A stretch of 62,825 nucleotides of DNA, the filler included, from Candidatus Huberarchaeum crystalense (lineage in GTDB: Archaea; Huberarchaeota; Huberarchaeia; Huberarchaeales; Huberarchaeaceae), in assembly GCA_002790315.1 (NCBI GenBank). It is 10 parts of 10 records of this genome, joined end to end, with 100 filler letters (N's around TTAATTAATTAA, not from the genome) between each part and the next. Parts side by side here need not be neighbours in the genome. Positions count along the whole stretch, not along the records: positions 38,125 to 44,941 come from PFUW01000008.1; 9 more parts are not named here. One strand, 5' to 3'. This document shows positions 1 through 62,825 of the stretch, piece after piece. The position numbers were made by a program, and so were the translations under genes. Numbering within the stretch: the first letter of the stretch is position 1; every line of letters begins with the position of its first letter. The notes below the pieces were generated by a model, which ran no database searches, was not told where the DNA came from, and saw only the letters and a program-made list of their open reading frames with translations.

Positions 1-68
1 TTGCTGTCCTTGCTTCTAACGGCACTCATTATCTCGCTTCTTTTCTTTTTGGAAACGGTGTCTGCCAT
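1..68 (-). CDS. vsr: Very-short-patch repair endonuclease Vsr, N-terminal fragment (runs off window edge)
   Basis: Hand translation MADTVSKKKRSEIMSAVRSKDS matches the Vsr N-terminus (D..S...RS..M..VRSKD). It lies directly downstream of an m5C R-M pair and is not in the ORF track. Confidence 0.8.
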   Translation of the reverse strand, partial: MADTVSKKKRSEIMSAVRSKDS

Positions 69-70
69 AA

Positions 71-823
71 TCAATTATTAAAAAGCTCGACGGGGTTAAT
101 TTTGAATTGCAACATTTTTGCCGAATCCCGTCCGGCGTCTCCGCCTTTTCTCTGCATTGTTATTTTTCCGATTTTCAAACTGCCTTGATTTGTAATTCTC
201 ACCGGGCCGTCGGCAAAAACATTCATGGCATGATTTATTGATTTCAAAATCCAACTGCTTTCGCCGTTGGCTACCAAAGCGACCAACATCCAACCCGCCG
301 AAAATTTACCCTTGCCTTTCAAAATATCGGAAACAACCAAAATTTTGTTTTTGGTGAAATAATCTATAATTTTTTGTTGATCGGTTTCGCTCATCTCGTT
401 TAAAAACATTCTTCGCTTGTCTTTCAATCCTGACTTTGTCGGTGCGATTTCACCCGTGAAAGTTTTCAAAATTTTGGTAATATCCGCCGGAATTTCCCAC
501 ATCTCAACATATTTATCTACCCACCTTTTATCTATTTGATTAAATCCTTGCGAGTTACTGACTAATTTTATAGACAAATTTTCGGCGGCAATGGCTTTTT
601 TGAGATAAATCGTTATCTGAACTTGGACATCGGTTTTATATCCGTGCAGTTTCATCGCTTCCACTTTTTCGATTTCTTTAATGGGATAACCCATTATCGC
701 CAACCATTTTTGAGCGTCCTCGTCTTTTTTCCAATCGTTAAACTTTCGGACTATATCGTCCTCGTTCCTAAATCCGCCCTTTGCGGTTTCCGAACCCCAT
801 TTTGTCAAATCTTTTTTATTCAT
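71..823 (-). CDS. Type II restriction endonuclease, R.HinP1I family (predicted GCGC)
   Basis: Motifs GSETAKGGFRNE, KLVSN..GFNQIDKRW, KDKRRMF and QRKGGD.GR..A.MLQFKINP follow the R.HinP1I sequence as I recall it. Confidence 0.85.
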   Translation of the reverse strand: MNKKDLTKWGSETAKGGFRNEDDIVRKFNDWKKDEDAQKWLAIMGYPIKEIEKVEAMKLHGYKTDVQVQITIYLKKAIAAENLSIKLVSNSQGFNQIDKRWVDKYVEMWEIPADITKILKTFTGEIAPTKSGLKDKRRMFLNEMSETDQQKIIDYFTKNKILVVSDILKGKGKFSAGWMLVALVANGESSWILKSINHAMNVFADGPVRITNQGSLKIGKITMQRKGGDAGRDSAKMLQFKINPVELFNN

Positions 824-1814
824 AATGATTCATGTAATTAAGCAAACTTTTGCCAATCGCCTCAATCGTGCTGACTGTCATAGCGTTTCCGGCTTGACTT
901 AATAAATAAACATCGGCGATTTTGCCTTTTGTTTTTTCACTCAAATTTTTTGGAAACCCTTGCAAAAGCAACGATTCAAAACCTGACAATCGCCTAAATT
1001 TTCCATTTCTTACATACAAAACGCCATGCCTTCCCGTTCTTAAAGTCGGAACTTTGTTTCTGTATAATCTCAAATCCGACTGGCGAGTATCCAAAACTAA
1101 ATAATCCTCTTTGAGCAGTTTTTCAATTTTGAATAATCCTTTGTTGTATTTATTGTCTAGATATTTCAAAAATGTTTCGTAAGCCCTCTTTTTTTCGTTA
1201 AACTCCATTTCGCTGTCGTCAATCAAATATTCTTGAACATCGGGCGGAAAAACTGGTTTTGGCCATTCAAAACTATTTCCGTTCACGAGGTCTTTTCTAA
1301 TCCCGACAAAATAAATTCTTTCCCGCATTTGAGGCACGCCGTAATCCAAACTATTCAAAACTCGGTGATAAACTTTGTATCCCGCTTTGTCTAATTCTTC
1401 CAAAATTATTTTTAAGGTTTTTCCGCCATCGTGATTTACCAAACCTTTTACATTTTCCAAAATGAAATACGGCAAATTTTTTGCGTTCATTATTTTAATT
1501 AAGCCGTAAATAATTTGCCCTCGGTGATCATTCATTCCTTTTCTTTGTCCGATAACAGAAAACGACTGGCAAGGAAAACCGGCGATCATTAAATCAAAAT
1601 CCGGCAAATCAGCAGGATTGATTTTCATTAAATCCCCGTGATTTTTTTCCTCTTGCCCAAAAAATTCTCGGTATGTTCGCTCGGCGTATCTATCAATTTC
1701 AGAAAAACCAACGCAACTTAAACCAAGATTTTGAAGTCCAAGCCGTCCCGCGCCAATTCCGGCGCAGAAATCCACAAATTTTAAATTATTTTTTTGCACG
1801 GCGGTCATACTCAT
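816..1814 (-). CDS. DNA (cytosine-5)-methyltransferase, predicted GCGC-specific
   Basis: Motif I FCAGIGA, IV GFPCQSFS, VI ENV, VIII QMRERIY, X AGNAM. The TRD segment DTRQSDLRLY...PTLRTGRHG resembles the H. pylori GCGC MTase (M.Hpy99III type) from memory. Confidence 0.92.
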   Translation of the reverse strand: MSMTAVQKNNLKFVDFCAGIGAGRLGLQNLGLSCVGFSEIDRYAERTYREFFGQEEKNHGDLMKINPADLPDFDLMIAGFPCQSFSVIGQRKGMNDHRGQIIYGLIKIMNAKNLPYFILENVKGLVNHDGGKTLKIILEELDKAGYKVYHRVLNSLDYGVPQMRERIYFVGIRKDLVNGNSFEWPKPVFPPDVQEYLIDDSEMEFNEKKRAYETFLKYLDNKYNKGLFKIEKLLKEDYLVLDTRQSDLRLYRNKVPTLRTGRHGVLYVRNGKFRRLSGFESLLLQGFPKNLSEKTKGKIADVYLLSQAGNAMTVSTIEAIGKSLLNYMNHYE

Positions 1815-2005
1815 TTTATTAAATCCTCAATCGGAACATTTAATGCTTTTGCGATTTTTTTGATTGTATCAACAGTCGGGTTTTGTTGTTTGCCCGCTTC
1901 AATATTGATTATCGTATTATTAGAAACATCGGCAAGCCGGGCCAGTTTTTCCTGCGACAAGCGCAGTTTCTCTCTTAATCGTTTGATTTTGCTTGACTCT
2001 ACCAT
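1811..2005 (-). CDS. XRE-family HTH regulator (controller/C-protein-like)
   Basis: IKRLREKLRLSQEKLARLADVSNNTIINIEAGKQQNPTVDTIKKIAKAL is an HTH_3 pattern; ATGA overlap with the MTase. Confidence 0.85.
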   Translation of the reverse strand: MVESSKIKRLREKLRLSQEKLARLADVSNNTIINIEAGKQQNPTVDTIKKIAKALNVPIEDLIK

Positions 2006-2014
2006 ATTTGAATA

Positions 2015-2077
2015 GTAATATTAAATTGTGGTATAATTGATTTATGTTTAAACTTCTAAACCACAATATAATATTAC
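2015..2077. promoter_or_regulatory. 18-bp inverted repeat upstream of the xre gene, overlapping a bacterial extended -10 element
   Basis: gtaatattaaattgtggt (2015-2032) and accacaatataatattac (2060-2077) differ by 1 mismatch; TGGTATAAT on + at 2029-2037. Confidence 0.5.
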
Positions 2078-2190
2078 CAAAATATTTGGAAATAGTAAAG
2101 AAAAAAGGGAGTTCCTTTGTTTTTTCCGCGTCGGGAGGGTGGGACAAGGAAAAGAAAGTAAAAGCCGCCGAAAAAATTTTGCGAAGCCCA

Positions 2191-2290
2191 NNNNNNNNNN
2201 NNNNNNNNNNNNNNNNNNNNNNNNNNNNNNNNNNTTAATTAATTAANNNNNNNNNNNNNNNNNNNNNNNNNNNNNNNNNNNNNNNNNNNN
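2191..2290. other. Artificial contig linker (also at 32442-32541, 35178-35277, 38025-38124, 44942-45041, 46369-46468, 53159-53258, 59816-59915, 61143-61242)
   Basis: Identical 100-nt N-run/TTAATTAATTAA/N-run units with stops in all six frames; genes are truncated at their edges. Confidence 0.97.
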
Positions 2291-2576
2291 AAACTTTATA
2301 AATCTCCTGCCTTACAGGGGATTTAATACAGAAAAGTAAAAACTCTTCTATAATGTCTTTTAGCAAGGTAGTTTAAAAAGGGTTGCACTCTGTAGAAGCA
2401 TATGACTTTTGGGTATAAAAACCCTAAAAACAAGCATTTTTAATAAATTATAAATAACATAAATTATATTTAAAAATCTCTATTTTGCGCGCATTTTATA
2501 CATCATTAATCTCCCTTTAATTTTAAAAAGTTTTAAAATGCGCGATTTTGTTAGTTCTTTTTATTTTTACTTTAAA

Positions 2577-4193
2577 TCAGCTGCTCCACAGCATAATTGC
2601 CAACACCATAAAAATTAGCGCAATAGTTATAACAAAGGGCAAAACAAATTTCAAAAATCCCGCGGCAATGGCAGTATTTGGCAAAAGTTCATAACCATCT
2701 CCTCCAAGTAGCTTTGTGATTCGTTCAACTTTGCCATAGCTTGCTGTTACATACTCTGCGCCTGCTTTTGCTTCTTTGATTAGGCGCGAAATTTCATAGA
2801 TATGCTCTGGCAACACTTCAAACATATATTTTCCATTGTTGCGTTGATGATTGTCAGTACTGCAAGCAATAATTTTGCATTTAAATGTTTTTTCAAGTGA
2901 TTGTAAAAGCTGCCGTCCATCAAGGTTGTTTGAATCAAATAAAATAAAAACCATTTTTTTCCCAACATCAAGATACGCAACCCTAATATCACACCCCCCA
3001 ACAATACCTTGCGATGTTCCTAGAATTATATATTCTTGCTCTATCTTTGCTAATTTGGTTTTTAAAGATGTTGCTTCTTCAATAAGATTCAGACTCTGCA
3101 ATGAACTTGCATACATAACACTAAAGTCTGAATCAATACTAGAACTGTGCATATCTACAAATATGTCACTGCTCGCTAAACCAACACCTATATCTATATC
3201 TCCGTTGCCGTCTGCAAAAGCTAATGTCTTTCCGCCAATGTTCAACAAGCATATGCGATCTCCAATTACTGCTTTTGCTTTTTCACCAACTTGCTCGAGT
3301 GAAGCTGATTTAATATCACCAACCAATTTCATTACATCTTCATTTTTTACAATATCTAAATCGTGCGTGCAAGGACCGTGAAAAGTCAATGAATTTTCAA
3401 TATTATCATGAAAAATTTTTGGCATATTTGAGCTTCCAATATTTCCTATTGGCCCCGGATGAACATATGGTACTAAAAAAGTTGCTTTGTGTTGTCCCTT
3501 TTTTTGATCTTTCCATGTGTCAAATGACAACACATGAACCATTGCTTTTCCATCTTTTGATAGTTTAAGCAAAGATTTTTCTGATTTTGTGCTGCCTGTA
3601 AACCAGTCAGTAAAAAACGCAACCAACAACTCAAATAAATCCACTTTTGCAAAAACCTTGAACGGCTCTGAAATTGAATAAATAACAAAAATCACAAGCA
3701 GCGAAAACAAAAAACTCATTGCTATAATCTTTCTTCCAAGATTAGTGTCAGATGGATGCGAATAAAACAGAAAAAAAATCGCCACAATAATAAACAAACG
3801 GATGCTGCTTTTTACCAAAGCACGACCTATTGAATTTCCCAAAGTTCGCAAAAAGAACACCCTAATACCAAAACTTAAAGAAAGCCCAATCGCCAAAGCA
3901 TAAAACTCCAAGTGAAATATAAGCCCTATTGCATAAAATCCACATTCTACAACATTTGAAAGGAGATTAATAAACTCAGATTGCTGAAATGAGAGATTTT
4001 TATCTCTAACTAAAAAAGTTGAAGCAAGCGAAGATATTCCAAACAGCACAAAGAACCAAACATTGTTAAAAATTATAGAAAAAATCAAAGGTAAAATAAG
4101 ATTAACATAAAACAGCAAACCTTGTTTTGATGATTTTTGTATTAAAGGAGCTGATTTATCTAAATATTTAGTCAAAGCAATTGGGTCTGCCAT
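2577..4193 (-). CDS. DUF2070-family archaeal membrane protein
   Basis: N-terminal TM helices; PYVHPGPIGNIGSSNMP, HGPCTHDLD, DMHS, DSNN and TDNH motifs; C-terminal TM helix. Confidence 0.75.
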   Translation of the reverse strand: MADPIALTKYLDKSAPLIQKSSKQGLLFYVNLILPLIFSIIFNNVWFFVLFGISSLASTFLVRDKNLSFQQSEFINLLSNVVECGFYAIGLIFHLEFYALAIGLSLSFGIRVFFLRTLGNSIGRALVKSSIRLFIIVAIFFLFYSHPSDTNLGRKIIAMSFLFSLLVIFVIYSISEPFKVFAKVDLFELLVAFFTDWFTGSTKSEKSLLKLSKDGKAMVHVLSFDTWKDQKKGQHKATFLVPYVHPGPIGNIGSSNMPKIFHDNIENSLTFHGPCTHDLDIVKNEDVMKLVGDIKSASLEQVGEKAKAVIGDRICLLNIGGKTLAFADGNGDIDIGVGLASSDIFVDMHSSSIDSDFSVMYASSLQSLNLIEEATSLKTKLAKIEQEYIILGTSQGIVGGCDIRVAYLDVGKKMVFILFDSNNLDGRQLLQSLEKTFKCKIIACSTDNHQRNNGKYMFEVLPEHIYEISRLIKEAKAGAEYVTASYGKVERITKLLGGDGYELLPNTAIAAGFLKFVLPFVITIALIFMVLAIMLWSS

Positions 4194-4265
4194 ATTGATA
4201 CTCTACATCCTATTTTTGACCAAAGATATTAGGTCTGCCATAAAGTTTTTGTTTAGGGTTGTAAA

Positions 4266-4393
4266 TAACAACATTTATTAGATTTGCTATTTACTATAAT
4301 AGAATTATGCAAAGAGCATATTTTTAACAAAACATTTATTAGATTTGCTATTTACTATAATAGAATTATGTAGGGGGCATATTTTTAACAAAA
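4266..4393. repeat. ~61-bp tandem duplication containing the stop codon of the DHH gene
   Basis: acatttattagatttgctatttactataatagaattatg at 4271 and 4332, each followed by ...gcatatttttaacaaa. Confidence 0.9.
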
Positions 4394-5409
4394 TTTATAA
4401 ATTTTTGAAAGTATTTTACAGGAATAATCAAACCTGCTGCGCGCTCATGTCCTCCGCCGTTGCTGTCAGGAATTTGGCTTGCGATTTGCCGCATTAAATG
4501 GTTGCAGTCAAGCAATTTGGACCTGCACGAGATTTTTATCCTTTGATTTTTAAACTGCGACTTACTAACAACAAAAATAGTATTATCACTATACTTGTCT
4601 GCCATAAGATTTGAAATTATGCTCGAGCTGCAGAACTTTGAGTCAATTTGAACAAAAAGCACAACATCATTTAACTTTTCAATTTTTGATAGGCAAATCG
4701 CTTTTTTAAGATTTTTTTGAAATTCATCTGCTTGCTCTAAATATTCTGATGGCTTTGTTAGAAAATCCTCTGCTGAATTTTGCTCGAGTAAAAATTTAAT
4801 TAAACCACTACTTATTGCATTAAAATTAAAATTTTTTTTGTTAATCTCAACAACCCCAGTAATGACTTCAGACAATTTTAAAACAGAATCTTTGTCAAAT
4901 TTTTCAACAAAATTTTTGCAATCCTCATCATTTTTATCACCCATATCACCGATTATACCAACTGCTGCTATAAATGCTCTTTTTTTAATTGCTTCATATT
5001 GCTCAAACAATGAAAACACAACAAACGACGCGGGTTTATAAACTTCAGGATCATTTTCGCGCGGATTTATATAAAAAACATTGTTATCTCTAATGATTTT
5101 ATCAGAAATCATATGATGATCAATAATTAAAATTGGTTGTTTTTGGGGGTTTTCAATTTTTTGAGGTAAAACAGGCAAATCCACAAAAATGCTTGGAGAA
5201 AACACAACAACTGATTGAATTTCATCAATGCTTAAACACTGTAATTTCACATCTTGAATACTCAATTCTTTGGTTAAATATGCAAACATCAAAGCCGCAC
5301 TACAAAGCCCATCAGTGTCGCTGTGGTAAAATATGTGTGGTGAAAGTTTCAATTTATTAGTTTGTGATTGCTTTATTTGATCAAAAAAACAGTTAATGTC
5401 TGTTAGCAT
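4366..5409 (-). CDS. DHH/DHHA1 phosphoesterase (RecJ/NrnA-like)
   Basis: H.D.DG, VD, IDHH and GD motifs; C-terminal S.RS and GGGH.RAAG. Confidence 0.85.
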   Translation of the reverse strand: MLTDINCFFDQIKQSQTNKLKLSPHIFYHSDTDGLCSAALMFAYLTKELSIQDVKLQCLSIDEIQSVVVFSPSIFVDLPVLPQKIENPQKQPILIIDHHMISDKIIRDNNVFYINPRENDPEVYKPASFVVFSLFEQYEAIKKRAFIAAVGIIGDMGDKNDEDCKNFVEKFDKDSVLKLSEVITGVVEINKKNFNFNAISSGLIKFLLEQNSAEDFLTKPSEYLEQADEFQKNLKKAICLSKIEKLNDVVLFVQIDSKFCSSSIISNLMADKYSDNTIFVVSKSQFKNQRIKISCRSKLLDCNHLMRQIASQIPDSNGGGHERAAGLIIPVKYFQKFINFVKNMPPT

Positions 5410-5454
5410 AAGATTTTTGTAAAAGTTTAAGAATTAAAATATTGCTTGAAATGT

Positions 5455-5622
5455 ATTTTTTAAAATAATGGTCGAGTATATGCTTTTAGATAATGTTTGG
5501 TGTGTGTTTTTTAAAATAATGTTTAGGTATATGTTTTTAGATAATGTTTGGTGTGTGTTTTTTAAAATAATGGTCGAGTATATGCTTTTAGATAGTGTTT
5601 GATGTGTGTTTTTTAAATAATA
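5455..5622. repeat. ~52-bp imperfect tandem repeat (x3) 3' of tRNA-Trp
   Basis: The unit tttttaaaataatggtcgagtatatgcttttagataatgtttggtgtgtgt recurs at about 5456, 5507 and 5558. Confidence 0.88.
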
Positions 5623-5630
5623 TTTGGGAG

Positions 5631-5701
5631 TGGGGCTTAAGAGATTTGAACTCTTATGGGCCGGTCTGGAGCCGACTATGTTGCCGTTACATCAAAGCCC
5701 C
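5631..5701 (-). tRNA. tRNA-Trp(CCA), intronless
   Basis: Acceptor GGGGCTT/AAGCCCC-A; anticodon arm GTCGG-CTCCAGA-CCGGC; T arm AAGAG-TTCAAAT-CTCTT. Confidence 0.93.
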
Positions 5702-5742
5702 TTAATGTTTTTAAAATAGAAATTTTGCGTTGTAAAAAATAT

Positions 5743-6219
5743 ATGGTAATGGAACAAACACTTGTTTTAATCAAGCCTGATGCATTACAGCGCGCACTTG
5801 TTGGCGAAATAATTCATAGATTTGAGCAAAAAGGTCTAAAAATTGTTGGATTAAAAATGGTTCAAATAGATAAAAAATTGGCTGAAGAACATTACAAACA
5901 CATAAAAGAAAAACACGGCAATGTCTTTGAAAGATTGCAAAAAATGATTATAAGCGCACCTGTAATTGCGATGATTGTTGGTGGGGTTGATGTAGTTAAA
6001 ACAGTTCGATTAATTATTGGAACTACAAAAGCGCGCGGAGCAGAAGCAGGGACAATCCGCGGCGACTTGGCAATGAGCATACAAAACAATATAGTTCATG
6101 CGTCTGATTCACGAGAAAATGCAAAAATAGAGATTAACCGCTTTTTTAAACCTAAAGAAATATTTGATTGGAATTGGTCAATATGTAATTCAATCTATGC
6201 AAGCGAAGAGATAGCTTAA
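5743..6219 (+). CDS. ndk: Nucleoside diphosphate kinase
   Basis: EQTLVLIKPDA, GTIRGD, N.VHASDS. Start moved to the ATG at 5743 (or 5749) because the longer ORF overlaps tRNA-Trp. Confidence 0.96.
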   Translation: MVMEQTLVLIKPDALQRALVGEIIHRFEQKGLKIVGLKMVQIDKKLAEEHYKHIKEKHGNVFERLQKMIISAPVIAMIVGGVDVVKTVRLIIGTTKARGAEAGTIRGDLAMSIQNNIVHASDSRENAKIEINRFFKPKEIFDWNWSICNSIYASEEIA

Positions 6220-6286
6220 AAATTTACACTTAACATTTTATAATAAATATAATAACTTATTAACAAACAACAATCACAATAAAATT

Positions 6287-7156
6287 ATGGTTTTACTTGA
6301 AGTTTTTAATGTTAAAAAAGCTTACAATAATAAGATATATTTCGCTTTATATGTAGCAATTTTAATGATTGTATCGGCTTTGCTCTTAAAATATCTCTTT
6401 TTATATATTTATGGGGGCGATGTTACTCACAATTATTTTCTTTTGCTTGTGTGGGTTGGTATTTTTATGGCAATTATTCCAAAACTTTTTATAGAAGCAG
6501 AAGAGGTTTGTCCAATCAACTGGCATCCAATTCAAAAAAAATGGGTTGAGGGCTGCACTTTTATTGAACGGCACAAAGACATTCTTTTTATTTTTGTTAT
6601 ACTCTCAATCTTAATCACAATATTTTTCTTTACAATTTGCTATTTTAATGTGTTTGGGAGTAATTTTGGCGCGCCACAAAAGCAAGAAATTGAAAAAATT
6701 AAAGAGATTGCAACTTCTTTGTCTGGCTATGCAAAGAGCGACATTGGTGGTGGTTTTTGGGATAAATTTTCAATAATCTTTGCACAAAATACAAAAATAA
6801 GTATTTTATTTTTTCTATTATCAGTACTTGAAATGTTTGGCGCGCTCTTTTTATTAAGTTGGAATGCTTCTGTATTTGGCGTGTGGTTATCAGAAATCGC
6901 AAAGCAAGCATCTCAGCAAACAAACAATATAATCTTAATTTTAAGCACTTCGGCAACATCTTTTTTAGGGATTTTACCACACGCTATTTTTGAGTTTAGT
7001 GGGTTTTTTCTGGCTGCGATCGCAGGAGGAATTTTAGCAATAGGTATCCATTTATATAAAGATAATGCTCTCTTACTTCAGATTAAAGACAGTATTTTGG
7101 TTTTACTTGCAGGCCTGGTTTGCATACTTATAGGCGCAATTATTGAGGCATTATAA
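6287..7156 (+). CDS. SpoIIM/DUF95-family membrane protein
   Basis: Multiple TM helices; IF..N, WNA..FG, LPHAIFE..G..LA..AG and A.IE motifs. Confidence 0.75.
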   Translation: MVLLEVFNVKKAYNNKIYFALYVAILMIVSALLLKYLFLYIYGGDVTHNYFLLLVWVGIFMAIIPKLFIEAEEVCPINWHPIQKKWVEGCTFIERHKDILFIFVILSILITIFFFTICYFNVFGSNFGAPQKQEIEKIKEIATSLSGYAKSDIGGGFWDKFSIIFAQNTKISILFFLLSVLEMFGALFLLSWNASVFGVWLSEIAKQASQQTNNIILILSTSATSFLGILPHAIFEFSGFFLAAIAGGILAIGIHLYKDNALLLQIKDSILVLLAGLVCILIGAIIEAL

Positions 7157-7518
7157 TGATAACAGAAAGGAGTAAAGCAAAAATAAAAAAAATAGCACAA
7201 AATAAGCAAAAAGAAATAATTAAACAATTGCAAAAACAATCAATTGTCGAAGATTTGACAAATAAAGGATATACTTTAAAAGCAGGACTTAAATATGGTT
7301 GTGATTTTAGAATCTACGCAAAAGGAGTAGGGATAAAACAAGGAAAGAAAAAACAAGAAGAGCATAGTTTTGCTATATTAGATGTTGTTAAAGGCAAAGA
7401 CAGCATCAAAATTAAAGATCTTGTAGCAAAAGCTAGGGTTGCGCGCGCCACTAATATGAAATGGCTTATTAGTATTGACAAGAAAGAGTTGTTAGTAAAT
7501 GTTGGGTGGGTAGATTAA
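7156..7518 (+). CDS. endA: tRNA-splicing endonuclease, minimal catalytic-domain protein
   Basis: DL..KGY.LK.GLKYGCDFRIY, HS and RVA motifs of the catalytic C-terminal domain; only 120 aa. Confidence 0.8.
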   Translation: MITERSKAKIKKIAQNKQKEIIKQLQKQSIVEDLTNKGYTLKAGLKYGCDFRIYAKGVGIKQGKKKQEEHSFAILDVVKGKDSIKIKDLVAKARVARATNMKWLISIDKKELLVNVGWVD

Positions 7519-7545
7519 TTTAATCTATTTAAAAAGATTTTTGGA

Positions 7546-7701
7546 AGCAAAAACAAAAACAAGCTTATTGCCGAGTATGCATTAAAAGATATGGTTAAGC
7601 TGATTGGCGTTTCTGGATATAGAGTTGCAAAATCTGTTTCTGAGAAGTTAAAGACAATCTTGCCCTAAATTGAAGAACTTGAAAAAGAATTAATAAATTA
7701 G
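7546..7701 (+). pseudogene. Relic C-terminus of a YhcG/DUF1016 PD-(D/E)XK protein
   Basis: SKNKNKLIAEYALKDMVKLIGVSGYRVAKSVSEKLKTILP*IEELEKELIN* matches the family pattern EYAL....PIGVS.Y......LP.IEELE.EL; there is an internal stop and no start. Confidence 0.7.
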
Positions 7702-7793
7702 AAAAATATCTAATTAAAAATTTATGAACAAGAAGACAGCAGATTTTATTTTCTATGCAAGCGAAGGCTCAAAACAAAAGGGAGAAGCAAAAA

Positions 7794-9194
7794 ATGATTG
7801 ACTTGCCCAAAAAGCTCGCAGAATCTCAACTAAAAATAGGACTTGAAACTCACTTACCTTTAAAGACAAAATCCAAACTTTTTTGTTCTTGCTCAACAAA
7901 AAAAAGTGGCAGACCAAACACGCAAGTTTGCGAGGTTTGTTTAGGTCTTCCTGGATCAAAACCAACTTTAAACAACGCAGCAGTAAAAGCAGCAATAAAA
8001 CTTGGTTTGGCACTTGGATGCAAAATAAATTCACCTAGCTTTTTCTCAAGAAAGACCTATTTTTACCCAGACATGTCAAAAAATTTTCAAATAACCCAAT
8101 ATGAAATCCCAATTGCTGAAAATGGGTTTTTAATGTTAGGTGACAAAAAAATAAGAATAAAAAGAGTTCATATTGAAGAAGATCCTGCCAAGATTGTTCA
8201 TAAAGATAATTATTCTTTGATTGATTATAATCGTTCGGGTCGTCCTTTATTAGAAATTGTCACAGAACCAGATTTAAATTCTCCTAAAGAAGCGCGCGCA
8301 TACCTGCAAAAACTTTCGTTAATTGCAGAATATTTGCAGATTTTTGATCCTGCTGATGAAGCATCAATGAAGTCAGATGTTAATGTTTCAATATTTGGTG
8401 GAAGTCGTGTTGAAATTAAAAATATAAGTGGATTTAAAGACGCTGAAAAAGCAATTAATTTTGAGCAAATTCGCCAAAAGAATGTTTTATTAACAGGCAA
8501 AAAAGTAGTGCAAGAAACAAGGATGTATTCTCCTGTTGCTGGATCTACAACAACTGCGCGCATAAAAGAAACAGAATCAGGCTATGGATATATTTTTGAG
8601 CCTGATTTGCCTTATTTGGAGTTTTCTTTGCAAGAAATTGAGAGAGTAAGGAACTCTCTTGAAGAATTGCCTGACCAAAAAAAGCAAAAATTTGTGAAAC
8701 TTGGGCTAAATAAAGCGACAGCAGAATCTCTTGTTTCTGAAAAGGCACTATCAGAGCTTTTTGAAGAACTATCAAAAAAATTTGACAAAAATTTGGTTGC
8801 AACTTATTGTTTAATTTTACTTAAAACAACCAATTATAATGGAATAAAGGTAGAGCAAATAAATATTAATCCTGAATTTGCAAAAATTTTAGAGCAAGTA
8901 AACACAAATAAAATCAACAAACATGAAGCAGAGGAAATTATTCGTAAAATAGTTGAATTGAAAATTAAGAATAAAGCCCCAGCAAAAATTAATTGCTTGT
9001 TTGATGGGGAGTCTTGGGATTTTGATTTAAATGAGATTGTTGAAAAAGTGCGCGCACAAAACAAAGAAAAAGACCTTTCAGATCCAAAGATTTTGAATTT
9101 TTTAATAGGGCAGGTTTTAAGAGAAACAAAAGGAAAAGGCAATATTCAAAAAATTATCAAGATTTTGAAAAGAGCAAAAGGCAAAAACAAATAG
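7794..9194 (+). CDS. gatB: Asp/Glu-tRNA amidotransferase subunit B
   Basis: IGLETH, SKLFCSC, RKTYFYPD, IEED, DYNRSG.PL.EIVTEP, D.NVS, QETR. Start may instead be 7755. Confidence 0.95.
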   Translation: MIDLPKKLAESQLKIGLETHLPLKTKSKLFCSCSTKKSGRPNTQVCEVCLGLPGSKPTLNNAAVKAAIKLGLALGCKINSPSFFSRKTYFYPDMSKNFQITQYEIPIAENGFLMLGDKKIRIKRVHIEEDPAKIVHKDNYSLIDYNRSGRPLLEIVTEPDLNSPKEARAYLQKLSLIAEYLQIFDPADEASMKSDVNVSIFGGSRVEIKNISGFKDAEKAINFEQIRQKNVLLTGKKVVQETRMYSPVAGSTTTARIKETESGYGYIFEPDLPYLEFSLQEIERVRNSLEELPDQKKQKFVKLGLNKATAESLVSEKALSELFEELSKKFDKNLVATYCLILLKTTNYNGIKVEQININPEFAKILEQVNTNKINKHEAEEIIRKIVELKIKNKAPAKINCLFDGESWDFDLNEIVEKVRAQNKEKDLSDPKILNFLIGQVLRETKGKGNIQKIIKILKRAKGKNK

Positions 9195-9219
9195 ATAAAA
9201 ACAAACAAATAAGCAAAAA
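9189..9219 (+). repeat. 31-bp dispersed repeat, copy 1 (copy 2 inverted at 31514-31544)
   Basis: aaatagataaaaacaaacaaataagcaaaaa is identical at both loci. Confidence 0.7.
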
Positions 9220-9311
9220 ACACAAGCAAGAAAAACAAAAAAAATAAAGCAAGAGCAAAAGAATAAAAATACATTTGATTGAGTTATATGGTAAAAACAA
9301 TATTCACTCAA

Positions 9312-9707
9312 TCAAACACTATTTTTAAGAAACTGTTTACAGGTTTTGATTGTTCCTGAAACCAAAACACAATGAAGAAGAACTTCTTTTTCATTTATTT
9401 TTTTAATCCATCCAAATACAACTTTTAGTTTTTCCAAACTTGTGCGCGCAACTTGTATTATCATTTTGTTTTGTAAAGAAAAATTTGGAAAAAACCGAAG
9501 ATTTGCTTCAATAAAATCAATTTCTCCAAAAAGTTTAATATAAGTTATTTCTATTTCTCTTCTAAGATCATATGAGTTAATTTTTGCTTCACTCATAACT
9601 TCATAAACAACATAGCGCTTCTTATCTTGCAGCGTTGGTTTTGTTTTTACAAGTAAATTGTTTAGGGGTTTGGGTTTGCTATTTTTATCAAATGGTTTTG
9701 TTTTTAC
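9312..9707 (-). CDS. rnp2: RNase P protein component 2 (Pop5); start obscured by an N-gap
   Basis: The frame extends upstream of the track ORF to ...PTLQDKKRYVVYEV (Pop5 N-terminal motif); C-terminal VSGTIK. Confidence 0.85.
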   Translation of the reverse strand, partial: VKTKPFDKNSKPKPLNNLLVKTKPTLQDKKRYVVYEVMSEAKINSYDLRREIEITYIKLFGEIDFIEANLRFFPNFSLQNKMIIQVARTSLEKLKVVFGWIKKINEKEVLLHCVLVSGTIKTCKQFLKNSV

Positions 9708-9733
9708 NNNNNNNNTTCTTAAAAATATAGTAT

Positions 9734-10075
9734 TTATTCTAGTTTAACAGCAGTTCCATATGCTAAAATCTCAGTAGTTCCAGGTACTATGCTGTTGGTT
9801 TCATATCTTACACTAACAATTGCATCAGCACCCATTTTTCGAGATTCTTCGAGCATTCTCTCTGTGGCTTCGTTTCGCGCCCGAGTCAATAACACAGTGT
9901 AGGTTCCTATTTCTCCACCAATAATTGCTTTTAACCCTGCAGCAATATCTCTAACAAACCATCGCGCCCTTACTGTATTTCCTTGTACTAATCCAAGCAC
10001 CTTAGATATTTTTTTACCTTCTATTGAATGAGTAGTTGCCATAATTATTCTTTTTTCTACTTTACTTTCCACCAT
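9734..10075 (-). CDS. YbjQ/UPF0145 family protein
   Basis: TT..I.G..I...LG.V.G, GGE...Y..LL..AR..A..RM, GADAIV.VR, E..AYGTAV. Confidence 0.92.
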   Translation of the reverse strand: MVESKVEKRIIMATTHSIEGKKISKVLGLVQGNTVRARWFVRDIAAGLKAIIGGEIGTYTVLLTRARNEATERMLEESRKMGADAIVSVRYETNSIVPGTTEILAYGTAVKLE

Positions 10076-10219
10076 ATATTATTTATATAATTTGAATAAA
10101 TATTACAAGCTTTATAACAAGTAATGCATTCCACAAAAATAAGATATATATCTAAATTCTAAAGAAGTAGTGCTAATTAAAATAATTAAAATAAATGCAT
10201 TTGTTTTGGTAAAAAATCT

Positions 10220-10768
10220 ATGACAAATATTTATGTTTTTCGATTGGGTCATCGTTTTAGCAGAGACAAACGAATAACCACGCATATTGCTCTTGTGGCG
10301 CGCGCATTTGGAGCAAAAGCAGTTGTTTTTGATATAGAAGACAATCGCGTAAAAGATAGTGTTTATAAAATTTGCGATAAATGGGGTTATGGTCCATCAG
10401 GAGACTTTGAGATTTTTTATGAAAAAAATTGGAGAAAATTTATAAAAGATTTTGACGGAATAAAAATACATCTTACAATGTATGGTTTTTCTCTTTCAAA
10501 AGTTAAAGATAAAATATTAAAAGATATAAAAGACAAAAATATTTTAATAGTTGTAGGAGGGCAAAAAGTTCCTGGAGAAATATATAATCTTGTTGATTAT
10601 AATGTTGGTATAGGTAATCAGCCACATTCAGAAGTTGGCGCGTTGGCTGTTTTTCTGCATGAATTAAATGCAAAACCATTAGACGAAAACGAGTGGAATT
10701 GTAAAAAAAATCAAGGAAAAATAAGGATTTTTCCGCAGAAAAAAGGAAAAAAAGTTGCTAAAAGATAA
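10220..10768 (+). CDS. trm56: tRNA (cytidine(56)-2'-O)-methyltransferase aTrm56
   Basis: [45 protein letters not shown]. Confidence 0.95.
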
Positions 10769-10890
10769 ATATAAAAAAGTTATAGGTGTAAATTTGTCTT
10801 CAAAATAGCCCTTTTACCTTTTTGTAATAAACTTGCTTGCAAGGGTTTTTAAATAAAAAATACTAAAAAAAATATCCCTCTTTTTTTTAG

Positions 10891-10996
10891 GGGGCGTAAG
10901 CGCAGATCTGCGCCAGGTCTTTCAACCCAAGGCAACCGCTTTAAGCTCTTGTCAGCTTTTTAGCGCTGGCATTTGCCGAGATCTACGCTTACGTGT
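10891..10996 (-). ncRNA. Candidate structured RNA (long closing stem, multiloop, possible pseudoknot)
   Basis: GC-rich island. 15-bp closing stem CGUAAGCGUAGAUCU/AGAUCUGCGCUUACG with a G-U pair on the minus strand; inner GCCAG/CUGGC; two hairpins, one GAAA-capped. Confidence 0.55.
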
Positions 10997-11248
10997 TTGT
11001 GTTTTTACTATTTTTTATTTACGCTTATGTGTTTGTGTTTTTTATATCTTTATTAGTTGTTGCAATATTGTAAAGGTAATAAATATTGCTGCTTGTCATC
11101 AACAATATATTACTGTTACGAAAAGCCACCACTCATTGCGATTACATCGCGAGTGATGACAGTTGCGTGGCTGAAAAGAGGTAATAGGAAAAGCATTTCG
11201 CGCCCTTTTTAAATAACCTCTTATAAAGATATTATATACTAAATATAT

Positions 11249-11416
11249 AAAATAATAGCTTCGCTTCAATAATCTGCGTGAATTTGGGGAAATTCTCGTA
11301 TTTTGCGTTTTGTGAAGTTGTTGTTTTGTCAACCAGTTACGTTCTGACTCTTGGGGAAGAGCTTGAAGAACATGACTACAAACTCAAACATTCTTGGGGA
11401 AGAAATGTTATTTTTT
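11249..11416 (+). ncRNA. Candidate ~165-nt RNA with three GGGG-loop hairpins and a K-turn
   Basis: Three different stems are each capped by UU-GGGG-AA; 16-bp basal stem with 4 G-U pairs; TTATAAA at 11221 and a T-run at 11411-11416. Confidence 0.6.
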
Positions 11417-11676
11417 AGATCAATATAATTTATTTAGTTGAGGGTATTTAAAAACCCCCCTCTATAAAAAATCAAAATACACAACAAAAAAATAAAAAAC
11501 AAAGAAGAAAAGGTGCAGTTAGAACTATTTTTCAATAAATCCTTCCTTCAAAAAAAGAAGGAAAAAAATAGTTTTAGAGCTCAATTTTAAAGCTATTTTC
11601 GCTAAAAAAGCGAAAATATATCAAAGCACTGCTTTGATGCTCGATGCTCTTTACTTCAAAAAAACAAGGAGGAAAA

Positions 11677-12798
11677 ATGTCATTCTTATTAAAAAAAGCA
11701 GAAGAAATAGCAGATATCCGAAAGGGTGAGTTCACATCAAAATTTAACGAAGCCCCATCAGTCAAAATAATAGTTTTTGGCTGTGGTGGTGCTGGGTCAA
11801 ACGCAGCGACAAACATATTTTCGCGCAATATGCCTGGTGTCACAGTTGTAGCGGCAAATACAGATGCTCAGCATCTAAATGAAAGAACCAGAGCAAATCA
11901 AAAAATATTGCTTGGTGCAGAGGTAACAAAAGGCAGGGGCGCAGGAGGTATAATGGGTATTGGCGGCGCTGCTGCTGAAGCAAGTATTCAAGAAATAAAA
12001 AACGCATTAAAAGGATCTGATCTTGTTTTCATCACAGCAGGTATGGGTGGAGGAACAGGAACAGGCACAGCGCCAATAGTGGCAAAAGCAGCAAAAGATC
12101 TAGGTGCTTTGGTAATTTCTATAATAACAATGCCTTTTTCTATGGAGTGCGGGCGCATCGGCACTGCAATTAGCGGTTTAGCAAAACTTAGAGAATTTTC
12201 AGATACAGTAACAGTGATTGACAACAACAGAATCACAGATGTATTTGGGGATTTACCTTGCAGAAATGCATTTGCTATGGCAGATACAATAATCACAACA
12301 TCGATTGAAGGAATTGCTACAACAGTGAACAATGTTGGTGAAATTAACTTAGATTTCTCTGACTTAAGAAGAATTTTTGAGACAGGCGGAACATTGGCAA
12401 CTGTCGGTGTTGGAGAAAAAAATAGCTCAGAAGCAAAAACAGAAGAAGAAAGTGTTGAAGCTGCTGTAAAGCAAGCACTATCTTCACCATTGTTAGACAT
12501 CACTTATGAAGGAGCAACAGGCGCACTTGTGGATATTACTGTTGGCACAAAAGTAAGGTTAAGAAACTTCACAAGAGTTGGTGAAATGATCGCATCCAAA
12601 ATGGATCCTGGTGCAATAAATATGGTTGGATTAAGAGTTTCTCCAGATATGGGTGAACACGGCGTCAGAGTAATTACTACTATCACAGGTGTGTCATCAC
12701 CGCAAATACTCAATCAAAAAAGTGAGTATGAGCAGGTTTTAGAGCGAAAAAACATTCTGAAGAGCAAGCTTGGACTTGACGCAATTGAGATAGATTAA
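11677..12798 (+). CDS. ftsZ: Cell division protein FtsZ (FtsZ2-like)
   Basis: GCGGAGSN, NTDAQHL, GMGGGTGTG, DNN, T7 loop INLDFSD; GGAGG SD before the ATG at 11677. The FtsZ2 assignment is tentative (PF..E..R spacing, C-terminal GLD.I). Confidence 0.96.
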   Translation: MSFLLKKAEEIADIRKGEFTSKFNEAPSVKIIVFGCGGAGSNAATNIFSRNMPGVTVVAANTDAQHLNERTRANQKILLGAEVTKGRGAGGIMGIGGAAAEASIQEIKNALKGSDLVFITAGMGGGTGTGTAPIVAKAAKDLGALVISIITMPFSMECGRIGTAISGLAKLREFSDTVTVIDNNRITDVFGDLPCRNAFAMADTIITTSIEGIATTVNNVGEINLDFSDLRRIFETGGTLATVGVGEKNSSEAKTEEESVEAAVKQALSSPLLDITYEGATGALVDITVGTKVRLRNFTRVGEMIASKMDPGAINMVGLRVSPDMGEHGVRVITTITGVSSPQILNQKSEYEQVLERKNILKSKLGLDAIEID

Positions 12799-12819
12799 AA
12801 ACAACAAACAACACACTGC

Positions 12820-12889
12820 AAAACAACAAACAAACATATTTCCTTTCAAAGAGGGCAAAATCAAGATGTTTGTGTTTGTTTGTTGTTTT
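12820..12889. repeat. Perfect 17-bp inverted repeat just 3' of ftsZ
   Basis: aaaacaacaaacaaaca (12820-12836) / tgtttgtttgttgtttt (12873-12889). Confidence 0.75.
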
Positions 12890-13313
12890 AGCACAGTTTA
12901 AGTTAAAGGTCGCTTAAAATTACACTACCTATCTAAAAAATATATAGATTTTTTCATTTAAAATATACAAAATACTAACATAATCAAAATTATTTTACNN
13001 NNNNNNNTTTTGTTCATTCACTCAAAAAAATCTGTTATACATAACTGTATATAAAGAAAAGATTAATTCCTTTATTTTCTAAAATTTTTATATATTCTTT
13101 AATTCCATTATAAATTTCTGTTTTCCTTTAATATAGATAACATCACTACATAATATTTTAACTACATATGTTGCGATCCACTCCATTTTATTTTTTAGTG
13201 TTTTTGCTATAATATCCTTTAACAAATAATTTAAAAACTTCACTTTTGTTTTGGTATTTAAGCGCGCGCCTTTTCGCGATATATTTGTCAGACAACAAAC
13301 ATCAAAAAATTAT

Positions 13314-13385
13314 GGGCGAGTAGATCAACGGTAGATCGCTACATTGGCGTTGTAGAGGTTCTGGGTTCAAATCCCTGCTCGTCCA
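13314..13385 (+). tRNA. tRNA-Ala(GGC)
   Basis: Acceptor GGGCGAG/CTCGTCC-A with G3:U70; anticodon arm CTACA-TTGGCGT-TGTAG; T loop TTCAAAT. Confidence 0.93.
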
Positions 13386-13517
13386 TTTAAACCAATCAAT
13401 TTACAATATTTTGAGTGTTCTGTTTAAATAATTTTAAATTGTTTAAGCAGATTAACTTTTATCCTTAAATAGGTGTGAATTATTTTATTTTGACTGTTCA
13501 AAAAATTTAGCTTTAAA

Positions 13518-13719
13518 AATGCAGGGGCAGGAGTGAGTTATGCAAAACGCACAACAGCGCCAAATAATGCAAGGAGCAGGAGTGAGTTATGCAAAACGCA
13601 CAACAACTCCGCGATGCGGACTTAAACCTGCGAAGATTTATGTTAAATTTATGTTAATATTATTATATTTATATGAAGAGCAGGCGCGAGTTGTGAAAAC
13701 ACGCAACAGTATTCAATAA
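13518..13719 (-). repeat. tRNA-Leu-linked repeats (copies of the tRNA 3' end plus trailer)
   Basis: On +: aatgcaggggcagga (13518) and aatgcaaggagcagga (13566, identical to 13718-13733), plus a degenerate third unit near 13673. Confidence 0.8.
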
Positions 13720-13802
13720 TGCAAGGAGCAGGATTTGAACCTGCGAAAGCTTACGCTACAAGGTCCTAAACCTTGCCCCTTTGACCACTCGGGAACCCTT
13801 GC
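13720..13802 (-). tRNA. tRNA-Leu(TAG)
   Basis: Acceptor GCAAGGG/TCCTTGC-A; anticodon arm CAAGG-TTTAGGA-CCTTG; long variable arm; T arm GCAGG-TTCAAAT-CCTGC. Confidence 0.94.
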
Positions 13803-14114
13803 TTTGCGGGTGCTATTGTTGTTTTAAACAATAGACGCCTCAAAATGCTTTGCACTTTGACTCTTGCTTGCCACTTAATTTTTTTACTTGCAAAATATAA
13901 ACTTTTTAAATTTTTCAGCTTTTTCAGCTGAATCTATAACCTATTTTTTAATATTTATTTGAGTATATGTGTTTTTTATAAATATGTGTTAGTTATAAAT
14001 AGTAGATTGTTATAATATATTCCTAAAAACATTTTTAAATTCTTTGACCTGCAAATTTACAAAGTTATAGAGCAAACTTTACATTTATACTTTGCAAAGC
14101 TTTATAAATAATTT

Positions 14115-14582
14115 ATGGCGCGACAACATACACGAAAAAAAGGACAAAGCAGAAGCTTAAGGCCAATGATTGCTAAAAACACTAATTTTAACATATCAAA
14201 AAATGTGGTTGAAAAAGCAATTGGGACGCAAGCAAAACAAGGAAAAAGCTCTAGTGAAATTGGAGCAAGTTTGCGCGACAGCTATGGCGTGCCTGACGCG
14301 AAAAAGGCATTAGGTAGGGGAATTGTATTGTATTTAAAAGAGAAAGACCTTATTAAAAAAGACGAATTCCCTGAGGACTTAAAAAACTTGATGACCAAAG
14401 CAATTGCTTTGCACACACATTTGCAAACAAATAAACACGACGCGCACAACAGAAACAATTTCCTAAGAATAAAGTCAAAAATCAAGCGTTTGATTAAGTA
14501 TTACCAACATAAAAACTATATACTTGATAAATGGAGATTTACAATTGAAAATGCCAAGCTTATCATTGGAGAGGTGAAATAA
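14115..14582 (+). CDS. rps15: 30S ribosomal protein uS15 (archaeal type)
   Basis: MARQH.RKKG.S.S.RP, S.IG..LRD.YG.P, PEDL..L..KA..L..HL..N..D, SKI.RL..YY. Confidence 0.93.
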   Translation: MARQHTRKKGQSRSLRPMIAKNTNFNISKNVVEKAIGTQAKQGKSSSEIGASLRDSYGVPDAKKALGRGIVLYLKEKDLIKKDEFPEDLKNLMTKAIALHTHLQTNKHDAHNRNNFLRIKSKIKRLIKYYQHKNYILDKWRFTIENAKLIIGEVK

Positions 14583-14770
14583 TGGATAATGATGACAATA
14601 TTCAAAAAAACATTTTTGTACGCACGCGCATAGTGGCATTTCGCACGCACCAGCTCAAAAAAGGAGCAAAACCTTTAATAAAAAATGTCAAAGATAAGAA
14701 TTCCTATCAAATCGCGCAAGAAGAGTATGATGCAGGCAAATTGGATTTTTTAATTGTTGAAAAAATTTAA
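14582..14770 (+). CDS. rpo6: RNA polymerase subunit Rpo6 (K)
   Basis: R.RIV..R..QL..GAKPLI and IA.EEY..GKL; SD GAGGTGA. Confidence 0.8.
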   Translation: MDNDDNIQKNIFVRTRIVAFRTHQLKKGAKPLIKNVKDKNSYQIAQEEYDAGKLDFLIVEKI

Positions 14771-14840
14771 GTAAAATGGTTTTAAATCACATGAAAAGTT
14801 TAAGATATAAAATCTCTTCTTTAAATTTTGGTTGAAAAAA

Positions 14841-15533
14841 TCAAGAAAATGAATTTTTCTTTTGCAAATATCTTTCTATTTCGCTCTCTGATTGAATTCC
14901 TGACAAAACAATCTTATTGTTAATAAGTAAGCTCGGCATTTGGGTTATGTTGTGCGAAGCAAGCAAAAGATCAACAACTGTATTATTTAAATCAGCAGCA
15001 AGAGGAATAAGAATAAATGTGTCTGTTTGTTTGTTGTGTAAATCAGTCAAAACTTTGCTTTGCACTGCCTGCTGTGCGATTATATTTTTGTTTGTTGTTT
15101 TATCTGAGTAAAAATAAAAAATCATATTTTGACTCATATTGCATTTTTCTTTTAAGATTAAGGTGTTAATAAGAAATTCTGTTTTTAATAAAAGGTATTC
15201 TCTTTTCTTTGAATCCATTGTTTTTATTAAAATGTTAGCGTTTTCGTAACGCTCTATTTCTTGTCCTTTTTTTAAATTATTGTTTGCAAATTTGAAGTTT
15301 TGTTTAATTGCCTCTTCGCAATAATCTTTATTGCTTATTTGCTGGTAATAAAATGTCATTTGTTTTATATTTGAAAATTCATAAGTTAAACTGCTAATTG
15401 TTAACATTGTTGCTTCTGTTCTTTGACTTTCAAACATCACTCCAACAAACAAGCCAAGCAAAAAAACAACTATTGATATTACTGCTGCCTGCCAAAATAC
15501 AATATTATTATTTTCTTTTTCTATTTGAACCAT
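14841..15533 (-). CDS. Membrane-anchored hypothetical protein, possible thioredoxin-like C-terminal domain without CxxC
   Basis: N-terminal TM helix; FYFYS and P.L.IN...LSG patterns; overlaps the GT2 stop. Confidence 0.55.
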   Translation of the reverse strand: MVQIEKENNNIVFWQAAVISIVVFLLGLFVGVMFESQRTEATMLTISSLTYEFSNIKQMTFYYQQISNKDYCEEAIKQNFKFANNNLKKGQEIERYENANILIKTMDSKKREYLLLKTEFLINTLILKEKCNMSQNMIFYFYSDKTTNKNIIAQQAVQSKVLTDLHNKQTDTFILIPLAADLNNTVVDLLLASHNITQMPSLLINNKIVLSGIQSESEIERYLQKKNSFS

Positions 15534-16765
15534 TGTATATCTCCTTTTAATACTTTATAACTTGACATAATTACAACAAAAGCAGAAAACATTACATAAA
15601 ACAATATATAGAAAAGTAAAGGGCGTGCAAAATATATAATGCTTTTTTTAAAATCTAAACGAAATGTTTTAAAACAAATAACTATGGATACAAAAAATAG
15701 TATTAATAATCCTGTTGTTAAAGCAGTAAGACCTGAGATAAAAAAATCAAAATAAAAAGATATGCTTTGTCCCACAATTATATGATAATATAACAAAAGA
15801 AATGTATTGTAAATTTGATTTAAAAGAAAATAGCTAATTATAAAAAAGCTTAAAAACAAAATAATAACATTAATCAACATAAAAGGAAATACAATTCTAC
15901 ATAAAATATTTGGCTGCAACTTAAGAAAATCTAATTTATATTTAATTAAAGATTGTATCGTGCCCATCATCCACCTAATTCTTTGATTCCACAAGCTCTT
16001 AAATGTTTTTGGCACTTCTGTTGTGTTAAAAAAAAAAATAGGGCTCTTTATTTTATAATTATATTTATATATTCGCAATGCAATTTCCAGATCTTCAGTA
16101 AGGTTTTTCGTATCAAAACCCCCTATTTTTTTAATAATTTTTGTGCGAAAAATACTTCCTACCCCGTGTGTTACATATATCAATTTAATACTCTGAAAAA
16201 ACAGTTTTAACACTGAAGAAAAGACATACTCCCAATATTGAATTTTTTCTATGATTTTTTTAGTATTGCGTGGACACATTGGTGGGGTTACAGCTGCAAC
16301 ATTAGAATCACTGAAAAATCCAATGCTTTTATATATTGCTTCTGGATGAATATAAGAATCAGCATCCAAAACAACAAAAAATTCACCTTTAATTATGCTT
16401 ATCCCTTTATTTAATGAATCTGCCTTTCCACTGTTTGTTTTGTTAAGCACTTTTACATAATTATACTGCTGAGCATAGCGATTGGCAATTGCGCGCGTTT
16501 TATCTGTTGATCCATCATTAATTACAATAACTTCTAAAAGATTTTTAGGATAATGCAACGCAATAACAGAGTCCAAAGTTGCAGCAATGGTTTTTTCTTC
16601 ATTGAAAGCAGGTATAATTACACTGACTCGCGGCAATTTTTTAGGCAATAATGGCTCCTCATAAATGCGCTTTTTATTCTTAAAATAATTTAATAGAAAA
16701 AGAGTAGAAAAATATAAAGAAATATATATTAAAGTAAGCGAAATAATTGTGAAAAATTCTACCAT
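15521..16765 (-). CDS. Processive membrane GT2 glycosyltransferase (IcaA/PgaC/cellulose-synthase-like)
   Basis: DGSTD, GKA, DAD, TED and QRIRW motifs; N- and C-terminal TM helices. Confidence 0.9.
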   Translation of the reverse strand: MVEFFTIISLTLIYISLYFSTLFLLNYFKNKKRIYEEPLLPKKLPRVSVIIPAFNEEKTIAATLDSVIALHYPKNLLEVIVINDGSTDKTRAIANRYAQQYNYVKVLNKTNSGKADSLNKGISIIKGEFFVVLDADSYIHPEAIYKSIGFFSDSNVAAVTPPMCPRNTKKIIEKIQYWEYVFSSVLKLFFQSIKLIYVTHGVGSIFRTKIIKKIGGFDTKNLTEDLEIALRIYKYNYKIKSPIFFFNTTEVPKTFKSLWNQRIRWMMGTIQSLIKYKLDFLKLQPNILCRIVFPFMLINVIILFLSFFIISYFLLNQIYNTFLLLYYHIIVGQSISFYFDFFISGLTALTTGLLILFFVSIVICFKTFRLDFKKSIIYFARPLLFYILFYVMFSAFVVIMSSYKVLKGDIQWFK

Positions 16766-16958
16766 AATATATTTAACAAGCGTTTTTGCAAACTAAAAAC
16801 AATATGAAAATCCTATTTTTATAATTTTTATAAATTATAACCAACAATTATGCTAATATTTATTAAAGCCAATGTAAGTTAAGATTTACTCATGACTTTG
16901 TGTTTACTTTTGTTTGTAAANNNNNNNNNNNNTTTTTTTGTTTTGTTTGTAAAATAAA

Positions 16959-17031
16959 AGCCTCAGGTGAGAGTTGGACTCACGACCTCGTGCTTACCAA
17001 GCACGCGCTCTACCAACTGAGCTACTGAGGC
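16959..17031 (-). tRNA. tRNA-Thr(GGT)
   Basis: Acceptor GCCTCAG/CTGAGGC-T; anticodon arm CGTGC-TTGGTAA-GCACG; atypical T loop TCCAACT. Confidence 0.93.
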
Positions 17032-17073
17032 GATTGCATATAAATTTTTGTAAATATTCTTTATAAATATTTT

Positions 17074-18738
17074 ATGGTTAGTTTTAATCCACCAACAAAC
17101 ACGAAATTCATATTTATTACTGGAGGGGTTCTATCTGGATTGGGTAAAGGGATTGTTTCTGCAAGTGTTGGACGTTTAATAAAATCAACTGGTTTAAGTA
17201 TAATTTTTATAAAGTGCGATGGATATCTAAACATTGATCCCGGAACTATGCGGCCTACTGAACACGGTGAGGTATTTGTGCAAGAAGATGGGGGAGAGGT
17301 AGATATGGATTTTGGGCACTACGAGCGTTTTTTAGATATAAATACAAAATCCTCATGGAATTTGACAATGGGAAAAATCTTTAATCAAATTCTCACTAAT
17401 GAAAGAAAAGGAAAATACCTTGGACAAACTGTTCAACTAATACCCCAAACAACCAATGAAATAAAAAATAAAATATATAAACTTTCAGAAAAGGCAAACA
17501 TTGCTGTAATTGAAATTGGCGGCACGGTAGGGGATATTGAAATTATGCTTTTTTTAGAGGCAATTAGACAAATCAAAAATGAGTATGGATCTAAAAATTG
17601 CTTGTTTATGCATTTGTCTTTTGTTCCTGTTTTAAATGGCGAACACAAAACAAAGCCGACGCAACACTCTGTTAGAGAGTTGCTAAAAGCAGGCATTCAG
17701 CCCGATATAATTATTTGCAGAACCAGCGAAGCAGTTGCTCGGCGCGCAAAAGAAAAAATTGCATATTTTTGTAATGTGTTATTTGAAAATATAATAGATG
17801 ATCCTGATGCTGAAACTGTTTATGAAGTTCCGCTGGTTTTTAAATCTCAGGGCTTGGACAAAATAATAAAAAATAACCTTGACTTGAAAAACACATTAGA
17901 AGATATAACCCAAATAAAACAAGCATCTATAACAAACAACAAAAGTTCAAATTTGAGCTGGGCAGAACTTATTAAAAATTACAAAAATCCGCAACAAGAG
18001 ATTACAATCGCAATTTGCGGAAAATATACTAGCTTGCACGATTCTTATATCAGCATTTTGGAGGCGCTTAACCATTGCAGAGCACACCTTTCTGTAAAAA
18101 TAAACCTGAAATGGATTGACACTTCTAATTTAAACCAGCAACTGACAGAATCACTAAAAGAAGTTAATGGAGTAATTGTTCCTGGAGGTTTTGGAACCAG
18201 GGGTGTTGAAGGAAAAATTATAGTAATAAAATATGCGCGCGAAAATAATCTTCCTTTTCTCGGACTTTGCTATGGAATGCAGTTAGCAATTGTTGAATTT
18301 GGTCGTAATGTCTGTGGATTAAACAACGCTAACTCTACAGAAATTGATGCACAAACAGAACACCCTGTAATTGATATTTTGCAAGATCAAAAAGAAATCA
18401 CAGAAAAAGGAGGAACAATGCGCTTAGGCAAATTTCCTGCGGTTTTGAAAGAAGGCACTAAAGTTTATGAAATTTATGGACAAGAGCAAATCTCAGAACG
18501 ACACCGCCATCGCTATGAAGTTAATCCAAAATACCTCAAACTCCTTGAAGAAAAAGGCATAATATTCTCAGGAGTTTCATCTGACAAAAAATTAGTTGAG
18601 TTCATAGAATTACAAAATCATCCTTTTTTTATTGGCACGCAAGCCCATCCTGAATTCAAATCAAGGTTTGAAAATCCTGCTCCTTTGTTTGTAGAGTTTA
18701 TAAAAAGTTGCATAAAAATTAAAAAAGAGAAAGCATAG
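17074..18738 (+). CDS. pyrG: CTP synthase
   Basis: ITGGVLSGLGKG, HGEVFV, D.DFGHYERF, KTKPTQ, GLCYGMQ, ERHRHRYEVN, QAHPEF. Confidence 0.98.
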   Translation: MVSFNPPTNTKFIFITGGVLSGLGKGIVSASVGRLIKSTGLSIIFIKCDGYLNIDPGTMRPTEHGEVFVQEDGGEVDMDFGHYERFLDINTKSSWNLTMGKIFNQILTNERKGKYLGQTVQLIPQTTNEIKNKIYKLSEKANIAVIEIGGTVGDIEIMLFLEAIRQIKNEYGSKNCLFMHLSFVPVLNGEHKTKPTQHSVRELLKAGIQPDIIICRTSEAVARRAKEKIAYFCNVLFENIIDDPDAETVYEVPLVFKSQGLDKIIKNNLDLKNTLEDITQIKQASITNNKSSNLSWAELIKNYKNPQQEITIAICGKYTSLHDSYISILEALNHCRAHLSVKINLKWIDTSNLNQQLTESLKEVNGVIVPGGFGTRGVEGKIIVIKYARENNLPFLGLCYGMQLAIVEFGRNVCGLNNANSTEIDAQTEHPVIDILQDQKEITEKGGTMRLGKFPAVLKEGTKVYEIYGQEQISERHRHRYEVNPKYLKLLEEKGIIFSGVSSDKKLVEFIELQNHPFFIGTQAHPEFKSRFENPAPLFVEFIKSCIKIKKEKA

Positions 18739-18749
18739 TAAAAAAGTAT

Positions 18750-19508
18750 ATGCAACAAAACGAAAACCTTAATACATATCAGTACGGAATTGTAAAAAGA
18801 ATTGAACCTAGCTTTGCGATTATCGCTTTGCCAACCATAGATGCAGAGGGCTTTCTTCATATAACTAGTGCTACAAATAAAGAAACAAAAAATATGAATG
18901 CAATTTTGAAAATAAATCAAGAGGTAGTTGTCAAAATTTTTCGCGTATCTCCGACAGGCTACAAACTTTCATTAAAAGATGTATCTGAAAATATAACTTC
19001 AAATATATTAAAAAAAGTGCATCAAAACCAACAAATCGTCCGCTTATTTGAAATAGCTGGAAAAAATGCAAAAATCTATAATCCTCAGATTTTTCTTCAA
19101 AAATTACAAAACAAATACAGGGAAATAACTCCTTTATTCGAAGATGCTGCAGAAACAGGGTCAGCGATTTTCGAAGAAGCAGGAATTCCTTCAAGTTTGG
19201 CCAAAGAATTAACAAAAATAGCACAAACAAAATTTAAGCAAAGAAAAATAGTTGTTTCAAAAAAAGTTATAATTGAATCTAAAAAATCAAACGGGCTTAT
19301 AATAATCAAAACTGCTCTGCAAAACATTGAGAAAAAGGGCTATAATATTATATATCTTGCTGGGGGAAAATATTTAATCAAAACACTAACATCAGACCCA
19401 AAAAGCGCAGAAAAAGATATTAACAACTCACTTCACGAAATGAGAAAAAAAGTAGATGTATGTGAAATTCTGTTAGATAAAGAGTCAAATGCTGTTAAAA
19501 AATGCTAA
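18750..19508 (+). CDS. eif2a: Translation initiation factor aIF2 alpha (divergent)
   Basis: N-terminal S1 domain (G.VKRI...A...L, EGFLHI, VVVK..RV, LSLK.V), helical middle, C-terminal G...IK.AL and I.Y.AG..Y.I. Confidence 0.75.
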   Translation: MQQNENLNTYQYGIVKRIEPSFAIIALPTIDAEGFLHITSATNKETKNMNAILKINQEVVVKIFRVSPTGYKLSLKDVSENITSNILKKVHQNQQIVRLFEIAGKNAKIYNPQIFLQKLQNKYREITPLFEDAAETGSAIFEEAGIPSSLAKELTKIAQTKFKQRKIVVSKKVIIESKKSNGLIIIKTALQNIEKKGYNIIYLAGGKYLIKTLTSDPKSAEKDINNSLHEMRKKVDVCEILLDKESNAVKKC

Positions 19509-20539
19509 AAAAATATATGGAAAAAGCGAAAAATACAAATCAAATAAAATTAAGTATTAGCAAAAAATATAAAACACAAAACACTAACAATACAAAGGCA
19601 AATAAAAGCAAAAAATATAAAATTATTGGCATTGGCGCGCTACTATATGACAAAATATATGTAATTGAAAGATTAGCGCACTCAAATGAAAGCATAGGAA
19701 TTAGAAATGTGTATAATTCTCCTGGGGGAAGCGTGGCAAACACTATTTTTTGGTTGGGAAAATATGGGTACAAATCAGCGTTTTTTGGCAGTTTGGGAGA
19801 TGATAAAGAAGGGAAGAATATGGCAGATAGTTTCAAAGACGCAAGCGTTGCTTTATCTTATATAAATACACTTAAAAATTCCCTAACTGATTTTGCTCTG
19901 ACTTTTGTAGATGACAAAGAAAACAGAACTTTTTACACTTATATCAAATTGGACAACATATTGACAAAAAAAAATTTAGACAAACACCTTCAAACTCTAA
20001 AACAAAGTGAGTGGTTTTTTATTAGTCCACATGGAGATAAGCAACAAATAAAATTAGTAACTTTATTAGTGGAAAAATTCAAAAAATCTGGCGGAAAAAT
20101 TGCCTTTTCAATAGGTGTATGGTATAAACGAAAATTATTGGATAAGTTAATTTCAATATCTGATGTTGTTTTTCTTAATCGAACTGAGTTGGCTTTTTTA
20201 ACAGGCACTTCTGAACGAGATTTTAAAAAAGGTATTGTAAAACTGAGAAAAATGTGTAAAGGGATTATTGTAAATACTCGCGGCAAAGAGGGAGCATATG
20301 TTTTTGATGAGAGGGGTAAAGAATATTTTATACCAACTCGCGCGCGCAAAGTTGTTGATACTACTGGTTGTGGCGATGCATTTGCAGCAGGCTTTCTTAA
20401 TGGTTTGTTCAAAGGAAGCATAAAAAAAGGAATAGAAAATGGTACAAATTTATCAGCAGAAGTTATTGAAAGATACGGCGCAAGAAACGGCGTTGGATGT
20501 ATTAATTTTAAGAGCGGAAGATTTAAGTGCAAAAAATAA
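19502..20539 (+). CDS. PfkB-family carbohydrate/nucleoside kinase
   Basis: PGGSVAN, G.LGDD.EG, N..E, T.G.EG, VDTTGCGDAFAAGF. Confidence 0.92.
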   Translation: MLKKYMEKAKNTNQIKLSISKKYKTQNTNNTKANKSKKYKIIGIGALLYDKIYVIERLAHSNESIGIRNVYNSPGGSVANTIFWLGKYGYKSAFFGSLGDDKEGKNMADSFKDASVALSYINTLKNSLTDFALTFVDDKENRTFYTYIKLDNILTKKNLDKHLQTLKQSEWFFISPHGDKQQIKLVTLLVEKFKKSGGKIAFSIGVWYKRKLLDKLISISDVVFLNRTELAFLTGTSERDFKKGIVKLRKMCKGIIVNTRGKEGAYVFDERGKEYFIPTRARKVVDTTGCGDAFAAGFLNGLFKGSIKKGIENGTNLSAEVIERYGARNGVGCINFKSGRFKCKK

Positions 20540-20667
20540 ATATTTGTTGACTTTGCAAAAACCCTTAGATATTTTAGAAAGTATGCTCAATTAAGATTTT
20601 ATATTTACCTTATATTCTATAAAAGTTTTGACTATTATCTTCTTTTCATCAACATCATTCGCTCTTT

Positions 20668-22773
20668 TTAATATTTTTTTGTTATTTTCTTTTTGTGNNN
20701 NNNNTATTCTTTATATTTTTCTCTAAATGCTACGCGCGTTTCGCATTCTGAGTTTAGACACATTGTAAAAGGTCGCTTACCTTTTCGCACGACTGTGACT
20801 GCTGGAAAACCGCATTTTTCACAGAGTTTTTCTGTTTTTTGAATTAGCGCGCTCTTTGGCAATGAAGATGTCTGCTTGCAATTTGGATAGTTGCTGCATC
20901 CAACAAATTGTCCGAATCTTGATCGCTTTAAGACCAAATCACCACTACATTTGCATTTTCCAAAATTTGTTGCTTCTTGCCGCGCTTCATAAAGCTGACT
21001 CTTTAGCTCTTTGCCAATATCTAATTTATGCAAAGAAAAGTCGCGAATCGCATTAGTAATATGAACTTTTGATGCTTCAAGCACTTCTGCATCTGAAATT
21101 TTGTTAATTTGAATGTCTTCTAATTTTTGCTGAAGGTCTGCTGTCATATTTTCATCAATTAGCGTAGGTATATATTCTTCTAAAACCTTTTCAACTACAA
21201 TTCCTAATTTTGTTACACCTATTTGCGAGGTATTTTCAATATATTTTCTATTATACAAAGTTCTTACAATTTCAGCGCGGGTTGCTTTTGTTCCTAATCC
21301 TTTTTTTTCAAGTTCTTTAACAAATGATGCCTGAGAATATCGCTTTGGCGGCTCTGTTTGCTTTTCTTCAAGATTTATATCCTTAACAGTGACAAGTTCG
21401 CCTTTTTCAACAGAAACAACTTGCGTATCTTCTTTAAGATTAGAATATGGCATATATAATTCAAGCCACCCTTGCTTTTTTGTTCTGAGAAGAGTAAGCA
21501 AAAATTTATAATCTTCAATTTGAGCCACAATTTTTGTAGATTCTCGAATTGCAGGCTCTCCAAAAGTTGCAAGAAATCGCTTTACTATCAAATCATACAA
21601 CTTCTTTTGATCAGTTGTTAAACTTTTTGGAAATTCACCTGTTGGATAAATTGCAGGGTGTGCAAGGTCTTCTTTTTTTCCTTCGTTTGGTTTCAAATCA
21701 GGCATTGCAAGCAATTTTGCACACAAAGAATTATACTCGTTTTGCAGGGCAATTTGCTGAATAACATTTCGCAAACCTAAGGTTGCGGGCAGTTTTTGGC
21801 TAGATGTGCGCGGATAAGAAATATAAGTAGCAATATATAATTCTTGAGCTATTTGCTGTGTTTGAGAAGGAACAAATCCAAAAACCCTGTAGGCTTCCAT
21901 TTGCAAATCAGTTAAATTAAAAGGTGTAGGAGACAATAGATCTTTTTCCTTTTTTTCAATAGAAGCAATAGTTGCAAATTTTCCTTTGCAAGCATCTATA
22001 ATTTTTTTAGCTTCGGCTTTGTCCCAAATTTTATCTTCTTCATACATAAAAAAAAGAGAAAAACCATCAAGCAAAAGTTTAACTTGCCAATAAAATTGAG
22101 GTATGAATGCAATAATTTCTTTTTCTCGTTTTACTAAAATAGCCAAAGCAGGTGTCTGAACTCTGCCAGCACTCAATGTTGTGTACATTGTTTTGGGGTC
22201 TGCTTTTCTCTGTTCAGCCAAAGCATCCATCAAAGAGCGCGACACATTTATACCATAATACCAATCAACAATATGTCTAACAACTCCACTTTCTGTCATT
22301 TTTCTATCAAAATTTTCCAAATTTTGAAATGCTTTAGTTAGTTCGCCTTTTGTCAAAGTAGAATACTTCATCCTTTTAATGTTCATTGGCGCAGCACCAA
22401 GACCGTGTATAAGAATATTGTTTCCAATCACAGAACCCTCAATATCATAGTCGCATGCATTAATATATATATCTGCGTTGCCGCCATATTTTATAATTGT
22501 TTTCAAAAATTTTTCAGAGAACTCTGCTCCCTTACTAACTTCTGATAAAGGCGCCCAGCGCACATTAAATTGTGGAAATGTTTTATTTCCATTAGCAGTA
22601 AGAGTATATAAATGGCCAGCAGCAGGAAAAATTAAAATCTCTTCATTGTCTTGTTTTGCTTTATAATAAGTAACAGCCCCTGATTTTTGTGGTTTTATAT
22701 TGTCAAATATTTTTGCAAATTGTTGTGCTACGCTCGGCTTTTCAACGATTATTGTTATTTTTTGAGAAGACAT
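20668..22773 (-). CDS. topA: DNA topoisomerase IA with C-terminal Zn-ribbons
   Basis: Toprim EKPS and D.D.EG, SAGRVQTP, catalytic ISYPRT, GLGT.ATR, FVGCSNYPNC. Start set at MSSQK. Confidence 0.96.
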   Translation of the reverse strand: MSSQKITIIVEKPSVAQQFAKIFDNIKPQKSGAVTYYKAKQDNEEILIFPAAGHLYTLTANGNKTFPQFNVRWAPLSEVSKGAEFSEKFLKTIIKYGGNADIYINACDYDIEGSVIGNNILIHGLGAAPMNIKRMKYSTLTKGELTKAFQNLENFDRKMTESGVVRHIVDWYYGINVSRSLMDALAEQRKADPKTMYTTLSAGRVQTPALAILVKREKEIIAFIPQFYWQVKLLLDGFSLFFMYEEDKIWDKAEAKKIIDACKGKFATIASIEKKEKDLLSPTPFNLTDLQMEAYRVFGFVPSQTQQIAQELYIATYISYPRTSSQKLPATLGLRNVIQQIALQNEYNSLCAKLLAMPDLKPNEGKKEDLAHPAIYPTGEFPKSLTTDQKKLYDLIVKRFLATFGEPAIRESTKIVAQIEDYKFLLTLLRTKKQGWLELYMPYSNLKEDTQVVSVEKGELVTVKDINLEEKQTEPPKRYSQASFVKELEKKGLGTKATRAEIVRTLYNRKYIENTSQIGVTKLGIVVEKVLEEYIPTLIDENMTADLQQKLEDIQINKISDAEVLEASKVHITNAIRDFSLHKLDIGKELKSQLYEARQEATNFGKCKCSGDLVLKRSRFGQFVGCSNYPNCKQTSSLPKSALIQKTEKLCEKCGFPAVTVVRKGKRPFTMCLNSECETRVAFREKYKEXXXHKKKITKKY

Positions 22774-22950
22774 ATTATATTTATTATGAATTGCTGTATT
22801 TATAGATTTGTAAAAAACCATTTGAAGTTTTTGCAAGTGTGTGGTGGTTTTAAATAATTATATTTTTCAGGGGATTTTCACAGAGCTTTGTTTTATAATA
22901 ACAATCACTTACTTTTAACTAGGTGTGTTGTTATCTCATAACAACAATTT

Positions 22951-23610
22951 ATGGGAAAAGCAAACAATATATTTGATTTTAAAATTTATTACAGCAAAGA
23001 CATAGAAAAATTGCTAAAAACAGCAGAGTGTCTTGGTTTAAGTGGAGCGTGCGTTGTATTTCACAAAGAAAATGTAATAGAAGCACAAAATTTTAAGACA
23101 AACAGCAAGTTGCATATTTTAAAAGGTCTGGAACTTGAAATTAACACTCAAAGCGACATGCAAAATATTGATAAGTGCGCAGAGTTTGTTGATTTAGTTT
23201 TTGCAAAAATAAAAAATGAAAATTTAGTATTTGATGTGCTTAAATCGCGCAAAATACAAATATTAAATTTTGATAATATTGTTGTTGAGCAGAGCTATCT
23301 CAGATTAACAAAAGATGCAAACAAACATATTGAGGTTTGCTTAAAAAGCTTGCAAATTGATTTAAAACTCATCAAAAAATACAAAAAAATTATAGAAATT
23401 GCAAAGCGAAAGCACTATGCTGCAGGAATAATACTAACAAGTGGGGGAAATAAATGGAATGAATTAATAGGGAGAGAAGAAGCATTTGCAATATGCTCTG
23501 TTTTGCTTAAAACACACCCTGACCAGTCAAAAAAAATAATCTGTGGAAAAGATTTGTTAAAACAATGCGATAAAAATTATTTAGATAAAGGTGTTGAGAT
23601 TATTGAGTAA
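22951..23610 (+). CDS. rnp3: Probable RNase P protein component 3 (Rpp30), divergent
   Basis: PHP-like layout with A..LG.SG, IE..L..L, I.LTSG and the C-terminal ...GVEIIE typical of archaeal Rpp30. Confidence 0.65.
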   Translation: MGKANNIFDFKIYYSKDIEKLLKTAECLGLSGACVVFHKENVIEAQNFKTNSKLHILKGLELEINTQSDMQNIDKCAEFVDLVFAKIKNENLVFDVLKSRKIQILNFDNIVVEQSYLRLTKDANKHIEVCLKSLQIDLKLIKKYKKIIEIAKRKHYAAGIILTSGGNKWNELIGREEAFAICSVLLKTHPDQSKKIICGKDLLKQCDKNYLDKGVEIIE

Positions 23611-23728
23611 AATTTATATTTTGTTTAGTTAATAAATGAAATTGAAGTGTTGAGATTATTGAGTAAAATTTATATTTTGTTTAGTTAATAAATGAAATTG
23701 AAGTGTTGAGATTATTGAGTAAAATTTA
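23591..23728. repeat. 56-bp perfect tandem repeat (x2.5) starting in the last codons of rnp3
   Basis: gtgttgagattattgagtaaaattt at 23591, 23647 and 23703. Confidence 0.93.
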
Positions 23729-23767
23729 ATAAGTTAATATATTATTAAAAGGATAAATATATTAAAA

Positions 23768-24415
23768 TCAAGCAGAACCATTCTCAACAACAAAAGGAAC
23801 AAACGCAAAACCCTTATATTCGCGCTCTTCAAACTCGCTCTCTGTTTTTTTGATAAAAACAAAAAGGGCATTTTCAACAGGAACAATAATTTTTCCATTG
23901 TTTTTTAGTTGTTTTTTCCACGCAAGAGGGATATTTTTGCTTGAAAGTGCTGCAGATACAAAAATTTTATCAAATGGTGCATCTTCTTCACATCCTTTTT
24001 CGCCGTTTCTGCAAAGAAATTTAGCAACTCCTGTTTTTATAAAATTATATTTTGCAACATTTCGCTCTCCTATTTTTTTCAATTCAGAAATTCTTTCTAT
24101 TGCAACAACCTTTCCTTTGCTTAAAGATTTTCCTTGACTGACAATGTGCGCCAAAAGAGCAGTAGTCCATCCAGATCCAGCCCCAATATCTAATATTTTT
24201 TCTCCTGGCAGAGGTGCTAATAATTCTAACATAAAAGCCACAGTAAGTGGTTGGGAATTTGTTTGTCCATAACCAATAGATATAGGCTCATTCAATTCAC
24301 TTAAATACTTAACTTTTTCAGGCAAAAAATCAGCGCGCGCAATATTTCTAAATGCATCAATAATTTGCGGTGATTTTAGCCATTTCTCCTTAATCAACAT
24401 ATCAATCAAACCCAT
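23768..24415 (-). CDS. pcm: Protein-L-isoaspartate O-methyltransferase
   Basis: R.DFLP, IGYGQT.SQP..VA.MLE.L, ILDIGAGSGW, APFD.I.V.A, QL...G....PV, FVP. Confidence 0.92.
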   Translation of the reverse strand: MGLIDMLIKEKWLKSPQIIDAFRNIARADFLPEKVKYLSELNEPISIGYGQTNSQPLTVAFMLELLAPLPGEKILDIGAGSGWTTALLAHIVSQGKSLSKGKVVAIERISELKKIGERNVAKYNFIKTGVAKFLCRNGEKGCEEDAPFDKIFVSAALSSKNIPLAWKKQLKNNGKIIVPVENALFVFIKKTESEFEEREYKGFAFVPFVVENGSA

Positions 24416-24417
24416 AA

Positions 24418-24648
24418 TTATTTTTATTACTTGATATTTTTATTTTTAATAGTTATTCAATCTTAACTTTAGGTTTTTGGTTTTATTTTAACTTAAATAT
24501 TATTTTTCTTACTTGATATTTTTATTTTTAATAGTTATTCAATCTTAACTTTAGGTTTTTGGTTTTATTTTAACTTAAATATTATTTTTCTTACTTGATA
24601 TTTTTATTTTTAATAGTTATTCAATCTTAACTTTAGGTTTTTGGTTTT
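24418..24648. repeat. 82-bp tandem repeat (x~2.8) filling the tuf-pcm spacer
   Basis: ttacttgatatttttatttttaatagttattcaatcttaactttaggtttttggtttt at 24427, 24509 and 24591. Confidence 0.93.
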
Positions 24649-24664
24649 TATTTAAATTTAACTA

Positions 24665-25954
24665 TCATTTTTTCTCTTTTTCTGAAGCCCACACTTCAAT
24701 AATATCCAAAACATTCCCAGCACCTATTGTAGAGCCTGAATCTCTCAAAGAAAATCTTGATAATTCTACATTATCTGTTGCTTTTTCAAGAATAAACGGT
24801 TTTAATAATTCCATTTCAACAATAGCTATATCTCCTTTCTTAATAGTTTGTGGGTTTTCTTCTGCTACTTGTCCTGTTGCAGGATCTATACGTTGCAAAA
24901 TTTTTCTTATTTTAATAGGAGCTTGATTTGTTTGGCTGTGGCACACAGGGCTATATCCTGCTGCAATTACAGTACTAAGCTCAATAATAGCTATTCTTGC
25001 TTTTACAACTTTAGGAACTACAACTGGGCTTGCAACATCGCAAAGCACAGAACCTCTATGGATTTGGTTTTTTTCAACACCTTTTAAATTTAAACCAACA
25101 TTATATCCAGGAATTGCTTTAGGAATCTGCTGGTGGTGCATTTCAATTGATTTAACTTCACCTATTACGCCCCCAGGAACTACCATAACCTTGGTGTTAG
25201 GTATAATTGTTCCTGAAAGAATTTTTCCTACAACAACCATACCAACACCAGTAATAGTGTAAACATCTTGAATAGGCATTCTAAAATGCTTATCAACTGA
25301 TCTTTGTGGCTCTTTTATGTCATTAATTGTTTGAATAAGCGTTTTGCCAGCATACCACGGCATTTTTGTAGAAGGCATAGTCACATTTTCTCCAGTCCAT
25401 GCTGAAATAGGTATAAAAGGAACTTCTTCAATTTTAAAACCCACAAGTTTTAAATATTGGGAAATATCTGTTTTTATTTTATTAAATTGTTCTTCTGAAA
25501 AATTTGCACTATCCATTTTATTAACTACAACAATTAATTGGTTTACTCCATTTGTTTTAGTTAAAACAAGATGTTCTTTTGTTTGCGGCTCTATACCCTT
25601 TACTGCATCTAATATCAACATAGCAACATCTGCTTGACTAACTCCAGTAATCATATTTTTAATAAAGTCTTTGTGGCCTGGTGCGTCAATTAAGGTAAAA
25701 TAATATTTGTCTGTTTCAAATTTTTTGTGTCGAATGTTAATTGTTAATCCTCTTTGTCTCTCTTCACCTTCAGTGTCCATAGCATAAGCAAAGCTAAATG
25801 TATCTTTTCCTAAAGATGTTGCTGCTTTTTTTAATTTTTCCATTTCCTGTTCTGTAATCTGACCTAACTCATAGAGAAGACGGCCTGAAAGTGTTGACTT
25901 TCCAGCATCTACATGCCCTATTGTTATAATATTTATATGTGGTTTTTCTGCCAT
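24665..25954 (-). CDS. tuf: Elongation factor 1-alpha
   Basis: KPHIN, GHVDAGKST, ER.RG.TI, DAPGH.DF.KNMITG.SQAD, NKMD, R.PIQDVY.I.G.G, VKSIEMHH. Confidence 0.96.
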   Translation of the reverse strand: MAEKPHINIITIGHVDAGKSTLSGRLLYELGQITEQEMEKLKKAATSLGKDTFSFAYAMDTEGEERQRGLTINIRHKKFETDKYYFTLIDAPGHKDFIKNMITGVSQADVAMLILDAVKGIEPQTKEHLVLTKTNGVNQLIVVVNKMDSANFSEEQFNKIKTDISQYLKLVGFKIEEVPFIPISAWTGENVTMPSTKMPWYAGKTLIQTINDIKEPQRSVDKHFRMPIQDVYTITGVGMVVVGKILSGTIIPNTKVMVVPGGVIGEVKSIEMHHQQIPKAIPGYNVGLNLKGVEKNQIHRGSVLCDVASPVVVPKVVKARIAIIELSTVIAAGYSPVCHSQTNQAPIKIRKILQRIDPATGQVAEENPQTIKKGDIAIVEMELLKPFILEKATDNVELSRFSLRDSGSTIGAGNVLDIIEVWASEKEKK

Positions 25955-26115
25955 AATATCTTTTAACAAGGAGTTTAAAAAGGTTTAACTTTTTAAATAA
26001 ATAATGAGCAGTGAAAATATTGTATTAAAAAATAAAGTATTTATTTATGCCAAATACAAAAAAAGTTGTTTGTTTTAACAAGTTATATTGATTTTACAAC
26101 ACACAACAAAAATTT

Positions 26116-27114
26116 ATGTTTGTATTAGGAATTGAATCAACAGCACACACATTTGGAATTGGAATCTGCAATGAAAAAGGAGATATACTCGCAAATGAAT
26201 ATAACACTTATGTGCCGAAAAGCGGAGGAATTATTCCTGCTGAAGCTGCAAAACACCATATTAAAGTTAAAAGAATTTTACTCAAAAAAGCACTCAAAAA
26301 AGCAAAACTCTCGCTCGCAGACCTTGATTTGATTGTTTTTTCACAAGGTCCGGGCTTGTCTCCTTGTCTTGTTGTTGGTCGTGATTTTGCACTTGAACTC
26401 GCAAAAAAAAATAAAAAATCTGTTATTGGAGTAAATCATTGTGTTGCACACATTGAAATTGGCTTGCTTTTTAATGCCTTGAAAAACCCAATTATAGGAT
26501 TTTTTTCTGGAGCTAACTCCCAAATTGTTTGCTTTGCACCAAAATACAAAAAGATCAACAGCACAGAAATGCTAAAACGCAAAGAAAAATATATTGTTAT
26601 TGGTGAGACATTAGATAGTGGGCTTGGAAATTCGCTTGACAAACTTGGGCGGCAACTCAACTTGCCATTTCCTGCCGGCCCAAAAATCGAAGAACTTGCT
26701 AAAACAGGAAAATACATTGAACTTCCTTACACCGTCAAAGGAATGAATTTTGCATTTGCTGGTTTAGTAACAAGTGCTATCAACAAATATAAGCAAGGAT
26801 CTAAAATCGAAGATGTTTGCTTTTCCTTTCAAGAAACAGCATTTGCAGAGGTTGTTGAGGTTTGTGAGCGCGCACTCTCTTTTTCAAAATCTAAAGAATT
26901 GCTTTTTGTTGGTGGAGTTGCAGCAAATCAAAGGTTGCAACAGATGTTTAAAATAATGTGTTTAGAAAGAGGCGCTAAATTTTATACGGTGTCAAAAAAG
27001 TTTGCAGGTGATAATGGAGCAATGATTGCATGGGCAGGTTTAAAAAAGTTTAAAAAAGAAAGAAAAACAAAAAATTTAGATATTCGGCCAACTTGGCGAA
27101 TTGATCAAAAGTGA
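26116..27114 (+). CDS. kae1: KEOPS t6A synthase Kae1
   Basis: LGIESTAHT, GPG..P.L, VNHCVAHIE, GETLD, LPYTVKGM, GGVAAN, DNGAMIA. Confidence 0.96.
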   Translation: MFVLGIESTAHTFGIGICNEKGDILANEYNTYVPKSGGIIPAEAAKHHIKVKRILLKKALKKAKLSLADLDLIVFSQGPGLSPCLVVGRDFALELAKKNKKSVIGVNHCVAHIEIGLLFNALKNPIIGFFSGANSQIVCFAPKYKKINSTEMLKRKEKYIVIGETLDSGLGNSLDKLGRQLNLPFPAGPKIEELAKTGKYIELPYTVKGMNFAFAGLVTSAINKYKQGSKIEDVCFSFQETAFAEVVEVCERALSFSKSKELLFVGGVAANQRLQQMFKIMCLERGAKFYTVSKKFAGDNGAMIAWAGLKKFKKERKTKNLDIRPTWRIDQK

Positions 27115-27185
27115 ATCTCAAAAATCTATTGTATTTTTTGGTGTTTCGTTGGGTATTTTGCTATTAATTTTAGCATTAAAGTTTG

Positions 27186-27758
27186 TTATATCTTAGGGTA
27201 ATAGGGTAAGAGTTCTCTGAGGGTTTCGTCTTGTTGTATAGCTTCTTCAATATTATTCAAACCCCGAGATTTTGATCCCTTCTTATCTGATAAAAAATAA
27301 GCTTCTATAACTCCTAAACAAAATTTTGCTTCAAGAAGAGTACTAGCAGCTTTTTTAAAATATTCTATTGCATCATAGGGTTTCCCTAAATAATTCAAAC
27401 ACAAATTTCCATAAGAAAAATTAGCTTCATAATTGTTTTTATCTAATTTTATTGCTTGTTTATATTCTGACATTGCCTTTTCATATAATTCTAATATTTC
27501 ATATAAAACACCTAAATATAAATAGGCTTGAGCGTTTATAGGATCTTTGATTTTTGCCTGTTTTAATAAGTTTTCTGCAGCGGTATATTCTTTAAGACCT
27601 ATATAACATATTGCTTGTTCAACACAAGAACGGCTGCCCTTTGAATCCTCTAACTTTTTAGTTTGAATTCTATTTTTTTCTGTATCATACTTTATTAACC
27701 CCCTCACCAACTCACCAATAAATAATACATCATACTTTACTACTTTCATACCTTTCAT
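27186..27758 (-). CDS. TPR-repeat protein
   Basis: Tandem TPR units (AYLYLGVLY....YEKA..EYKQAIKLD.NN.EA...YG). Start uncertain. Confidence 0.75.
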   Translation of the reverse strand: MKGMKVVKYDVLFIGELVRGLIKYDTEKNRIQTKKLEDSKGSRSCVEQAICYIGLKEYTAAENLLKQAKIKDPINAQAYLYLGVLYEILELYEKAMSEYKQAIKLDKNNYEANFSYGNLCLNYLGKPYDAIEYFKKAASTLLEAKFCLGVIEAYFLSDKKGSKSRGLNNIEEAIQQDETLRELLPYYPKI

Positions 27759-27827
27759 ATATTTTTTAACAAAACATTTAAAACAAATAAAACCCAAAAT
27801 ATAATCTTAACAAATATTAAAAAGATT

Positions 27828-28409
27828 ATGGGTTTATTTGCAAAACTACAAGCAATTTGGAAAAAACCGAACGATGTCGAAGAAAAACTTCAGCGAAAAC
27901 GAATGATTTCTTGGAGAAAAGACAGAGTAGTTGTTAGAGTTGATCGACCTACAAAACTTCAAAGGGCGCGCGCATTAGGGTACAAAGCAAAAAAAGGATT
28001 TATAATAGTTAGAGTGCGCGAAAAAAGCGGAGGCAGACATCGAGAATATCCAACAGGTGGAAGAAAGCCAAAGCACTCTGGTTTGCGAAAATATACTCCT
28101 AAAAAAAGTTTGCAGTGGATTGCAGAAGAAAAAGCAAACCGCAAATATCCAAACCTAAATGTATTAAACTCTTATTTTGTAGGCGACGATGGAGCGCAAA
28201 AATGGTATGAAGTTATTTTAGTTGATCCAAAAGCACCAGAAATCATAAATAGTAAAGATTTAAAATGGATTAGTGAAAAAGCGAACAAAGCAAGAGTTTT
28301 TAGAGGTTTGACCAGCGCAGGAAAAAAAAGCAGAGGTTTGAGAAACAAAGGATATGAAGCTGAAAGACAAAGACCAAGCTTGGCTGCAAAGGGTAATCGC
28401 GGGAAATAG
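27828..28409 (+). CDS. rpl15e: 50S ribosomal protein eL15
   Basis: RPT...RARALGYKAK.G, SLQ.IAEE.A.RKYPNL.VLNSY.V..DG..KWYEVILVDP, RGLTSAG.K.RGL. Confidence 0.97.
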   Translation: MGLFAKLQAIWKKPNDVEEKLQRKRMISWRKDRVVVRVDRPTKLQRARALGYKAKKGFIIVRVREKSGGRHREYPTGGRKPKHSGLRKYTPKKSLQWIAEEKANRKYPNLNVLNSYFVGDDGAQKWYEVILVDPKAPEIINSKDLKWISEKANKARVFRGLTSAGKKSRGLRNKGYEAERQRPSLAAKGNRGK

Positions 28410-28522
28410 TTAATTTTATTAACTTTACAACACCGCACCACAAAATATAACAATTTTTTAAATATAACTGTTTGTTATATATCTCTACAACAAGTCTGTT
28501 TTTAAATATTCTTATATAAAAA

Positions 28523-28683
28523 CATATAAGTAAAGAAGGTTTATTGTGTGATTTAGAAAACTATGATTGAATAGAAAATCACTGCAAATTAATCCTGAAT
28601 CTACAGATGTGCGCGAGAATATAGAAAAGGTAGATGAGAAAATAAGAGACCTGCGCAGACTGCTAGCAATAAGAACAATGTAA
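28523..28683 (+). pseudogene. Possible TPR-gene relic
   Basis: Two frames read HISKEGLLCDLENYD* and RKSLQINPESTDVRENIEKV..., like the two halves of one TPR unit. Confidence 0.4.
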
Positions 28684-28721
28684 GTATAACATTATAAGCA
28701 AAGCAATATTATAAAAACAAT

Positions 28722-30233
28722 ATGGGCCAAGCATCAAATAAAACAGAAAAAAGCGAAAAATCATCAGAGTGCGCGCTGACAATCGAGAAAATACAGCGAT
28801 TTTGCTATGACAATGCATTTGTTTATCCGTCAGGCGAGATTTATAATGGTTTTGCAGGCTTTTGGGATTATGGGCCGCGCGGGGTTGAAGTCAAGAACGC
28901 AATAAAACACAGTTGGTGGAAGCGATTTGTTCTGTCGCAGAGTAATGTTGTGGGAATTGACGGAGCAATAATAACAAATCCGCGTGCATGGGAGGCAAGC
29001 GGCCATGTTGCTCGCTTTAAGGACTTGCTAATAATATGTAAAAACTGCAACAAAAGGTACAGAGCAGACCATCTTGTTGAAGATATTTTAAAGATTCAAA
29101 CAGAAGATATGTCTATCGAAGATATTAATAAAAAAATTAAAGAAAACAAAATTAAATGTCCTGAATGTAATGGTGATTTAGGAGATATTACCCAAGCGAG
29201 TCAAATGATTTCAGCCTCAGCAGGAGGAATTAATTGTTATTTGCGACCAGAAACAGCACAGGTAATTTTTCTAAATTTCAAACTTATTCAAAAACAAATG
29301 CGACTAAAATTGCCTTTTGGGATTGCACAAATTGGAAAGGCATTTAGAAATGAAATTTCACCTCGCGATTTTCTATTCAGATCGCGCGAATTTGAGCAAA
29401 TGGAAATAGAGTTTTTTGCTAATCCTAAAAAATCAAGCAAAGACCTTAGTGGTGAGTGGAAAAATGATGAATTTGTTGTTAATACGCGCGAAAATCAAAA
29501 TGAAAAAAAACAACCCTTGCAATTAAAATTTAAAGATCTAAAAGCAAACCTCTGGCAACAATATTGGATTTGGCAAATGGCAGATTGGCTTATGTGTGAT
29601 TTAGGAATTAGAAAAGAAAATTTAAGGTTGCGCGAACACTTAAAAGACGAGCTCTCGCACTATTCTATTGCGACATTTGATATTGAGTATAAATTTCCTT
29701 TTGGATGGAAAGAAATAATAGGAATCGCTGATCGTGGAAATTATGATCTTGCTCAGCATTCTAAATTTTCGGGTGATGATTTGGATTATTTTGACGATGA
29801 AACTGGCGAGAAAGTTCTTCCTATTGTTGTTGCAGAACCTTCTATTGGTGTTGATCGCGTTTTTCTTGCGCTTTTGAGCGATGCATACAAAGAAGAATAT
29901 GTAAAAGGAGAAAAGCGCGTTGTGCTGCGATTAAAACCAAAATTCGCGCCTGTTTTTATTGGAATTTTTCCGCTCGTAAAAAAAGGCGGGTTAAATGAAA
30001 AAGCAGAAGAAATATTTGATTTGCTAAAAAATGATTTTGTCTGCAATTATGATGAAAAGGGCTCAATCGGCAGACGTTATCGCAGAATTGACGAGCTTGG
30101 CGCGCCATTTGCAATAACTGTTGATTTTCAAACATTAAAGGACGAAACTGTAACTCTGAGAGAAAGGGATAGTATGAAGCAAGAGCGGGTGAAAATTGAA
30201 AATTTGAAAGATGTTTTGAAGCAAAAGTATTAA
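28722..30233 (+). CDS. glyS: Glycine--tRNA ligase (alpha2 type)
   Basis: DYGP.G, W.ASGH, YLRPETAQ, QIGKAFRNEISPR, REFEQME, EPSIGVDR, GSIGRRYRR.DE.G. Confidence 0.97.
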   Translation: MGQASNKTEKSEKSSECALTIEKIQRFCYDNAFVYPSGEIYNGFAGFWDYGPRGVEVKNAIKHSWWKRFVLSQSNVVGIDGAIITNPRAWEASGHVARFKDLLIICKNCNKRYRADHLVEDILKIQTEDMSIEDINKKIKENKIKCPECNGDLGDITQASQMISASAGGINCYLRPETAQVIFLNFKLIQKQMRLKLPFGIAQIGKAFRNEISPRDFLFRSREFEQMEIEFFANPKKSSKDLSGEWKNDEFVVNTRENQNEKKQPLQLKFKDLKANLWQQYWIWQMADWLMCDLGIRKENLRLREHLKDELSHYSIATFDIEYKFPFGWKEIIGIADRGNYDLAQHSKFSGDDLDYFDDETGEKVLPIVVAEPSIGVDRVFLALLSDAYKEEYVKGEKRVVLRLKPKFAPVFIGIFPLVKKGGLNEKAEEIFDLLKNDFVCNYDEKGSIGRRYRRIDELGAPFAITVDFQTLKDETVTLRERDSMKQERVKIENLKDVLKQKY

Positions 30234-30268
30234 GAAAATTATAATTTTATTTTGTTTATAAAAACCTT

Positions 30269-31345
30269 ATGGACCCTGAAAAGTTTAGATTACATTCATT
30301 TGTTAAAAATTTAGAAGCCAAGCGCGCGAGACATACTGAGTTAATTTCAGTATATATTCCTGCTGGTTCTGATTTGAATATTATGATTTCAATGCTTCAA
30401 AGAGAGCGCGGAACAGCAGAAAACATAAAATCAGCGACAGTGAAAAAAAATGTGACCTCTGCTCTTGAGAAAATAGTGCAAAAATTGCGCGCAAACTACA
30501 AACAAACTCCTCCTAAAGGTGTAGCTATTTTTTGCGGAAATATAAGTGAAGATCTTGGAAGTGAAAAGTTTATAACAGAGATGATTGAGCCACCAGAACC
30601 ACTTAAAATCAAAATATATAGATGTGAGCGGGAATTTATTCTTGATCCACTGAAAGAGCAGTTGGTTTCTCGAAATGTTTATGGTTTGCTTACAATGGAC
30701 AGAAGCGAGGCAGCAATGGGTTTTTTAGATGGAAATACAATAAAAGTTACTAAGACCTTTGAGCCTATGATTGTAGGAAAACACCGCGCAGGAGGGCAAT
30801 CAGCTCAACGTTTTGACAGAATTCGCGAAGGGCAAATTTTGCAGTACTATAAAGAATTGGCAAATGCGTGTCGTATTTTTATTGATTCTTCTGTAAAAGG
30901 CGTTCTAATTGGCGGACCAATACCAACAAAAGATAATTTTATAGCACAACATTTGATGCCATTAGAAGTAGAGCGAAAAATTATCAAAGTTGTTGATATG
31001 TCTATCTCAACAGAGATATCATTAAAAGATCTTGTTGAGCTTTCCAAAGACGCATTGCGAGATAATGAATTAGTCAAAGAGCGCGAAGCAGTTGATGTAT
31101 TTTTCAAGCGAATCAGCATAGGTGACTCCAAAATCCTTTTTGGAAAAGACCAAATTCTTGAAGCACTAAACAATAGATTAGTTAAACATCTGCTGGTTTC
31201 AGAAAACCTTGATAGCAAACTTATGGATGTATTGTTAGATCTCGCAGTAAAAACAGGCTCTAATTTTGACATTATTTCACGCAACCATTCTGAAGGCGAG
31301 CAGTTTTATCAAATAGGTGGTGTTGGGGCTATTTTAAAATATTAG
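30269..31345 (+). CDS. prf1: Peptide chain release factor aRF1
   Basis: TELISVYIP, NIKS, YRC...F, GKHRAGGQSAQRF, GG.GAIL.Y. Confidence 0.96.
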   Translation: MDPEKFRLHSFVKNLEAKRARHTELISVYIPAGSDLNIMISMLQRERGTAENIKSATVKKNVTSALEKIVQKLRANYKQTPPKGVAIFCGNISEDLGSEKFITEMIEPPEPLKIKIYRCEREFILDPLKEQLVSRNVYGLLTMDRSEAAMGFLDGNTIKVTKTFEPMIVGKHRAGGQSAQRFDRIREGQILQYYKELANACRIFIDSSVKGVLIGGPIPTKDNFIAQHLMPLEVERKIIKVVDMSISTEISLKDLVELSKDALRDNELVKEREAVDVFFKRISIGDSKILFGKDQILEALNNRLVKHLLVSENLDSKLMDVLLDLAVKTGSNFDIISRNHSEGEQFYQIGGVGAILKY

Positions 31346-31557
31346 ATAAATTTTTAAGATTTGGTTTTTTGTTTGCTTTTTTTATTTGGGTTATTTATCA
31401 GTGATTTTTGTAATTTTGTTAGAGTTTATTTATTTATTTTTGGTTTTTTGTTTGCTTTTTTGTCTTTTTTATTAATTCTGCTTTTTGTTTTTTCTTGCCT
31501 TTGTGTCTTTTAATTTTTGCTTATTTGTTTGTTTTTATCTATTTTTATTTGTTTGTT

Positions 31558-32441
31558 TTAATATTTTATTTTTTCTTTTTTTATCTTTTTTTGCTCTTGT
31601 TTTGTTTTTTCTTTTTTTATCTTTTTTTGCTCTTGCTCTTGCTCTTTTGTCCTCCTTCTCTTTTGGTNNNNNNNNNNNNNNNNGTGATATTTATCTTGCT
31701 GTTTTAGCCAAAATTTATATATTACTCCCAACACAATTATTATTACACTTAATAATAGCCACCAATACCAGCAAAAAATAAAGACAATGCCGCACCCGAA
31801 GCTAAAAAAACAACAATTTAAAGAATTATTTATTTTGTTTATTATGTTGTCAATAGGTTCTGAGTAAATATCAGTTATTTGCGAAGATGCTGTTAAATTA
31901 CCTTTTGTTGCTGTTATATCGCGCATTCCTAAAAACCCAGTAAATGTTGCTTTTCCATTTTTGTCTGTTGTTTTTGTTTGATTTCCATAAATAACTGTTG
32001 CATCCTCCACCACATGGTTTTTATCATCTATAATAATTATTGTAAATTCTCTACCTTTAAACACTTTTTGAGGCGACAACACAATAGCAATTGATTGAAC
32101 AACATCAAATACACAATCAGATGGGCAGGTTTCATTTTCACCCTCACTACATATTTTGTCACCGCAAAACGCTTTAATACAATTTTTGACAGAAATGTTA
32201 TATTCTTGTCTGTTGCCAATGTGTATAAATACTAACAAGTGTTTACCTTCTGTGGTTATAAAAGTAATTTTGCCGTTGCGGTCAGTATATCCAATCCTTT
32301 TTCCGTCGAGAAAAACTCCAAAATCACTATAAGGAAACTTGATTGTAATATTTTCACCTGCGCACAAATCAGTTAAATAAGTTAAATTGTAATTAAGTTT
32401 ATCCCCACTACTAACAGCTCCACCACCTCCACTTCCTCCAC
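31558..32441 (-). CDS. Cell-surface protein, C-terminal part (5'-truncated)
   Basis: Frame open to the contig edge; Gly/Ser linker, T..NG...F beta-sandwich repeats, CGD..CS.GE...CPSDC, CC....C......CWYWW plus TM helix, Lys/Glu tail containing an N-gap. Confidence 0.75.
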
Positions 32442-32547
32442 NNNNNNNNNNNNNNNNNNNNNNNNNNNNNNNNNNNNNNNNNNNNTTAATTAATTAANNN
32501 NNNNNNNNNNNNNNNNNNNNNNNNNNNNNNNNNNNNNNNNNTAGCAC

Positions 32548-33090
32548 TTACAACAAATCATTTATTATTTTTCTTGGCCAACCCAAATATGGAACAACTA
32601 AAAATGCTTTGCCAATTACTGCGTTTTCTGGGATTTGGGTAGGGTCTCTTATTAAATTGTTGTCTCCTTTTGTAATAAAAAATATTTTGCTTCCAATTTC
32701 TTTTACTTCAACAACCCGGTGAATAATAATAAAATCACTTCTTACAAATTCTGGTGCCGCAACCTTTAAATTATACAAAATAACATCTCCTTTTTTTATG
32801 TTTTTTGGCGCCACTGCAATAACCATATCACCCGCATTAAATCCGTTTCCAAGCACAAGGCCATCAATGTCTGAGGTTGTGAAATTGTGTTGCAACAGCC
32901 AATCTTTCCACACATCGTTATTATGTTCCATACTTGACGAAACAACACTATTTATAGGAGAAGAAGTTCCAAAAACAAAAGGAAGCACAACAAAAAATAC
33001 AAACAAAAAAACTGCAAAATAACAAACAAGCTGCACAAGTTCTGAAGAATCATACAACTTTTTTAGTTCAAATATTCTCTTTTTTACCAT
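32548..33090 (-). CDS. Signal peptidase I (archaeal Sec11-type S26)
   Basis: TM helix, V.S.SME, GD, IIHRV, TKGDNN...D, VIGK....VPYLGW. Confidence 0.9.
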   Translation of the reverse strand: MVKKRIFELKKLYDSSELVQLVCYFAVFLFVFFVVLPFVFGTSSPINSVVSSSMEHNNDVWKDWLLQHNFTTSDIDGLVLGNGFNAGDMVIAVAPKNIKKGDVILYNLKVAAPEFVRSDFIIIHRVVEVKEIGSKIFFITKGDNNLIRDPTQIPENAVIGKAFLVVPYLGWPRKIINDLL

Positions 33091-33204
33091 TATTATCTTA
33101 CTCCTAATAATTTAGATTGCTCTCTGTTTATCTTTTTTAATCTTTTTTTTACCATTATTATCTTACTCCTAATAATTTAGATTGCTCTCTGTTTATCTTT
33201 TTTA
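33080..33204. repeat. 65-bp tandem duplication including the SD and start codon of the signal peptidase gene
   Basis: accattattatcttactcctaataatttagattgctctctgtttatctttttta at 33086 and 33151. Confidence 0.92.
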
Positions 33205-33254
33205 GTTTAAATAGTTCTCTTTTTATCTTTGTTAGAATTGTGACCATAATTTTT

Positions 33255-33944
33255 TTACTCATCAATTTGACGAACACCCAAATCTTGAAATTTGTTTGTT
33301 TTTTTGTCTTTTTTACTAATTATGCTTTTTGTTTTTTCTTGGTTAGTCAATTCTTTTGCTTGTTGTGTTTCCTTTTTTAATTTCTCTTTTTTTTCACCAC
33401 ACATCTGGCGACAATATTCTTCAATTTCAGTATTAGTCATACAAACAATTTCTTCTTTTTTACCATTTGTTGTTGCTTTATATTTTTGCGAAAGTGCTTT
33501 TAAGTCCTCGGTCAAGCGCGTTTTAATGATTTTGCAAATATAGATTACTGGCTTATCAACCTGTTGGTAGACAGCGCGCAAAAAGATAATTATTTTATAA
33601 AATATAAACCCAAAAAAACCAACGAAAAAGATTCGCAAAAGCGCAACATAATCAAAAGACAAACCAAAATTAAAATGAGAATTCAAAAAAACAACTAAAA
33701 GAGTCAAAACTGCGCCAATAACTGATGACATTATTAATAATTTAGATAATTGGTAAATAATATAAAAAGCCACAAGCAAAACCAATATTCCTATAAACAC
33801 ATCAGAAGAAGATCCAAAATTAGGCATAGGCAAATACAAAGCAGAAGTTAAATAAACGATGATTTGATTTATTGGACGAAAAAACAAAATATCAAGAAAC
33901 ACAGAAATATAGTTCCATATTATTCCCAAGACATCAAAGCTCAT
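33255..33944 (-). CDS. Hypothetical membrane protein
   Basis: About 4 TM helices followed by a Lys-rich tail. Confidence 0.6.
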   Translation of the reverse strand: MSFDVLGIIWNYISVFLDILFFRPINQIIVYLTSALYLPMPNFGSSSDVFIGILVLLVAFYIIYQLSKLLIMSSVIGAVLTLLVVFLNSHFNFGLSFDYVALLRIFFVGFFGFIFYKIIIFLRAVYQQVDKPVIYICKIIKTRLTEDLKALSQKYKATTNGKKEEIVCMTNTEIEEYCRQMCGEKKEKLKKETQQAKELTNQEKTKSIISKKDKKTNKFQDLGVRQIDE

Positions 33945-33945
33945 A

Positions 33946-34425
33946 TTATTTTTGAGAGACCTTATTAACAAACCACAGAATTGCGATGATTGTTGTTAGT
34001 ATTGCAAATAACTGAACAAACCAATAAAAAGAAATTGAAAATGGCTGAGAATATATTGGCCAAAAAGCAAAAATATTTGAATGTGTGCAAATATCTAAAA
34101 CTATGTGCGAAAATGTGCCGAGCAATGCTCCACTAAAAATTGCCGCTGTACTGTAATTATCATCTATTTTTAAAGACGTTGTAATATTTTTAAGGTGCGA
34201 ACAAAGAAGCAAAACTATAACAGCTACAACAATACCAAGCCAAAGCGCGCCAAAAAAACTGTGAAAAATAGGGTCATGCGTCTCGCAACCAAGAAAAATC
34301 AAACACACAGCTGCTTTAGAATCAACTATAATGCTTCCAAACAAAAGCCCAGCAAGGTTTATGTGTTTTTTAAATATATACCACAAAATAAATGCAGGAC
34401 CGAGATGAAAAGGTGTTAGGGGCAT
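33946..34425 (-). CDS. Membrane-bound metal-dependent hydrolase (YdjM/DUF4184-like)
   Basis: MP.TPFH, D, H...HS and SH..LD motifs within TM helices. Confidence 0.75.
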   Translation of the reverse strand: MPLTPFHLGPAFILWYIFKKHINLAGLLFGSIIVDSKAAVCLIFLGCETHDPIFHSFFGALWLGIVVAVIVLLLCSHLKNITTSLKIDDNYSTAAIFSGALLGTFSHIVLDICTHSNIFAFWPIYSQPFSISFYWFVQLFAILTTIIAILWFVNKVSQK

Positions 34426-34460
34426 AATTTAATTTAAAAGTTAATTTAAAAGTCTGTAGC

Positions 34461-35177
34461 TCAATTGCAAGCATATTTTTTACCATCAATATTTTTAGGA
34501 CCACAAATACAAGCATCCCAATAAGGACTATATCCTGATAATGCTCCCTCACAGGTTTTATCATAAGAAACCCCCTCTTTATTATAATTAGTACAATAAT
34601 AAGGACACTTACATCTTGCTCGATAAACCTCAGAACCAATAGTTTCATAATCTGTATCACAGAGTGTGTTACATGCCTCTTTGCGAGTAATATTAGAATT
34701 ACTAGAGCATGCCTTAGTTTTTATTGCATTTGTGTCAGAAAATATATACATTTCAGAATCACTTGTTTTTAATTCCTTGCTACCTTCACTATTTTGACAA
34801 TGAGGTCCAAGATTGTCAGTATATATACATCCATAAGAACAATATTCTTCACGCCAAGTTATATCTTGCTTATTTTCATTTTCAAGAGTATATGCTGAAT
34901 CATCTGCAAGGCATAAAGTATTTTTATCTCCACAATATTTTATTGCAAACACATTATTAAAATAAACTTTTCCTCTCTTGTATGTCTTGAACTTAGAGCG
35001 ATTATAATTACATTTTGTGGTAGAGGTAGGAGATGTAAAAGATATAACCTCACAATTACCTGTTGTACTATTGCAAGTACCAACACAACTACTAATACTC
35101 CATTCAACTATATCTTTATCACTAATTTTTGCTGTGCAAATGCTGTTTGTACTTTTATTGCAATAAGTCAAACAATC
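34461..35177 (-). CDS. Cys-rich, probably extracellular protein, C-terminal fragment
   Basis: Frame open to the contig edge; many Cys and N-x-S/T sequons. Confidence 0.6.
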   Translation of the reverse strand, partial: DCLTYCNKSTNSICTAKISDKDIVEWSISSCVGTCNSTTGNCEVISFTSPTSTTKCNYNRSKFKTYKRGKVYFNNVFAIKYCGDKNTLCLADDSAYTLENENKQDITWREEYCSYGCIYTDNLGPHCQNSEGSKELKTSDSEMYIFSDTNAIKTKACSSNSNITRKEACNTLCDTDYETIGSEVYRARCKCPYYCTNYNKEGVSYDKTCEGALSGYSPYWDACICGPKNIDGKKYACN

Positions 35178-35277
35178 NNNNNNNNNNNNNNNNNNNNNNN
35201 NNNNNNNNNNNNNNNNNNNNNTTAATTAATTAANNNNNNNNNNNNNNNNNNNNNNNNNNNNNNNNNNNNNNNNNNNN

Positions 35278-38024
35278 TGTTGCTTTTGGGATGTCGTGCT
35301 CTTCAAACTCACCGTCGAGTTTATAAGTGACTGACGCTTCACCGCCATCTGCTTTGATTGTTGGTATTTTCCACAAAATCATATTGTCCTTAACAACTCC
35401 TCCTCTTGAAATTCCTGACCCAGAAGTATTTTGCGGCAATTCATCCTCAATAATTATATTTTTTATATCTGCTTTTGTTTTGTTTTTCACTGTAATGTAT
35501 ACATTGTTGTTTTCGTCAATGAATTTTGTTGCTTTGACTTTTTTTCGCAAAAATAACCATGCTAAAATTCCTGCAATTGCAATTAACAAAAGCCACCATA
35601 AGTTAGAAAGTGCTCCTAAAAATATACCTGTGATTCCACTACTGGCTGCTATTGGTTCATTGTAAAGTGTAATTTTCTTTGTCATTCTTTTTTCACTATA
35701 ACTTATAGAAACATTTGCCCCAGAATTGTTTGCTCCATAATTATTCACATTAAATATGTAGCATGCCTCTTTTCCTGACAAAACATAGATAGTAGTTGAA
35801 GTATGATTAAAAGTCCAGTTTGATTTTGGATCTATGTTGACAGAAATTTTAACATAACCAGAAGTGCAATTAGTTGCAATTACGCACACCTTAATTGCTT
35901 TTGTAGCGTTTATTGTTGTGATTTTTTCAATTGTTGGTTGATTTACAGATGTTTGGTTTGCTGTCAAATTTGTCAATGTTATGTTAGTGATATTTTCTGT
36001 TGTATTATTATTGGATCTATTTGTTGTCGAGGATAAAAGGTTCACTTCTGCGTGAATTTCAGAAACGCTGAAGTTTGCTATCTCAAACACACAAACAGGT
36101 TTTGGTTTTTCATATTTAACTTTTAGCACACAGCCATAGTAATAGTGGCTTATTTGCTTTGGTTTTGCAGTAATTGTGCAGATGCCTTCGTCAGTAAGAG
36201 ATATGTTAATAGGATGCACTTCTGCAATAAGATTTGAAGTAATGCTTATATTTGAACAATTTGTTTCAAAATCATAGAAGTCAATGACTTTTGCCAAAGA
36301 TGCATTGCTAATATTCGCAATGTTAAGTCCTGACATTGTAAAATTAAATGTCGCTGTTGGGGATGTTAAAATATATTTCCCTTGTTGCAAAGGATAATTT
36401 CCAATAAAGTTGCATCCAATATTTGATTTTACATGGTATACCTTGCTACTGGTTGTGTGTACAACGCATACTCCGCAATCAGCAGGGCAAGTTGAGCAAT
36501 TCTCATCTTTGTCAGATTCACACATTCCATTACCACAACAAGATAAATCATTACCATCACAATTTTGGTCAATTCCATCGCCGCAGATTTCTGTTGCTCC
36601 TGGATGAATGCTTGCATTACTATCATTGCAATCTGTGTTATTTGTTACATAGCCTGTCGGTGGTTGTGTGCAAGTAGTATTTGCTGTACAATTTAAAGTA
36701 ATTGTATCTGTTGCATTTCCATAACCATCATTGTCAGCATCGCGGTAGTATGTGTAAATCACATCAATTGAGCCATTGGTTTGGTTGGTTTGGTTTGTTC
36801 CGCTTGACGAATTGACACTTACGCTGTTTGCAGTAATATTTGTTATATTAACTTTTAATTGTGTTGTAAGATTTATTGCACAAGAAGTGGCATTTTTCAA
36901 GATTGAAACATTCCACTTACAAAGGTTTGTTGTCGCATTGCAATCCCCAGCAAATCCAATACAATCTGAACTGTTGCTTATTATTATTAAATTACTTGAA
37001 ACTTGGTCAATTATTGTTAAATTTTCGTCTGTTCTATCACCTGTGTTGTTCAAAACAATTGTATATAAAATTGAGTCGCTGGCGCGCGCATTTGTCGCGT
37101 TTGCTGTTTTTGTCACAATTGTGTTTGGATGTGTAATATTTATTGTTTCATTGGTCGTTGCGTTTATTGTATTGCCGTTAATCGTAAGGTTGGCTGTGTT
37201 TATTGGAACTTGTAAGGTATTTGGCTTTACTTTTGTGGTAAGATTTATTATACAAACAGAATTATTCTCTAATGTTGAAATTGTAAAGTTGCAAAAGTTT
37301 GTTGTCGCATTACATTCACTGCTTGCGTTTTCGCAAGATGTTGTATTGCTAATAATTGTCAAATTCTCAAATAATTGATCTATCACACTAATATTTGATG
37401 CGTTGCCATCACCAGTATTATTAAGTGTGAGTATATATATGATTTGATCACCAACATTTACAGGATTAGAATAAACTGCTGTTTTTGTTATAGTCACATT
37501 AGCTTCGCTTATTTTGTTTAATGTCCACCCCCCACTACCTAATTCAAAAGATGATGTTGTTGAAGATGTTATTGTTGTTGAAGTTGAGAATGTGTGTTTA
37601 ACATTCCCTAATACGCGCACAACATTTGTAAAATTTCTGTTTTCGTCAAAATCATTTGATTGAAGTACATGGGTCGCAGAATAAAATTTTGTTTCGCCCA
37701 CATTAAAGTTACCGATGGCTTGCACAAAGTTAATTTGCGAATCATTGAGAACAACGTCTGTTAAATTCACTGTTCCATTGTTTGTTACATTAATTGTATA
37801 AGTGATTGTGTCGCCAACTTTTGCAGTGTGCGGGCCTGTTTTTAGAACACTTACACTAGGGTTAACATCAATCCCATCGCAATTTTCGTCAATTCCGTTA
37901 CGCCACAAAGCTGGATTTCCAAACTCGTTTATGCCTGGGTGGATTGATGCTTTGTTGTCATTACAGTCTGTGTTATTTGTTGTATATCCTGCTGGTGATG
38001 TGCATGCTTGAATTGTGTTTGTTG
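35278..38024 (-). CDS. Large surface glycoprotein with MopE-related putative metal-binding repeats and DUF11-like domains (truncated at both ends)
   Basis: [11 protein letters not shown]...[27 protein letters not shown]......GD.I.Y.I...N.G repeats; dense sequons; late TM helix; frame open across the whole contig. Confidence 0.85.
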
Positions 38025-38124
38025 NNNNNNNNNNNNNNNNNNNNNNNNNNNNNNNNNNNNNNNNNNNNTTAATTAATTAANNNNNNNNNNNNNNNNNNNN
38101 NNNNNNNNNNNNNNNNNNNNNNNN

Positions 38125-41100
38125 ATAATATTATGCTTGAAATTTGTATCACTGCCATAAATTGCTGAGTTAATAATATTTTGTTTTGGGGATTCAAATG
38201 CAATTTTTGTTAATAGCGCATCCTTTTGTGCTAGCACACCAAACCGCATAATTCCTAAAGGTTTTCCATAGAAAAATAATCTATCTGCGAGCAAATCTAA
38301 AAATTCCTCGCGCACATCAATACCTTGAGCTGTAAAAATAATATTTATATTTTCTAAAAATGTGGCGCGACCTGCTTCTAAACCAAAGATTTTGGTCATT
38401 TCTATAATATTATTAGAAAAAACACGAGTTGGATCTACTAATTCATTTTTCAAAACACCCAATATATTACTCCCGCGCGTTTCAATACAACCTTTATTTT
38501 CCAAAACATGCGCTTCAAGAATTCTTGGTACTCCACGCACAATTTTTCTTAATATTCTGTTTTTCAAAAACATTATCTCTTTAAACCCGATTTTTTTAAT
38601 AGAAAATCGCAATTCGTTTCCATTTTCTGTTAAATCATATGTCTTGCTATGTTCAAGTTGCTTTACAATAAACTCAACATCTGCTTTATCAGAGCAAGTT
38701 AGCAATAATATGCCATTTTCTACATCTAATTTTACATCACTTACATAGTCTTGTATCTTTCGTTGAACAAGTTGATCTGCGAGATTTATCAAATCAGTTG
38801 GTTGCTTGGGATAAATTTGCATCAATTCTTTTGGCGGGTTTGCGCGCATTTCAAGAAAAGCAAGCAAATCATTTGAAGCCATAGTTCCAATAAGTGACCC
38901 TGATGATCCTGCAAAGTGAAACGCACTTAACGCGCTCTGACTTATTTTTTCAGATAAGGCATGGGCAATAATTATGCCAACAGGAGCTCCCACTGGCGGA
39001 CAATCAAAATTTTGGTATTTTAAGTTTTCTACAAATTTATTTTTTGTATATTCAAAAGTTACAACATTACTATCACCATCCCTAATTATATTTTTATCAT
39101 CCATATACAAATCTTGAAGAGCATAAACTAATTTTCTTTCACCATAACCCGTTTCAGGAATTATTGTGTAGGCAGTAATAAAACTCTCGCGCGAACTATA
39201 AGATGCAAAAACAAACTCTCTCGGTGTTAGTCCTTTTTTAAAGTTGCTTTTAATAAATCCGCGTGCTTCTGGTGAGGTGTTGTCTCTTTTTATATGAGAA
39301 ATTGCGCGTCCATCATAACCTATTTCAGGTCTTCCATTAGTAATAATTTGCTGACCACACATTCCAACCATTTTACCAAAGTTAGGATATCCTCCACGAG
39401 CACCTGAAATAGCCATAATATGTGCAGAGCTATTAATATTTGCATTTTTCAAAAGAATATCATAAACATTATTTCTTATATTATCTAGTTCATATATAAT
39501 TTCTTGTTCTTTCATAGATCTAATTTTTTTCTCAGCTTCAGCATATTTGGTTTCAATAAAAGAATCAATTGTGTTTTCAACTTTTTTATTAACTACATAA
39601 TCAGACAAACCAACAGTAAAGCCCCTGTATTGAATTAAATAACTTAAACTGATATTGCAAATATTTTCAATAAGTTTAGCTGCTTCTTCAGGCGTTCTTT
39701 TAATATAAAAATCCTTAATCAAAACTCCAACTGTTTTGTTTGTCAAAATCCCAGATATTATTCCATCTTTTATAATAACATCTTTTCCTTTGTATTCATA
39801 ATCTTTTGGAAATATGGCTGACAATATTTCAAGAGGTAGGTAAGAATCCTTGGATTTAAGATTAGAAATCACATCAAATGAGCAATTGCTTAAAATTTGC
39901 TGAGCTTGAGAAAAAGATATTAGCGACTTATCGTGAGACATTAAATACAAAGAGGAAATGTGTCCGTGTTTTGGTTTTATTAGCAAACTACCATCTCTAG
40001 CTGAAATTAAATTATACTTTACTTTCATAAGTGCTTCTGCCTCTGCTCTTGCTTCAATATCTTGCAAGAACCACATATTCATTTCATCTCCATCAAAGTC
40101 AGCGTTAAAAGGAGATGTAAGCACCGGATTAAATCTAAATGCGCGAATTCCTGGCAAAACCTTTGCTTTAAATGCCATCACACTATATTTGTGCAAAGAT
40201 GGTTGCCTATTAAAAATTAAAATATCTCCATCTTTTGCATTGCGAAAGATAATCCAACCAGGAGCTAAACTGCTTGCTAATTCTTCTTTATTTTCAGCAG
40301 TAATTCGTCGTTTTGAACCAGTAGGCAAAACAACATTTAATGCACTAGGATATGTTCCGCTGTTTAAAATATAACTCTTCATTTCTTCAATGTTTCGTGA
40401 TGTTACTACATCTGAAATACCCATATTTCTTGCTATTGTTTCAGGTACTCCTACTTCATCAAGTTTAAGATAAGGATCTGCGCTAATTACGCTTCTTGCT
40501 GCATAGTCAGTTCTTTTTCCTAACAAATTATTTCTAAACATTCCATCTTTTGAAGTCAATCTCTGTATAAGTGTGTTCAAAGGGATATTTGAAGATGGGT
40601 GACGCGCAACGGCCACGCGCGAAAGCTCATTATCAATCAGAGTGCCAATATGATATTGCAAAAGCGACCACATATCTTCAATAACAACTTCAGGTGCGCC
40701 CTTTTCCAAGCTGGCTGATAAATAATTGTTAATTCTTAATATGTCAGCATATTTATGGGTGAGGTCATCTTCTGCTTTTACTCCTGTTTCAAGTGTAATT
40801 GTTGGCCTAACTGTCAAAGGTGCAACAAGAAAGTGAGTAAAAATCATCCACTCTGGTCTATTTAAAGGATTAAATCCCAAATAAACCAAATCCTCTGTTT
40901 TAACTTTTTCTAGCCAAGTGCGAATTTGAATAGGGTTAATATTATGTTCATGGTCATTAAAAAAATAATCCCATGGAAGTTCAAGTATTATTTTGTCTTG
41001 GTTAGTGTTGCAAAATGGGCATGTTTTTGGTTTTTCTACAAGCTTTAAATAATCATCAATCATATGCAGTATATTATTTAAAGATTTTCCTTGTATTTCA

Positions 41101-41474
41101 AGTCTATTTTTTAAGGCATTAAGTTCTTGTTTTTTTTTGTCAGAAAAAAGCAATGCTCCGCATGATTGGCAAGTATAAGAAAGAATATGATGTATTTTGC
41201 GCGCAAACAGAGGATTTATAATAGGACGAGACAATTCAATATGCCCAAAATGTCCATAGCATTGGTTCATCATTCCGTGACATGTCTCGCAACGCACGCC
41301 AGGGGTAATAACTCCCATTCTTGAATCTGCCAAGCCATTAGGAATTACAAAACCATCTTCATTATATAATTGATAATTATTAATATTTACTACAGCTATT
41401 TTTTTAATCATTTCAGGACTTAAAAGGCCAAAACTCATAGATTCAATTTTTTTTAGATTTATATTTTCAATCAT
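38125..41474 (-). CDS. rpo1: RNA polymerase largest subunit, Rpo1N and Rpo1C in one ORF (3'-truncated)
   Basis: C..C..M..C.GHFGHIEL, GKR, NRQPSLH and NADFDGD are followed without a stop by A''-type sequence (FHFAG, G.P.I, SNNI.E....G.EA.R, AFE). Confidence 0.95.
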
Positions 41475-44400
41475 TTTTCCTCCTTGCTTTTTACACTGCT
41501 ATAATCTGTTTCTGATTTAAGCAATGGTGATATTCCCATTGCGCGCAAATAATTGATTACTGTATTTAACACAAAAGGAATTTCGACAAAAGATGTTTTT
41601 TCTTGCCTTGATATGCCTTTAACAGTGCGAGTTTGATAATCAAAATAAGGTGCTAAATATTGATTTGAAACAGGAATTTTTATAGAATCAATATCAAACA
41701 ATGAATCAAGCACAGTTGTAGCTCCGTGTGCAAGTAAAGCATCTTTTTCCATTTCTCCAAATTTTAAACCTCCTGCTGATGCTTTGCCTTCTGTTGGCTG
41801 TCGAGTAAGTAGTGTGCGCGGACCTGTTGTGCGAACTTGCATTTTTCTTGAAACCAAATGTTCTAATCTTTGATATAACAAAGGAACTAAAAATATTTTA
41901 ACTTTGAATTTTTCACCTGTTCTTGGATTATACATAACTTCATTTCCATCACCGTCAAACCCTTGTTTTTCAAGCTCTTTTGCAATTTCTGCCTCATCAA
42001 ATACATCAAAAGCACTTGCTTCTTGAAGTTTTCCAGTAAGTATTGCATATTTGGCTAATATACCTGAAAGCAACTGCGCATAAGTCATTCTACTTGGAAC
42101 GCCATGAGGGTTAAACAATACATCAGGTATAATTCCCTTTTCGCTAAAAGGCATATCATTTTCAGGAACAATTGCACTTATAACTCCTTTTTGCCCTTCT
42201 CTTAATGAAAATTTATCTCCAATTTCAGGAATGCAATCATAGTACATTCTTATTTTAACTATTTTTTCTAAACCATCATTAAAAGTTACAAGTATGTCAT
42301 CAATATTATAATCTACAAAATCATTACTACTAATAGAAGTATCCCATAAGCTTAGATATCCTTCAACATTAAAATAACCACTCATAAATCTTGGAGGAGC
42401 AACCTTACCTACTAAAATATTGTTGCGCGAAATAGTTTCACCTACTTTTATAATTCCATCTCCTTCAAGTTTAGAATAATAAATAGTATCTGATTTTCCT
42501 TTAACATCTTCTGCTGGGATTTGAATTTTCTCGCTTAATCCATTAGCATATTTCTTTTCAATTACTTCTTTGTGCGTTAAAAAGATAGATCTTCCAACCC
42601 CACGCTCAATTGATGCTTTGTTAAATATAAGTGCATCTTCCATATTTGAGCCACCTTCAACAAAAGCAACTACTAAGTTTTGCCCACCCATTAAAAGGCT
42701 TTTTTCAAATAAATCATGATATGCTGTTCTAACCAATGGTTTTTGCAAATAATTAAGAACATGTTTATTTACATCATAAGTATTGAAAAAGTTTGAGCTA
42801 TATATTCCTGCTGCTGAACCTTTAACTTCTTTAACAGATTTTCCCAATCTTGGTGCATCACTGTGGTTTGCCAAAGGAAGCATATTTGCAGCAACTCCCA
42901 TAACAGATGTAGGATTAATTTCCAGGTGAGTGTGGTCTTTTGTTAATTCGTCTTCGCTAAACGCAACAAATGCTTCATTTTCTTCATCTGCTCCAATATA
43001 TTCGATTATTCCCTTGCTAACAAGATCAAACCATTTTATTTCTTCTTTTTTAACCTTTGCAGCAATCTCTTTTGTATACATTGATTTTCCATTGTTTACT
43101 ACAATCAACGCTCTTATCAACATACCTTTAATTGCTTCGATGAATAAATTTTTATCTTTTGAATAAATTTGATAGTGGTAATCAATTATGCCTTGCCGCC
43201 TCAAGTCGCGCAACTTTGATTTTAAAGCATCAATATTATCGCAAGTCATAATAGGTATTGTGTCATAAAAAACAAGATTTTTTTCAGCAAAAATATTTGA
43301 ACTAAAATTATAATGTTTTGCTCCTTGCTCTTTTAATATTTGCTCTACTTTCTTTTTTTGTTCAGGAACAGGCATTGCAGTAATAGCAAAAATTGCTGCT
43401 TGCTTTGTTAAGCCAACTTTGGAATCTTCAGGAGTATCTACAATACAAATTCTGCCAACATGAGATCCATGAATATGGCGCGCTTCATCTGTTGCAACAT
43501 CCATATCTAAATTTGAGTTAATTTGGCGAAGAAGAGTAAGTTGTTGAAGTGCATTCTTTTTTTCAAGCAAGTGTGTAACACCTTTGGTGCCATTTGGCCA
43601 TGCACCTGTGCGAAGGGCATTGTAAATATAAGTATTCATTGACTCAAAATTAACAATAGTAGCTAAATTCCACTCTCGCTTTCGCGTTCTAATAGATGCA
43701 AAATAGCGCGAAATATCTCTAGCAAGCACATTAAAAGCAATATTCATTAAGCTTTTTAATTGTTCGCCAACCAAAAGAAGCTCTTTGTTTCCTATAAAAT
43801 CCTTATCTACTCGGTATTTGGGGTCTTTATAATATATATTTGCCATATGTGCCAAATACAGTGCTTTTTCTTTATTTGCTGACTCCTCTCTTCCAATATG
43901 AGGTAATAAACCAGAGTGAATAAAGTTTAAAACATCTTGGCGGCGATTAGTTTTAGGAATATGCGCTTTATTTCCTATCATTTCTATTGCTTCTTCTCGA
44001 TTTTTAGGAGCATCTTGAAAATTAATATACATCATTGGATTATCAATAAGCTGAATAATTTCTTTATCTGACTCTATACCTAAAATTTTAAACAAAGCAA
44101 CAATAGGAAGACTTTTAAATCTTCCAAAAGAAAGCACAAGATGATTATCTTTGGTAAAATTAAGAGAATGTGGCGCGCGATACCCGCCAGTGTAAGAAAA
44201 AACCTGGGCTCGTTCACCTGCTACAAGCACTTTATTTGAAACAAGTTCTTCAATCGCAACAACAAATCTCTCAACACCATCAATAATAAAATAACCACCA
44301 ACATCAAAAGGATCTAATCCTTGCTTAATCTTTTGACTTACAGAAATTTTTGGAAAAAATGGATCAATGACACTACCAATCATAATTGGAAAATCGCATA

Positions 44401-44704
44401 GTTTGACGCGCTCTTTTAAAATATGCTCTCCTTGTTTTGTCAATTCTACCTCAGCAGATATAGGTATAGAATAATTCAAATTGCGCAATATGCACTCTTT
44501 TGGAGAATATTTGGGTGTTCCAAAGGTAGGATTAGAAAAAGAAAAAACAAAAATTCCTTTCTCGCCAGCATCAATAGTTATATCTGAAAGCGTTGTAAAC
44601 ATATTTATTAACTCATGCACAACATAATAATTATAAGAATCAAGATGCAATGAAGAAAGAGGAATTGCGTTTATTGTTGCTTTTACTAACTCAAGATTTT
44701 GCAT
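41471..44704 (-). CDS. rpo2: RNA polymerase subunit Rpo2 (B), unsplit
   Basis: GGYFIIDG.ER, TPE, N.EDA, GDKF..R.GQKG, PD...NPHG.PSRMT, LTRQPTEG.A..GGL.FGEME.D. Confidence 0.96.
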   Translation of the reverse strand: MQNLELVKATINAIPLSSLHLDSYNYYVVHELINMFTTLSDITIDAGEKGIFVFSFSNPTFGTPKYSPKECILRNLNYSIPISAEVELTKQGEHILKERVKLCDFPIMIGSVIDPFFPKISVSQKIKQGLDPFDVGGYFIIDGVERFVVAIEELVSNKVLVAGERAQVFSYTGGYRAPHSLNFTKDNHLVLSFGRFKSLPIVALFKILGIESDKEIIQLIDNPMMYINFQDAPKNREEAIEMIGNKAHIPKTNRRQDVLNFIHSGLLPHIGREESANKEKALYLAHMANIYYKDPKYRVDKDFIGNKELLLVGEQLKSLMNIAFNVLARDISRYFASIRTRKREWNLATIVNFESMNTYIYNALRTGAWPNGTKGVTHLLEKKNALQQLTLLRQINSNLDMDVATDEARHIHGSHVGRICIVDTPEDSKVGLTKQAAIFAITAMPVPEQKKKVEQILKEQGAKHYNFSSNIFAEKNLVFYDTIPIMTCDNIDALKSKLRDLRRQGIIDYHYQIYSKDKNLFIEAIKGMLIRALIVVNNGKSMYTKEIAAKVKKEEIKWFDLVSKGIIEYIGADEENEAFVAFSEDELTKDHTHLEINPTSVMGVAANMLPLANHSDAPRLGKSVKEVKGSAAGIYSSNFFNTYDVNKHVLNYLQKPLVRTAYHDLFEKSLLMGGQNLVVAFVEGGSNMEDALIFNKASIERGVGRSIFLTHKEVIEKKYANGLSEKIQIPAEDVKGKSDTIYYSKLEGDGIIKVGETISRNNILVGKVAPPRFMSGYFNVEGYLSLWDTSISSNDFVDYNIDDILVTFNDGLEKIVKIRMYYDCIPEIGDKFSLREGQKGVISAIVPENDMPFSEKGIIPDVLFNPHGVPSRMTYAQLLSGILAKYAILTGKLQEASAFDVFDEAEIAKELEKQGFDGDGNEVMYNPRTGEKFKVKIFLVPLLYQRLEHLVSRKMQVRTTGPRTLLTRQPTEGKASAGGLKFGEMEKDALLAHGATTVLDSLFDIDSIKIPVSNQYLAPYFDYQTRTVKGISRQEKTSFVEIPFVLNTVINYLRAMGISPLLKSETDYSSVKSKEEK

Positions 44705-44744
44705 CAGCAATATCTCTCAACAAACATCATAAAGTAAGTTGCCA

Positions 44745-44941
44745 CTAAACAACTCCTCTATAATATATTTTTCCATTTTTGCGTGTGATTTTAATAATGT
44801 CACCTGGTTTGCCTTTAATTGCTTTGATTACAGGGTCAGTTATATCTATTTTTGGCAAATTTTCAAAAGAAATACTATAAAACTCAAATATTTTTCGCGC
44901 TTCTTCGCTTGTTATGATTTTGTGGTCTGGTACAAGATAGT
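44745..44941 (-). CDS. rpo5: RNA polymerase subunit Rpo5 (H), 5'-truncated
   Basis: Hand translation YLVPDHKIITSEEARKIFEFYSISFENLPKIDITDPVIKAIKGKPGDIIKITRKNGKIYYRGVV*; standard position upstream of rpo2; not in the ORF track. Confidence 0.93.
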
Positions 44942-45041
44942 NNNNNNNNNNNNNNNNNNNNNNNNNNNNNNNNNNNNNNNNNNNNTTAATTAATTAANNN
45001 NNNNNNNNNNNNNNNNNNNNNNNNNNNNNNNNNNNNNNNNN

Positions 45042-45116
45042 GGTGGACCTGCTCAGAATCGAACTGAGAACCTTTACCACGTCAAGGTAACGCTCTGCCA
45101 ATTGAGCTACAAGTCC
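45042..45116 (-). tRNA. tRNA-Val(GAC)
   Basis: Acceptor GGACTTG/CAGGTCC-A followed by CC at the contig edge; anticodon arm TTACC-TTGACGT-GGTAA; T arm CTCAG-TTCGATT-CTGAG. Confidence 0.93.
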
Positions 45117-45161
45117 ATAAATTCTTTAAATTTGCTTCACAATAAACTTTACTAAAAAAAT

Positions 45162-45432
45162 TGTGTGGGTGCTATGCTGGGCGGTTCGGCCTCGCTTGTT
45201 ACCTAAGTGGTCGTTAAGGAGCGAAAGCTAACCAAGGGGCGCGCTTAGCAAAGTGCTTTTCTATGAGCAAAGATCTTCAACCAAGCAGGAGCATTACACA
45301 ATTAACCAGGCCAGGTCAGGAATGAAGCAGCCTTATATTTGCGTGGTGTTGTCTGTTTGTCATTGAAAGGAGTTTTTAGAAGAGATTAACATTTTGTTGG
45401 GTTGGGTTTCAAAGTTGGCGCGCGCCTACACA
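45162..45432 (+). ncRNA. ffs: Archaeal SRP (7S) RNA
   Basis: Helix-8 motif GG-CCAGG-UCA-GGAA-UGA-AGCA-GCC; terminal helix tgtgtgggtgc/gcgcctacaca; Alu-like 5' region. Confidence 0.88.
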
Positions 45433-45627
45433 TTTACTAAAAAAAATAAAGAAATTTGCCTATTTAATTTATTGTTTTTTTATTTTTGACTTTCGCTTTA
45501 TTTTCTCTTTTTTTGCTTTGCTTTCTCTTTCTACTTACTTGGTTTATTTTTTTTGGCTGCACTTTTTTCTATAAAAGGACCAACACCAACCACTTACATC
45601 TTACTTTTTATTTTTCATTTAATATCT

Positions 45628-46368
45628 TCAAAACGGATCAACACCAACCACCCAAAGTTCAGAATAATTACAATTACACTGTAAATAATCTGTGCTCAAA
45701 CTATCATTCCTCAGCCACCAATAAATTGTTCCTGTGAATTGACCGCCAACTGATTTACTTCCTGTGCTTGAAATTGATTGAATATTACAGTAATTTGGTT
45801 CAAACGCATAAGTGTAAAACGCTAACTTGCACGGATTTTCAAGCACACTCGAAGCTATTAACCCAGGATTTGAACCACTAACTAAACCAAAATAATGTGT
45901 TCTGGTTTGGTTCATCTGTGTGTTATTCGCAAAATAAATGAAATACTGGCTGCTAACACTTGAATTCACGCCAAATGTAATGTTTGTTCCGCTTATTTGT
46001 ATTGGATTCACAAGTTGAGATTGATTGTTTTTGATTATTGTGGAATTTAGGTCTGCCTGGGAACCGAGGTTGATTGTTGCGTTTCCTGCTCCTGTAACAT
46101 CTGCCATTATTTTGTTCAGTGTCTGGTTACCCTGACAAAACCCAGATGAGGTCAAAACAACATTTTGACATGTCTCATTGTATTTGCTGATATTTTTGCT
46201 CGCTTTAGCAAAAGGAGAGCAAATTTTTATGTGTCCATAGTCAGCCCGCCAACAATCAGCTGAATTGTTTTGCGTCAGGTTAACTTTGAATCTAAAGACC
46301 CCTGCCCTGTCTGGTGTTATGCTTATTTGCGTTGAGTTTGAGCCCCCCCCACCTGCGACAAAAATTTG
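45628..46368 (-). CDS. Asn/Ser/Thr-rich exported protein, C-terminal fragment
   Basis: Frame open from the contig edge (QIFVAGGGGSNSTQ...); many sequons. Confidence 0.65.
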   Translation of the reverse strand, partial: QIFVAGGGGSNSTQISITPDRAGVFRFKVNLTQNNSADCWRADYGHIKICSPFAKASKNISKYNETCQNVVLTSSGFCQGNQTLNKIMADVTGAGNATINLGSQADLNSTIIKNNQSQLVNPIQISGTNITFGVNSSVSSQYFIYFANNTQMNQTRTHYFGLVSGSNPGLIASSVLENPCKLAFYTYAFEPNYCNIQSISSTGSKSVGGQFTGTIYWWLRNDSLSTDYLQCNCNYSELWVVGVDPF

Positions 46369-46468
46369 NNNNNNNNNNNNNNNNNNNNNNNNNNNNNNNN
46401 NNNNNNNNNNNNTTAATTAATTAANNNNNNNNNNNNNNNNNNNNNNNNNNNNNNNNNNNNNNNNNNNN

Positions 46469-46639
46469 ATATATACATAGGTCAGTTAGGTCATCATCTG
46501 AAAAGGAAAAATTTAAATTTTTGGCAGATTCTTTAAATATATTCGAAATTTTTTCATCTGAAATTTCATTATCTAAAATTATATCTTGCAATTCTTCTAC
46601 ATTTCGGTTGTTTAAAGATAAATTTGTTGTTTTAACCAT
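46469..46639 (-). CDS. Hypothetical protein, N-terminal fragment
   Basis: An ATG after an A-rich leader opens a frame that runs into the linker. Confidence 0.45.
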
Positions 46640-46714
46640 AATTTATTTTTGTGCCTTTCTCAACTAAAAAAAATATAGAATATTAAAAAATATAACAAGC
46701 GAAAAATAGAAAAA

Positions 46715-47716
46715 TCAAAAAAGAGTTTTCTGAGATGGAAACAGTTTTTCAATTGTAGAAGATATTCTGGACTCAGAAAACCCTGCGCCCAATAAAAATT
46801 CTCTTAACTCATTTATATTGCCTTTTGCTTCTGGAATTTCAACATTCTGGCTAACAGCTGGTTCTAAAAACAAACTTTTCAACAAGTCTGCTTCTTTGCG
46901 CGCTATAGTTATTGCTTCAACAGTTTCTAATGTTTGCGACCGCAAAGTTACATAATATTCACACCAAGTTTCATAAAATTTATTTTCTTTTACTATTTTT
47001 AGTGCTTTTTTTGGGCCAATATTTTTTATTCCATCATTATAATCAGTACCAACAAGAAGCGCAATTTCAACAAGTTGGTTTTGGTTTATTCCGAGCTCTT
47101 TTGAAATTTTATCAAACTCAAAATACTCTATTGGGTGATCTTTATTTTTGTTTAGATTTCGTACAACTCGTGGACATCCAAGCACAATCGCATCATAATC
47201 TTGGGTTACTGCTGCAAACGCCTTTCCTTTTTTAACAAGTTGCGTTGCCTGGGCTTCACCTTCACCTAAAGCTTGAATCCAAGGAATTCCCATTAAACTT
47301 AAAAGTTTTTTTGACTCTTCTATAATTGCAGGTGTTATTTTAGCAGCTCTTTTTGCAAATTTTCTTGCTTCTTCAAAATCTGCGGCTGCCAGTGCTTCTT
47401 TTCGCTTTTTATCTGCTTCTTTGCGGAAGTCAACACGCTCGGCAATTTCTTTATCTTTGTATTCAGAATATTCACCGTCAAACACATATATAAGTTTAAT
47501 TCCTTTACTAATTAACTCTGCATTGCGATAAAAAAGCCCTGAAAGGTGAGAAGTAATATTTCCGTGCGCATCCATCAACAGCGACCCATCAAACTGAACA
47601 ATTGTTGTAATAAATTGATAAATTACATTAAATGCATCAACAGCAAGGGTTTTTCCTCTAAAAAATTCAATATTTTTTGGCTCAAAACTCAGAATTTCAC
47701 GAATTGATGTTCCCAT
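46715..47716 (-). CDS. fen: Flap endonuclease 1
   Basis: MG, AVDA.N..YQF, TSHLSGLFYR, YVFDG, EGEAQA, QDYD, L.GTDYN.G...IGPK.A, PIP-like QKTLF. Confidence 0.96.
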   Translation of the reverse strand: MGTSIREILSFEPKNIEFFRGKTLAVDAFNVIYQFITTIVQFDGSLLMDAHGNITSHLSGLFYRNAELISKGIKLIYVFDGEYSEYKDKEIAERVDFRKEADKKRKEALAAADFEEARKFAKRAAKITPAIIEESKKLLSLMGIPWIQALGEGEAQATQLVKKGKAFAAVTQDYDAIVLGCPRVVRNLNKNKDHPIEYFEFDKISKELGINQNQLVEIALLVGTDYNDGIKNIGPKKALKIVKENKFYETWCEYYVTLRSQTLETVEAITIARKEADLLKSLFLEPAVSQNVEIPEAKGNINELREFLLGAGFSESRISSTIEKLFPSQKTLF

Positions 47717-47810
47717 ATGATTTTTGCTTAGATTTTTTGACAAGATTCTTCCTCACACAACACTACAAAACACAACAAAAGCACAACTAATTTTACCAAA
47801 CAAAACACAA

Positions 47811-48101
47811 TCAATTTTTATTTTTATCAACCAGTATGCGCTCAATCACCCCATATGCTCTATAAAAAACATCAAACAAGCTCCACTCAATAACTCCAAC
47901 ATTGCTTTTTTTATTGTTAGAAACAATGGTTATTTTAGCAACATATTTTTGCCTATTGCCTGTTTCAGAGTATTTTTTAAAATGCATTTTTATGTCTGAC
48001 AAATTTGTCTTTCTTTCTAATTTTTCGAGCATATTTTTAAGCAAGTTATTAGCTATTGGTTTTTCACTTTTGTCTAAACCGGATATTGTGTAGGTTGCCA
48101 T
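47811..48101 (-). CDS. Small protein, possible HPF/RaiA-like fold
   Basis: Beta-alpha-beta-beta-beta-alpha pattern with H.K.Y...G...KY and W.L.......... IER. Confidence 0.45.
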   Translation of the reverse strand: MATYTISGLDKSEKPIANNLLKNMLEKLERKTNLSDIKMHFKKYSETGNRQKYVAKITIVSNNKKSNVGVIEWSLFDVFYRAYGVIERILVDKNKN

Positions 48102-48104
48102 ATT

Positions 48105-48587
48105 TTATTTGTTAAAAACAAAATAAATAGTCAGAAGTATAAAAAACGAAACTAAAAAGTACTCTAAAAAACTGCCTGTTTTTATAAAACCCTTGAGTCG
48201 AAATTTAGAGAATGGAAAAAACAAAGCACACCCTCTTACAGTCAAGCAATCAGCGATAAGATGGGACAAATAGCCAATACAACCAAACAACAGCAAATTA
48301 TTGATTCCTGAAACTCCAAGAACAAGAATTAAAATATAAAAAACAAACAACACAAACACCATTCCAAAAAGCGAATGCAAAATCCCGCGATGCTTAAAAA
48401 ACCACTTTAAAAACTGAATTTTTCTGCCAAATTTTGCATTAGCTGAATCAAAGTCAGGAAAAACAGAGAAAAACAAAACAACAACCAAATAAATTAAATT
48501 TTCTGGCTTCCAAATACTAAATTGAAAAAACAAAAGTGAAAAAACAAACAAAACAACAGAAAAAAAAAGATGATTTATATATAACAT
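48105..48587 (-). CDS. YdjM/DUF457 membrane metal-dependent hydrolase
   Basis: H, PD.D, HRG..HS, SHL.AD..T..G....PF. Confidence 0.88.
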   Translation of the reverse strand: MLYINHLFFSVVLFVFSLLFFQFSIWKPENLIYLVVVLFFSVFPDFDSANAKFGRKIQFLKWFFKHRGILHSLFGMVFVLFVFYILILVLGVSGINNLLLFGCIGYLSHLIADCLTVRGCALFFPFSKFRLKGFIKTGSFLEYFLVSFFILLTIYFVFNK

Positions 48588-48596
48588 AAAATATTT

Positions 48597-49958
48597 ATGA
48601 AAACTAAAAAATATGATGTTGTTATTGTTGGAGCAGGTCCTGGCGGTGCGATCGCAGCAAAAACATTAGACAATTCTGGTTTGTCGGTTTGTTTAATAGA
48701 CGCAAAACCGCGTGAAAATATTGGTGAAAAGGTCTGTGGCGATGCAATTGAAAAAGAGATTTTTGATTTCTTGCATGAAAAACTAAATCTTGATTATCCC
48801 AACAAAGAGGTGAAAAATAAAGTAAAGGGGATAAAGATCTTTTCTCCTGATAAAAAAACAATATTTAAAATAGAAACAAAAAACAAAGGATATCTGCTTG
48901 ATCGTTTAAAATTTGGTCAACACCTTCTGAGGCAAATAAAAAAAGCAACTCTGATGGATAACACTTTGTTTGTGGATTTTTTTGATGAGGGTGTTGTTGT
49001 TGAAAGAAAAATAAATAATAAAACAGAAATTGAAAAAATAAAATGTAAAATAGTGGTTGATGCATCTGGTTTTAATGCAATAGTAAGAACAAAAACAGCA
49101 GACAACATATTTTTTGAAAAAAACATTGATAAAAAAGATATTTCTATGTGTTATAGAGAAATTAGAGAGCAAGATTTTGAAGATCAAGATTATTGTCATA
49201 TTTATATGACAAATGAGTTTTCGCACGGCGGATATGTGTGGGAATTTCCAGAAGGCAAACACTTGAATGTGGGGTTAGGGGTCTTATATCCATCAATACC
49301 TAAAATGCTATACGATAAGTATTTAGATTTCAAAGGTGAAGAATTTAAAAACAGCAAAATAATTAAAAGTGGTGGTGGCGTTGTTCCAACAAGAAGACCT
49401 ATTGACTCGCTCGTTGCAATGCATAATAAAATAGGAGTTATGTTTGTTGGTGATGCTGCTTGCCAAGTAAATCCTATTCATGGGGGGGGAATTGCGCGCG
49501 CAATGCGTGCAGGATATTTAGCAGGAACAGCAATAAAAAAAATTTATAAACAAAATAAAAATCTTAGTAAAATTTCACTAACTAATTTGTGGGAGTATAA
49601 TTCAAAATATATGAAAAATCAAGGTAAAAACATTGCTGTGTTGGATTTATTCAGGATATTTTTGCAGAGTTTGAGCGACGATCAAATAAATTTTGGAATG
49701 GGTATTGGTTTAATAAAAGAGAAAGACCTAATAAACCTTTCAAATACAGGAGAAATAAAGTTAAATATTGTGGAAAAAATAAGTAGATTAGCAAAAGGTA
49801 TCTCTGATTTAAACACAACAAAAAAATTTATATATACTTTGGAGAAAATAAAGAAAATAAAAAAATTGTATGAGGAATATCCAAATCAAGAGGGGTTTTT
49901 AGATTGGAAAAAAAGCATAGAAAAAATTTACATTGATCTGAAAAAAAATATGCTCTAA
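48597..49958 (+). CDS. Geranylgeranyl reductase family (digeranylgeranylglycerophospholipid reductase-like)
   Basis: DVVIVGAGPGG, K.CG, DR..F, DA.G, GGY.W.FP, VGDAA..VNPI.GGGI..A. Confidence 0.88.
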   Translation: MKTKKYDVVIVGAGPGGAIAAKTLDNSGLSVCLIDAKPRENIGEKVCGDAIEKEIFDFLHEKLNLDYPNKEVKNKVKGIKIFSPDKKTIFKIETKNKGYLLDRLKFGQHLLRQIKKATLMDNTLFVDFFDEGVVVERKINNKTEIEKIKCKIVVDASGFNAIVRTKTADNIFFEKNIDKKDISMCYREIREQDFEDQDYCHIYMTNEFSHGGYVWEFPEGKHLNVGLGVLYPSIPKMLYDKYLDFKGEEFKNSKIIKSGGGVVPTRRPIDSLVAMHNKIGVMFVGDAACQVNPIHGGGIARAMRAGYLAGTAIKKIYKQNKNLSKISLTNLWEYNSKYMKNQGKNIAVLDLFRIFLQSLSDDQINFGMGIGLIKEKDLINLSNTGEIKLNIVEKISRLAKGISDLNTTKKFIYTLEKIKKIKKLYEEYPNQEGFLDWKKSIEKIYIDLKKNML

Positions 49959-50001
49959 AATTTTAGATTTTATAATTCAATTAAATATCAAACAAAAAAT
50001 T

Positions 50002-50907
50002 ATGGTGAGTGAGTATGATGTTGTTATTATTGGCTCGGGACCGTCTGGTTTGAGTGCAGCGATTTACACAGGCCAAGCAGGCCTAAAAACATTGGTTGTT
50101 GGTGGGTTTGGTTCTCAACTTTCAGAAGCGCCGCACGTAACAAATTATCTTGGTTTTGAATCTGTCTCAGGAGTTGAATTGCTTGCTAAATTTGAAACCC
50201 ATATAAAAAAGATTCCAAATATTGAACTTAAATTTGAAGATGTTGTTGAAATAACAAAAGGGCGCGCGATCATAACAAGCAAAACAACTTACAAAACAAA
50301 GGCAGTAATTATTGCTAGTGGAGCAGGACATAATAAACTCAGAATTAAAGGAGAAAATGAATTTTTGGGTAGAGGGGTTTCTTATTGCGCTGTATGTGAT
50401 GGAAATTTTTTTAAGGGAAAGGTTGTGGCTGTACTCGGCGGCGGAAATTCTGCTGTAAGTGAAGCAATTTATTTGAAAAAAGTGGCTGAAAAGGTCTATC
50501 TTATTCACCGTAGAAATGAATTTAGAGCAAATCAAACGCTTGTTGAAATAGCAAAAAAACATGGTATTAAATTTCTGACACCTTTTGTTCCCCAAGAAAT
50601 CAAGGGAAATCAGCTTGTGGAGCAACTTGTTTTGAAAAATAATGAAAATAAAGAAGAAAAAACGATTCTTGTTAATGGTGTCTTTGTTTCTGTTGGAAAA
50701 TCACCTCAAACAAATTTTTTAAAAGAGGTTGGGGTTATCTTAAATGAAAAAGGCGAAATCATAGTTGACGAGAACATGAAAACAAATATTAGTTGGATTT
50801 TTGCGGCCGGCGATGTAACTAACACTTCACTTAAGCAAATCATTACTGCTGCTAGTGATGGAGCAAAAGCAGCTATGAGTGTGCGCGAGTTTTTGAGCAA
50901 TAATTAA
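50002..50907 (+). CDS. trxB: Thioredoxin reductase
   Basis: IIGSGPSG, GRGVSYCAVCDG, GGGNSA, IHRR, FAAGD. Confidence 0.95.
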   Translation: MVSEYDVVIIGSGPSGLSAAIYTGQAGLKTLVVGGFGSQLSEAPHVTNYLGFESVSGVELLAKFETHIKKIPNIELKFEDVVEITKGRAIITSKTTYKTKAVIIASGAGHNKLRIKGENEFLGRGVSYCAVCDGNFFKGKVVAVLGGGNSAVSEAIYLKKVAEKVYLIHRRNEFRANQTLVEIAKKHGIKFLTPFVPQEIKGNQLVEQLVLKNNENKEEKTILVNGVFVSVGKSPQTNFLKEVGVILNEKGEIIVDENMKTNISWIFAAGDVTNTSLKQIITAASDGAKAAMSVREFLSNN

Positions 50908-50986
50908 CAAAAATAAATCACATATTTTTAATTACTATGTTTTCTGTAATTTTGCTATATAAATAATTTTCAATGCTTATTTTAAT

Positions 50987-52900
50987 TTATACTTCAAAAT
51001 CTTTGAAAAGAGAGAGTGAATCCATTGGCCGCGGAACAACAGTTTCTTTCCTACTGTTTAATCTATAAATAGTGTTTGAAAGAGACACTGCTTTTTTAAA
51101 TTCTCCGTGATTTATAATTATGCGTTTTGGTGGTTCTGAAAGTGATTGAATAAAAGACAAAATATCCTTGTGATCTGCGTGGCCCGAAAACCCAGAAAGT
51201 GTGTAACGTTGTAATTGAATATCTATTGTTTCAGCCCCTCCTTTATTGTTTGGAATTGTAACTTTTGAAACTCCTCCTTGTATAGCTTTACCAAGAGTGT
51301 TTGCTCCTTGATAATTAACAAAAATTAAAGAATTTAGGGGATTTGACGCCCATTTTTTAAAATACTCAAGAACAGGTCCGCCATTCATCATTCCTGCTGT
51401 CGCCAAAACAATAACTCCTTGCTGACCTATTACATTTTCTCTTTCACCTGGTGTTGAAACCTTTACAAAAATAGGATCTAAAAATGGGTTTCCGTCACGC
51501 ATTTGTCGTTGAAATGTTTCTGACAAAAATTCAGGGTATGCAGTATGAATTGCTGTTATGTCCCATAACATTCCATCAAGATAAACTTTGATTTTATGGT
51601 GTGTTTTGCGGTAATAGTTAGAAAGAACAAGCATAATATCTTGGGCGCGGCCAGAAGCCAAGACAGGAATAATTACATTCCCTTTTTGTGTAATTGTTTT
51701 GTTAATAATGGATATTAAATTGTTTTCAACTTCTTCAAAATTAGCACGAACGTCTGCTTCATGAACATCTGCTTCACCTCCATACGTGCTCTCAATAATT
51801 AAAGTATCGTTTGTTAAGATATTACTATCTGCTTTTTCTAGCAATCTTGTAGTTCCCCCATATTTTATATCTCCTGAATAAAGCACAGAATAAGCAGTAT
51901 TTTCGCCAAAAAACATAGTAGAAACCATAGCAGAGCCTAAGGCGTGTCCTGCGTTTTTAAGTGTAATCTTAACATCTGCTGCAATGTTTGTTGTCAAATC
52001 ACAAGGGAGACATATGGTATGAATAATTAACTTTCTAATGTCTTCTTCTCTAAATAAGGGCACATTATCACTGTATTTTGCTAAATCTAATTGATCTAAA
52101 AGTGCAAGCACCATCTGATCGCGCACAGGTTCTGTGCAATACACTGCCCCATTATAACCATATTTAAAAAGAAGAGGAAGAGCACCAACATGATCTAAGT
52201 GCGCATGAGTAATAACTATTGCTTTAAGCGCACCTATATTAAAACCAGGTGTATTAAATATAGGAAGCATTTGTTTATCATTATAACCAACATCAATTCC
52301 GCAATCCATAAGTATATCACTTGTGTTTGTTTGAAAAAGCAGACACGATCTTCCTACTTGACGAAAGCCACCCAGGCAAGTTAGTCGAACATATTCTAAT
52401 TTTTTCAAAGAGTCAGCATATATCTGCTGGCCCGTATGTTTTAAAAATACTTTTCTCTTTTTTGGCAAACCCCTCAACATAGATAAAATCATATTTGTCA
52501 TTGAACTTTTAATTGAAGGAAGGCGCGTAATTTCAGGAGTCCAAAAAGTGTTTGCTCTTATTTCTTTTATAAGCTGAGCTGCATTAGCATAAAATAGTTC
52601 AGGATGCAAAACATCAAGATAAACTATAGACATTTCAGGCTCAAAGTGAATATGCGACAATACAACTTCATCAGGAACTATTTTTTTTATAATTGTTTCT
52701 GCCTCTTCTATGGTTTTACACAATGAAGGTGCGGCTCTAACAAAAACACGAACTCTTAATTCAGACACTATTTGCGAAATAATAGGCTCGTTGTTTAAAA
52801 AAAAGTCCTTATTGTGTGTATAAACCACAATTTCAGCTCCTTCATATGTTATTTCGTGCACTACATTCGCAGGAATTCTTTTTTCTACTTCATTTATCAT
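50987..52900 (-). CDS. fttA: KH-domain beta-CASP ribonuclease aCPSF1/FttA
   Basis: N-terminal EG.EIVVYT; LGG.R.VGRSC, HAHLDH, AGH.LGS, ESTYG, GR.Q, FSGH.D, HGE; follows psmB as usual. Confidence 0.92.
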   Translation of the reverse strand: MINEVEKRIPANVVHEITYEGAEIVVYTHNKDFFLNNEPIISQIVSELRVRVFVRAAPSLCKTIEEAETIIKKIVPDEVVLSHIHFEPEMSIVYLDVLHPELFYANAAQLIKEIRANTFWTPEITRLPSIKSSMTNMILSMLRGLPKKRKVFLKHTGQQIYADSLKKLEYVRLTCLGGFRQVGRSCLLFQTNTSDILMDCGIDVGYNDKQMLPIFNTPGFNIGALKAIVITHAHLDHVGALPLLFKYGYNGAVYCTEPVRDQMVLALLDQLDLAKYSDNVPLFREEDIRKLIIHTICLPCDLTTNIAADVKITLKNAGHALGSAMVSTMFFGENTAYSVLYSGDIKYGGTTRLLEKADSNILTNDTLIIESTYGGEADVHEADVRANFEEVENNLISIINKTITQKGNVIIPVLASGRAQDIMLVLSNYYRKTHHKIKVYLDGMLWDITAIHTAYPEFLSETFQRQMRDGNPFLDPIFVKVSTPGERENVIGQQGVIVLATAGMMNGGPVLEYFKKWASNPLNSLIFVNYQGANTLGKAIQGGVSKVTIPNNKGGAETIDIQLQRYTLSGFSGHADHKDILSFIQSLSEPPKRIIINHGEFKKAVSLSNTIYRLNSRKETVVPRPMDSLSLFKDFEV

Positions 52901-52901
52901 T

Positions 52902-53158
52902 TTATTGTTTTGAAATTTCTCTTTCTTTTTGGAGAAGATAGTTTTTGTTTTTTACGAGAATTGCATTAATTTCTTTTTGAGAAATCTCGCGCGAACCTTG
53001 TTTATTAATTATTGCGACATCCATTGAAAAACCACCAACACCTGGCGCGCGCCTTTTTGCTTCTTGAATTGCGCGCACGCAAAGCTCAATTCCTTCTTGC
53101 TCTGTCATATTATCATGGTAGTTTTCGTCGAGAATTGTTGTTGCTTGAAATATTCCTG
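52902..53158 (-). CDS. psmB: Proteasome beta subunit, C-terminal fragment
   Basis: G..QA..IL.ENY...MT..EG..L..RAI..A..R....GG...DVA.I; psmB-aCPSF1 synteny. Confidence 0.8.
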
Positions 53159-53382
53159 NNNNNNNNNNNNNNNNNNNNNNNNNNNNNNNNNNNNNNNNNN
53201 NNTTAATTAATTAANNNNNNNNNNNNNNNNNNNNNNNNNNNNNNNNNNNNNNNNNNNNTTTGTTGGTTTAGTGCTATTTCTTGTTCAACTTTATTTTCAG
53301 GAGAGTCTTGTTTGTTAGGAGTTTTTTCTACCATATTATTTATATAATAATATTTATATAATACATTTACAACAAAAATAAT

Positions 53383-55101
53383 ATGGCAAACAGTTTAGAA
53401 GAACCGCTTTTTTGGGCAGATAATTTAGCACGAAGAATAATTAATAAGCGACCTAACAAGTTATTTTATACTATTGAAGCAGGTATTACACCAAGTGGAA
53501 ATATGCATATTGGAACTTTGCGAGAAGTGATGATTTGCAGTTTTGTTGAGCGCGCGCTTCTCGATCTTGGCAAAAGTGTGCGCTTTCTTTTTATATGGGA
53601 TGATTATGATCGTTTAAGAAAATTACCCTCTGATCTTCTCAACAGAGAAGAAATGCAGAAATATCTTTACTTTCCTGTTAGCAAAGTTTTTGATCTGTGG
53701 GGGTGCCATTCTTCTTGGGCAGAGCATTTTGAAAAACCGTTTGAAGACCAGCTTAAAATTATAGGAATTAGTCCAAAGTATATATATCAATCTGTAGAAT
53801 ATACAAAGGGCACATATGCTGAAGAATGTTTGCGCGTACTTGGGAATAAACAAACAATTACTGAAATTTTAAACAAGATCAAAACAAATAAAACAGCTGC
53901 TGAGGATTTTTTGCCAATTCAAATTTATTGTGAAAAATGCAGCAAGGACACAACACAAATTATTGAAAATCAAGGAATAAATTATAAATATTCTTGTTCG
54001 TCTTGCGGTTTTGAGGGAGCAGTTAATATATTAAAGGATTTTCATTATAAATTAGGTTGGAGAGTTGATTGGCCTATGAGGTGGAAATTTTATGATGTTG
54101 ATTTTGAATCTAGTGGAAGTGATCATTCAGTAGCTGGCGGTTCGTTTGACACAGGAAAAGAAATTATAAATCAAGTCTGGGCGCGCGAACCACCCCTTCA
54201 CCAACATTATGGTTTTATTATTGGGCGAGAAGGAGGCAAGTTGTCAAAATCAGTTGGTGGAAACATAAGTCCTGGCGATTTGTTCGAAGTATTTTCTCCA
54301 TCAATAGTGCGGTTTTTATTTGCAAGGGCGCGGCCTGAAACAGAGTATAGCATTGTCATTGATGATGAGAGTTATTTAAAAACATTTGCTGATTTTTTCA
54401 AGCACGAAGACATATATTTTAATTCAAATAATATTCGGCAAGGAATAAGTGAAAAGAATATAAAACAGTTTTGCCGTATTTATGAAATGAGTGTTGTTGG
54501 AACACCAAGTGTCATAAAACCAGTGCAACCTGACATTCGCAATCTTGTATTTTTGATGAATTTTTTCCAAACACCTCAAAAAGCGCTTGCTTATCTTAAA
54601 AAAAACCACAAAATTAAATTAAGTGTAAATGACGAAGAATTGTACTTGCAATACATGACTTGCTGTCAAAATTGGCTAAAAAAATATGCTCCTTCAAAAT
54701 ATAAATATAAACTTAGGCAGGGGGTAGATCAAGAAATTAAAAAGCAAATATTACCTTTTGAAATTGAAATAATAAAGCAAATTATAAAACTACTAAATCA
54801 GCCAAAAGTAAGTGATGAGCTTATAAAAACAAAACTTGAACAAATTACAACAGCAGATGCGCTTGACAAAAAGGCATTTTATGCTAAGATTTATCAAATA
54901 TTGTTCAGAAAAGACGAAGGTCCAAACTTTGCAGGTTTTTGCCAATACATAGGAAAAACGAAAATAGTTAAAATTTTAAAAGAATACATAAAAAAAGAAT
55001 CAGAAACAGATAATAAGATTATAGAAGAACATAAAGACAATATAAAAAAAGAAAAAGCAAAAAGAAGAATCAACAAACCAGAAAAAGAAAAGAGTGCATA
55101 A
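53383..55101 (+). CDS. lysS: Lysine--tRNA ligase, class I
   Basis: FWAD..A, GITPSG..HIG, DD.D.LRK, KL.WRVDWPMRW, DH...GGS, KLSKS.G, GP. Confidence 0.96.
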   Translation: MANSLEEPLFWADNLARRIINKRPNKLFYTIEAGITPSGNMHIGTLREVMICSFVERALLDLGKSVRFLFIWDDYDRLRKLPSDLLNREEMQKYLYFPVSKVFDLWGCHSSWAEHFEKPFEDQLKIIGISPKYIYQSVEYTKGTYAEECLRVLGNKQTITEILNKIKTNKTAAEDFLPIQIYCEKCSKDTTQIIENQGINYKYSCSSCGFEGAVNILKDFHYKLGWRVDWPMRWKFYDVDFESSGSDHSVAGGSFDTGKEIINQVWAREPPLHQHYGFIIGREGGKLSKSVGGNISPGDLFEVFSPSIVRFLFARARPETEYSIVIDDESYLKTFADFFKHEDIYFNSNNIRQGISEKNIKQFCRIYEMSVVGTPSVIKPVQPDIRNLVFLMNFFQTPQKALAYLKKNHKIKLSVNDEELYLQYMTCCQNWLKKYAPSKYKYKLRQGVDQEIKKQILPFEIEIIKQIIKLLNQPKVSDELIKTKLEQITTADALDKKAFYAKIYQILFRKDEGPNFAGFCQYIGKTKIVKILKEYIKKESETDNKIIEEHKDNIKKEKAKRRINKPEKEKSA

Positions 55102-55235
55102 AAAGCGCGCAGCCTAAGTAAAAGAGCAAATTTTGCCAAAATAATTTATATATTATTATGTTATTTAATAATATATAGATATAAAAATAAAACAAACAAA
55201 AAAGATTAGTAATGCATATAACCACTTTGTTTGTT

Positions 55236-55309
55236 GGGCTCGTAGCTCAGCCTGGTAGAGCAGCAGACTTTTAATCTGTTGGTCGCGGGTCCAAATCCCG
55301 TCGAGCCCA
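55236..55309 (+). tRNA. tRNA-Lys(TTT)
   Basis: Acceptor GGGCTCG/CGAGCCC-A; anticodon arm GCAGA-CTTTTAA-TCTGT; atypical T loop TCCAAAT. Confidence 0.95.
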
Positions 55310-55735
55310 CTTAAAAACAAAAAATCAAGAAAAACAAACAAAACTAATGTTATATTGCTTTTGTCGTTTTCTGGAAGAGTAAATTTGCATCTTCTCCTTT
55401 TTTTCATTTATATCTTGCTGAAGTTCATATAAAACTTTAAATTTTTTAATCCCTTTTTTATATCATACATTCTTTTCAGTAATAATTCCCCTTTCTTTTG
55501 GTTTATTTGTTGTTCTAATTTTAGCTTTTTTTTGTTCAACTTTTATATGTTAGACTTCCTTTAGATTGTAATTTTATTTCACCCGACAAATTTCTCCAAT
55601 TTCTATTAAGTTCTGTTCGGTCTAGGCCTTTAATAAATATTTATCTTTATTTATAAATTTATATAAAATATATATTGGTTTTCTTTCTCTTTTTTTACTT
55701 TTGGGTTTTTAATCTTTATTTTTTATTCTATTTTT

Positions 55736-56632
55736 TTAGCTTTCTTCTTTTTTTTCTTTTTCTGGTTGTTTTTTACCTTTAATTGTAATATTATCTGTGT
55801 TTCTGCTGATTTTATCAGTGATCACAGTCAGTTTTTTTACATTATCTACAAAAACAGGAAGTATTTTTTCAACAATATTGCTCATTGCAACTAGTTCTGC
55901 TGTTAATTTTTGGATGTGTTCATTCAAGGTTTTTGTTTGTTCTGTTAATTCAATGTCATTGCGTTCAATCGCAGAATTAATGTGCTTAGTTGTTACTTCT
56001 ATTGCTTTGATTTTTGCTGAAGTTTCTTTTTGTGACTCATTAATTTCATCTGCAAAGGTCTCATATTGTTTAAGTTTTTCAGCTACAATAATCTCAACTA
56101 TTCTTTCTAATTCTAACTTAATTTCTGCAATTATTTCGCCCTTTGCTTTTGCAATTCCATCAGCAATTTCCTGTGAGATGTTTGAGGTTGTAATGTTTTG
56201 ACTGCTTTCTATTTTCATTTCTGAATCAAGATAGGGTGGGGGCAAATTTGTTTGAGGATGTGGCAATGAGGGAATGACATTTACAGGGATGTTTTTTGAA
56301 ACAGGAACTTCGAAATTTTGTGAGCTAGAAACAGGAAGAGAATATGGACTTTGCTGGACTTTTTTTGATTCGACTGGCGTTGGCATTAAAGGTTGTGTTT
56401 GTGGAAAAGATGGAGGAGGTATATTTTGTAAATCAGGTAAGGTAGGAGGTAGGGGTTGTTGTAGAGGTTTATTTTGTTCTTCGATAATTCTCTTTAATTC
56501 TGCTTGAATTATTGCTTCCTGAATATCTGTCATTGAAATACCTTCATTAGAAAGGCCAGCTATGATTTGCTTGTTAGTGTACCCATTTTGTTTTAATGCA
56601 AGTACTTTTTGTAACAAGGCACCTTTTTCCAT
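55736..56632 (-). CDS. Hypothetical protein: small helical N-domain, Pro-rich linker, coiled coil
   Basis: Composition and heptad pattern; no recognised family. Confidence 0.7.
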   Translation of the reverse strand: MEKGALLQKVLALKQNGYTNKQIIAGLSNEGISMTDIQEAIIQAELKRIIEEQNKPLQQPLPPTLPDLQNIPPPSFPQTQPLMPTPVESKKVQQSPYSLPVSSSQNFEVPVSKNIPVNVIPSLPHPQTNLPPPYLDSEMKIESSQNITTSNISQEIADGIAKAKGEIIAEIKLELERIVEIIVAEKLKQYETFADEINESQKETSAKIKAIEVTTKHINSAIERNDIELTEQTKTLNEHIQKLTAELVAMSNIVEKILPVFVDNVKKLTVITDKISRNTDNITIKGKKQPEKEKKEES

Positions 56633-56703
56633 ATATTATTTATATAATGGTTAAGGGTTTGTATCGCAAATTTTTATAAATTTTTGCTTTGTAAAAATAG
56701 TTT

Positions 56704-59700
56704 ATGCCTTACAACCCGTTAAAAACAGAAAAAGAAATCCTTAACTTTTGGGAAAAAGAGCAAATCCCGCAGAAAATAACAGATTTTCAAGCGAACTTTG
56801 TGCGAACTGGTCGCAAGTTTTATGTTCTTGATGGACCCCCTTTTTTAACTGGGGTTCCGCATTTAGGTCATACACTAACATCTACACTTAAAGATGTAAT
56901 TTCAAAATTTAAACAAATGCAAGGTTATGCTGTTTGGTGGCAGCCAGGATTTGATACTCACGGCCTTCCGATCGAGGTTAAAGTTGAAGAAAAATTAGCA
57001 ATTCATTCTAAGCAAGAAATTCGAAAAAATGTTAGTGCATTTATAGCAGAATGCCAAGAATATACTAATCATGGACTTGAAGTTTGGTCACCATTATATA
57101 AAAAATTAGCTTGTTGGCGTGGATGGAAACAACCATATTTAACAAAATCTAATGAATTTATTGAAAGTGCCTGGTGGACTTTTAAACAACTTTATAACAA
57201 AGATTTATTGCGATGGGGGGAAAAGCCAGTATGGTGGTGTCCTCGTTGCCAAACTGTTTTAACAGGATATGAATCTACAGACGCATATCGCGACAAAACA
57301 GATCCTTCAATTTATATTAAATTTCCTATTGTCAATAAAAAAAATGAATTTTTGCTTGTTTGGACAACAACACCTTGGACATTAGCAGCAAATGTTGCTA
57401 TAATTGCGCACCCAGATGAAATTTATATAAAAGCAAAATATGATGATGAGATTTTAATCTTAGCAAAAAAAAGAATAGAACCCATTGCTGAAGAATCTAA
57501 AAATACAAATTATGAAATCCTCGAAGAATTTATAGGAAAAAACCTTGATGGCTTGGAATATTTGCCGATCATTGACTGCAATCAACAGCGCGAACTTTCT
57601 AAAAATCTCAAAACCCACAAAGTTTATCTTTCAATTCCTTTACTAAAGCAAAAAGCAGCAGGAAAAATTGCAGCAAAAAAAGAAATTGAACAAGAAATTG
57701 ATTTTAGTCATGTGGTTGATATGGAAACAGGTTCTGGATTAGTACATTGCGCGCCAGGACACGGAGATGTTGATGCTAAAATTGGAAAACACTATGGCTT
57801 GTTATCTGTTTCTCCTCTTGACGACGAATGCAAATTCACTGAAAAAGTTGAACAATGGCGGGGGGTTTTTGTAAAAGATGCTGACAAATCAATTATAGAA
57901 CATCTTGATAAAAACAATAAACTTTTTTTCAGCACAACAATTACACACTCTTATCCTGTTTGCTGGCGATGTAAGACTCCTTTAATAACAAGATTAAGCA
58001 ATCAACTTTTTCTTAATATATCTTCACTAAAACCAAAAATGAAAAAATTCGCAAAAGAAGAAGTATATTGGAGTCCAAAATTCGCAGAAACACAATTTTT
58101 GAATTGGATTGATGAAGCTGATAATGATTGGCCAATTTCGCGCGACAGAGTTTGGGGGATTCCAATTCCTTTATGGAAAGATGAAGATGGAAATGAAGAA
58201 GTAATTGGCTCAATTAAAGAATTAAAAGAGAAAAGTACAGAAAATTTGCCTGAAAATTTAGATTTGCATTTAAATAGAATAAGTAGCATCAAAATAAAAA
58301 GCAAATCAGGAAAAGAAATGAAACACTGTGGATATACCTTGGATGTTTGGTTTGATTCAGGGTCAGCGGGCTGGGCTTCACTTCATTACCCATTTTCAAA
58401 TATAAAAGAGCAAATTAACACTCCTGATTTTATTGCAGAAGGAGAAGATCAGATTCGCGGGTGGTTTTACAGCCAAATGGTGCTATCAACAGCAGTTTTT
58501 GATCAGCCAGCGTACAAAAAATGTTTGATGAGTGCATTTGTTTTAGATGAAAAAGGTGAAAAAATGTCTAAAAGTTTAGGAAATGGTGTTGATCCCCAAG
58601 ATGTAATTCATAAATATGGGTCTGATTTGCTTAGATTGTATCTTTTATGGGATGCTCCGTGGGACAGATTAAAATTTAACACAAAAATTCTTAGCAAAGG
58701 AATAAAAAACATAATTATAATTGATAACATACTTAACTTTTACAAAACATATTGTGAAAAAAATACAGGTAAAATAAACAGCGATGATCTAAAAAAAGAA
58801 GACAAATATATTTTGTCCAAAATAAACAGCGATGATCTAAAAAAAGAAGACAAATATATTTTGTCCAAAATAAACAATTTAATTAAAAGCACAACACAAG
58901 ACCTTGAAGATTTACAGCCCCATTTAGCAATCAAAAAAATTATTAATTTTGGCGTAAATGATTTAAGCAGAAATTATATAAAAGCAATAAGAGAACGCAT
59001 TAAAGAGAATAAAAAAGAAAAAAACAATATTTTATTAGTTTTATATTATGTTCTTGATCGCTATTTAAGATTGATGGCTCTTTTTGTACCTTTTTTTGCA
59101 GAATATTGCTGGAATCAGATCGGAAAAACAGAATCAATTCACTTACAAACATGGCCTATATTTAACAACACTTTAATTAACAATCAAATTGAGCAGACCT
59201 ATGAGTTATTTGAAGAAATTCAAGAGCGCGCAAACTTCTTGCGAAATGAAAACAAACTTTCATTGCGTTGGCCAATTGAAAAGCTTACAATCGAATTTTC
59301 TAAGCAAGGAGACAAGCAAATGCGCGCGCTTGTTGAAGAAAATCGCGACAAAATAAAAAAAGACGGGAATACAATTAATATTGAAATAGTAGAAAAAGAA
59401 ACTGAAAAAGATATAATGATAAATTACAAAACACTTGGAAATAAATACCGCGAATTGCTAAAAAAGATTGAAGAATATGTTAAAAGCAATCCTAAAATCA
59501 TTGAAAAACTTCCAACAACAATTGAGATTGAAGGACAAGACATAACACTTGAGACAGATGACATTATATTAAGATCTGTGCCTGTAAAAGATAAAACTCT
59601 TTCTATTAAAGATAATTTCAATCTGCGAATTTCAACAAAAGAAACAGATGAAGTCAAAGAGCTGCGACTTTTGGCAGAATTAAAGCGCGCGATTCAAATA

Positions 59701-59815
59701 AATCGAAAAGACGCGAACCTAAATATAACTAACAAAATCAATTTAAAAATAAAGGGCCCTAATTTTTTAAAAAAGTTTGAAAATGAAATTAAAGATGCAG
59801 TTGGGGCAAAAGATA
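56704..59815 (+). CDS. ileS: Isoleucine--tRNA ligase (3'-truncated)
   Basis: DGPP...G.PH.GH, GFDTHGLP.E, WTTTPWTL, GSG.VH.APGHG, DW.ISR.R.WG.P.P, EG.DQ.RGWF, KMSKS. Confidence 0.97.
58771..58876 (+). repeat. Perfect in-frame 48-bp tandem duplication within ileS
   Basis: Units 58771-58818 and 58819-58866 (KINSDDLKKEDKYILS x2), bounded by aaaataaaca. Confidence 0.95.
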
Positions 59816-60035
59816 NNNNNNNNNNNNNNNNNNNNNNNNNNNNNNNNNNNNNNNNNNNNTTAATTAATTAANNNNNNNNNNNNNNNNNNNNNNNNNNNNN
59901 NNNNNNNNNNNNNNNCAGGAAAATGAAGATAAAGAAAACAACAAAAATAAATTTAAAAAAAGAGCAATCATATTTTCTGCTGTCGGGCCTGAGATTTATG
60001 AATTTTAAATTTTTTTAAATAAATATAATAATATT

Positions 60036-61052
60036 ATGGTTGATTTTTTAGATGTTTTAGCAGAATATAGGGAGTTAGTTTTTAATAAATTAATAAAAGA
60101 AATACCCCAAAAAGAACCTTATGGCCATTATGAAATTTTAAGAGATTATCCTCTGAGAAAAGGAAAATACATACGCTCTTTTTTGCTTTTGGTTGCTTGT
60201 GAAATGTTTGGAGGTGAAAAAGATAAAGCACTAAATACTGCTGTTGCAATGCAGTTGAGTGAAGAGTGGCTTTTGATTCACGATGATATTGAAGATGATT
60301 CAGACATGCGGCGGGGAAAACCAGTATTACACAAACTTTATACTATTCCTATGGCAATAAATGCTGGTGATGCTTTGTATTTAATAATGACAAAAGTGCT
60401 TCAAAGAAACAGAAATATTTTGGGCGAAGATTTGACTTTTGAAATAATGGATATTATGAATAACACACTTGAAAAGACCGCTGAAGGCCAATATTTAGAA
60501 ATATATTTGACACAAAAAGTTAAAGATAACTTTTCTGATGAGGACTATTATAAAATTGTTGAAGTCAAAACCTGTTTATATACGATTATAACACCATTAG
60601 TGTTAGGTGCGCGCATTGCAGGTGTCCCAAAAGAAAATATAAATTTTATTTACTCAGCAGGCGATGCATTAGGAAAAGCGTTTCAAATTCAGGACGACAT
60701 ATTAAATATAGTTAGCGAAGAAAAGGTATATGGAAAAGAGATTGCAGGTGATATTTGGGAAGGAAAGTTGACTTTGATGTTTGCGCATTTGATAAGAACA
60801 TGCTCTGCTGAAGAAAAAGCAAAAGTCATAGAAGTATTTAAGAAAAAAAGAAGTTATAAAACAAATGAAGATGTGCAATTTGTATTAGATTTAATAAAAA
60901 AATACAAATCTGTTGATTATGCGCGCGCAAAAGCAATTGAATTTGCCAACAAAGCAAGAGAAATTTTTGCTAAATCAACAGAAAACATAAGCAATATACA
61001 CAAAGATATGCTTTTAAGCGCCTTTGAATTTATGATTACACGAAAATCATGA
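60036..61052 (+). CDS. Polyprenyl diphosphate synthase (GGPP synthase-like)
   Basis: GK..R, LIHDDIED.S..RRG.P, NAGD, GQ, KT, FQIQDD, D..EGK. Confidence 0.93.
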   Translation: MVDFLDVLAEYRELVFNKLIKEIPQKEPYGHYEILRDYPLRKGKYIRSFLLLVACEMFGGEKDKALNTAVAMQLSEEWLLIHDDIEDDSDMRRGKPVLHKLYTIPMAINAGDALYLIMTKVLQRNRNILGEDLTFEIMDIMNNTLEKTAEGQYLEIYLTQKVKDNFSDEDYYKIVEVKTCLYTIITPLVLGARIAGVPKENINFIYSAGDALGKAFQIQDDILNIVSEEKVYGKEIAGDIWEGKLTLMFAHLIRTCSAEEKAKVIEVFKKKRSYKTNEDVQFVLDLIKKYKSVDYARAKAIEFANKAREIFAKSTENISNIHKDMLLSAFEFMITRKS

Positions 61053-61142
61053 AAAAAATTTATCCATTTATTGAATTGTGCAGACCCTTTACCTCTGCAT
61101 TAACTTCACTCGCGGTTGTTGCCGCAATATTAATTGAAGCAG
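61049..61142 (+). CDS. UbiA-family prenyltransferase, N-terminal fragment (DGGGP synthase candidate)
   Basis: MKKIYPFIELCRPFTSALTSLAVVAAILIEA has the ..L.RP motif before the first TM helix; ATGA overlap with the polyprenyl synthase. Confidence 0.6.
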
Positions 61143-61247
61143 NNNNNNNNNNNNNNNNNNNNNNNNNNNNNNNNNNNNNNNNNNNNTTAATTAATTAANN
61201 NNNNNNNNNNNNNNNNNNNNNNNNNNNNNNNNNNNNNNNNNNTGGGG

Positions 61248-61913
61248 GTGATATCAGGAGTTGTTGGTTCTTTGAAAGAAATAAATAAAGACACTATAAG
61301 GTTACTGAGTCTTTTTGATAAAGAAATAAAACCTATAATAAAAAAAGACGCAAAAATCCTAGACTTGGGGTTTGGGCCACTAGCAAGGTTTTCGATAGAG
61401 TTCGCGAAAAGAGGATACCGCGTTACAGGAATAGACATTTCTAAAACAATATTAAAATGCGCTAAAAAATATATTGATAAGGCGAACGTTAAAGTAAGAC
61501 TTTTAAAAGGAGATATAACAGAAATAGACAAAATCAGAGAAAAATTTGATTTAGTTTTCTGTTACGCCACATTCTATCACATTCCTCCTCATCTCACTGG
61601 AATTTCTTTGATAAAGATAAACAACATATTAAATAAAGATGGAAGATTATTTGTAGAGTTTGGGACAATCACTAAAAAAAGCTTGAAAGATTACATAAGA
61701 ACGCCTTTTTATTTGGGGGGTCACTATATCAAGAGATTATTTGGAAAAGGATTCCATGTTAATGTTAGCAGATTTACGTCGAGAGAAATCGAGGAAATGG
61801 TCGAAAAAGCAGGGTTCGAAATAGAAAAAAAAATCGGAAAATCCATTTTCCTACTAACCAAAAAAAATAATAAAAAAGCTTTTTGCGAATTGCTCAAAAT
61901 TAATAGAAGATGA
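61248..61913 (+). CDS. Class I SAM-dependent methyltransferase (possibly 5'-truncated)
   Basis: ILDLG.G, VTGIDIS, GD, FDLV, H, L...G.L. Confidence 0.85.
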   Translation: MISGVVGSLKEINKDTIRLLSLFDKEIKPIIKKDAKILDLGFGPLARFSIEFAKRGYRVTGIDISKTILKCAKKYIDKANVKVRLLKGDITEIDKIREKFDLVFCYATFYHIPPHLTGISLIKINNILNKDGRLFVEFGTITKKSLKDYIRTPFYLGGHYIKRLFGKGFHVNVSRFTSREIEEMVEKAGFEIEKKIGKSIFLLTKKNNKKAFCELLKINRR

Positions 61914-62023
61914 CAAGTTTAGGAAAAAAATGTCAGAAAATTGTACGGAAATTATTAGAAATGGTAAATTCTCAATCGCAGAAAGGAATAAAAAATTAAA
62001 AAGAATTTATGGGGGGCACTAAA

Positions 62024-62716
62024 ATGAAAAAACCATATGTTTCAATAATAATACCTTTATACAATCCAAAGAAGCAATTACTGGAAAAGATAATCAAAGA
62101 GATAAAATGCCAAAAGGGTAAACTTCAATTTGAAGTGATTAAAATAAAGGGAGATCGTGGGCTGGCGAATGCATATAATCAAGGAATAAGAAAATCAAAA
62201 GGAGAAATAATAATAACTTTACATCAAGATTGTATGCCTTTAGAAAAGAATTCTATTACAAAATTAATAAATCCATTTAGAGATGAGAAAGTAGTTTTAG
62301 TTTATTCTTGGGTTATGGAAAAGGACGAAAAAAGAAAATATTATCCTTTTGCTCCTGATGGAAAGTTTACTGCATTTAGAAAATCGGCTTTAGAAGAAGT
62401 TGGATTATTTAATGAAATAGTTTTTTTTACAGGGGGGGAAGATGTTGATATGTGGTTGAAGTTAAAGAAAATCGGAAAAATAGTCCGAGTTAAAACAGGT
62501 ATCTTGCATATTCATCCTAATTATAAAGGGAATAAAACAATAGAGAAAAGAAGACAAAATGGAAGTATTAATGGTGCTTTAACAAAAATTTGGGGGATTA
62601 GAAATCCAAAGTGGTTTAAATCAATACTTCTTTGTTTTATCTTTCCATTTTCATATGGGAAAGAATATATCAAAGCATATATTTCAGGTAAACAAACATA
62701 TAGGAGAAAAGAATGA
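62024..62716 (+). CDS. GT2 glycosyltransferase
   Basis: VSIIIP.YN, GLA.A.N.G, HQD, FR.SAL..VG.F, GED.D. Confidence 0.85.
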   Translation: MKKPYVSIIIPLYNPKKQLLEKIIKEIKCQKGKLQFEVIKIKGDRGLANAYNQGIRKSKGEIIITLHQDCMPLEKNSITKLINPFRDEKVVLVYSWVMEKDEKRKYYPFAPDGKFTAFRKSALEEVGLFNEIVFFTGGEDVDMWLKLKKIGKIVRVKTGILHIHPNYKGNKTIEKRRQNGSINGALTKIWGIRNPKWFKSILLCFIFPFSYGKEYIKAYISGKQTYRRKE

Positions 62717-62825
62717 AAAATCAAAAAATTTACGATTGCTTTACATTTTTCAATGAACTGGATTTGTTGGAGTTGAGACTAGAAATATTGAATAAATATG
62801 TCGACAAATTTGTCCTAGTTGAAAT
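62713..62825 (+). CDS. GT17-family (MGAT3-like) glycosyltransferase, N-terminal fragment
   Basis: MKNQKIYDCFTFFNELDLLELRLEILNKYVDKFVLVE has the GT17 signature D.F.F.NELD.LE.R...L...VD.FV.VE. Confidence 0.8.
   Translation, partial: MKNQKIYDCFTFFNELDLLELRLEILNKYVDKFVLVE

What the first reader, a model, noticed from the sequence alone, without database searches (positions are those of the whole stretch)
2291..61142. HIP1-like over-abundance of the palindrome GCGCGC/GCGCGCGC in an AT-rich archaeal genome
Seen: my hand count gives about 50 GCGCGC loci (e.g. 2487, 4439, 5790, 6031, 6669, 9050, 16491, 30487, 41541, 55105, 60609). About 14 of them are full GCGCGCGC octamers (7441, 8292, 10298, 13262, 20340, 24333, 27966, 37082, 45418, 49494, 53045, 53550, 59322, 60921). 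At roughly 30% GC (estimated by eye), a mononucleotide model predicts about 1 hexamer and far fewer than 1 octamer in 60 kb. Sites occur in genes on both strands, in intergenic DNA (2487, 13262, 55105) and in the SRP RNA. I saw none in the short first and last contigs. Known: cyanobacterial HIP1 (GCGATCGC) is the classic highly iterated palindrome and has been linked to cognate methyltransferases; alternating CG also favours Z-DNA. Inference: this may be an undescribed archaeal iterated palindrome maintained by methylation-coupled repair or used as a chromosome-organisation or self mark.
Basis: partly seen in the sequence, partly recalled or inferred. Interest (0 to 1): 0.85.

Follow-up and report, generated by a model that had tools for sequence, protein, structure and literature searches.

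The report
Hyper-abundant GCGCGC palindrome in an archaeon
A small AT-rich archaeal genome from groundwater carries the palindrome GCGCGC or GCGCGCGC about once per kilobase, some 60 times more often than chance, which resembles the unexplained "highly iterated palindromes" of cyanobacteria.

Summary
There are 50 GCGCGC loci (64 overlapping starts), and 14 contain GCGCGCGC, against about 1 hexamer and 0.03 octamers expected per strand at 32% GC. GCGCGC is the top-ranked hexamer under Markov orders 0, 1 and 3.

The excess acts on the DNA itself:
- It survives synonymous-codon shuffles.
- It occurs in all three reading frames.
- It occurs in intergenic DNA (3 loci against 0.02 expected).
- It biases synonymous codon choice by neighbouring bases.
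- It makes Arg-Ala the most over-represented dipeptide.

Flanking bases carry no information, so this is not a mobile repeat. Run lengths peak at 6 and 8 and stop at 9, so it is not slippage.

It is lineage-specific. None of 702 sampled DPANN genomes, and none of 17 distant relatives' loci, looks like it.

The window's first contig encodes a HinP1I-type (GCGC) endonuclease and an m5C methyltransferase. That contig is a compositional outlier. Other DPANN genomes with this enzyme avoid GCGC, and no footprint of T:G repair was found.

Best reading: an archaeal analogue of HIP, probably linked to methylation, with the mechanism unresolved.

The parts
2291..61142 (.). Eight core contigs (58.1 kb of called bases, 32.2% G+C) over which the palindrome is spread at about 0.86 loci per kb.
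7441..7448 (.). GCGCGCGC octamer (coding)
8292..8299 (.). GCGCGCGC octamer (coding)
10298..10305 (.). GCGCGCGC octamer (coding)
13262..13269 (.). GCGCGCGC octamer, intergenic, 44 nt upstream of tRNA-Ala (13313-13386)
20339..20347 (.). CGCGCGCGC, the only 9-mer and the longest run in the window
24333..24340 (.). GCGCGCGC octamer (coding)
27966..27973 (.). GCGCGCGC octamer (coding)
37082..37089 (.). GCGCGCGC octamer (coding)
45418..45425 (.). GCGCGCGC octamer inside the SRP RNA match
49494..49501 (.). GCGCGCGC octamer (coding)
53045..53052 (.). GCGCGCGC octamer (coding); a second hexamer follows at 53071
53550..53557 (.). GCGCGCGC octamer (coding)
59322..59329 (.). GCGCGCGC octamer (coding)
60921..60928 (.). 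GCGCGCGC octamer (coding)
2487..60614 (.). 36 further loci with GCGCGC (28 exact hexamers and 8 GCGCGCG heptamers), starting at 2487, 4439, 5790, 6031, 6669, 6840, 8556, 9050, 9444, 16491, 17742, 18235, 19635, 20847, 26868, 28771, 30100, 30322, 30487, 33574, 34245, 38842, 41199, 41541, 43478, 44173, 45239, 46898, 50262, 53071, 54181, 55105, 57749, 59226, 59685, 60609. Sites 2487 and 55105 are intergenic; 45239 lies in the SRP RNA.
5058..58144 (.). 10 isolated CGCGCG hexamers (the other phase), starting at 5058, 20733, 28876, 29383, 29485, 38474, 39188, 40616, 52988, 58139. Also enriched: 10 against 0.5 under order 1.
74..823 (-). R.HinP1I-family restriction endonuclease (predicted G^CGC) on contig 1. 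Whether it belongs to this genome is uncertain.
   Evidence: PF11463 E 2e-81. PDB 1ynm E 1e-79 over 244 of 250 residues. 62-68% identity to DPANN homologues.
819..1814 (-). C-5 cytosine DNA methyltransferase. It lies upstream of the endonuclease gene and overlaps it by a few bases. PCQ, ENV and QxRxR motifs are visible.
   Evidence: PF00145 E 1e-71. M.HhaI E 2e-49 over residues 7-205.
45165..45429 (+). Archaeal SRP RNA that holds two of the sites
   Evidence: RF01857, 77.2 bits, E 1.8e-17, below the gathering score of 96.5

Best explanation
GCGCGC and its overlapped form GCGCGCGC are a genuine, lineage-specific, highly iterated palindrome of this DPANN-like archaeon. It is an archaeal counterpart of the cyanobacterial HIPs.

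The force acts on the DNA word itself. It overrides codon preference, and in places it overrides the protein sequence.

I think the most likely mechanism is tied to cytosine-5 methylation of the GCGC units inside the tracts. An M.HhaI/HinP1I-type methyltransferase, such as the one on contig 1, would methylate every internal C of a (GC)3-4 tract on both strands. Densely methylated tracts would then be kept or created, either because a methyl-dependent repair or strand-marking process needs them (Elhai's G-meC model for HIPs) or through biased correction.

Shown here:
- the excess and its DNA-level nature;
- its restriction to this lineage;
- an intact GCGC restriction-modification pair in the same bin.

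Inferred only:
- that the restriction-modification contig belongs to this cell;
- that the tracts are methylated;
- that methylation drives their maintenance.
For: DNA-level force:
- In coding DNA there are 57 hexamer starts. A synonymous shuffle gives 4.9 +/- 2.3, a codon-order shuffle 2.9 +/- 1.7, and a synonymous shuffle that keeps dinucleotides 21.2 +/- 4.3. None of 300 shuffles reaches 57 in any of the three.
- Frames hold 18, 13 and 26 starts.
- Core intergenic non-RNA DNA (7,608 bp, 23.7% G+C) has 4 starts against 0.021 expected, and 19 GCGC against 1.5.
- Ala is GCG in 24 of 30 cases before a CGN codon, against 3-14% before A, G or T.
- Arg is CGC in 43% of cases after G, against 7-25% otherwise.
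- 18 of 44 Ala-Arg dipeptides are GCGCGC and 34 of 59 Arg-Ala are CGCGCN.
- Arg-Ala is the most over-represented dipeptide (59 against 33.9).

Specific word:
- Flanks carry 0.07 bits or less per position.
- G-started runs end preferentially at lengths 6 and 8. Final lengths 4 to 9 number 110, 50, 56, 8, 26 and 1.
- GCGCGCG is extended to the octamer in 27 of 35 cases. The octamer is extended in 1 of 27.

Lineage-specific:
- 17 of 17 loci of distant relatives have 0-1 hexamers.
- None of 401 plus 301 sampled genomes of two DPANN phyla combines the window's octamer density (241 per Mb) with its 14:1 skew over the reversed word.
- Relatives deplete CG in every context, including GCGC (O/E 0.4-0.9).

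Methylation link:
- R.HinP1I plus an m5C methyltransferase lie on contig 1.
- That enzyme family occurs in only 5 of 401 sampled DPANN genomes. Finding it by chance in this one 62-kb window is therefore improbable, roughly 1 in 1,000 by my estimate.
- Contig 1 has no ACGT and no GTAC (about 7.5 of each expected). The core avoids the same words.
- Precedent: each alternate HIP in cyanobacteria (GGCGCC, GCsGC, rCCGGy) comes with a cognate methyltransferase (Elhai 2015, PMC4390886; passages read).
Against: - Contig 1 is a compositional outlier. Its CG in HCGD context (CG not preceded by G and not followed by C) has O/E 1.35, against a range of 0.11-0.48 in 56 core windows. Its G+C is 37.4%, against a core maximum of 34.9%. 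It may be mis-binned, on a mobile element, or recently acquired.
- No physical link to the core was found.
- The 5 DPANN genomes with R.HinP1I homologues show no octamer excess (0-3 copies per genome).
- In 6.3- to 20-kb samples of four of those five, two avoid GCGC strongly: 0 and 1 copies in 20 kb, O/E 0 and 0.14. The other two have O/E 1.0 and 1.9.
- Isolated GCGC, the enzyme's actual site, numbers 55 against 62 expected under order 1.
- AGY, GGN and TGY codons before GCN do not prefer C.
- The deamination products are not depleted. GTGC/GCAC number 254 against 265-278. GTG/CAC have O/E 1.02 here and 0.83 in relatives.
- No Vsr and no second DNA methyltransferase is among the 51 window ORFs or the 10 extra ORFs of L006/L007.
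- A 20- to 60-fold excess is far above what I recall for very-short-patch repair at CCWGG in E. coli (from memory, no call).
Confidence: 0.4

Rival explanations
1. The hexamer and octamer are selected functional sites that do not depend on methylation. They could be a binding or recognition site for a nucleoid, repair or recombination protein, an orientation-independent 'self' signal, or a short Z-DNA-prone element that absorbs supercoiling. The restriction-modification contig would then be unrelated, or it would belong to a mobile element that exploits the host's commonest palindrome.
For: - Run lengths prefer exactly the palindromic lengths 6 and 8 and stop sharply beyond 8-9.
- Amino-acid changes are tolerated to make sites. 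In RpoB and RpoA, about 4 of the 8 sites examined differ from the residues most orthologues carry, for example Lys to Arg and Val to Ala.
- Density is similar in coding and intergenic DNA.
- HIP1 sites were reported as conserved by selection rather than replenished by biased repair (Xu et al. 2018, PMC5861425; abstract read).
- Alternating G-C runs of 6 or more and 8 or more are generally suppressed in prokaryotes (Huang and Mrazek 2014, PMC4060949; passages read). An excess therefore needs a positive cause.
- Contig 1 is compositionally foreign.
Against: - No candidate binding protein was identified.
- Spacing is indistinguishable from random: CV 0.87 against 0.95 simulated, with 27% of simulations lower.
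- There is no position bias within genes.
- One-letter variants and 5-mers are also enriched 3.5- to 8-fold. That fits a graded sequence-context process as well as it fits decay of selected sites.
- This reading leaves the co-occurrence with a GCGC restriction-modification pair as a coincidence.
Confidence: 0.3
2. A neutral, context-dependent mutation or repair bias without methylation. C and G flanked as GCG or CGC would be protected from the AT-biased decay and CG loss that affect the rest of the genome, or would be preferentially created. Alternating runs would then build up multiplicatively.
For: - CG is depleted to O/E 0.29 when neither preceded by G nor followed by C, as in relatives (0.23-0.35). 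It stands at 1.43 in GCGD/HCGC and 5.85 in GCGC.
- Against a baseline I built by hand from those factors, enrichment rises about 3- to 4-fold per added letter: GCG about 3, 5-mers about 27, hexamers 120-240, octamer about 4,900.
- C-started runs (CGCGCG, 10 against 0.5) are enriched too.
Against: - This model predicts no preference for even palindromic lengths and no stop at 8. With constant extension probabilities, about 12 runs of 10 or more letters (counted on both strands) would be expected. None is seen.
- Isolated GCGC falls 3- to 4-fold below the trend.
- GTG/CAC, the transition source, is not depleted.
- No enzyme with such a context preference was identified.
Confidence: 0.2
3. Dinucleotide (GC)n microsatellite expansion by replication slippage.
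For: The repeat unit is a dinucleotide. ATATAT is also about 3-fold over-represented under order 1.
Against: - No run is longer than 9 nt.
- The length distribution peaks at 6 and 8 instead of having a tail.
- Tracts of 3-4 units are below the length at which slippage matters (general knowledge).
- Most sites lie in reading frames without length variation between the four assemblies.
Confidence: 0.03
4. A by-product of codon, dicodon or amino-acid usage, or an assembly artefact.
For: A strict codon-pair Markov model nearly reproduces the frame 1 and frame 2 counts: 13 against 8.5 and 26 against 19.0.
Against: - That model already contains 5 of the 6 motif letters, so it says little.
- Frame 0 has 18 against 1.13 for independent codons.
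- Intergenic DNA is enriched about 190-fold.
- Three other shuffles fail to reach the observed count.
- The sites recur in three independent metagenome assemblies.
Confidence: 0.02

Closest known systems
HIP1 (GCGATCGC) and the alternate HIPs of cyanobacteria (GGCGCC, GCsGC, rCCGGy)
   Same: - A short GC-rich palindrome at roughly 0.5-2.5 copies per kb.
- An excess of tens-fold to hundreds-fold.
- Found in coding DNA (all frames) and non-coding DNA, with no longer conserved flank.
- One-letter variants are biased to the terminal positions (Elhai 2015).
- A methyltransferase that recognises an inner part of the word sits in the same bin.
   Different: - A different word: a pure alternating G-C tract that can overlap itself to give the octamer.
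- An archaeal host with 32% G+C.
- The methyltransferase is paired with a restriction enzyme rather than orphan, and its membership of this genome is unproven.
- Site conservation between genomes and 10-90 kb periodicity (Xu et al. 2018, abstract) could not be tested.
Very-short-patch (Vsr) repair shaping CCWGG-related words in E. coli
   Same: An m5C methyltransferase target would be enriched by biased T:G correction.
   Different: - No Vsr was found in the window.
- The T-containing neighbour words are not depleted.
- The four-letter site alone is not enriched.
- The size of the excess is far larger than I recall for E. coli (recalled, no call).
HinP1I / HhaI type II restriction-modification systems (GCGC)
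   Same: Contig 1 encodes a full-length R.HinP1I homologue and an adjacent m5C methyltransferase whose catalytic domain resembles M.HhaI.
   Different: Host genomes normally avoid the site. Rusinov et al. 2015 report this (PMC4687349; passages read). Samples of G364 and G333 show it here, with GCGC O/E of 0 and 0.14. This genome carries about 4 GCGC per kb (O/E 5.8).
DNA uptake sequences (DUS/USS) of Neisseria and Pasteurellaceae
   Same: About one copy per kb, present inside genes, and a measurable effect on peptide composition (recalled for DUS/USS; for this genome).
   Different: Uptake sequences are 9-12 nt and not palindromic (recalled). A 6-mer made only of G and C would discriminate poorly against GC-rich foreign DNA. 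No competence genes were examined.

Membership tests
Highly iterated palindrome (HIP-like element) | A short palindromic word over-represented at least 15-fold against Markov expectations | tested here: met
   Hexamer: 58-fold (order 0) and 22-fold (order 1). Octamer: 144-fold (order 1).
Highly iterated palindrome (HIP-like element) | Present in coding DNA in all frames and in non-coding DNA, and not explained by codon usage | tested here: met
Highly iterated palindrome (HIP-like element) | A cognate methyltransferase that recognises the word or its core is encoded in the genome | tested here: inconclusive
   A GCGC restriction-modification pair lies on contig 1. That contig is a compositional outlier and is not physically linked to the core. 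No whole genome is held.
Highly iterated palindrome (HIP-like element) | Sites conserved between related genomes beyond control words (selection) | not testable with these tools
   No relative closer than 43% RpoB identity was found apart from the same population.
Highly iterated palindrome (HIP-like element) | Periodic distribution at a 10-90 kb scale | not testable with these tools
   The longest contig is 30 kb. Local spacing is random.
HIP1 proper | The sequence GCGATCGC in a cyanobacterial genome | tested here: not met
   The word is different and the host is archaeal.
VSP-repair-driven word bias | A Vsr-type mismatch endonuclease gene | tested here: not met
   None among the 51 window ORFs or the 10 extra ORFs. 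The rest of the genome was not seen.
VSP-repair-driven word bias | Depletion of the T:G-derived neighbour words | tested here: not met
   GTGC/GCAC: 254 against 265-278. GTG/CAC: O/E 1.02 against 0.83 in relatives. GTGCGC is the commonest position-2 variant.
VSP-repair-driven word bias | Enrichment of the methyltransferase's own site when it stands alone | tested here: inconclusive
   Isolated GCGC: 55 against 62 under order 1. It is about 2-fold over order 0, and GCGC overall stands about 10-fold above the O/E in relatives.
Type II restriction-modification, HinP1I type | A PF11463 endonuclease next to an m5C methyltransferase with catalytic motifs | tested here: met
Type II restriction-modification, HinP1I type | The host genome avoids the recognition site | tested here: not met
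   GCGC O/E is 5.8 in the core. It is 0 and 0.14 in samples of two DPANN genomes that carry the enzyme.
Microsatellite | A length distribution with a long tail and length polymorphism | tested here: not met
   The maximum is 9 nt, with peaks at 6 and 8. The sites shared with L006-L008 are identical.
Dispersed mobile repeat (MITE/REP) | Conserved sequence beyond the core word | tested here: not met
   Flanks carry 0.07 bits or less per position.

The most novel reading that the evidence does not exclude
This is the first archaeal highly iterated palindrome. Fully m5C-methylatable (GC)3-4 tracts would have been driven to about one per kb as a methylation-dependent genome mark, for strand or self discrimination, repair direction or nucleoid structure. 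The drive is strong enough to rewrite codon choice and dipeptide content. It occurs in a cell that also carries a restriction enzyme for the same GCGC core, which is the reverse of the normal avoidance of restriction sites.
Probability: 0.3. Interest if true: 0.85.

Novelty: new variant of a known kind. Interest (0 to 1): 0.7.

Why it matters
- The function of HIPs is still unsettled after decades, and as far as my searches show they have been studied in cyanobacteria. I found no paper that combines GCGCGC with DPANN. None of the 5 papers holding both "highly iterated palindrome" and "archaea" is, by title and abstract, about an archaeal HIP.
- An independent case in a tiny archaeal genome, with a different word and a candidate cognate methyltransferase, would test whether methylation is the common cause.
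- It shows that a word normally suppressed in prokaryotes (alternating G-C of 6 or more letters) can be driven up some 60-fold. It also shows that a restriction site can be hyper-abundant rather than avoided.
- The word is also a compositional marker. It flags the first and last contigs of this bin as foreign.

Tried and rejected
- **Whole genome.** None is held, so genome-wide statistics and a genome-wide search for a methyltransferase or Vsr were impossible.
- **Close relatives.** The genome contigs and metagenome-contig scans with RpoB found only the same population (L006-L008) and relatives at 43% identity or less. Turnover of sites between orthologues could not be measured.
- **Context of the restriction-modification contig.**
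  - The viral-contig scan found nothing.
  - The plasmid search found only a 66% match to a Mycoplasmopsis dcm gene.
  - No sequence is shared between contig 1 and the core or L006-L008.
  - Logan contigs laid on contig 1 are short. Two records run more than 1.1 kb past its left end, but their letters are not shown.
  - Contig 1 is held in at least 24 aquifer or groundwater runs.
- **Record search.** Searching the records behind L006-L008 for PF00145 failed because the records are not held.
- **Candidate genomes with skewed octamer counts.** G031, G148, G040, G006 and G123 turned out to have 39-51% G+C and only 0.6- to 5.7-fold hexamer excess.
- **Regular spacing or position bias in genes.** Rejected.
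- **A longer hidden motif.** Rejected.
- **GCGT versus GCGA.** GCGT is less common than GCGA (161 against 294). I considered this as a repair footprint and set it aside, because it is not seen in the Ala-codon frame and can come from amino-acid usage.

Full report
**What the window is.** The window is ten contigs joined by N44-TTAATTAATTAA-N44 linkers. It is archaeal. It encodes an unsplit RpoB, an RpoA' and A'' in one 1,116-aa frame, archaeal-type topoisomerase I, aCPSF1, class-I LysRS and IleRS. It also has an SRP RNA that matches the archaeal model. The nearest RpoB sequences in 185,579 species genomes are only 37-40% identical. They come from Woesearchaeota, Aenigmarchaeota and Bathyarchaeota MAGs. 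In metagenomes the only close matches are three contigs of the same population, L006-L008, at 100% RpoB identity and 99.96-99.99% DNA identity. I call the organism DPANN-like. Its exact lineage is open.

There are 64 overlapping GCGCGC starts, which make 50 loci. Fourteen of these contain GCGCGCGC.

- On both strands the hexamer count is 128. Expectations are 2.2 (order 0), 5.9 (order 1), 43.7 (order 2) and 63.8 (order 3).
- The octamer count is 28 against 0.06, 0.19, 4.0 and 8.7.
- GCGCGC is the top hexamer under orders 0, 1 and 3.
- Other GC-only palindromic hexamers are at chance.
- Order 4 (121.5) explains the hexamer only because its two 5-mers are themselves nearly all parts of the motif.

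**It acts on the DNA, not on codons or peptides.**

- In coding DNA there are 57 starts. A synonymous-codon shuffle gives 4.9 +/- 2.3, a codon-order shuffle 2.9 +/- 1.7, and a synonymous shuffle that keeps the neighbouring dinucleotides 21.2 +/- 4.3. The maxima of 300 shuffles are 14, 9 and 33.
- All three frames are used: 18, 13 and 26.
- A codon-pair Markov model nearly reproduces frames 1 and 2 (13 against 8.5; 26 against 19.0). It already holds five of the six letters. Frame 0 shows 18 against 1.1 for independent codons.
- Core intergenic DNA outside RNA genes (7.6 kb, 23.7% G+C) has 3 loci (4 starts) against 0.02 expected, and 19 GCGC against 1.5.

Synonymous choice depends on the neighbouring bases.

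- Ala is GCG in 39% of cases before C and in 24 of 30 cases before CGN, against 3-14% before A, G or T.
- Arg is CGC in 43% of cases after G, against 7-25% otherwise.
- CGN ends in C in 79% of cases before GCN.

The protein level is affected too.

- 18 of 44 Ala-Arg dipeptides are GCGCGC and 34 of 59 Arg-Ala are CGCGCN.
- Arg-Ala is the most over-represented dipeptide of the encoded proteins: 59 against 33.9, z 4.3.
- At eight sites in RpoB and RpoA, some encode residues conserved in distant orthologues, such as one Ala-Arg. Others sit where orthologues have Lys, Val, Ser-Glu or Met.

**What the word is.** Flanks carry no information, at 0.07 bits or less per position, so this is not a mobile repeat. 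The table gives counts of maximal runs on one strand of the 58.1-kb core.

| Run | Observed | Expected (order 1) |
|---|---|---|
| Isolated GCGC | 55 | 62 |
| CGCG | 31 | 19 |
| 5-mers | 22 and 28 | about 6 each |
| CGCGCG | 10 | 0.5 |
| GCGCGC | 28 | 2.1 |
| GCGCGCG | 8 | 0.2 |
| GCGCGCGC | 13 | 0.04 |
| 9-mer | 1 | about 0 |
| Longer | 0 | not computed |

AGY, GGN and TGY codons before GCN show no preference for C. The unit is therefore longer than GCGC.

Extension probabilities single out the palindromic lengths.

- GCGC to G: 0.56.
- GCGCG to C: 0.65.
- GCGCGC to G: 0.39.
- GCGCGCG to C: 0.77 (27 of 35).
- GCGCGCGC to G: 0.04 (1 of 27).

G-started runs end at lengths 4 to 9 in 110, 50, 56, 8, 26 and 1 cases. 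C-started runs decline monotonically. This argues against slippage and against a purely multiplicative context model.

One-letter variants are enriched most at the terminal positions (3.7- to 8.2-fold over order 1). They are less enriched at positions 2 and 5 (2.1-3.6) and not at the centre (1.0-1.6). Elhai reports the same pattern for HIP1.

Spacing of the 50 loci is indistinguishable from random (CV 0.87; simulated 0.95). There is no position bias within genes.

**Background composition.** CG that is neither preceded by G nor followed by C is depleted to O/E 0.29, as in the nearest relatives at similar G+C (0.23-0.35). Those relatives also deplete GCGD/HCGC (0.19-0.54), GCGC (0.43-0.89) and CGCG (0-0.73). 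Here the same classes stand at 1.43, 5.85 and 4.44. The peculiarity is a gain of alternating G-C tracts on top of a clade-typical loss of CG.

**Lineage specificity.**

- The 17 loci of distant relatives have 0-1 hexamers each.
- The window has 14 octamers per 58 kb, or 241 per Mb, against one copy of the reversed word CGCGCGCG.
- I scanned 401 genomes of the phylum of G001 and 301 of the phylum of G002. The highest counts (for example 192 per 1.3 Mb) come with equal counts of the reversed word. The most skewed genomes reach only about 22-47 per Mb.
- Five of the skewed genomes were sampled. They have 39-51% G+C and a hexamer excess of 0.6- to 5.7-fold.
- The pattern was not found in the genomes searched. 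The tallies include four genomes flagged unpublished (G246, G399, G363, G336).
- Alternating G-C runs of 6 or more and 8 or more are reported as generally suppressed across prokaryotic phyla (Huang and Mrazek 2014, passages read).

**The restriction-modification pair.** Contig 1 (1-2190) encodes an R.HinP1I-family endonuclease (PF11463, E 2e-81; PDB 1ynm, E 1e-79, almost full length). Immediately upstream is an m5C methyltransferase (PF00145, E 1e-71). Its catalytic domain aligns with M.HhaI at E 2e-49, and the PCQ, ENV and QxRxR motifs are visible. As the partner of a GCGC endonuclease, the methyltransferase must cover GCGC. That is an inference. It would then methylate every internal C of a (GC)n tract.

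The family is rare: 5 of 401 sampled DPANN genomes. The window's enzyme is 62-68% identical to three of those. Finding it in the very window that carries a GCGC-based iterated palindrome is hard to put down to chance. It also mirrors Elhai's finding that each alternate HIP has a cognate methyltransferase.

Four results weaken a causal reading.

- Contig 1 is a compositional outlier. Its HCGD O/E is 1.35, against 0.11-0.48 in 56 core windows. Its G+C is 37.4% and its CG/GC ratio 1.21, against a core maximum of 0.61. It does share the core's avoidance of ACGT and GTAC: 0 of each, with about 7.5 expected. It may be mis-binned, mobile or recently acquired. No physical link was found.
- The five DPANN genomes with the enzyme have 0-3 octamers each. 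In 6.3- to 20-kb samples of four of them, two avoid GCGC as restriction hosts usually do. Their GCGC O/E values are 0 and 0.14, and the other two have 1.0 and 1.9. Rusinov et al. 2015 describe this avoidance (passages read).
- The expected products of m5C deamination are not depleted.
- No Vsr and no second DNA methyltransferase is in the 51 window ORFs or in 10 ORFs of extra DNA from L006 and L007.

**Verdict.** The feature is real, strong, specific to this lineage and acts on the DNA. It behaves like a cyanobacterial HIP but with a new word in an archaeon.

- I rate a methylation-linked origin or maintenance as the single most likely mechanism (0.4). The main grounds are the co-occurrence with a GCGC methyltransferase and the HIP precedent.
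- A selected site independent of methylation comes next (0.3).
- A neutral context-dependent repair bias follows (0.2).
- Slippage, codon usage and artefact are rejected.

What the sites do remains unknown. The decisive data are a methylome and a closed genome.

**Limits.**

- Only 58 kb of core sequence plus about 9 kb of extra DNA were available.
- Gene calls are my own longest-ORF calls.
- Expectations built from dinucleotide counts are inflated by the motif itself.
- Supplementary files of the cited papers were not consulted.
- The papers were read as search listings, abstracts or passages only, as stated at each citation.

Noticed in passing
window 1-2190 and 61243-62825: The first and last contigs are compositional outliers. 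Their HCGD O/E values are 1.35 and 0.63, against a core range of 0.11-0.48. Their CG/GC ratios are 1.21 and 0.90, against a core maximum of 0.61. This explains why they lack the palindrome. They may be mis-binned or horizontally acquired.
   Followed up: partly
window, core contigs 2291-61142: Several four-letter palindromes are strongly avoided: ACGT O/E 0.08, CTAG 0.18, GTAC 0.22 and CCGG 0.40. CATG is at 0.30 under order 1. ACGT is also low in the distant DPANN relatives.
   Followed up: partly
window 38127-41474 (-): RNA polymerase subunits A' and A'' are encoded in a single 1,116-aa frame. In L007 the frame is 1,141 aa from an upstream ATG. RpoB is unsplit. Sampled genomes of G001's phylum have RpoB in two pieces.
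   Followed up: no
window 45165-45429 (+): The SRP RNA scores below the gathering threshold of the archaeal Rfam model (77.2 against 96.5 bits). Its core passes the bacterial small-SRP model (45.6 against 40 bits).
   Followed up: no
window 2291-2442; L006 9799-9950, L007 7143-7294, L008 7292-7443: A 152-bp stretch at the start of the 30-kb contig recurs at 97% identity just beyond the rpoA end of the rpoB-rpoA contig in three metagenome assemblies. It is either a repeat or a contig junction.
   Followed up: no
window 2045-2117: Word depth roughly doubles or more here in runs X1 and X24, and several alternative short contigs end between 1800 and 2190. This suggests a repeated or strain-variable sequence at the right end of the restriction-modification contig.
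   Followed up: no
window 11644-12795 (+); L007 10322-11605 (+): Two separate FtsZ/tubulin-family genes in the same organism.
   Followed up: no
window 35278-38022 (-): A 915-aa protein fragment that runs from one contig end to the other. It has DUF11, DUF7507 and MopE-like repeats and is probably a large surface protein.
   Followed up: no
G364:C4 (L040) and G333:C18 (L041): Two AT-rich DPANN genomes that carry R.HinP1I homologues have 0 and 1 GCGC in 20 kb (about 7 expected). This is a clean example of restriction-site avoidance.
   Followed up: partly

Follow-up and report, generated by a model that had tools for sequence, protein, structure and literature searches.

A strongly expressed, structured RNA without a known family beside ftsZ in a DPANN-like archaeon

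Introduction

What is transcribed from the 908-nt spacer (10769-11676) that precedes ftsZ in the genome of an uncultivated, DPANN-like archaeon? A first-pass annotation, made from the sequence alone, had placed a small plus-strand RNA there, with three GGGG-capped hairpins, one of them carrying a K-turn. To our knowledge, the catalogue of non-coding RNAs from DPANN-type archaea holds little apart from rRNA, tRNA, SRP RNA, and RNase P RNA, and a literature search on DPANN non-coding RNA in metatranscriptomes returned no relevant title or abstract. The window analysed here, i.e., the whole stretch of DNA to which all positions refer, is 62.8 kb long and has a G+C content of 32%. We found that the spacer holds a real, strongly expressed, and structured RNA without a known family. 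The sequence-only reading had picked the right place and a non-random motif, and probably the wrong strand and the wrong ends.

Genomic setting of the locus

The two genes that flank the spacer share the plus orientation, with the gene for the Trm56 tRNA methyltransferase on the left (10220-10768, Pfam E 3e-37) and ftsZ on the right, with its ATG at 11677 and a GGAGG ahead of it. At 1.4 kb from the RNA locus is a gene for the RNase P protein Rpp14/Pop5 (9312-9596, minus strand, E 2.5e-10), and the same neighbourhood encodes a 120-aa tRNA-intron endonuclease catalytic-domain protein (7156-7518, plus strand), YbjQ, GatB, tRNA-Ala, tRNA-Leu, and S15. The Rpp14/Pop5, endonuclease-domain, and Trm56 genes make up a tRNA-processing cluster that adjoins the RNA locus. 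The closest FtsZ match beyond the organism's own cluster has 88% identity and is labelled uncultured euryarchaeote; the remaining relatives have at most 50% identity and are mostly labelled Woesearchaeota or Nanoarchaeota.

Transcripts over the locus

The stretch or part of it is present in 23 of 24 public runs, four of which are metatranscriptomes, from four studies. We placed the contigs of these four runs on positions 10000-13900. Each run has one deep contig over the locus, with zero or one mismatch:

11000-11425, run X20: mean word depth 852.6; deepest ftsZ contig 8.84
11000-11393, run X23: mean word depth 452.2; deepest ftsZ contig 7.4
10936-11419, run X22: mean word depth 271.1; deepest ftsZ contig 5.3
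10974-11407, run X21: mean word depth 72.1; deepest ftsZ contig 4.12

The ftsZ contigs as a whole have depths of 2.5-8.84 and zero to four mismatches. Within single runs the locus is 17- to 96-fold deeper than ftsZ, contig depth being a poor measure of expression; the transcript thus stands one to two orders of magnitude above a housekeeping mRNA in contig depth in four environmental samples. Adapter letters abut the 11000/11001 boundary in X20 and X23 and follow position 11393 in X23 and 11407 in X21. Because of these junctions and the extents of the contigs, we place the main RNA between about 11001 and 11393-11425, with a length of about 425 nt:

11001-11425, probably minus strand: abundant transcript in its mature form, from the four RNA contigs

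The deep contigs in all four RNA runs bear out the proposal that the three hairpins belong to a transcribed, structured, and unannotated non-coding RNA. The transcript predicted for them, 11249-11416 (168 nt), is too short: the contigs give an RNA 2.5 times longer, and a start at 11249 is contradicted by their inclusion of a 190-nt multi-branch domain further upstream. The suggested link to ftsZ is not supported either: no contig connects the RNA with that gene. Contigs are absent from 10000-10916 and nearly absent from 11441-11700, and we count these uncovered flanks neither as proof of silence nor as an argument against DNA carry-over. RNAs shorter than about 130 nt may be lost from the libraries, because the tRNA genes at 13313-13386 are uncovered as well; a separate small RNA from the spacer, on either strand, may have been lost in the same way, be it from the four-way-junction domain described below or a plus-strand sRNA.

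Three hairpins with a common loop

All three GGGG-capped hairpins of the first-pass annotation are present, each with a different, fully paired stem:

11280-11295, either strand: hairpin 1, GAATTT-GGGG-AAATTC
11348-11361, either strand: core of hairpin 2, CTCTT-GGGG-AAGAG
11391-11404, either strand: hairpin 3, TTCTT-GGGG-AAGAA, which reads UUCUU-CCCC-AAGAA on the minus strand

They can fold on either strand because their 16 stem pairs contain no G-U. Perfect hairpins with at least five Watson-Crick pairs and a 4-nt loop number 124 in the window; just three of them have a GGGG or CCCC loop, all within 11286-11399. When the three hairpins are aligned, pairing is kept in 15 of 15 cells and both sides have changed in three of the five pairs, as the claim of co-varying stems had it; 7 of 500 shuffles reach the same covariation score, which describes paralogous copies at one locus and not homologues among species. 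The arms vary around a constant 4-nt centre with constant U-A closing pairs. Since loop and closing pairs are identical while the stems change by compensation, the loops are probably recognition sites, and this pattern of constant centre and varying arms suggests an RNA hairpin with a recognised loop rather than a dimeric DNA-binding site.

The count of the 8-mer TTGGGGAA by itself is not significant (four are present, and 22 of 100 shuffles have at least four). A blastn search for paralogues within the window returned low-complexity, GT-rich matches only (e.g., 31508-31568). Among viral contigs, 49 stretches have the triple TTGGGGAA pattern; those inspected resemble unrelated tandem repeats, and the sequences flanking the 8-mer mostly pair over 2-4 bp, with at least 5 bp in L020, L025, L038, and L041.

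Architecture of the RNA

The whole region 11001-11425 has a G+C content of 32% and folds better than its shuffles on both strands (z -3.96 on the minus and -2.65 on the plus strand). Four elements lie at or beyond its left part:

11040-11236, minus strand: central multi-branch domain, closed by a 10-bp Watson-Crick helix (11044-11053 with 11223-11232)
10889-11000, minus strand: four-way-junction domain of 112 nt with 50% G+C, beyond the sharp end at 11001
10855-10872: A6 and A8 runs, which read U8 and then U6 on the minus strand, just past the four-way-junction domain
10981-11051: tandem direct repeat with a unit of about 35 nt and 86% identity, spanning the end at 11001

On the minus strand, the central domain forms a five-way junction of -54.4 kcal/mol with a centroid of -53.6 (z -5.90; none of 200 shuffles is as good). 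The plus strand reaches -47.6 kcal/mol with a centroid of only -29.7 (z -3.10), i.e., an ill-defined ensemble. The TTATAAA at 11221-11227, which had been read as a TATA box, is where it was reported, and in the folds of both strands it is one arm of the closing helix, paired with 11044-11053; its reading as a TATA box is not supported.

The four-way-junction domain likewise folds better on the minus strand (z -5.09 versus -2.49), with an uninterrupted 15-bp closing helix and a GAAA loop on one arm. It has no Rfam match and is covered in part only, by the X21 and X22 contigs. The domain could be a small RNA in its own right, or else serve in processing or termination. A primary transcript of the minus strand might terminate at the U8 and U6 runs just past it. 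GT-rich low-complexity tracts (CA-rich on the other strand) like that of 10981-11051 occur in other spacers of the window as well, e.g., at 31427-31636.

Strand of the abundant RNA

The features that bear on the strand are the following:

11445-11454, minus strand: TATA-box-like TTTTTAAATA, directed into the RNA and located outside it, its edge 20 nt from where the deepest contig ends
11206-11237, plus strand: 32-nt element, 81% complementary to 11423-11454, i.e., the same sequence on the opposite strand
11247-11329, plus strand: long hairpin with 18 uninterrupted pairs (11247-11264 with 11312-11329) below hairpin 1
11335-11377: extended hairpin around hairpin 2, on the plus strand with 5+5+5 bp and a GA/CUU-GA loop, followed by ACA
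11411-11416, plus strand: T6 run directly after hairpin 3, a candidate plus-strand terminator

The abundant RNA is probably the minus strand. What we take to be the read-1-side adapter is on the left, and the presumed read-2-side adapter on the right, in four of four junctions. As the read-1-side adapter is always on the left, the first mate reads the plus strand; in most stranded libraries the first mate is opposite to the RNA, which gives the minus strand, and with a kit whose first mate is sense the RNA would be the plus strand. Adapter orientation and the folding of two of the three domains both disfavour the plus-strand RNA of the first-pass annotation. An exact TTTAAATA on the minus strand (11452-11445), just outside 11425, is further in favour of the minus strand as a putative promoter box. 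It is one of 26 occurrences of TTTAAATA in the 125.6 kb of both strands, three of which are in the locus. A G/C triplet followed by TTTTTAAATA has three copies in the window, all in the locus (10843-10855, 11203-11215, and 11445-11457), and short inverted repeats, GAGG(G)/CC(C)TC, flank every copy. A scan for sigma-70 promoters and intrinsic terminators is uninformative for an archaeal host. Runs of T5 or longer in 10889-11425 number zero on the minus and six on the plus strand, which is weak strand evidence because such runs occur at 4.25 per kb on the sense strands of ORFs. Strand-specific G-U pairs are balanced, with 11 on the plus strand and nine on the minus strand, where the central-domain helix 11127-11134 with 11151-11158 is an example. 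No U-run marks position 11001, so that a minus-strand RNA ending there would need an unexplained processing step. If the minus strand is the RNA, its loops read CCCC, and neither the K-turn nor the G-U stem would exist.

These last features form on the plus strand only and, together with the T-run and the element at 11206-11237, are not easily set aside. The 16-bp stem with four G-U pairs described below hairpin 1 is present and extends to 18 pairs with five G-U. It is one of three helices of at least 18 pairs on either strand of the window, and the second longest of them; its minus-strand equivalent shrinks to 5-6 pairs. A variant in runs X22 and X23 (11262 C>T) would turn a C-G pair of this helix into U-G on the plus strand. 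Hairpin 2 reads GUUCU-GA-[stem]-CUU-GA-AGAAC, as had been reported, with ACA at 11378-11380 and again at 11388-11390. The K-turn sequence pattern, in which a 3-nt bulge and then tandem G-A/A-G pairs stand between a canonical and a non-canonical stem, occurs on the plus strand at 11341-11371; motifs of this kind with 5+5 flanking pairs number eight in the 125.6 kb of both strands of the window. Read as the minus strand, these bases belong to a hairpin (11335-11377) of 7+6 bp that includes two G-U pairs and a 4x1 internal loop. The predicted T-run after the last hairpin is the T6 at 11411-11416. Of the three domains, the three-hairpin segment is the one that favours the plus strand: 11221-11416 folds better there (-46.7 kcal/mol, z -3.04; 2 of 200 shuffles are as good) than on the minus strand (-29.8 kcal/mol, z -2.07).

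We weighed the reading in which the abundant RNA is a plus-strand molecule from 11001 to the T-run at 11411-11416, i.e., the RNA of the first-pass annotation extended by 250 nt on its 5' side, as the RNA of a ribonucleoprotein, with an L7Ae-type K-turn and three GGGG loops. The plus-only 18-bp G-U helix agrees with it, as do the K-turn-like loop with its 5-bp stems on either side, the 11262 variant that retains a pair as U-G, the hairpin followed by T6 at the right end, the T before G11001 (as at a start site), and the sharp left and ragged right ends, which suit a 5' and a 3' end, respectively. It is nevertheless unlikely: the adapter orientation is contrary to most stranded kits, a TATA-like element was not found 20-35 nt before 11001, three T5-T6 runs fall in the first 45 nt, plus-strand folding is clearly poorer for the central and four-way-junction domains, and the deepest contig extends 9 nt beyond the T-run.

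A rather unlikely alternative lets both strands be transcribed, a long minus RNA and, on the plus strand, an sRNA about 180 nt in size (~11234-11416), from two facing copies of a core promoter. The 32-nt element at 11206-11237 is possibly such a plus-strand promoter, with a start near 11234-11236, and its inverted counterpart at 11423-11454 covers the interval between the TTTTTAAATA box and 11425, where the transcript was seen to end. Hairpins on both RNAs would then show complementary GGGG and CCCC loops, as in antisense control by kissing loops. This arrangement would explain why plus-only and minus-only features coexist. It also fits the 81% likeness of the two inverted arms from TATA-like box to transcript end, the confinement of all three S-S-S-TTTTTAAATA copies in the window to the locus, and the 16 stem pairs free of G-U, and a plus RNA from about 11234 would hold exactly the three hairpins and end at the T6 run. 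Against it, all four adapter junctions share one orientation, so that no read supports a second strand, 4-nt loops are small for kissing contacts, and the repeat could be a chance match in A+T-rich DNA (blastn E 0.009 within the window). We also know of no chromosomal sense/antisense kissing-loop module of such a kind in archaea. That such a pair would work as a switch or titration device beside ftsZ and tRNA-processing genes, its plus RNA carrying an L7Ae-type K-turn, is doubtful to a like degree.

Plasmid systems offer a precedent for the two-strand arrangement: as in ColE1 RNA I/RNA II and R1 CopA/CopT, either strand of our locus can form three stem-loops, whose loops are complementary between the strands, and promoter-like elements face each other; unlike them, our locus is chromosomal, has 4-nt loops, and has a second transcript that is hypothetical.

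Comparison with known RNA families

At gathering thresholds, Rfam 15 has seven matches in the window (six tRNAs and one SRP fragment, with no rRNA), none of them in the spacer 10769-11676. With E up to 10 on both strands, the best matches within 11001-11425 score 14.6-18.3 bits and none is credible; the strongest score in a scan of 10700-11700 is 23.8 bits at 11536-11657, outside the transcript. None of the 4227 families matches the RNA on either strand, in line with its proposed novelty. The same library finds the SRP RNA of the organism (45165-45429, plus strand, 77.2 bits, E 1.4e-17, 48% G+C), so the divergence of the lineage alone fails to explain why Rfam is silent at the locus.

The SRP RNA itself stays below the Archaea_SRP gathering score of 96.5 and leaves about 40 model positions unaligned, which suggests a reduced form; at gathering thresholds Rfam lists its core alone, under 'bacterial small SRP'.

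Given its Rpp14/Pop5 gene, this organism must possess an RNase P RNA, and none was detected anywhere in the window. POP5 serves as a proxy for the ribonucleoprotein form of RNase P, and HARP was not found in DPANN archaea, according to PMC6380272. Could the locus encode the missing RNA in a form too divergent for Rfam? The Rpp14/Pop5 gene is 1.4 kb away, the tRNA endonuclease and Trm56 genes are close by, and size class, abundance, and a multi-branch, multi-domain fold agree with archaeal RNase P RNA (RF00373). This identity is very improbable all the same. No RNase P model matches either strand at E up to 10, whereas the SRP RNA scores 77 bits; the G+C content is low (32%, versus 48% for the SRP RNA); by eye, against the consensus, there is no recognisable P4 with a bulged U and no CR-I/CR-V core; and the domains follow one another in series and are not nested inside P1-P4.

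The first-pass annotation had also raised an atypical H/ACA guide. In H/ACA guide RNAs, an internal loop between lower and upper stem serves as the pseudouridylation pocket, the upper stem carries a K-turn or K-loop, and the ACA lies about 14-16 nt from the top of the pocket. Archaeal H/ACA sRNAs resemble the plus strand of our locus in having a hairpin whose K-turn-like internal loop is close to the tip, an ACA directly 3' of the stem, and several hairpins in a row. Hairpin 2, however, has just a C-A 1x1 mismatch between two 5-bp stems in place of a pocket, and its K-turn-like loop is 10 bp from the ACA, which is the wrong spacing. The loop of hairpin 1 is pocket-like, but it stands on an 18-bp lower stem and comes with neither a K-turn nor an ACA. 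The H/ACA guide is thus contradicted by both pocket and spacing. A box C/D reading, which calls for C and D boxes joined by a terminal stem together with internal C'/D' boxes and 12-nt guides, fares no better: GUGAUGA (11153) and CUGA (11171) lie 11 nt apart, and there is no terminal or flanking stem, no second box pair, and no Rfam match. We regard a guide RNA of either class as extremely improbable, although hairpin 2 with its K-turn-like loop and the ACA directly 3' of its stem point that way, as do the two box-like motifs; pocket, spacing, and box arrangement all fail, no snoRNA-type family of Rfam matches, and the RNA, at 425 nt, includes a large additional domain and probably runs antisense to the K-turn and box motifs.

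The order of the two motifs in 11153-11174 on the plus strand is like that of a C box, a guide, and a D' box.

The locus has no ATG-initiated ORF of at least 30 aa. The longest ORF, of 77 aa with a TTG start on the minus strand, has not a single word in common with a set of 5.8 billion proteins. An mRNA that encodes at least one very small peptide, e.g., a toxin-like hydrophobic peptide with an antisense partner, would fit minus-strand ATG ORFs of about 20-26 codons with hydrophobic starts, which can be picked out by eye. It is a highly unlikely reading, given that these ORFs have no Shine-Dalgarno-like motif ahead, the longest ORF is without homologues, and strong structure extends throughout the RNA.

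Proposed structure and function of the RNA

The explanation that we prefer overall, with moderate confidence, is a stable, abundant, structured minus-strand RNA of about 425 nt, non-coding and outside the described families. It would start at about 11424-11426, downstream of the TTTTTAAATA box, pass through three CCCC-loop hairpins joined by C/A-rich single-stranded linkers, and then form the well-defined multi-branch domain (11232-11044) before it stops sharply at 11001, its 3' end. Some molecules, a minority, would be longer and read on into the G+C-rich four-way-junction domain toward the putative U8/U6 terminator. Transcription, the approximate ends, the sequence features, and the absence of an Rfam match are observed, and the strand, promoter, terminator, and processing at 11001 are inferred. 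From its architecture, the most likely function would be that of a multivalent scaffold for a protein or a complementary nucleic acid, or a decoy for either; a stable scaffold or decoy is our best guess for the role.

Repeated-loop RNAs of bacteria are similar in general design. CsrB/RsmZ and CrcZ are likewise abundant RNAs of a few hundred nucleotides with one short motif repeated in hairpin loops and, if our RNA is the minus strand, share with it A/C-rich single-stranded linkers. They differ in the motif itself: the many GGA loops that, with a CsrA/RsmA partner, define CsrB/RsmZ-type RNAs, or an A-rich CA motif, have no counterpart here, where three copies of GGGG or CCCC are found in an archaeal host. 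The staphylococcal RNAIII/RsaE-type RNAs are similar to the minus strand in combining a long abundant RNA with three C-rich-loop hairpins, but they belong to another domain of life and their loops pair with Shine-Dalgarno sequences. We considered C-rich loops as anti-Shine-Dalgarno elements and rejected the idea: GGGG is present in the 22 nt upstream of none of 44 ORF starts, and any of the six Shine-Dalgarno-like motifs searched is present at five of the 44.

If confirmed in relatives, the RNA would found a new family in small-genome symbiotic archaea, and its three identical loops would be a handle for finding the partner.

Relatives of the locus and neighbouring observations

We scanned for relatives by way of FtsZ. 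The scan of genome contigs with the FtsZ peptide gave 290 stretches and two loci, both bacterial, at 44% identity, and that of viral contigs with an FtsZ alignment gave 120 stretches, none of them related. Among metagenome contigs (426 stretches), four loci were found, one a relative at 44% and three of them copies at 99-100%, in which the intergenic region is identical in 912 of 912 columns.

Upstream of the 44 ORF starts in the window, Shine-Dalgarno-like motifs are rare, and TATA-like hexamers are most frequent at positions -14 and -12 relative to the first ATG (9 of 44 starts); this would mean that many ORFs truly start elsewhere than at their first ATG, or else that the geometry from promoter to start is unusual. 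Directly after the stop codon of ftsZ, a near-perfect inverted repeat of 18-19 bp (12820-12889) folds into the window's longest helix, on either strand alike; it is likely a terminator or processing hairpin.

What the first reader, a model, noticed from the sequence alone, without database searches (positions are those of the whole stretch)
38880..39240. RNA polymerase with degenerate bridge helix and trigger loop, joined by a short A'-A'' fusion
Seen: the bridge helix reads FVFASYSSRESFITAYTIIPETGYGERKLVYALQDL and the trigger loop reads AHALSEKISQSALSAFHFAG. Known archaeal consensus is roughly FFFHA.GGREGLVDTAVRT..SGY.QRRL..AL.DL and AQSIGEPGTQMTL.TFH.AG, among the most conserved RNAP segments. 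NADFDGD and the trigger-loop His are kept. Only about 40 residues separate ALQDL from the trigger helix, so Rpo1N and Rpo1C are fused with most of the intervening region lost; most archaea split them. Inference: co-evolved changes that could alter fidelity, pausing or translocation, reminiscent of plant Pol IV/V divergence, in an enzyme encoded at the standard rpo5-rpo2-rpo1 locus.
Basis: partly seen in the sequence, partly recalled or inferred. Interest (0 to 1): 0.7.

Follow-up and report, generated by a model that had tools for sequence, protein, structure and literature searches.

The report
Hyper-divergent RNA polymerase of a DPANN archaeon
A small groundwater archaeon encodes, at the normal polymerase locus, an RNA polymerase whose two most conserved moving parts have been rewritten yet stay conserved among its relatives, making it a natural test case for how these parts control transcription.

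Summary
Window 38125-41474 (-) encodes a fused Rpo1 (1141 aa in full-length contigs) downstream of rpoH and rpo2. The quoted bridge helix (BH, 39108-39215) and trigger loop (TL, 38850-38969) are there, with NADFDGD and the TL His.

Two claims need separating. The short A'-A'' fusion is ordinary: 35 of 80 reference-genome loci, mostly Woese-, Pace- and Nanoarchaeota, have it, most often with the window's 47-residue spacing. A secondary fusion in Pacearchaeota is in print. The BH proline is also common (51 of 80).

The rest is confined to four sequences. In them, 44 of 197 near-invariant archaeal positions are replaced (panel median 0.7%), enriched in BH+TL (13/26 vs 31/171). A HMMER scan of 1.84 billion representatives found no intermediates. 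The NTP-contact residues Gln, Leu and His are kept. The hinge glycines, a BH salt-bridge pair and most of the TL open-state pocket are replaced. The new sequences are better conserved within the clade than the protein average.

The organism evolves fast generally, but RNAP most of all among eight proteins. Best reading: a re-tuned, still functional housekeeping polymerase. Kinetic consequences are inferred, and a second canonical rpo1 could not be excluded because no genome is held.

The parts
38125..41474 (-). rpo1, fused A'+A'' largest RNAP subunit. It is cut about 25 codons before its end by the end of the contig; the full length is 1141 aa in L001-L003.
   Evidence: (five Rpb1 Pfam domains above cut-off).
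40086..40106 (-). NADFDGD metal-A motif (residues 457-463), intact.
   Evidence: These columns are invariant in the alignment.
39108..39215 (-). Bridge helix, residues 754-789. 23 of 36 positions differ from the consensus of non-DPANN archaea.
38970..39107 (-). Short A'-A'' junction (residues 790-835). It replaces roughly the last 30 residues of A' and the first ~54 of A''.
   Evidence: (alignment ends in solved Rpo1N and Rpo1C chains).
38850..38969 (-). Trigger loop and trigger helices, residues 836-875. Gln846, Leu849 and His853 are kept; pocket and hinge residues are replaced.
41471..44710 (-). rpo2 (unsplit, 1079 aa), equally isolated in sequence space.
41609..41668 (-). Place of the Rpo2 C-terminal zinc ribbon. 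All four cysteines are absent.
44745..44941 (-). rpoH (Rpo5), C-terminal 64 codons plus the stop. The start is lost at the contig end.
   Evidence: The full 81-aa gene in L003 matches Pfam RNA_pol_Rpb5_C.

Best explanation
This is the working housekeeping RNA polymerase of a long-branch DPANN archaeon, known so far from four sequences, one from a groundwater MAG. It inherited the short fused Rpo1 and the BH proline that are usual in the Woese-/Pace-/Nanoarchaeota group. On the stem of this clade both large subunits went through a burst of substitution that hit the mobile parts of the active centre hardest. After that the new sequences came under purifying selection.

The chemistry is kept: the Asp triad, Asn457, Arg423, TL Gln/Leu/His and BH Gly-Tyr. 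What changed are the parts that set the dynamics:
- the N-terminal BH hinge (Met-Gly-Gly became Tyr-Ser-Ser);
- the BH Asp-Lys/Arg salt-bridge pair (became Thr and Ile/Thr);
- four of five TL members and one of two BH members of the pocket that holds the TL open (Ala to Ile, Met to Ser, Thr to Ala, Gly to Ala, BH Ile/Met to Gly);
- the TL C-terminal hinge (Arg to Asp, Glu to Ala).

Inference: the open/closed balance of the TL and the kinking of the BH are set differently, so speed, fidelity and pausing probably differ from canonical archaeal RNAP. Single changes at these positions in yeast Pol II and M. jannaschii RNAP mostly give faster, less accurate enzymes. In this protein they may partly compensate one another.
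For: Shown:
- The canonical operon rpoH-rpo2-rpo1 lies in a chromosomal context of SMC, Tyw1, LSm, FtsZ and DNA ligase. The window's other contigs carry ribosomal proteins, EF1A, aIF2a, aRF1 and tRNA synthetases.
- 44 of 197 positions that are at least 95% conserved in 95 archaeal Rpo1 are changed. The panel median is 0.7% and the next outlier is 33 of 193.
- The changes are enriched in BH+TL: 13/26 vs 31/171, p = 8e-4.
- Identity to three clade relatives is 33/36, 29/36 and 30/36 in the BH and 37/40, 35/40 and 37/40 in the TL, against 82, 74 and 76% overall.
- The clade stem is the longest branch in two Rpo1 trees (1.22 and 1.15 changes per site; the next are 0.51 and 0.48). Within-clade branches are 0.05-0.17.
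- The stem is 1.65 for Rpo2 and 0.58 for EF1A.
- I took the ratio of window-to-reference identity over identity among four reference genomes. It is 0.70 for Rpo1 and 0.71 for Rpo2, against 0.79-0.94 for FttA, EF1A, aRF1, IleRS, Kae1 and PyrG. A Pacearchaeota genome gives about 0.86-0.96 throughout, worked out by me from the identities printed.
- There are no intermediates: of 2782 hits among 1.84 billion representatives, one reaches E <= 1e-30 and it is a clade member. The next scores 107 bits at 35% identity.
- Kept residues: Gln846 is found in 171/174, Leu849 in 172/174, His853 in 171/174, Gly776 and Tyr777 in 252/252.

From papers (passages read):
- M808 is a hotspot for superactivity, G809/G810/G825 make the hinges, and Q823-D/E are superactive (PMC2988716).
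- The pocket A1076, M1079, T1080, G1097, L1101 with BH I837 and L841 stabilises the open TL, and its variants are mostly gain-of-function. E1103G is fast and error-prone. D826 and K830 form a salt bridge (PMC5127505).
Against: - The organism evolves fast in general. EF1A has 19 of 138 near-invariant positions changed against a median of 0.7%, so part of the pattern is not specific to RNAP.
- The Rpo2 panel is biased towards Bathyarchaeia, so its 159/383 overstates that subunit's divergence.
- The Rpo2 ratio rests on one reference pair.
- DPANN polymerases in general already differ at a median of 7-16 of 36 BH positions.
- Many replacements remove Gly, Ala, Arg or Pro, as AT pressure would do (my reading of the list).
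- No genome is held and no clade member is in the reference genomes. It is therefore not shown that this is the only RNAP, nor what TFS or Spt4/5 look like.
- Nothing was measured. Effects of single mutations in other enzymes need not add up, and PMC5127505 itself stresses dependence on context.
- The tree position is only moderately supported (SH-aLRT 82-87) and long-branch attraction is possible.
Confidence: 0.55

Rival explanations
1. Compensated drift with no net change of function. A tiny, AT-rich, probably host-dependent cell fixed slightly harmful changes everywhere, followed by compensating ones. The polymerase behaves much like any other archaeal RNAP.
For: EF1A (19/138), FttA and aRF1 (ratios 0.79 and 0.83) are also unusually diverged. 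Paired changes look compensatory: both partners of the BH salt bridge are lost, BH side chains grow bulkier (Met to Tyr, Leu to Phe, Ala to Tyr) while TL side chains shrink (Met to Ser, Thr to Ala/Ser). Many changes lose Gly, Arg or Pro. GC is 0.33.
Against: The RNAP subunits are the most diverged of eight proteins, and the excess is concentrated in BH/TL. 26 loci with GC <= 0.34 show at most 21 BH+TL differences against 35 here. IleRS, Kae1 and PyrG are nearly normal (0.92-0.94). This rival overlaps with the best explanation and differs from it only in the predicted kinetics.
Confidence: 0.28
2. A specialised second polymerase (a Pol IV/V-like paralogue) that works beside an undetected canonical RNAP.
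For: The degree of divergence. Rpo1 and Rpo2 fail every NCBIfam equivalog cut-off (784.5 vs 819, 145.3 vs 420.65, 851.6 vs 1402). A source names the clade's proteins 'hypothetical protein'. The genome could not be searched.
Against: The whole rpoH-rpo2-rpo1 operon is in the standard order, and its rpoH matches Pfam RNA_pol_Rpb5_C well above cut-off. No other rpo1 or rpo2 was seen among the roughly 50 window and locus ORFs scanned with Pfam. Other housekeeping proteins of the same organism share the long branch, as expected if the RNAP genes belong to the core genome. The TL contact residues are kept, unlike Pol IV/V. [quoted passage not shown]
Confidence: 0.1
3. An artefact: an assembly or consensus error, a chimera, or a gene of a virus or mobile element.
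For: The window is an artificial chain of contigs.
Against: The gene lies wholly inside one contig. Three metagenome contigs match at 100% identity by tblastn. 24 runs of 21 studies hold all sampled words, and 4 of 4 runs laid show 0 differences, although these may include the source and may be one campaign. Three diverged homologues keep the same variants. The neighbours are cellular housekeeping genes.
Confidence: 0.02

Closest known systems
Short fused Rpo1 of DPANN archaea (Woese-, Pace-, Nanoarchaeota; some Altiarchaeota, Micrarchaeota, Aenigmatarchaeota)
   Same: One ORF of about 1120-1180 aa. The BH-to-TL spacing is 47 residues in 24 of the 35 short fused loci, as here. A proline sits at the position of mjA' A822 (51 of 80 loci) and there is Ser in place of the Gly after Arg-Glu/Asp (39 of 80). 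A secondary fusion in Pacearchaeota is in print (PMC5484517, passages). The tree places the clade next to this group.
   Different: Those enzymes keep a near-canonical TL (0-8 of 20 positions differ against 12 here). They also keep the second hinge Gly, the Asp and Arg/Lys pair and the Arg-Arg after Gly-Tyr. They pass the NCBIfam A' cut-off, tested on one control, P0008. Identity to the window protein is only 31-40%.
Plant RNA polymerases IV and V (NRPD1, NRPE1)
   Same: These are multisubunit RNAPs with substitutions at otherwise invariant BH and TL positions that still make RNA. [quoted passage not shown]
   Different: They are non-essential paralogues beside Pol II, whereas this gene sits at the housekeeping locus. 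Pol IV/V have substitutions at three of four TL NTP-contact residues and deletions in the TL. Here one of four is changed and there is no deletion. Their proline aligns with mjA' S824, this one with A822. The supplementary alignment of PMC5737373 could not be seen.
Laboratory gain-of-function variants of the TL and BH (yeast Pol II E1103G, G1097 and pocket variants; M. jannaschii M808 and Q823 variants)
   Same: The same positions are altered in this natural enzyme: the equivalents of M808, G809/G810, D816, R820, Q823 (Glu here), A1076, M1079, T1080, G1097 and E1103.
   Different: Those are single changes in an otherwise canonical enzyme, with measured phenotypes. Here more than 30 changes coexist and nothing has been measured.

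Membership tests
Archaeal RNAP largest subunit (Rpo1 / RpoA) | Rpb1 domains 1-5 in order, each above Pfam's gathering score | tested here: met
   253, 184.9, 51.5, 56.1 and 98.8 bits against cut-offs of 39.7, 25.3, 28.9, 24.8 and 28.5.
Archaeal RNAP largest subunit (Rpo1 / RpoA) | Metal-A motif NADFDGD and the N-terminal zinc ligands | tested here: met
   C62, C65, C72, H75, C102, C105, C152 and C155 are invariant columns.
Archaeal RNAP largest subunit (Rpo1 / RpoA) | TL residues that contact the NTP (yeast Q1078, L1081, N1082, H1085) | tested here: inconclusive
   Three of four are kept (Gln846, Leu849, His853). The fourth is Ser850, where 107 of 174 have Asn, 33 Lys and 31 Arg.
Archaeal RNAP largest subunit (Rpo1 / RpoA) | NCBIfam equivalog score cut-offs for subunits A' and A'' | tested here: not met
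   784.5 < 819; 775 < 1042.55; A'' 145.3 < 420.65. The control P0008 passes both A' models and scores 416.8 against 420.65 for A''.
Archaeal RNAP largest subunit (Rpo1 / RpoA) | Position in the rpoH-rpoB-rpoA operon | tested here: met
DPANN-type short fused Rpo1 | A single ORF with no more than about 60 residues between the BH and the TL | tested here: met
   47 residues here. 35 of 80 loci have a same-frame spacing <= 60, and 24 of them have 47.
DPANN-type short fused Rpo1 | Branches with Woese-/Pace-/Nanoarchaeota Rpo1 | tested here: inconclusive
   Sister to them with SH-aLRT 87, inside a group supported at 97. The branch is long, the tree search was quick, and the model was LG+G4.
Pol IV/V-like specialised paralogue | Coexists with a canonical polymerase in the same genome | not testable with these tools
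   No genome is held and there is no clade member in the reference genomes.
Pol IV/V-like specialised paralogue | Loss of most TL NTP-contact residues | tested here: not met
   Only one of four is changed, against three of four in Pol IV/V (PMC5737373).

The most novel reading that the evidence does not exclude
A free-standing cellular lineage runs all of its transcription on a polymerase whose trigger-loop gate has been rebuilt: the open-state pocket, the Glu hinge and the bridge-helix hinges are all replaced. This would be a natural 'gain-of-function' enzyme, fast and error-prone or otherwise kinetically unusual. Its altered fidelity might itself feed the exceptional protein divergence of the clade.
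Probability: 0.2. Interest if true: 0.75.

Novelty: new variant of a known kind. Interest (0 to 1): 0.55.

Why it matters
The BH and TL are the best-studied moving parts of multisubunit RNA polymerases. What is known about them comes from single mutations in yeast, E. coli and a few archaea. Here nature has combined more than 30 changes at those positions in an enzyme that stays under selection. Among them are sites where single mutations are hyperactive, and others at residues that are near-invariant in the panels.

If it is the cell's only polymerase, it shows how far the gate can be rebuilt while keeping the contact residues. It also offers ready-made compensatory sets to graft into tractable archaeal enzymes.

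On the practical side, these subunits fall below NCBI's family cut-offs and a source names them hypothetical proteins. Marker-gene pipelines may therefore miss or misplace this lineage.

Tried and rejected
- Own genome: the genome search 'own' found no genome held. Handles for the metagenome loci were not accepted. The questions of a second rpo1 and of TFS therefore stay open.
- TFS in the window: a regex for CxxC...CxxC zinc ribbons in six frames found three matches, none of them TFS-like; one lies in the lysyl-tRNA synthetase gene. This says nothing about the rest of the genome.
- Reference genomes: two scans found no clade member. The first gave 24 pattern matches, none confirmed. The second gave its best 80 loci, all at <= 40% identity.
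- Structure models: AlphaFold2 of the window protein gave mean pLDDT 75.6, a BH drawn as helices 751-770 and 777-786, and pLDDT < 50 at 763-781 and 841-867. A control with a canonical BH (P0008) gave pLDDT 77.9, helices 759-782 and 785-794, and pLDDT < 50 at 771-782 and 866-880. Both are poorly modelled there, so the models do not discriminate and I draw nothing from them. No coordinates are returned, so contacts could not be measured.
- Expression: no RNA holder was listed among the 24 runs.
- AT pressure as the sole cause: rejected, because 26 loci with GC <= 0.34 have at most 21 BH+TL differences against 35 here. The negative rank correlation of GC with the number of differences (rho -0.49) is confounded by phylogeny.
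- Taxonomy look-ups of the MAG name found nothing, and no paper holds that name.
- Literature: searches on BH/TL with DPANN, on fused or split rpoA in DPANN, on Pol IV/V and on fast-evolving archaeal RNAP listed no paper whose title or abstract start dealt with BH/TL divergence in DPANN. In three papers opened for this (PMC7289017, PMC13257274, bioRxiv 10.64898/2026.06.17.729505) the passages found did not deal with it either. Only the held library was searched. Supplementary figures S29 of PMC5484517 and S1 of PMC5737373 could not be seen and may bear on the fusion site and on the Pol IV/V comparison.
Full report
**What is there.**
Window 38073..41474 (-) is an ORF of 1133 codons, preceded by a 1079-codon ORF at 41471..44710 (-). 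Pfam finds Rpb1 domains 1-5 in order, all above their cut-offs. In the upstream ORF six of seven Rpb2 domains are above cut-off (domain 4 scores 20.8 against 28.7).

The best solved relatives are archaeal Rpo1N chains (E = 2.8e-172). The C-terminal 352 residues align with Rpo1C of Sulfolobus, residues 55-388 of 395, at only 109 bits. So one polypeptide covers A' and A''. Roughly the last 30 residues of A' and the first ~54 of A'' are replaced by a short junction.

**The window is a chain of contigs.**
Nine pairs of 44-N runs, each flanking the same 12-nt spacer, cut the window. The polymerase contig is 38125-44941. It holds the 3' part of rpoH, rpo2, and rpo1 without its last ~25 codons.

Three natural metagenome contigs match the 1141-aa protein at 100% identity by tblastn. 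They show this order: SMC, rpoH (81 aa, Pfam Rpb5_C), rpo2, rpo1, two TPR genes, a Tyw1-like radical-SAM gene, NUDIX, LSm, FtsZ, DNA ligase. Gene order outside the contig in the window therefore means nothing. The other contigs of the window carry ordinary archaeal housekeeping genes.

**Is the sequence real?**
24 groundwater and aquifer DNA runs from 21 studies hold all sampled words. In 4 of 4 runs laid, a ~6.9-kb contig covers 38600-39500 with no difference at depth 29-149. These runs may include the source and may belong to one campaign.

Independent support comes from three homologues at 82, 74 and 76% identity that carry the same BH and TL variants.

**The fusion is ordinary.**
Among the best 80 Rpo1 loci from one-genome-per-species reference genomes, 35 have the BH and TL in one frame no more than 60 residues apart. 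They are 10 Woesearchaeota, 8 Pacearchaeota, 9 Nanoarchaeota/Nanoarchaeia, 5 unnamed, and one each of Altiarchaeota, Micrarchaeota and Aenigmatarchaeota. 24 of them have the window's own spacing of 47.

In trees, fused and split forms are interleaved. A secondary fusion in Pacearchaeota is already in print (PMC5484517, passages; its figure S29 was not seen).

**What is shared with DPANN and what is not.**
DPANN bridge helices are already unusual. By group they differ from the consensus of the other archaea at a median of 7-16 of 36 positions. Pro at window residue 773 occurs in 51 of 80 loci and Ser764 in 39 of 80.

The window differs at 23 of 36 BH positions (relatives 20-22) and at 12 of 20 TL positions (relatives 11-12; DPANN groups have medians of 0-8). 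15 of the 23 BH changes and 8 of the 12 TL changes occur in none of 77-80 loci.

In a wider panel of 252 BH and 174 TL sequences, the window's residue is never seen at Tyr759, Thr767, Ala768, Tyr769, Ile771 and Gly778, nor at TL Ala839.

A full HMMER pass over 1.84 billion cluster representatives, with residues 700-900 as query, gave 2782 hits. Only one reached E <= 1e-30, and it is a clade member. The next scored 107 bits at 35% identity. No clade member is in the reference genomes.

**What is kept.**
- The Asp triad is intact.
- The Asn before it and the Arg of the NRQPSLH stretch are invariant columns.
- TL Gln846, Leu849, Phe852, His853 and Gly856 are kept.
- BH Arg762, Gly776, Tyr777 and Arg780 are kept.

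So the enzyme looks catalytically competent, and 'degenerate' is too strong a word.

**What is changed, mapped onto experiments.**
The mapping uses the residue names given in two papers, fixed to the alignment by invariant anchors.

In M. jannaschii numbering (PMC2988716, passages):
- M808, a hotspot where many substitutions give superactivity, is Tyr (Phe in one relative).
- Of the hinge glycines, G809 is Ser here but kept as Gly in all three relatives. G810 is Ser in three of the four clade sequences and Ala in the fourth.
- D816 is Thr and R820 is Ile (Thr in relatives).
- T821 is Ile in the window only.
- A822 is Pro, and Q823 is Glu (Q823-E is superactive in that enzyme).

In yeast numbering (PMC5127505, passages):
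- D826 and K830 form a salt bridge. Both partners are replaced here.
- The pocket that holds the TL open consists of A1076, M1079, T1080, G1097 and L1101, plus BH I837 and L841. Here these are Ile, Ser, Ala, Ala, Leu, plus Gly and Leu, so five of the seven mapped residues are changed, including the 'linchpin' Met.
- The Glu whose E1103G variant is fast and error-prone is Ala.
- The invariant Arg three residues before it is Asp.

The C-terminal TL mapping rests on the alignment, where Gly, Arg and Glu are 100% conserved in the 23 fused archaeal sequences (of the 95-sequence panel) and the eukaryotic sequences that cover these columns.

**Not just any part of the protein.**
Of 197 positions at least 95% conserved in 95 archaeal Rpo1, 44 are changed (22%). 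The panel median is 0.7% and the next outlier has 33 of 193. In BH+TL the share is 13 of 26 against 31 of 171 elsewhere (odds ratio 4.5, p = 8e-4).

Within the clade the BH (33/36, 29/36, 30/36) and TL (37/40, 35/40, 37/40) are better conserved than the whole protein (82, 74, 76%). This points to selection on the new form. No DNA of the relatives was at hand for dN/dS.

**Fast genome or fast polymerase?**
Both.
- EF1A has 19 of 138 near-invariant positions changed (median 0.7%). Its identity to others is 52%, against 65% among the others.
- Clade stem branches are 0.58 for EF1A, 1.15-1.22 for Rpo1 and 1.65 for Rpo2, each the longest branch in its tree.
- Against four reference genomes (Altiarchaeota, Archaeoglobus, Nitrosotenuis, Methanosphaera) I took the ratio of window-to-reference identity over identity among the references. 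It is 0.70 for Rpo1 and 0.71 for Rpo2 (one reference pair only). It is 0.79 for FttA, 0.79 for EF1A, 0.83 for aRF1, 0.92 for IleRS, 0.92 for Kae1 and 0.94 for PyrG.
- A Pacearchaeota genome gives about 0.86-0.96 for the six proteins found in it. I worked out that range from the identities printed.

The Rpo2 count of 159/383 rests on a panel dominated by one class and overstates the case. Other DPANN-like Rpo2 in that panel reach 18-26%.

AT pressure alone does not explain the pattern: 26 loci with GC <= 0.34 have at most 21 BH+TL differences against 35 here.

**Family membership.**
Pfam membership is clear. NCBIfam equivalog cut-offs are all missed:
- A': 784.5 < 819.
- A'': 145.3 < 420.65.
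- Rpo2: 851.6 < 1402.

An Altiarchaeota short fused control passes A'. This fits a source naming the clade's Rpo1 and Rpo2 'hypothetical protein'.

**Reading.**
The most economical account is a housekeeping RNAP of a long-branch DPANN clade. A stem-lineage burst rebuilt the dynamic parts of the active centre and spared the chemistry, and the enzyme has been stable since.

That it works differently is inferred from single-mutant data in other enzymes, and nothing was measured. The difference would be a changed TL open/closed balance and changed BH kinking, and hence changed rate, fidelity or pausing.

Compensated drift without net functional change is the main rival. A Pol IV/V-like second enzyme cannot be excluded without a genome, but the intact operon, the shared long branch of other core proteins and the retained contact residues all argue against it.

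AlphaFold2 models of the protein and of a canonical control are both poorly defined at the BH and TL, so they decide nothing.

**Limits.**
- No genome was available.
- There was no RNA evidence.
- Trees came from quick searches with LG+G4.
- The protein panels were chosen by similarity to the query.
- Supplements of the cited papers were not seen.

Noticed in passing
window 2191-2290, 32442-32541, 35178-35277, 38025-38124, 44942-45041, 46369-46468, 53159-53258, 59816-59915, 61143-61242: Each site is 44 N, a 12-nt spacer with stops in all frames, and 44 N. The window is therefore a chain of separate contigs, and gene order across these sites is artificial. The natural neighbours of rpo1 in L003 differ from those in the window.
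   Followed up: yes
window 41609-41668 (-), Rpo2 C-terminus: All four cysteines of the C-terminal zinc ribbon of Rpo2 are absent in 3 of 3 clade sequences. They are present in 115-117 of 117 panel sequences, including other DPANN-like ones.
   Followed up: partly
loci L009-L088 (bridge helix column of window residue 773): A proline at the position of M. jannaschii A' A822 occurs in 51 of 80 reference-genome loci, mostly Woese-, Pace- and Nanoarchaeota. A 2010 paper (PMC2988716) called natural bridge-helix prolines exceptionally rare and listed none at this position.
   Followed up: partly
P0007, P0274 (clade relatives from a groundwater MAG): A source names the clade's Rpo1 and Rpo2 'hypothetical protein'. 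Both window proteins score below every NCBIfam equivalog cut-off, so marker-based pipelines may miss them.
   Followed up: yes
P0098 (1597 aa): This is another outlying archaeal Rpo1. 33 of 193 near-invariant positions are changed, and no recognisable trigger loop was found by local alignment.
   Followed up: no
loci L060, L062, L066, L069, L076, L079: These records are titled 'uncultured Methanosarcinales' but carry the Woese-/Pacearchaeota-type bridge helix (Gly/Met for His, Thr-Gly, Pro, Leu-Tyr). They are probably mislabelled or mixed bins.
   Followed up: no
loci L018 and L021: One record is titled Aenigmatarchaeota and the other Nanohalarchaeota, yet they encode almost identical Rpo1 (end branches 0.036 and 0.009).
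   Followed up: no
window 71-1814 (-): An HinP1I-type restriction endonuclease sits next to a C-5 cytosine methyltransferase. The first contig, which carries them, has a higher GC (0.38) than the rest of the window.
   Followed up: no
window 35278-37908 (-): A large secreted or surface protein, rich in N-x-S/T sequons and with Cys-rich repeats and a C-terminal membrane span. It is cut at both ends by contig spacers and has no family assignment, because it was not scanned.
   Followed up: no
window 11644-12798 (+) and L003 10322-11605 (+): The organism has two different FtsZ-family genes.
   Followed up: no
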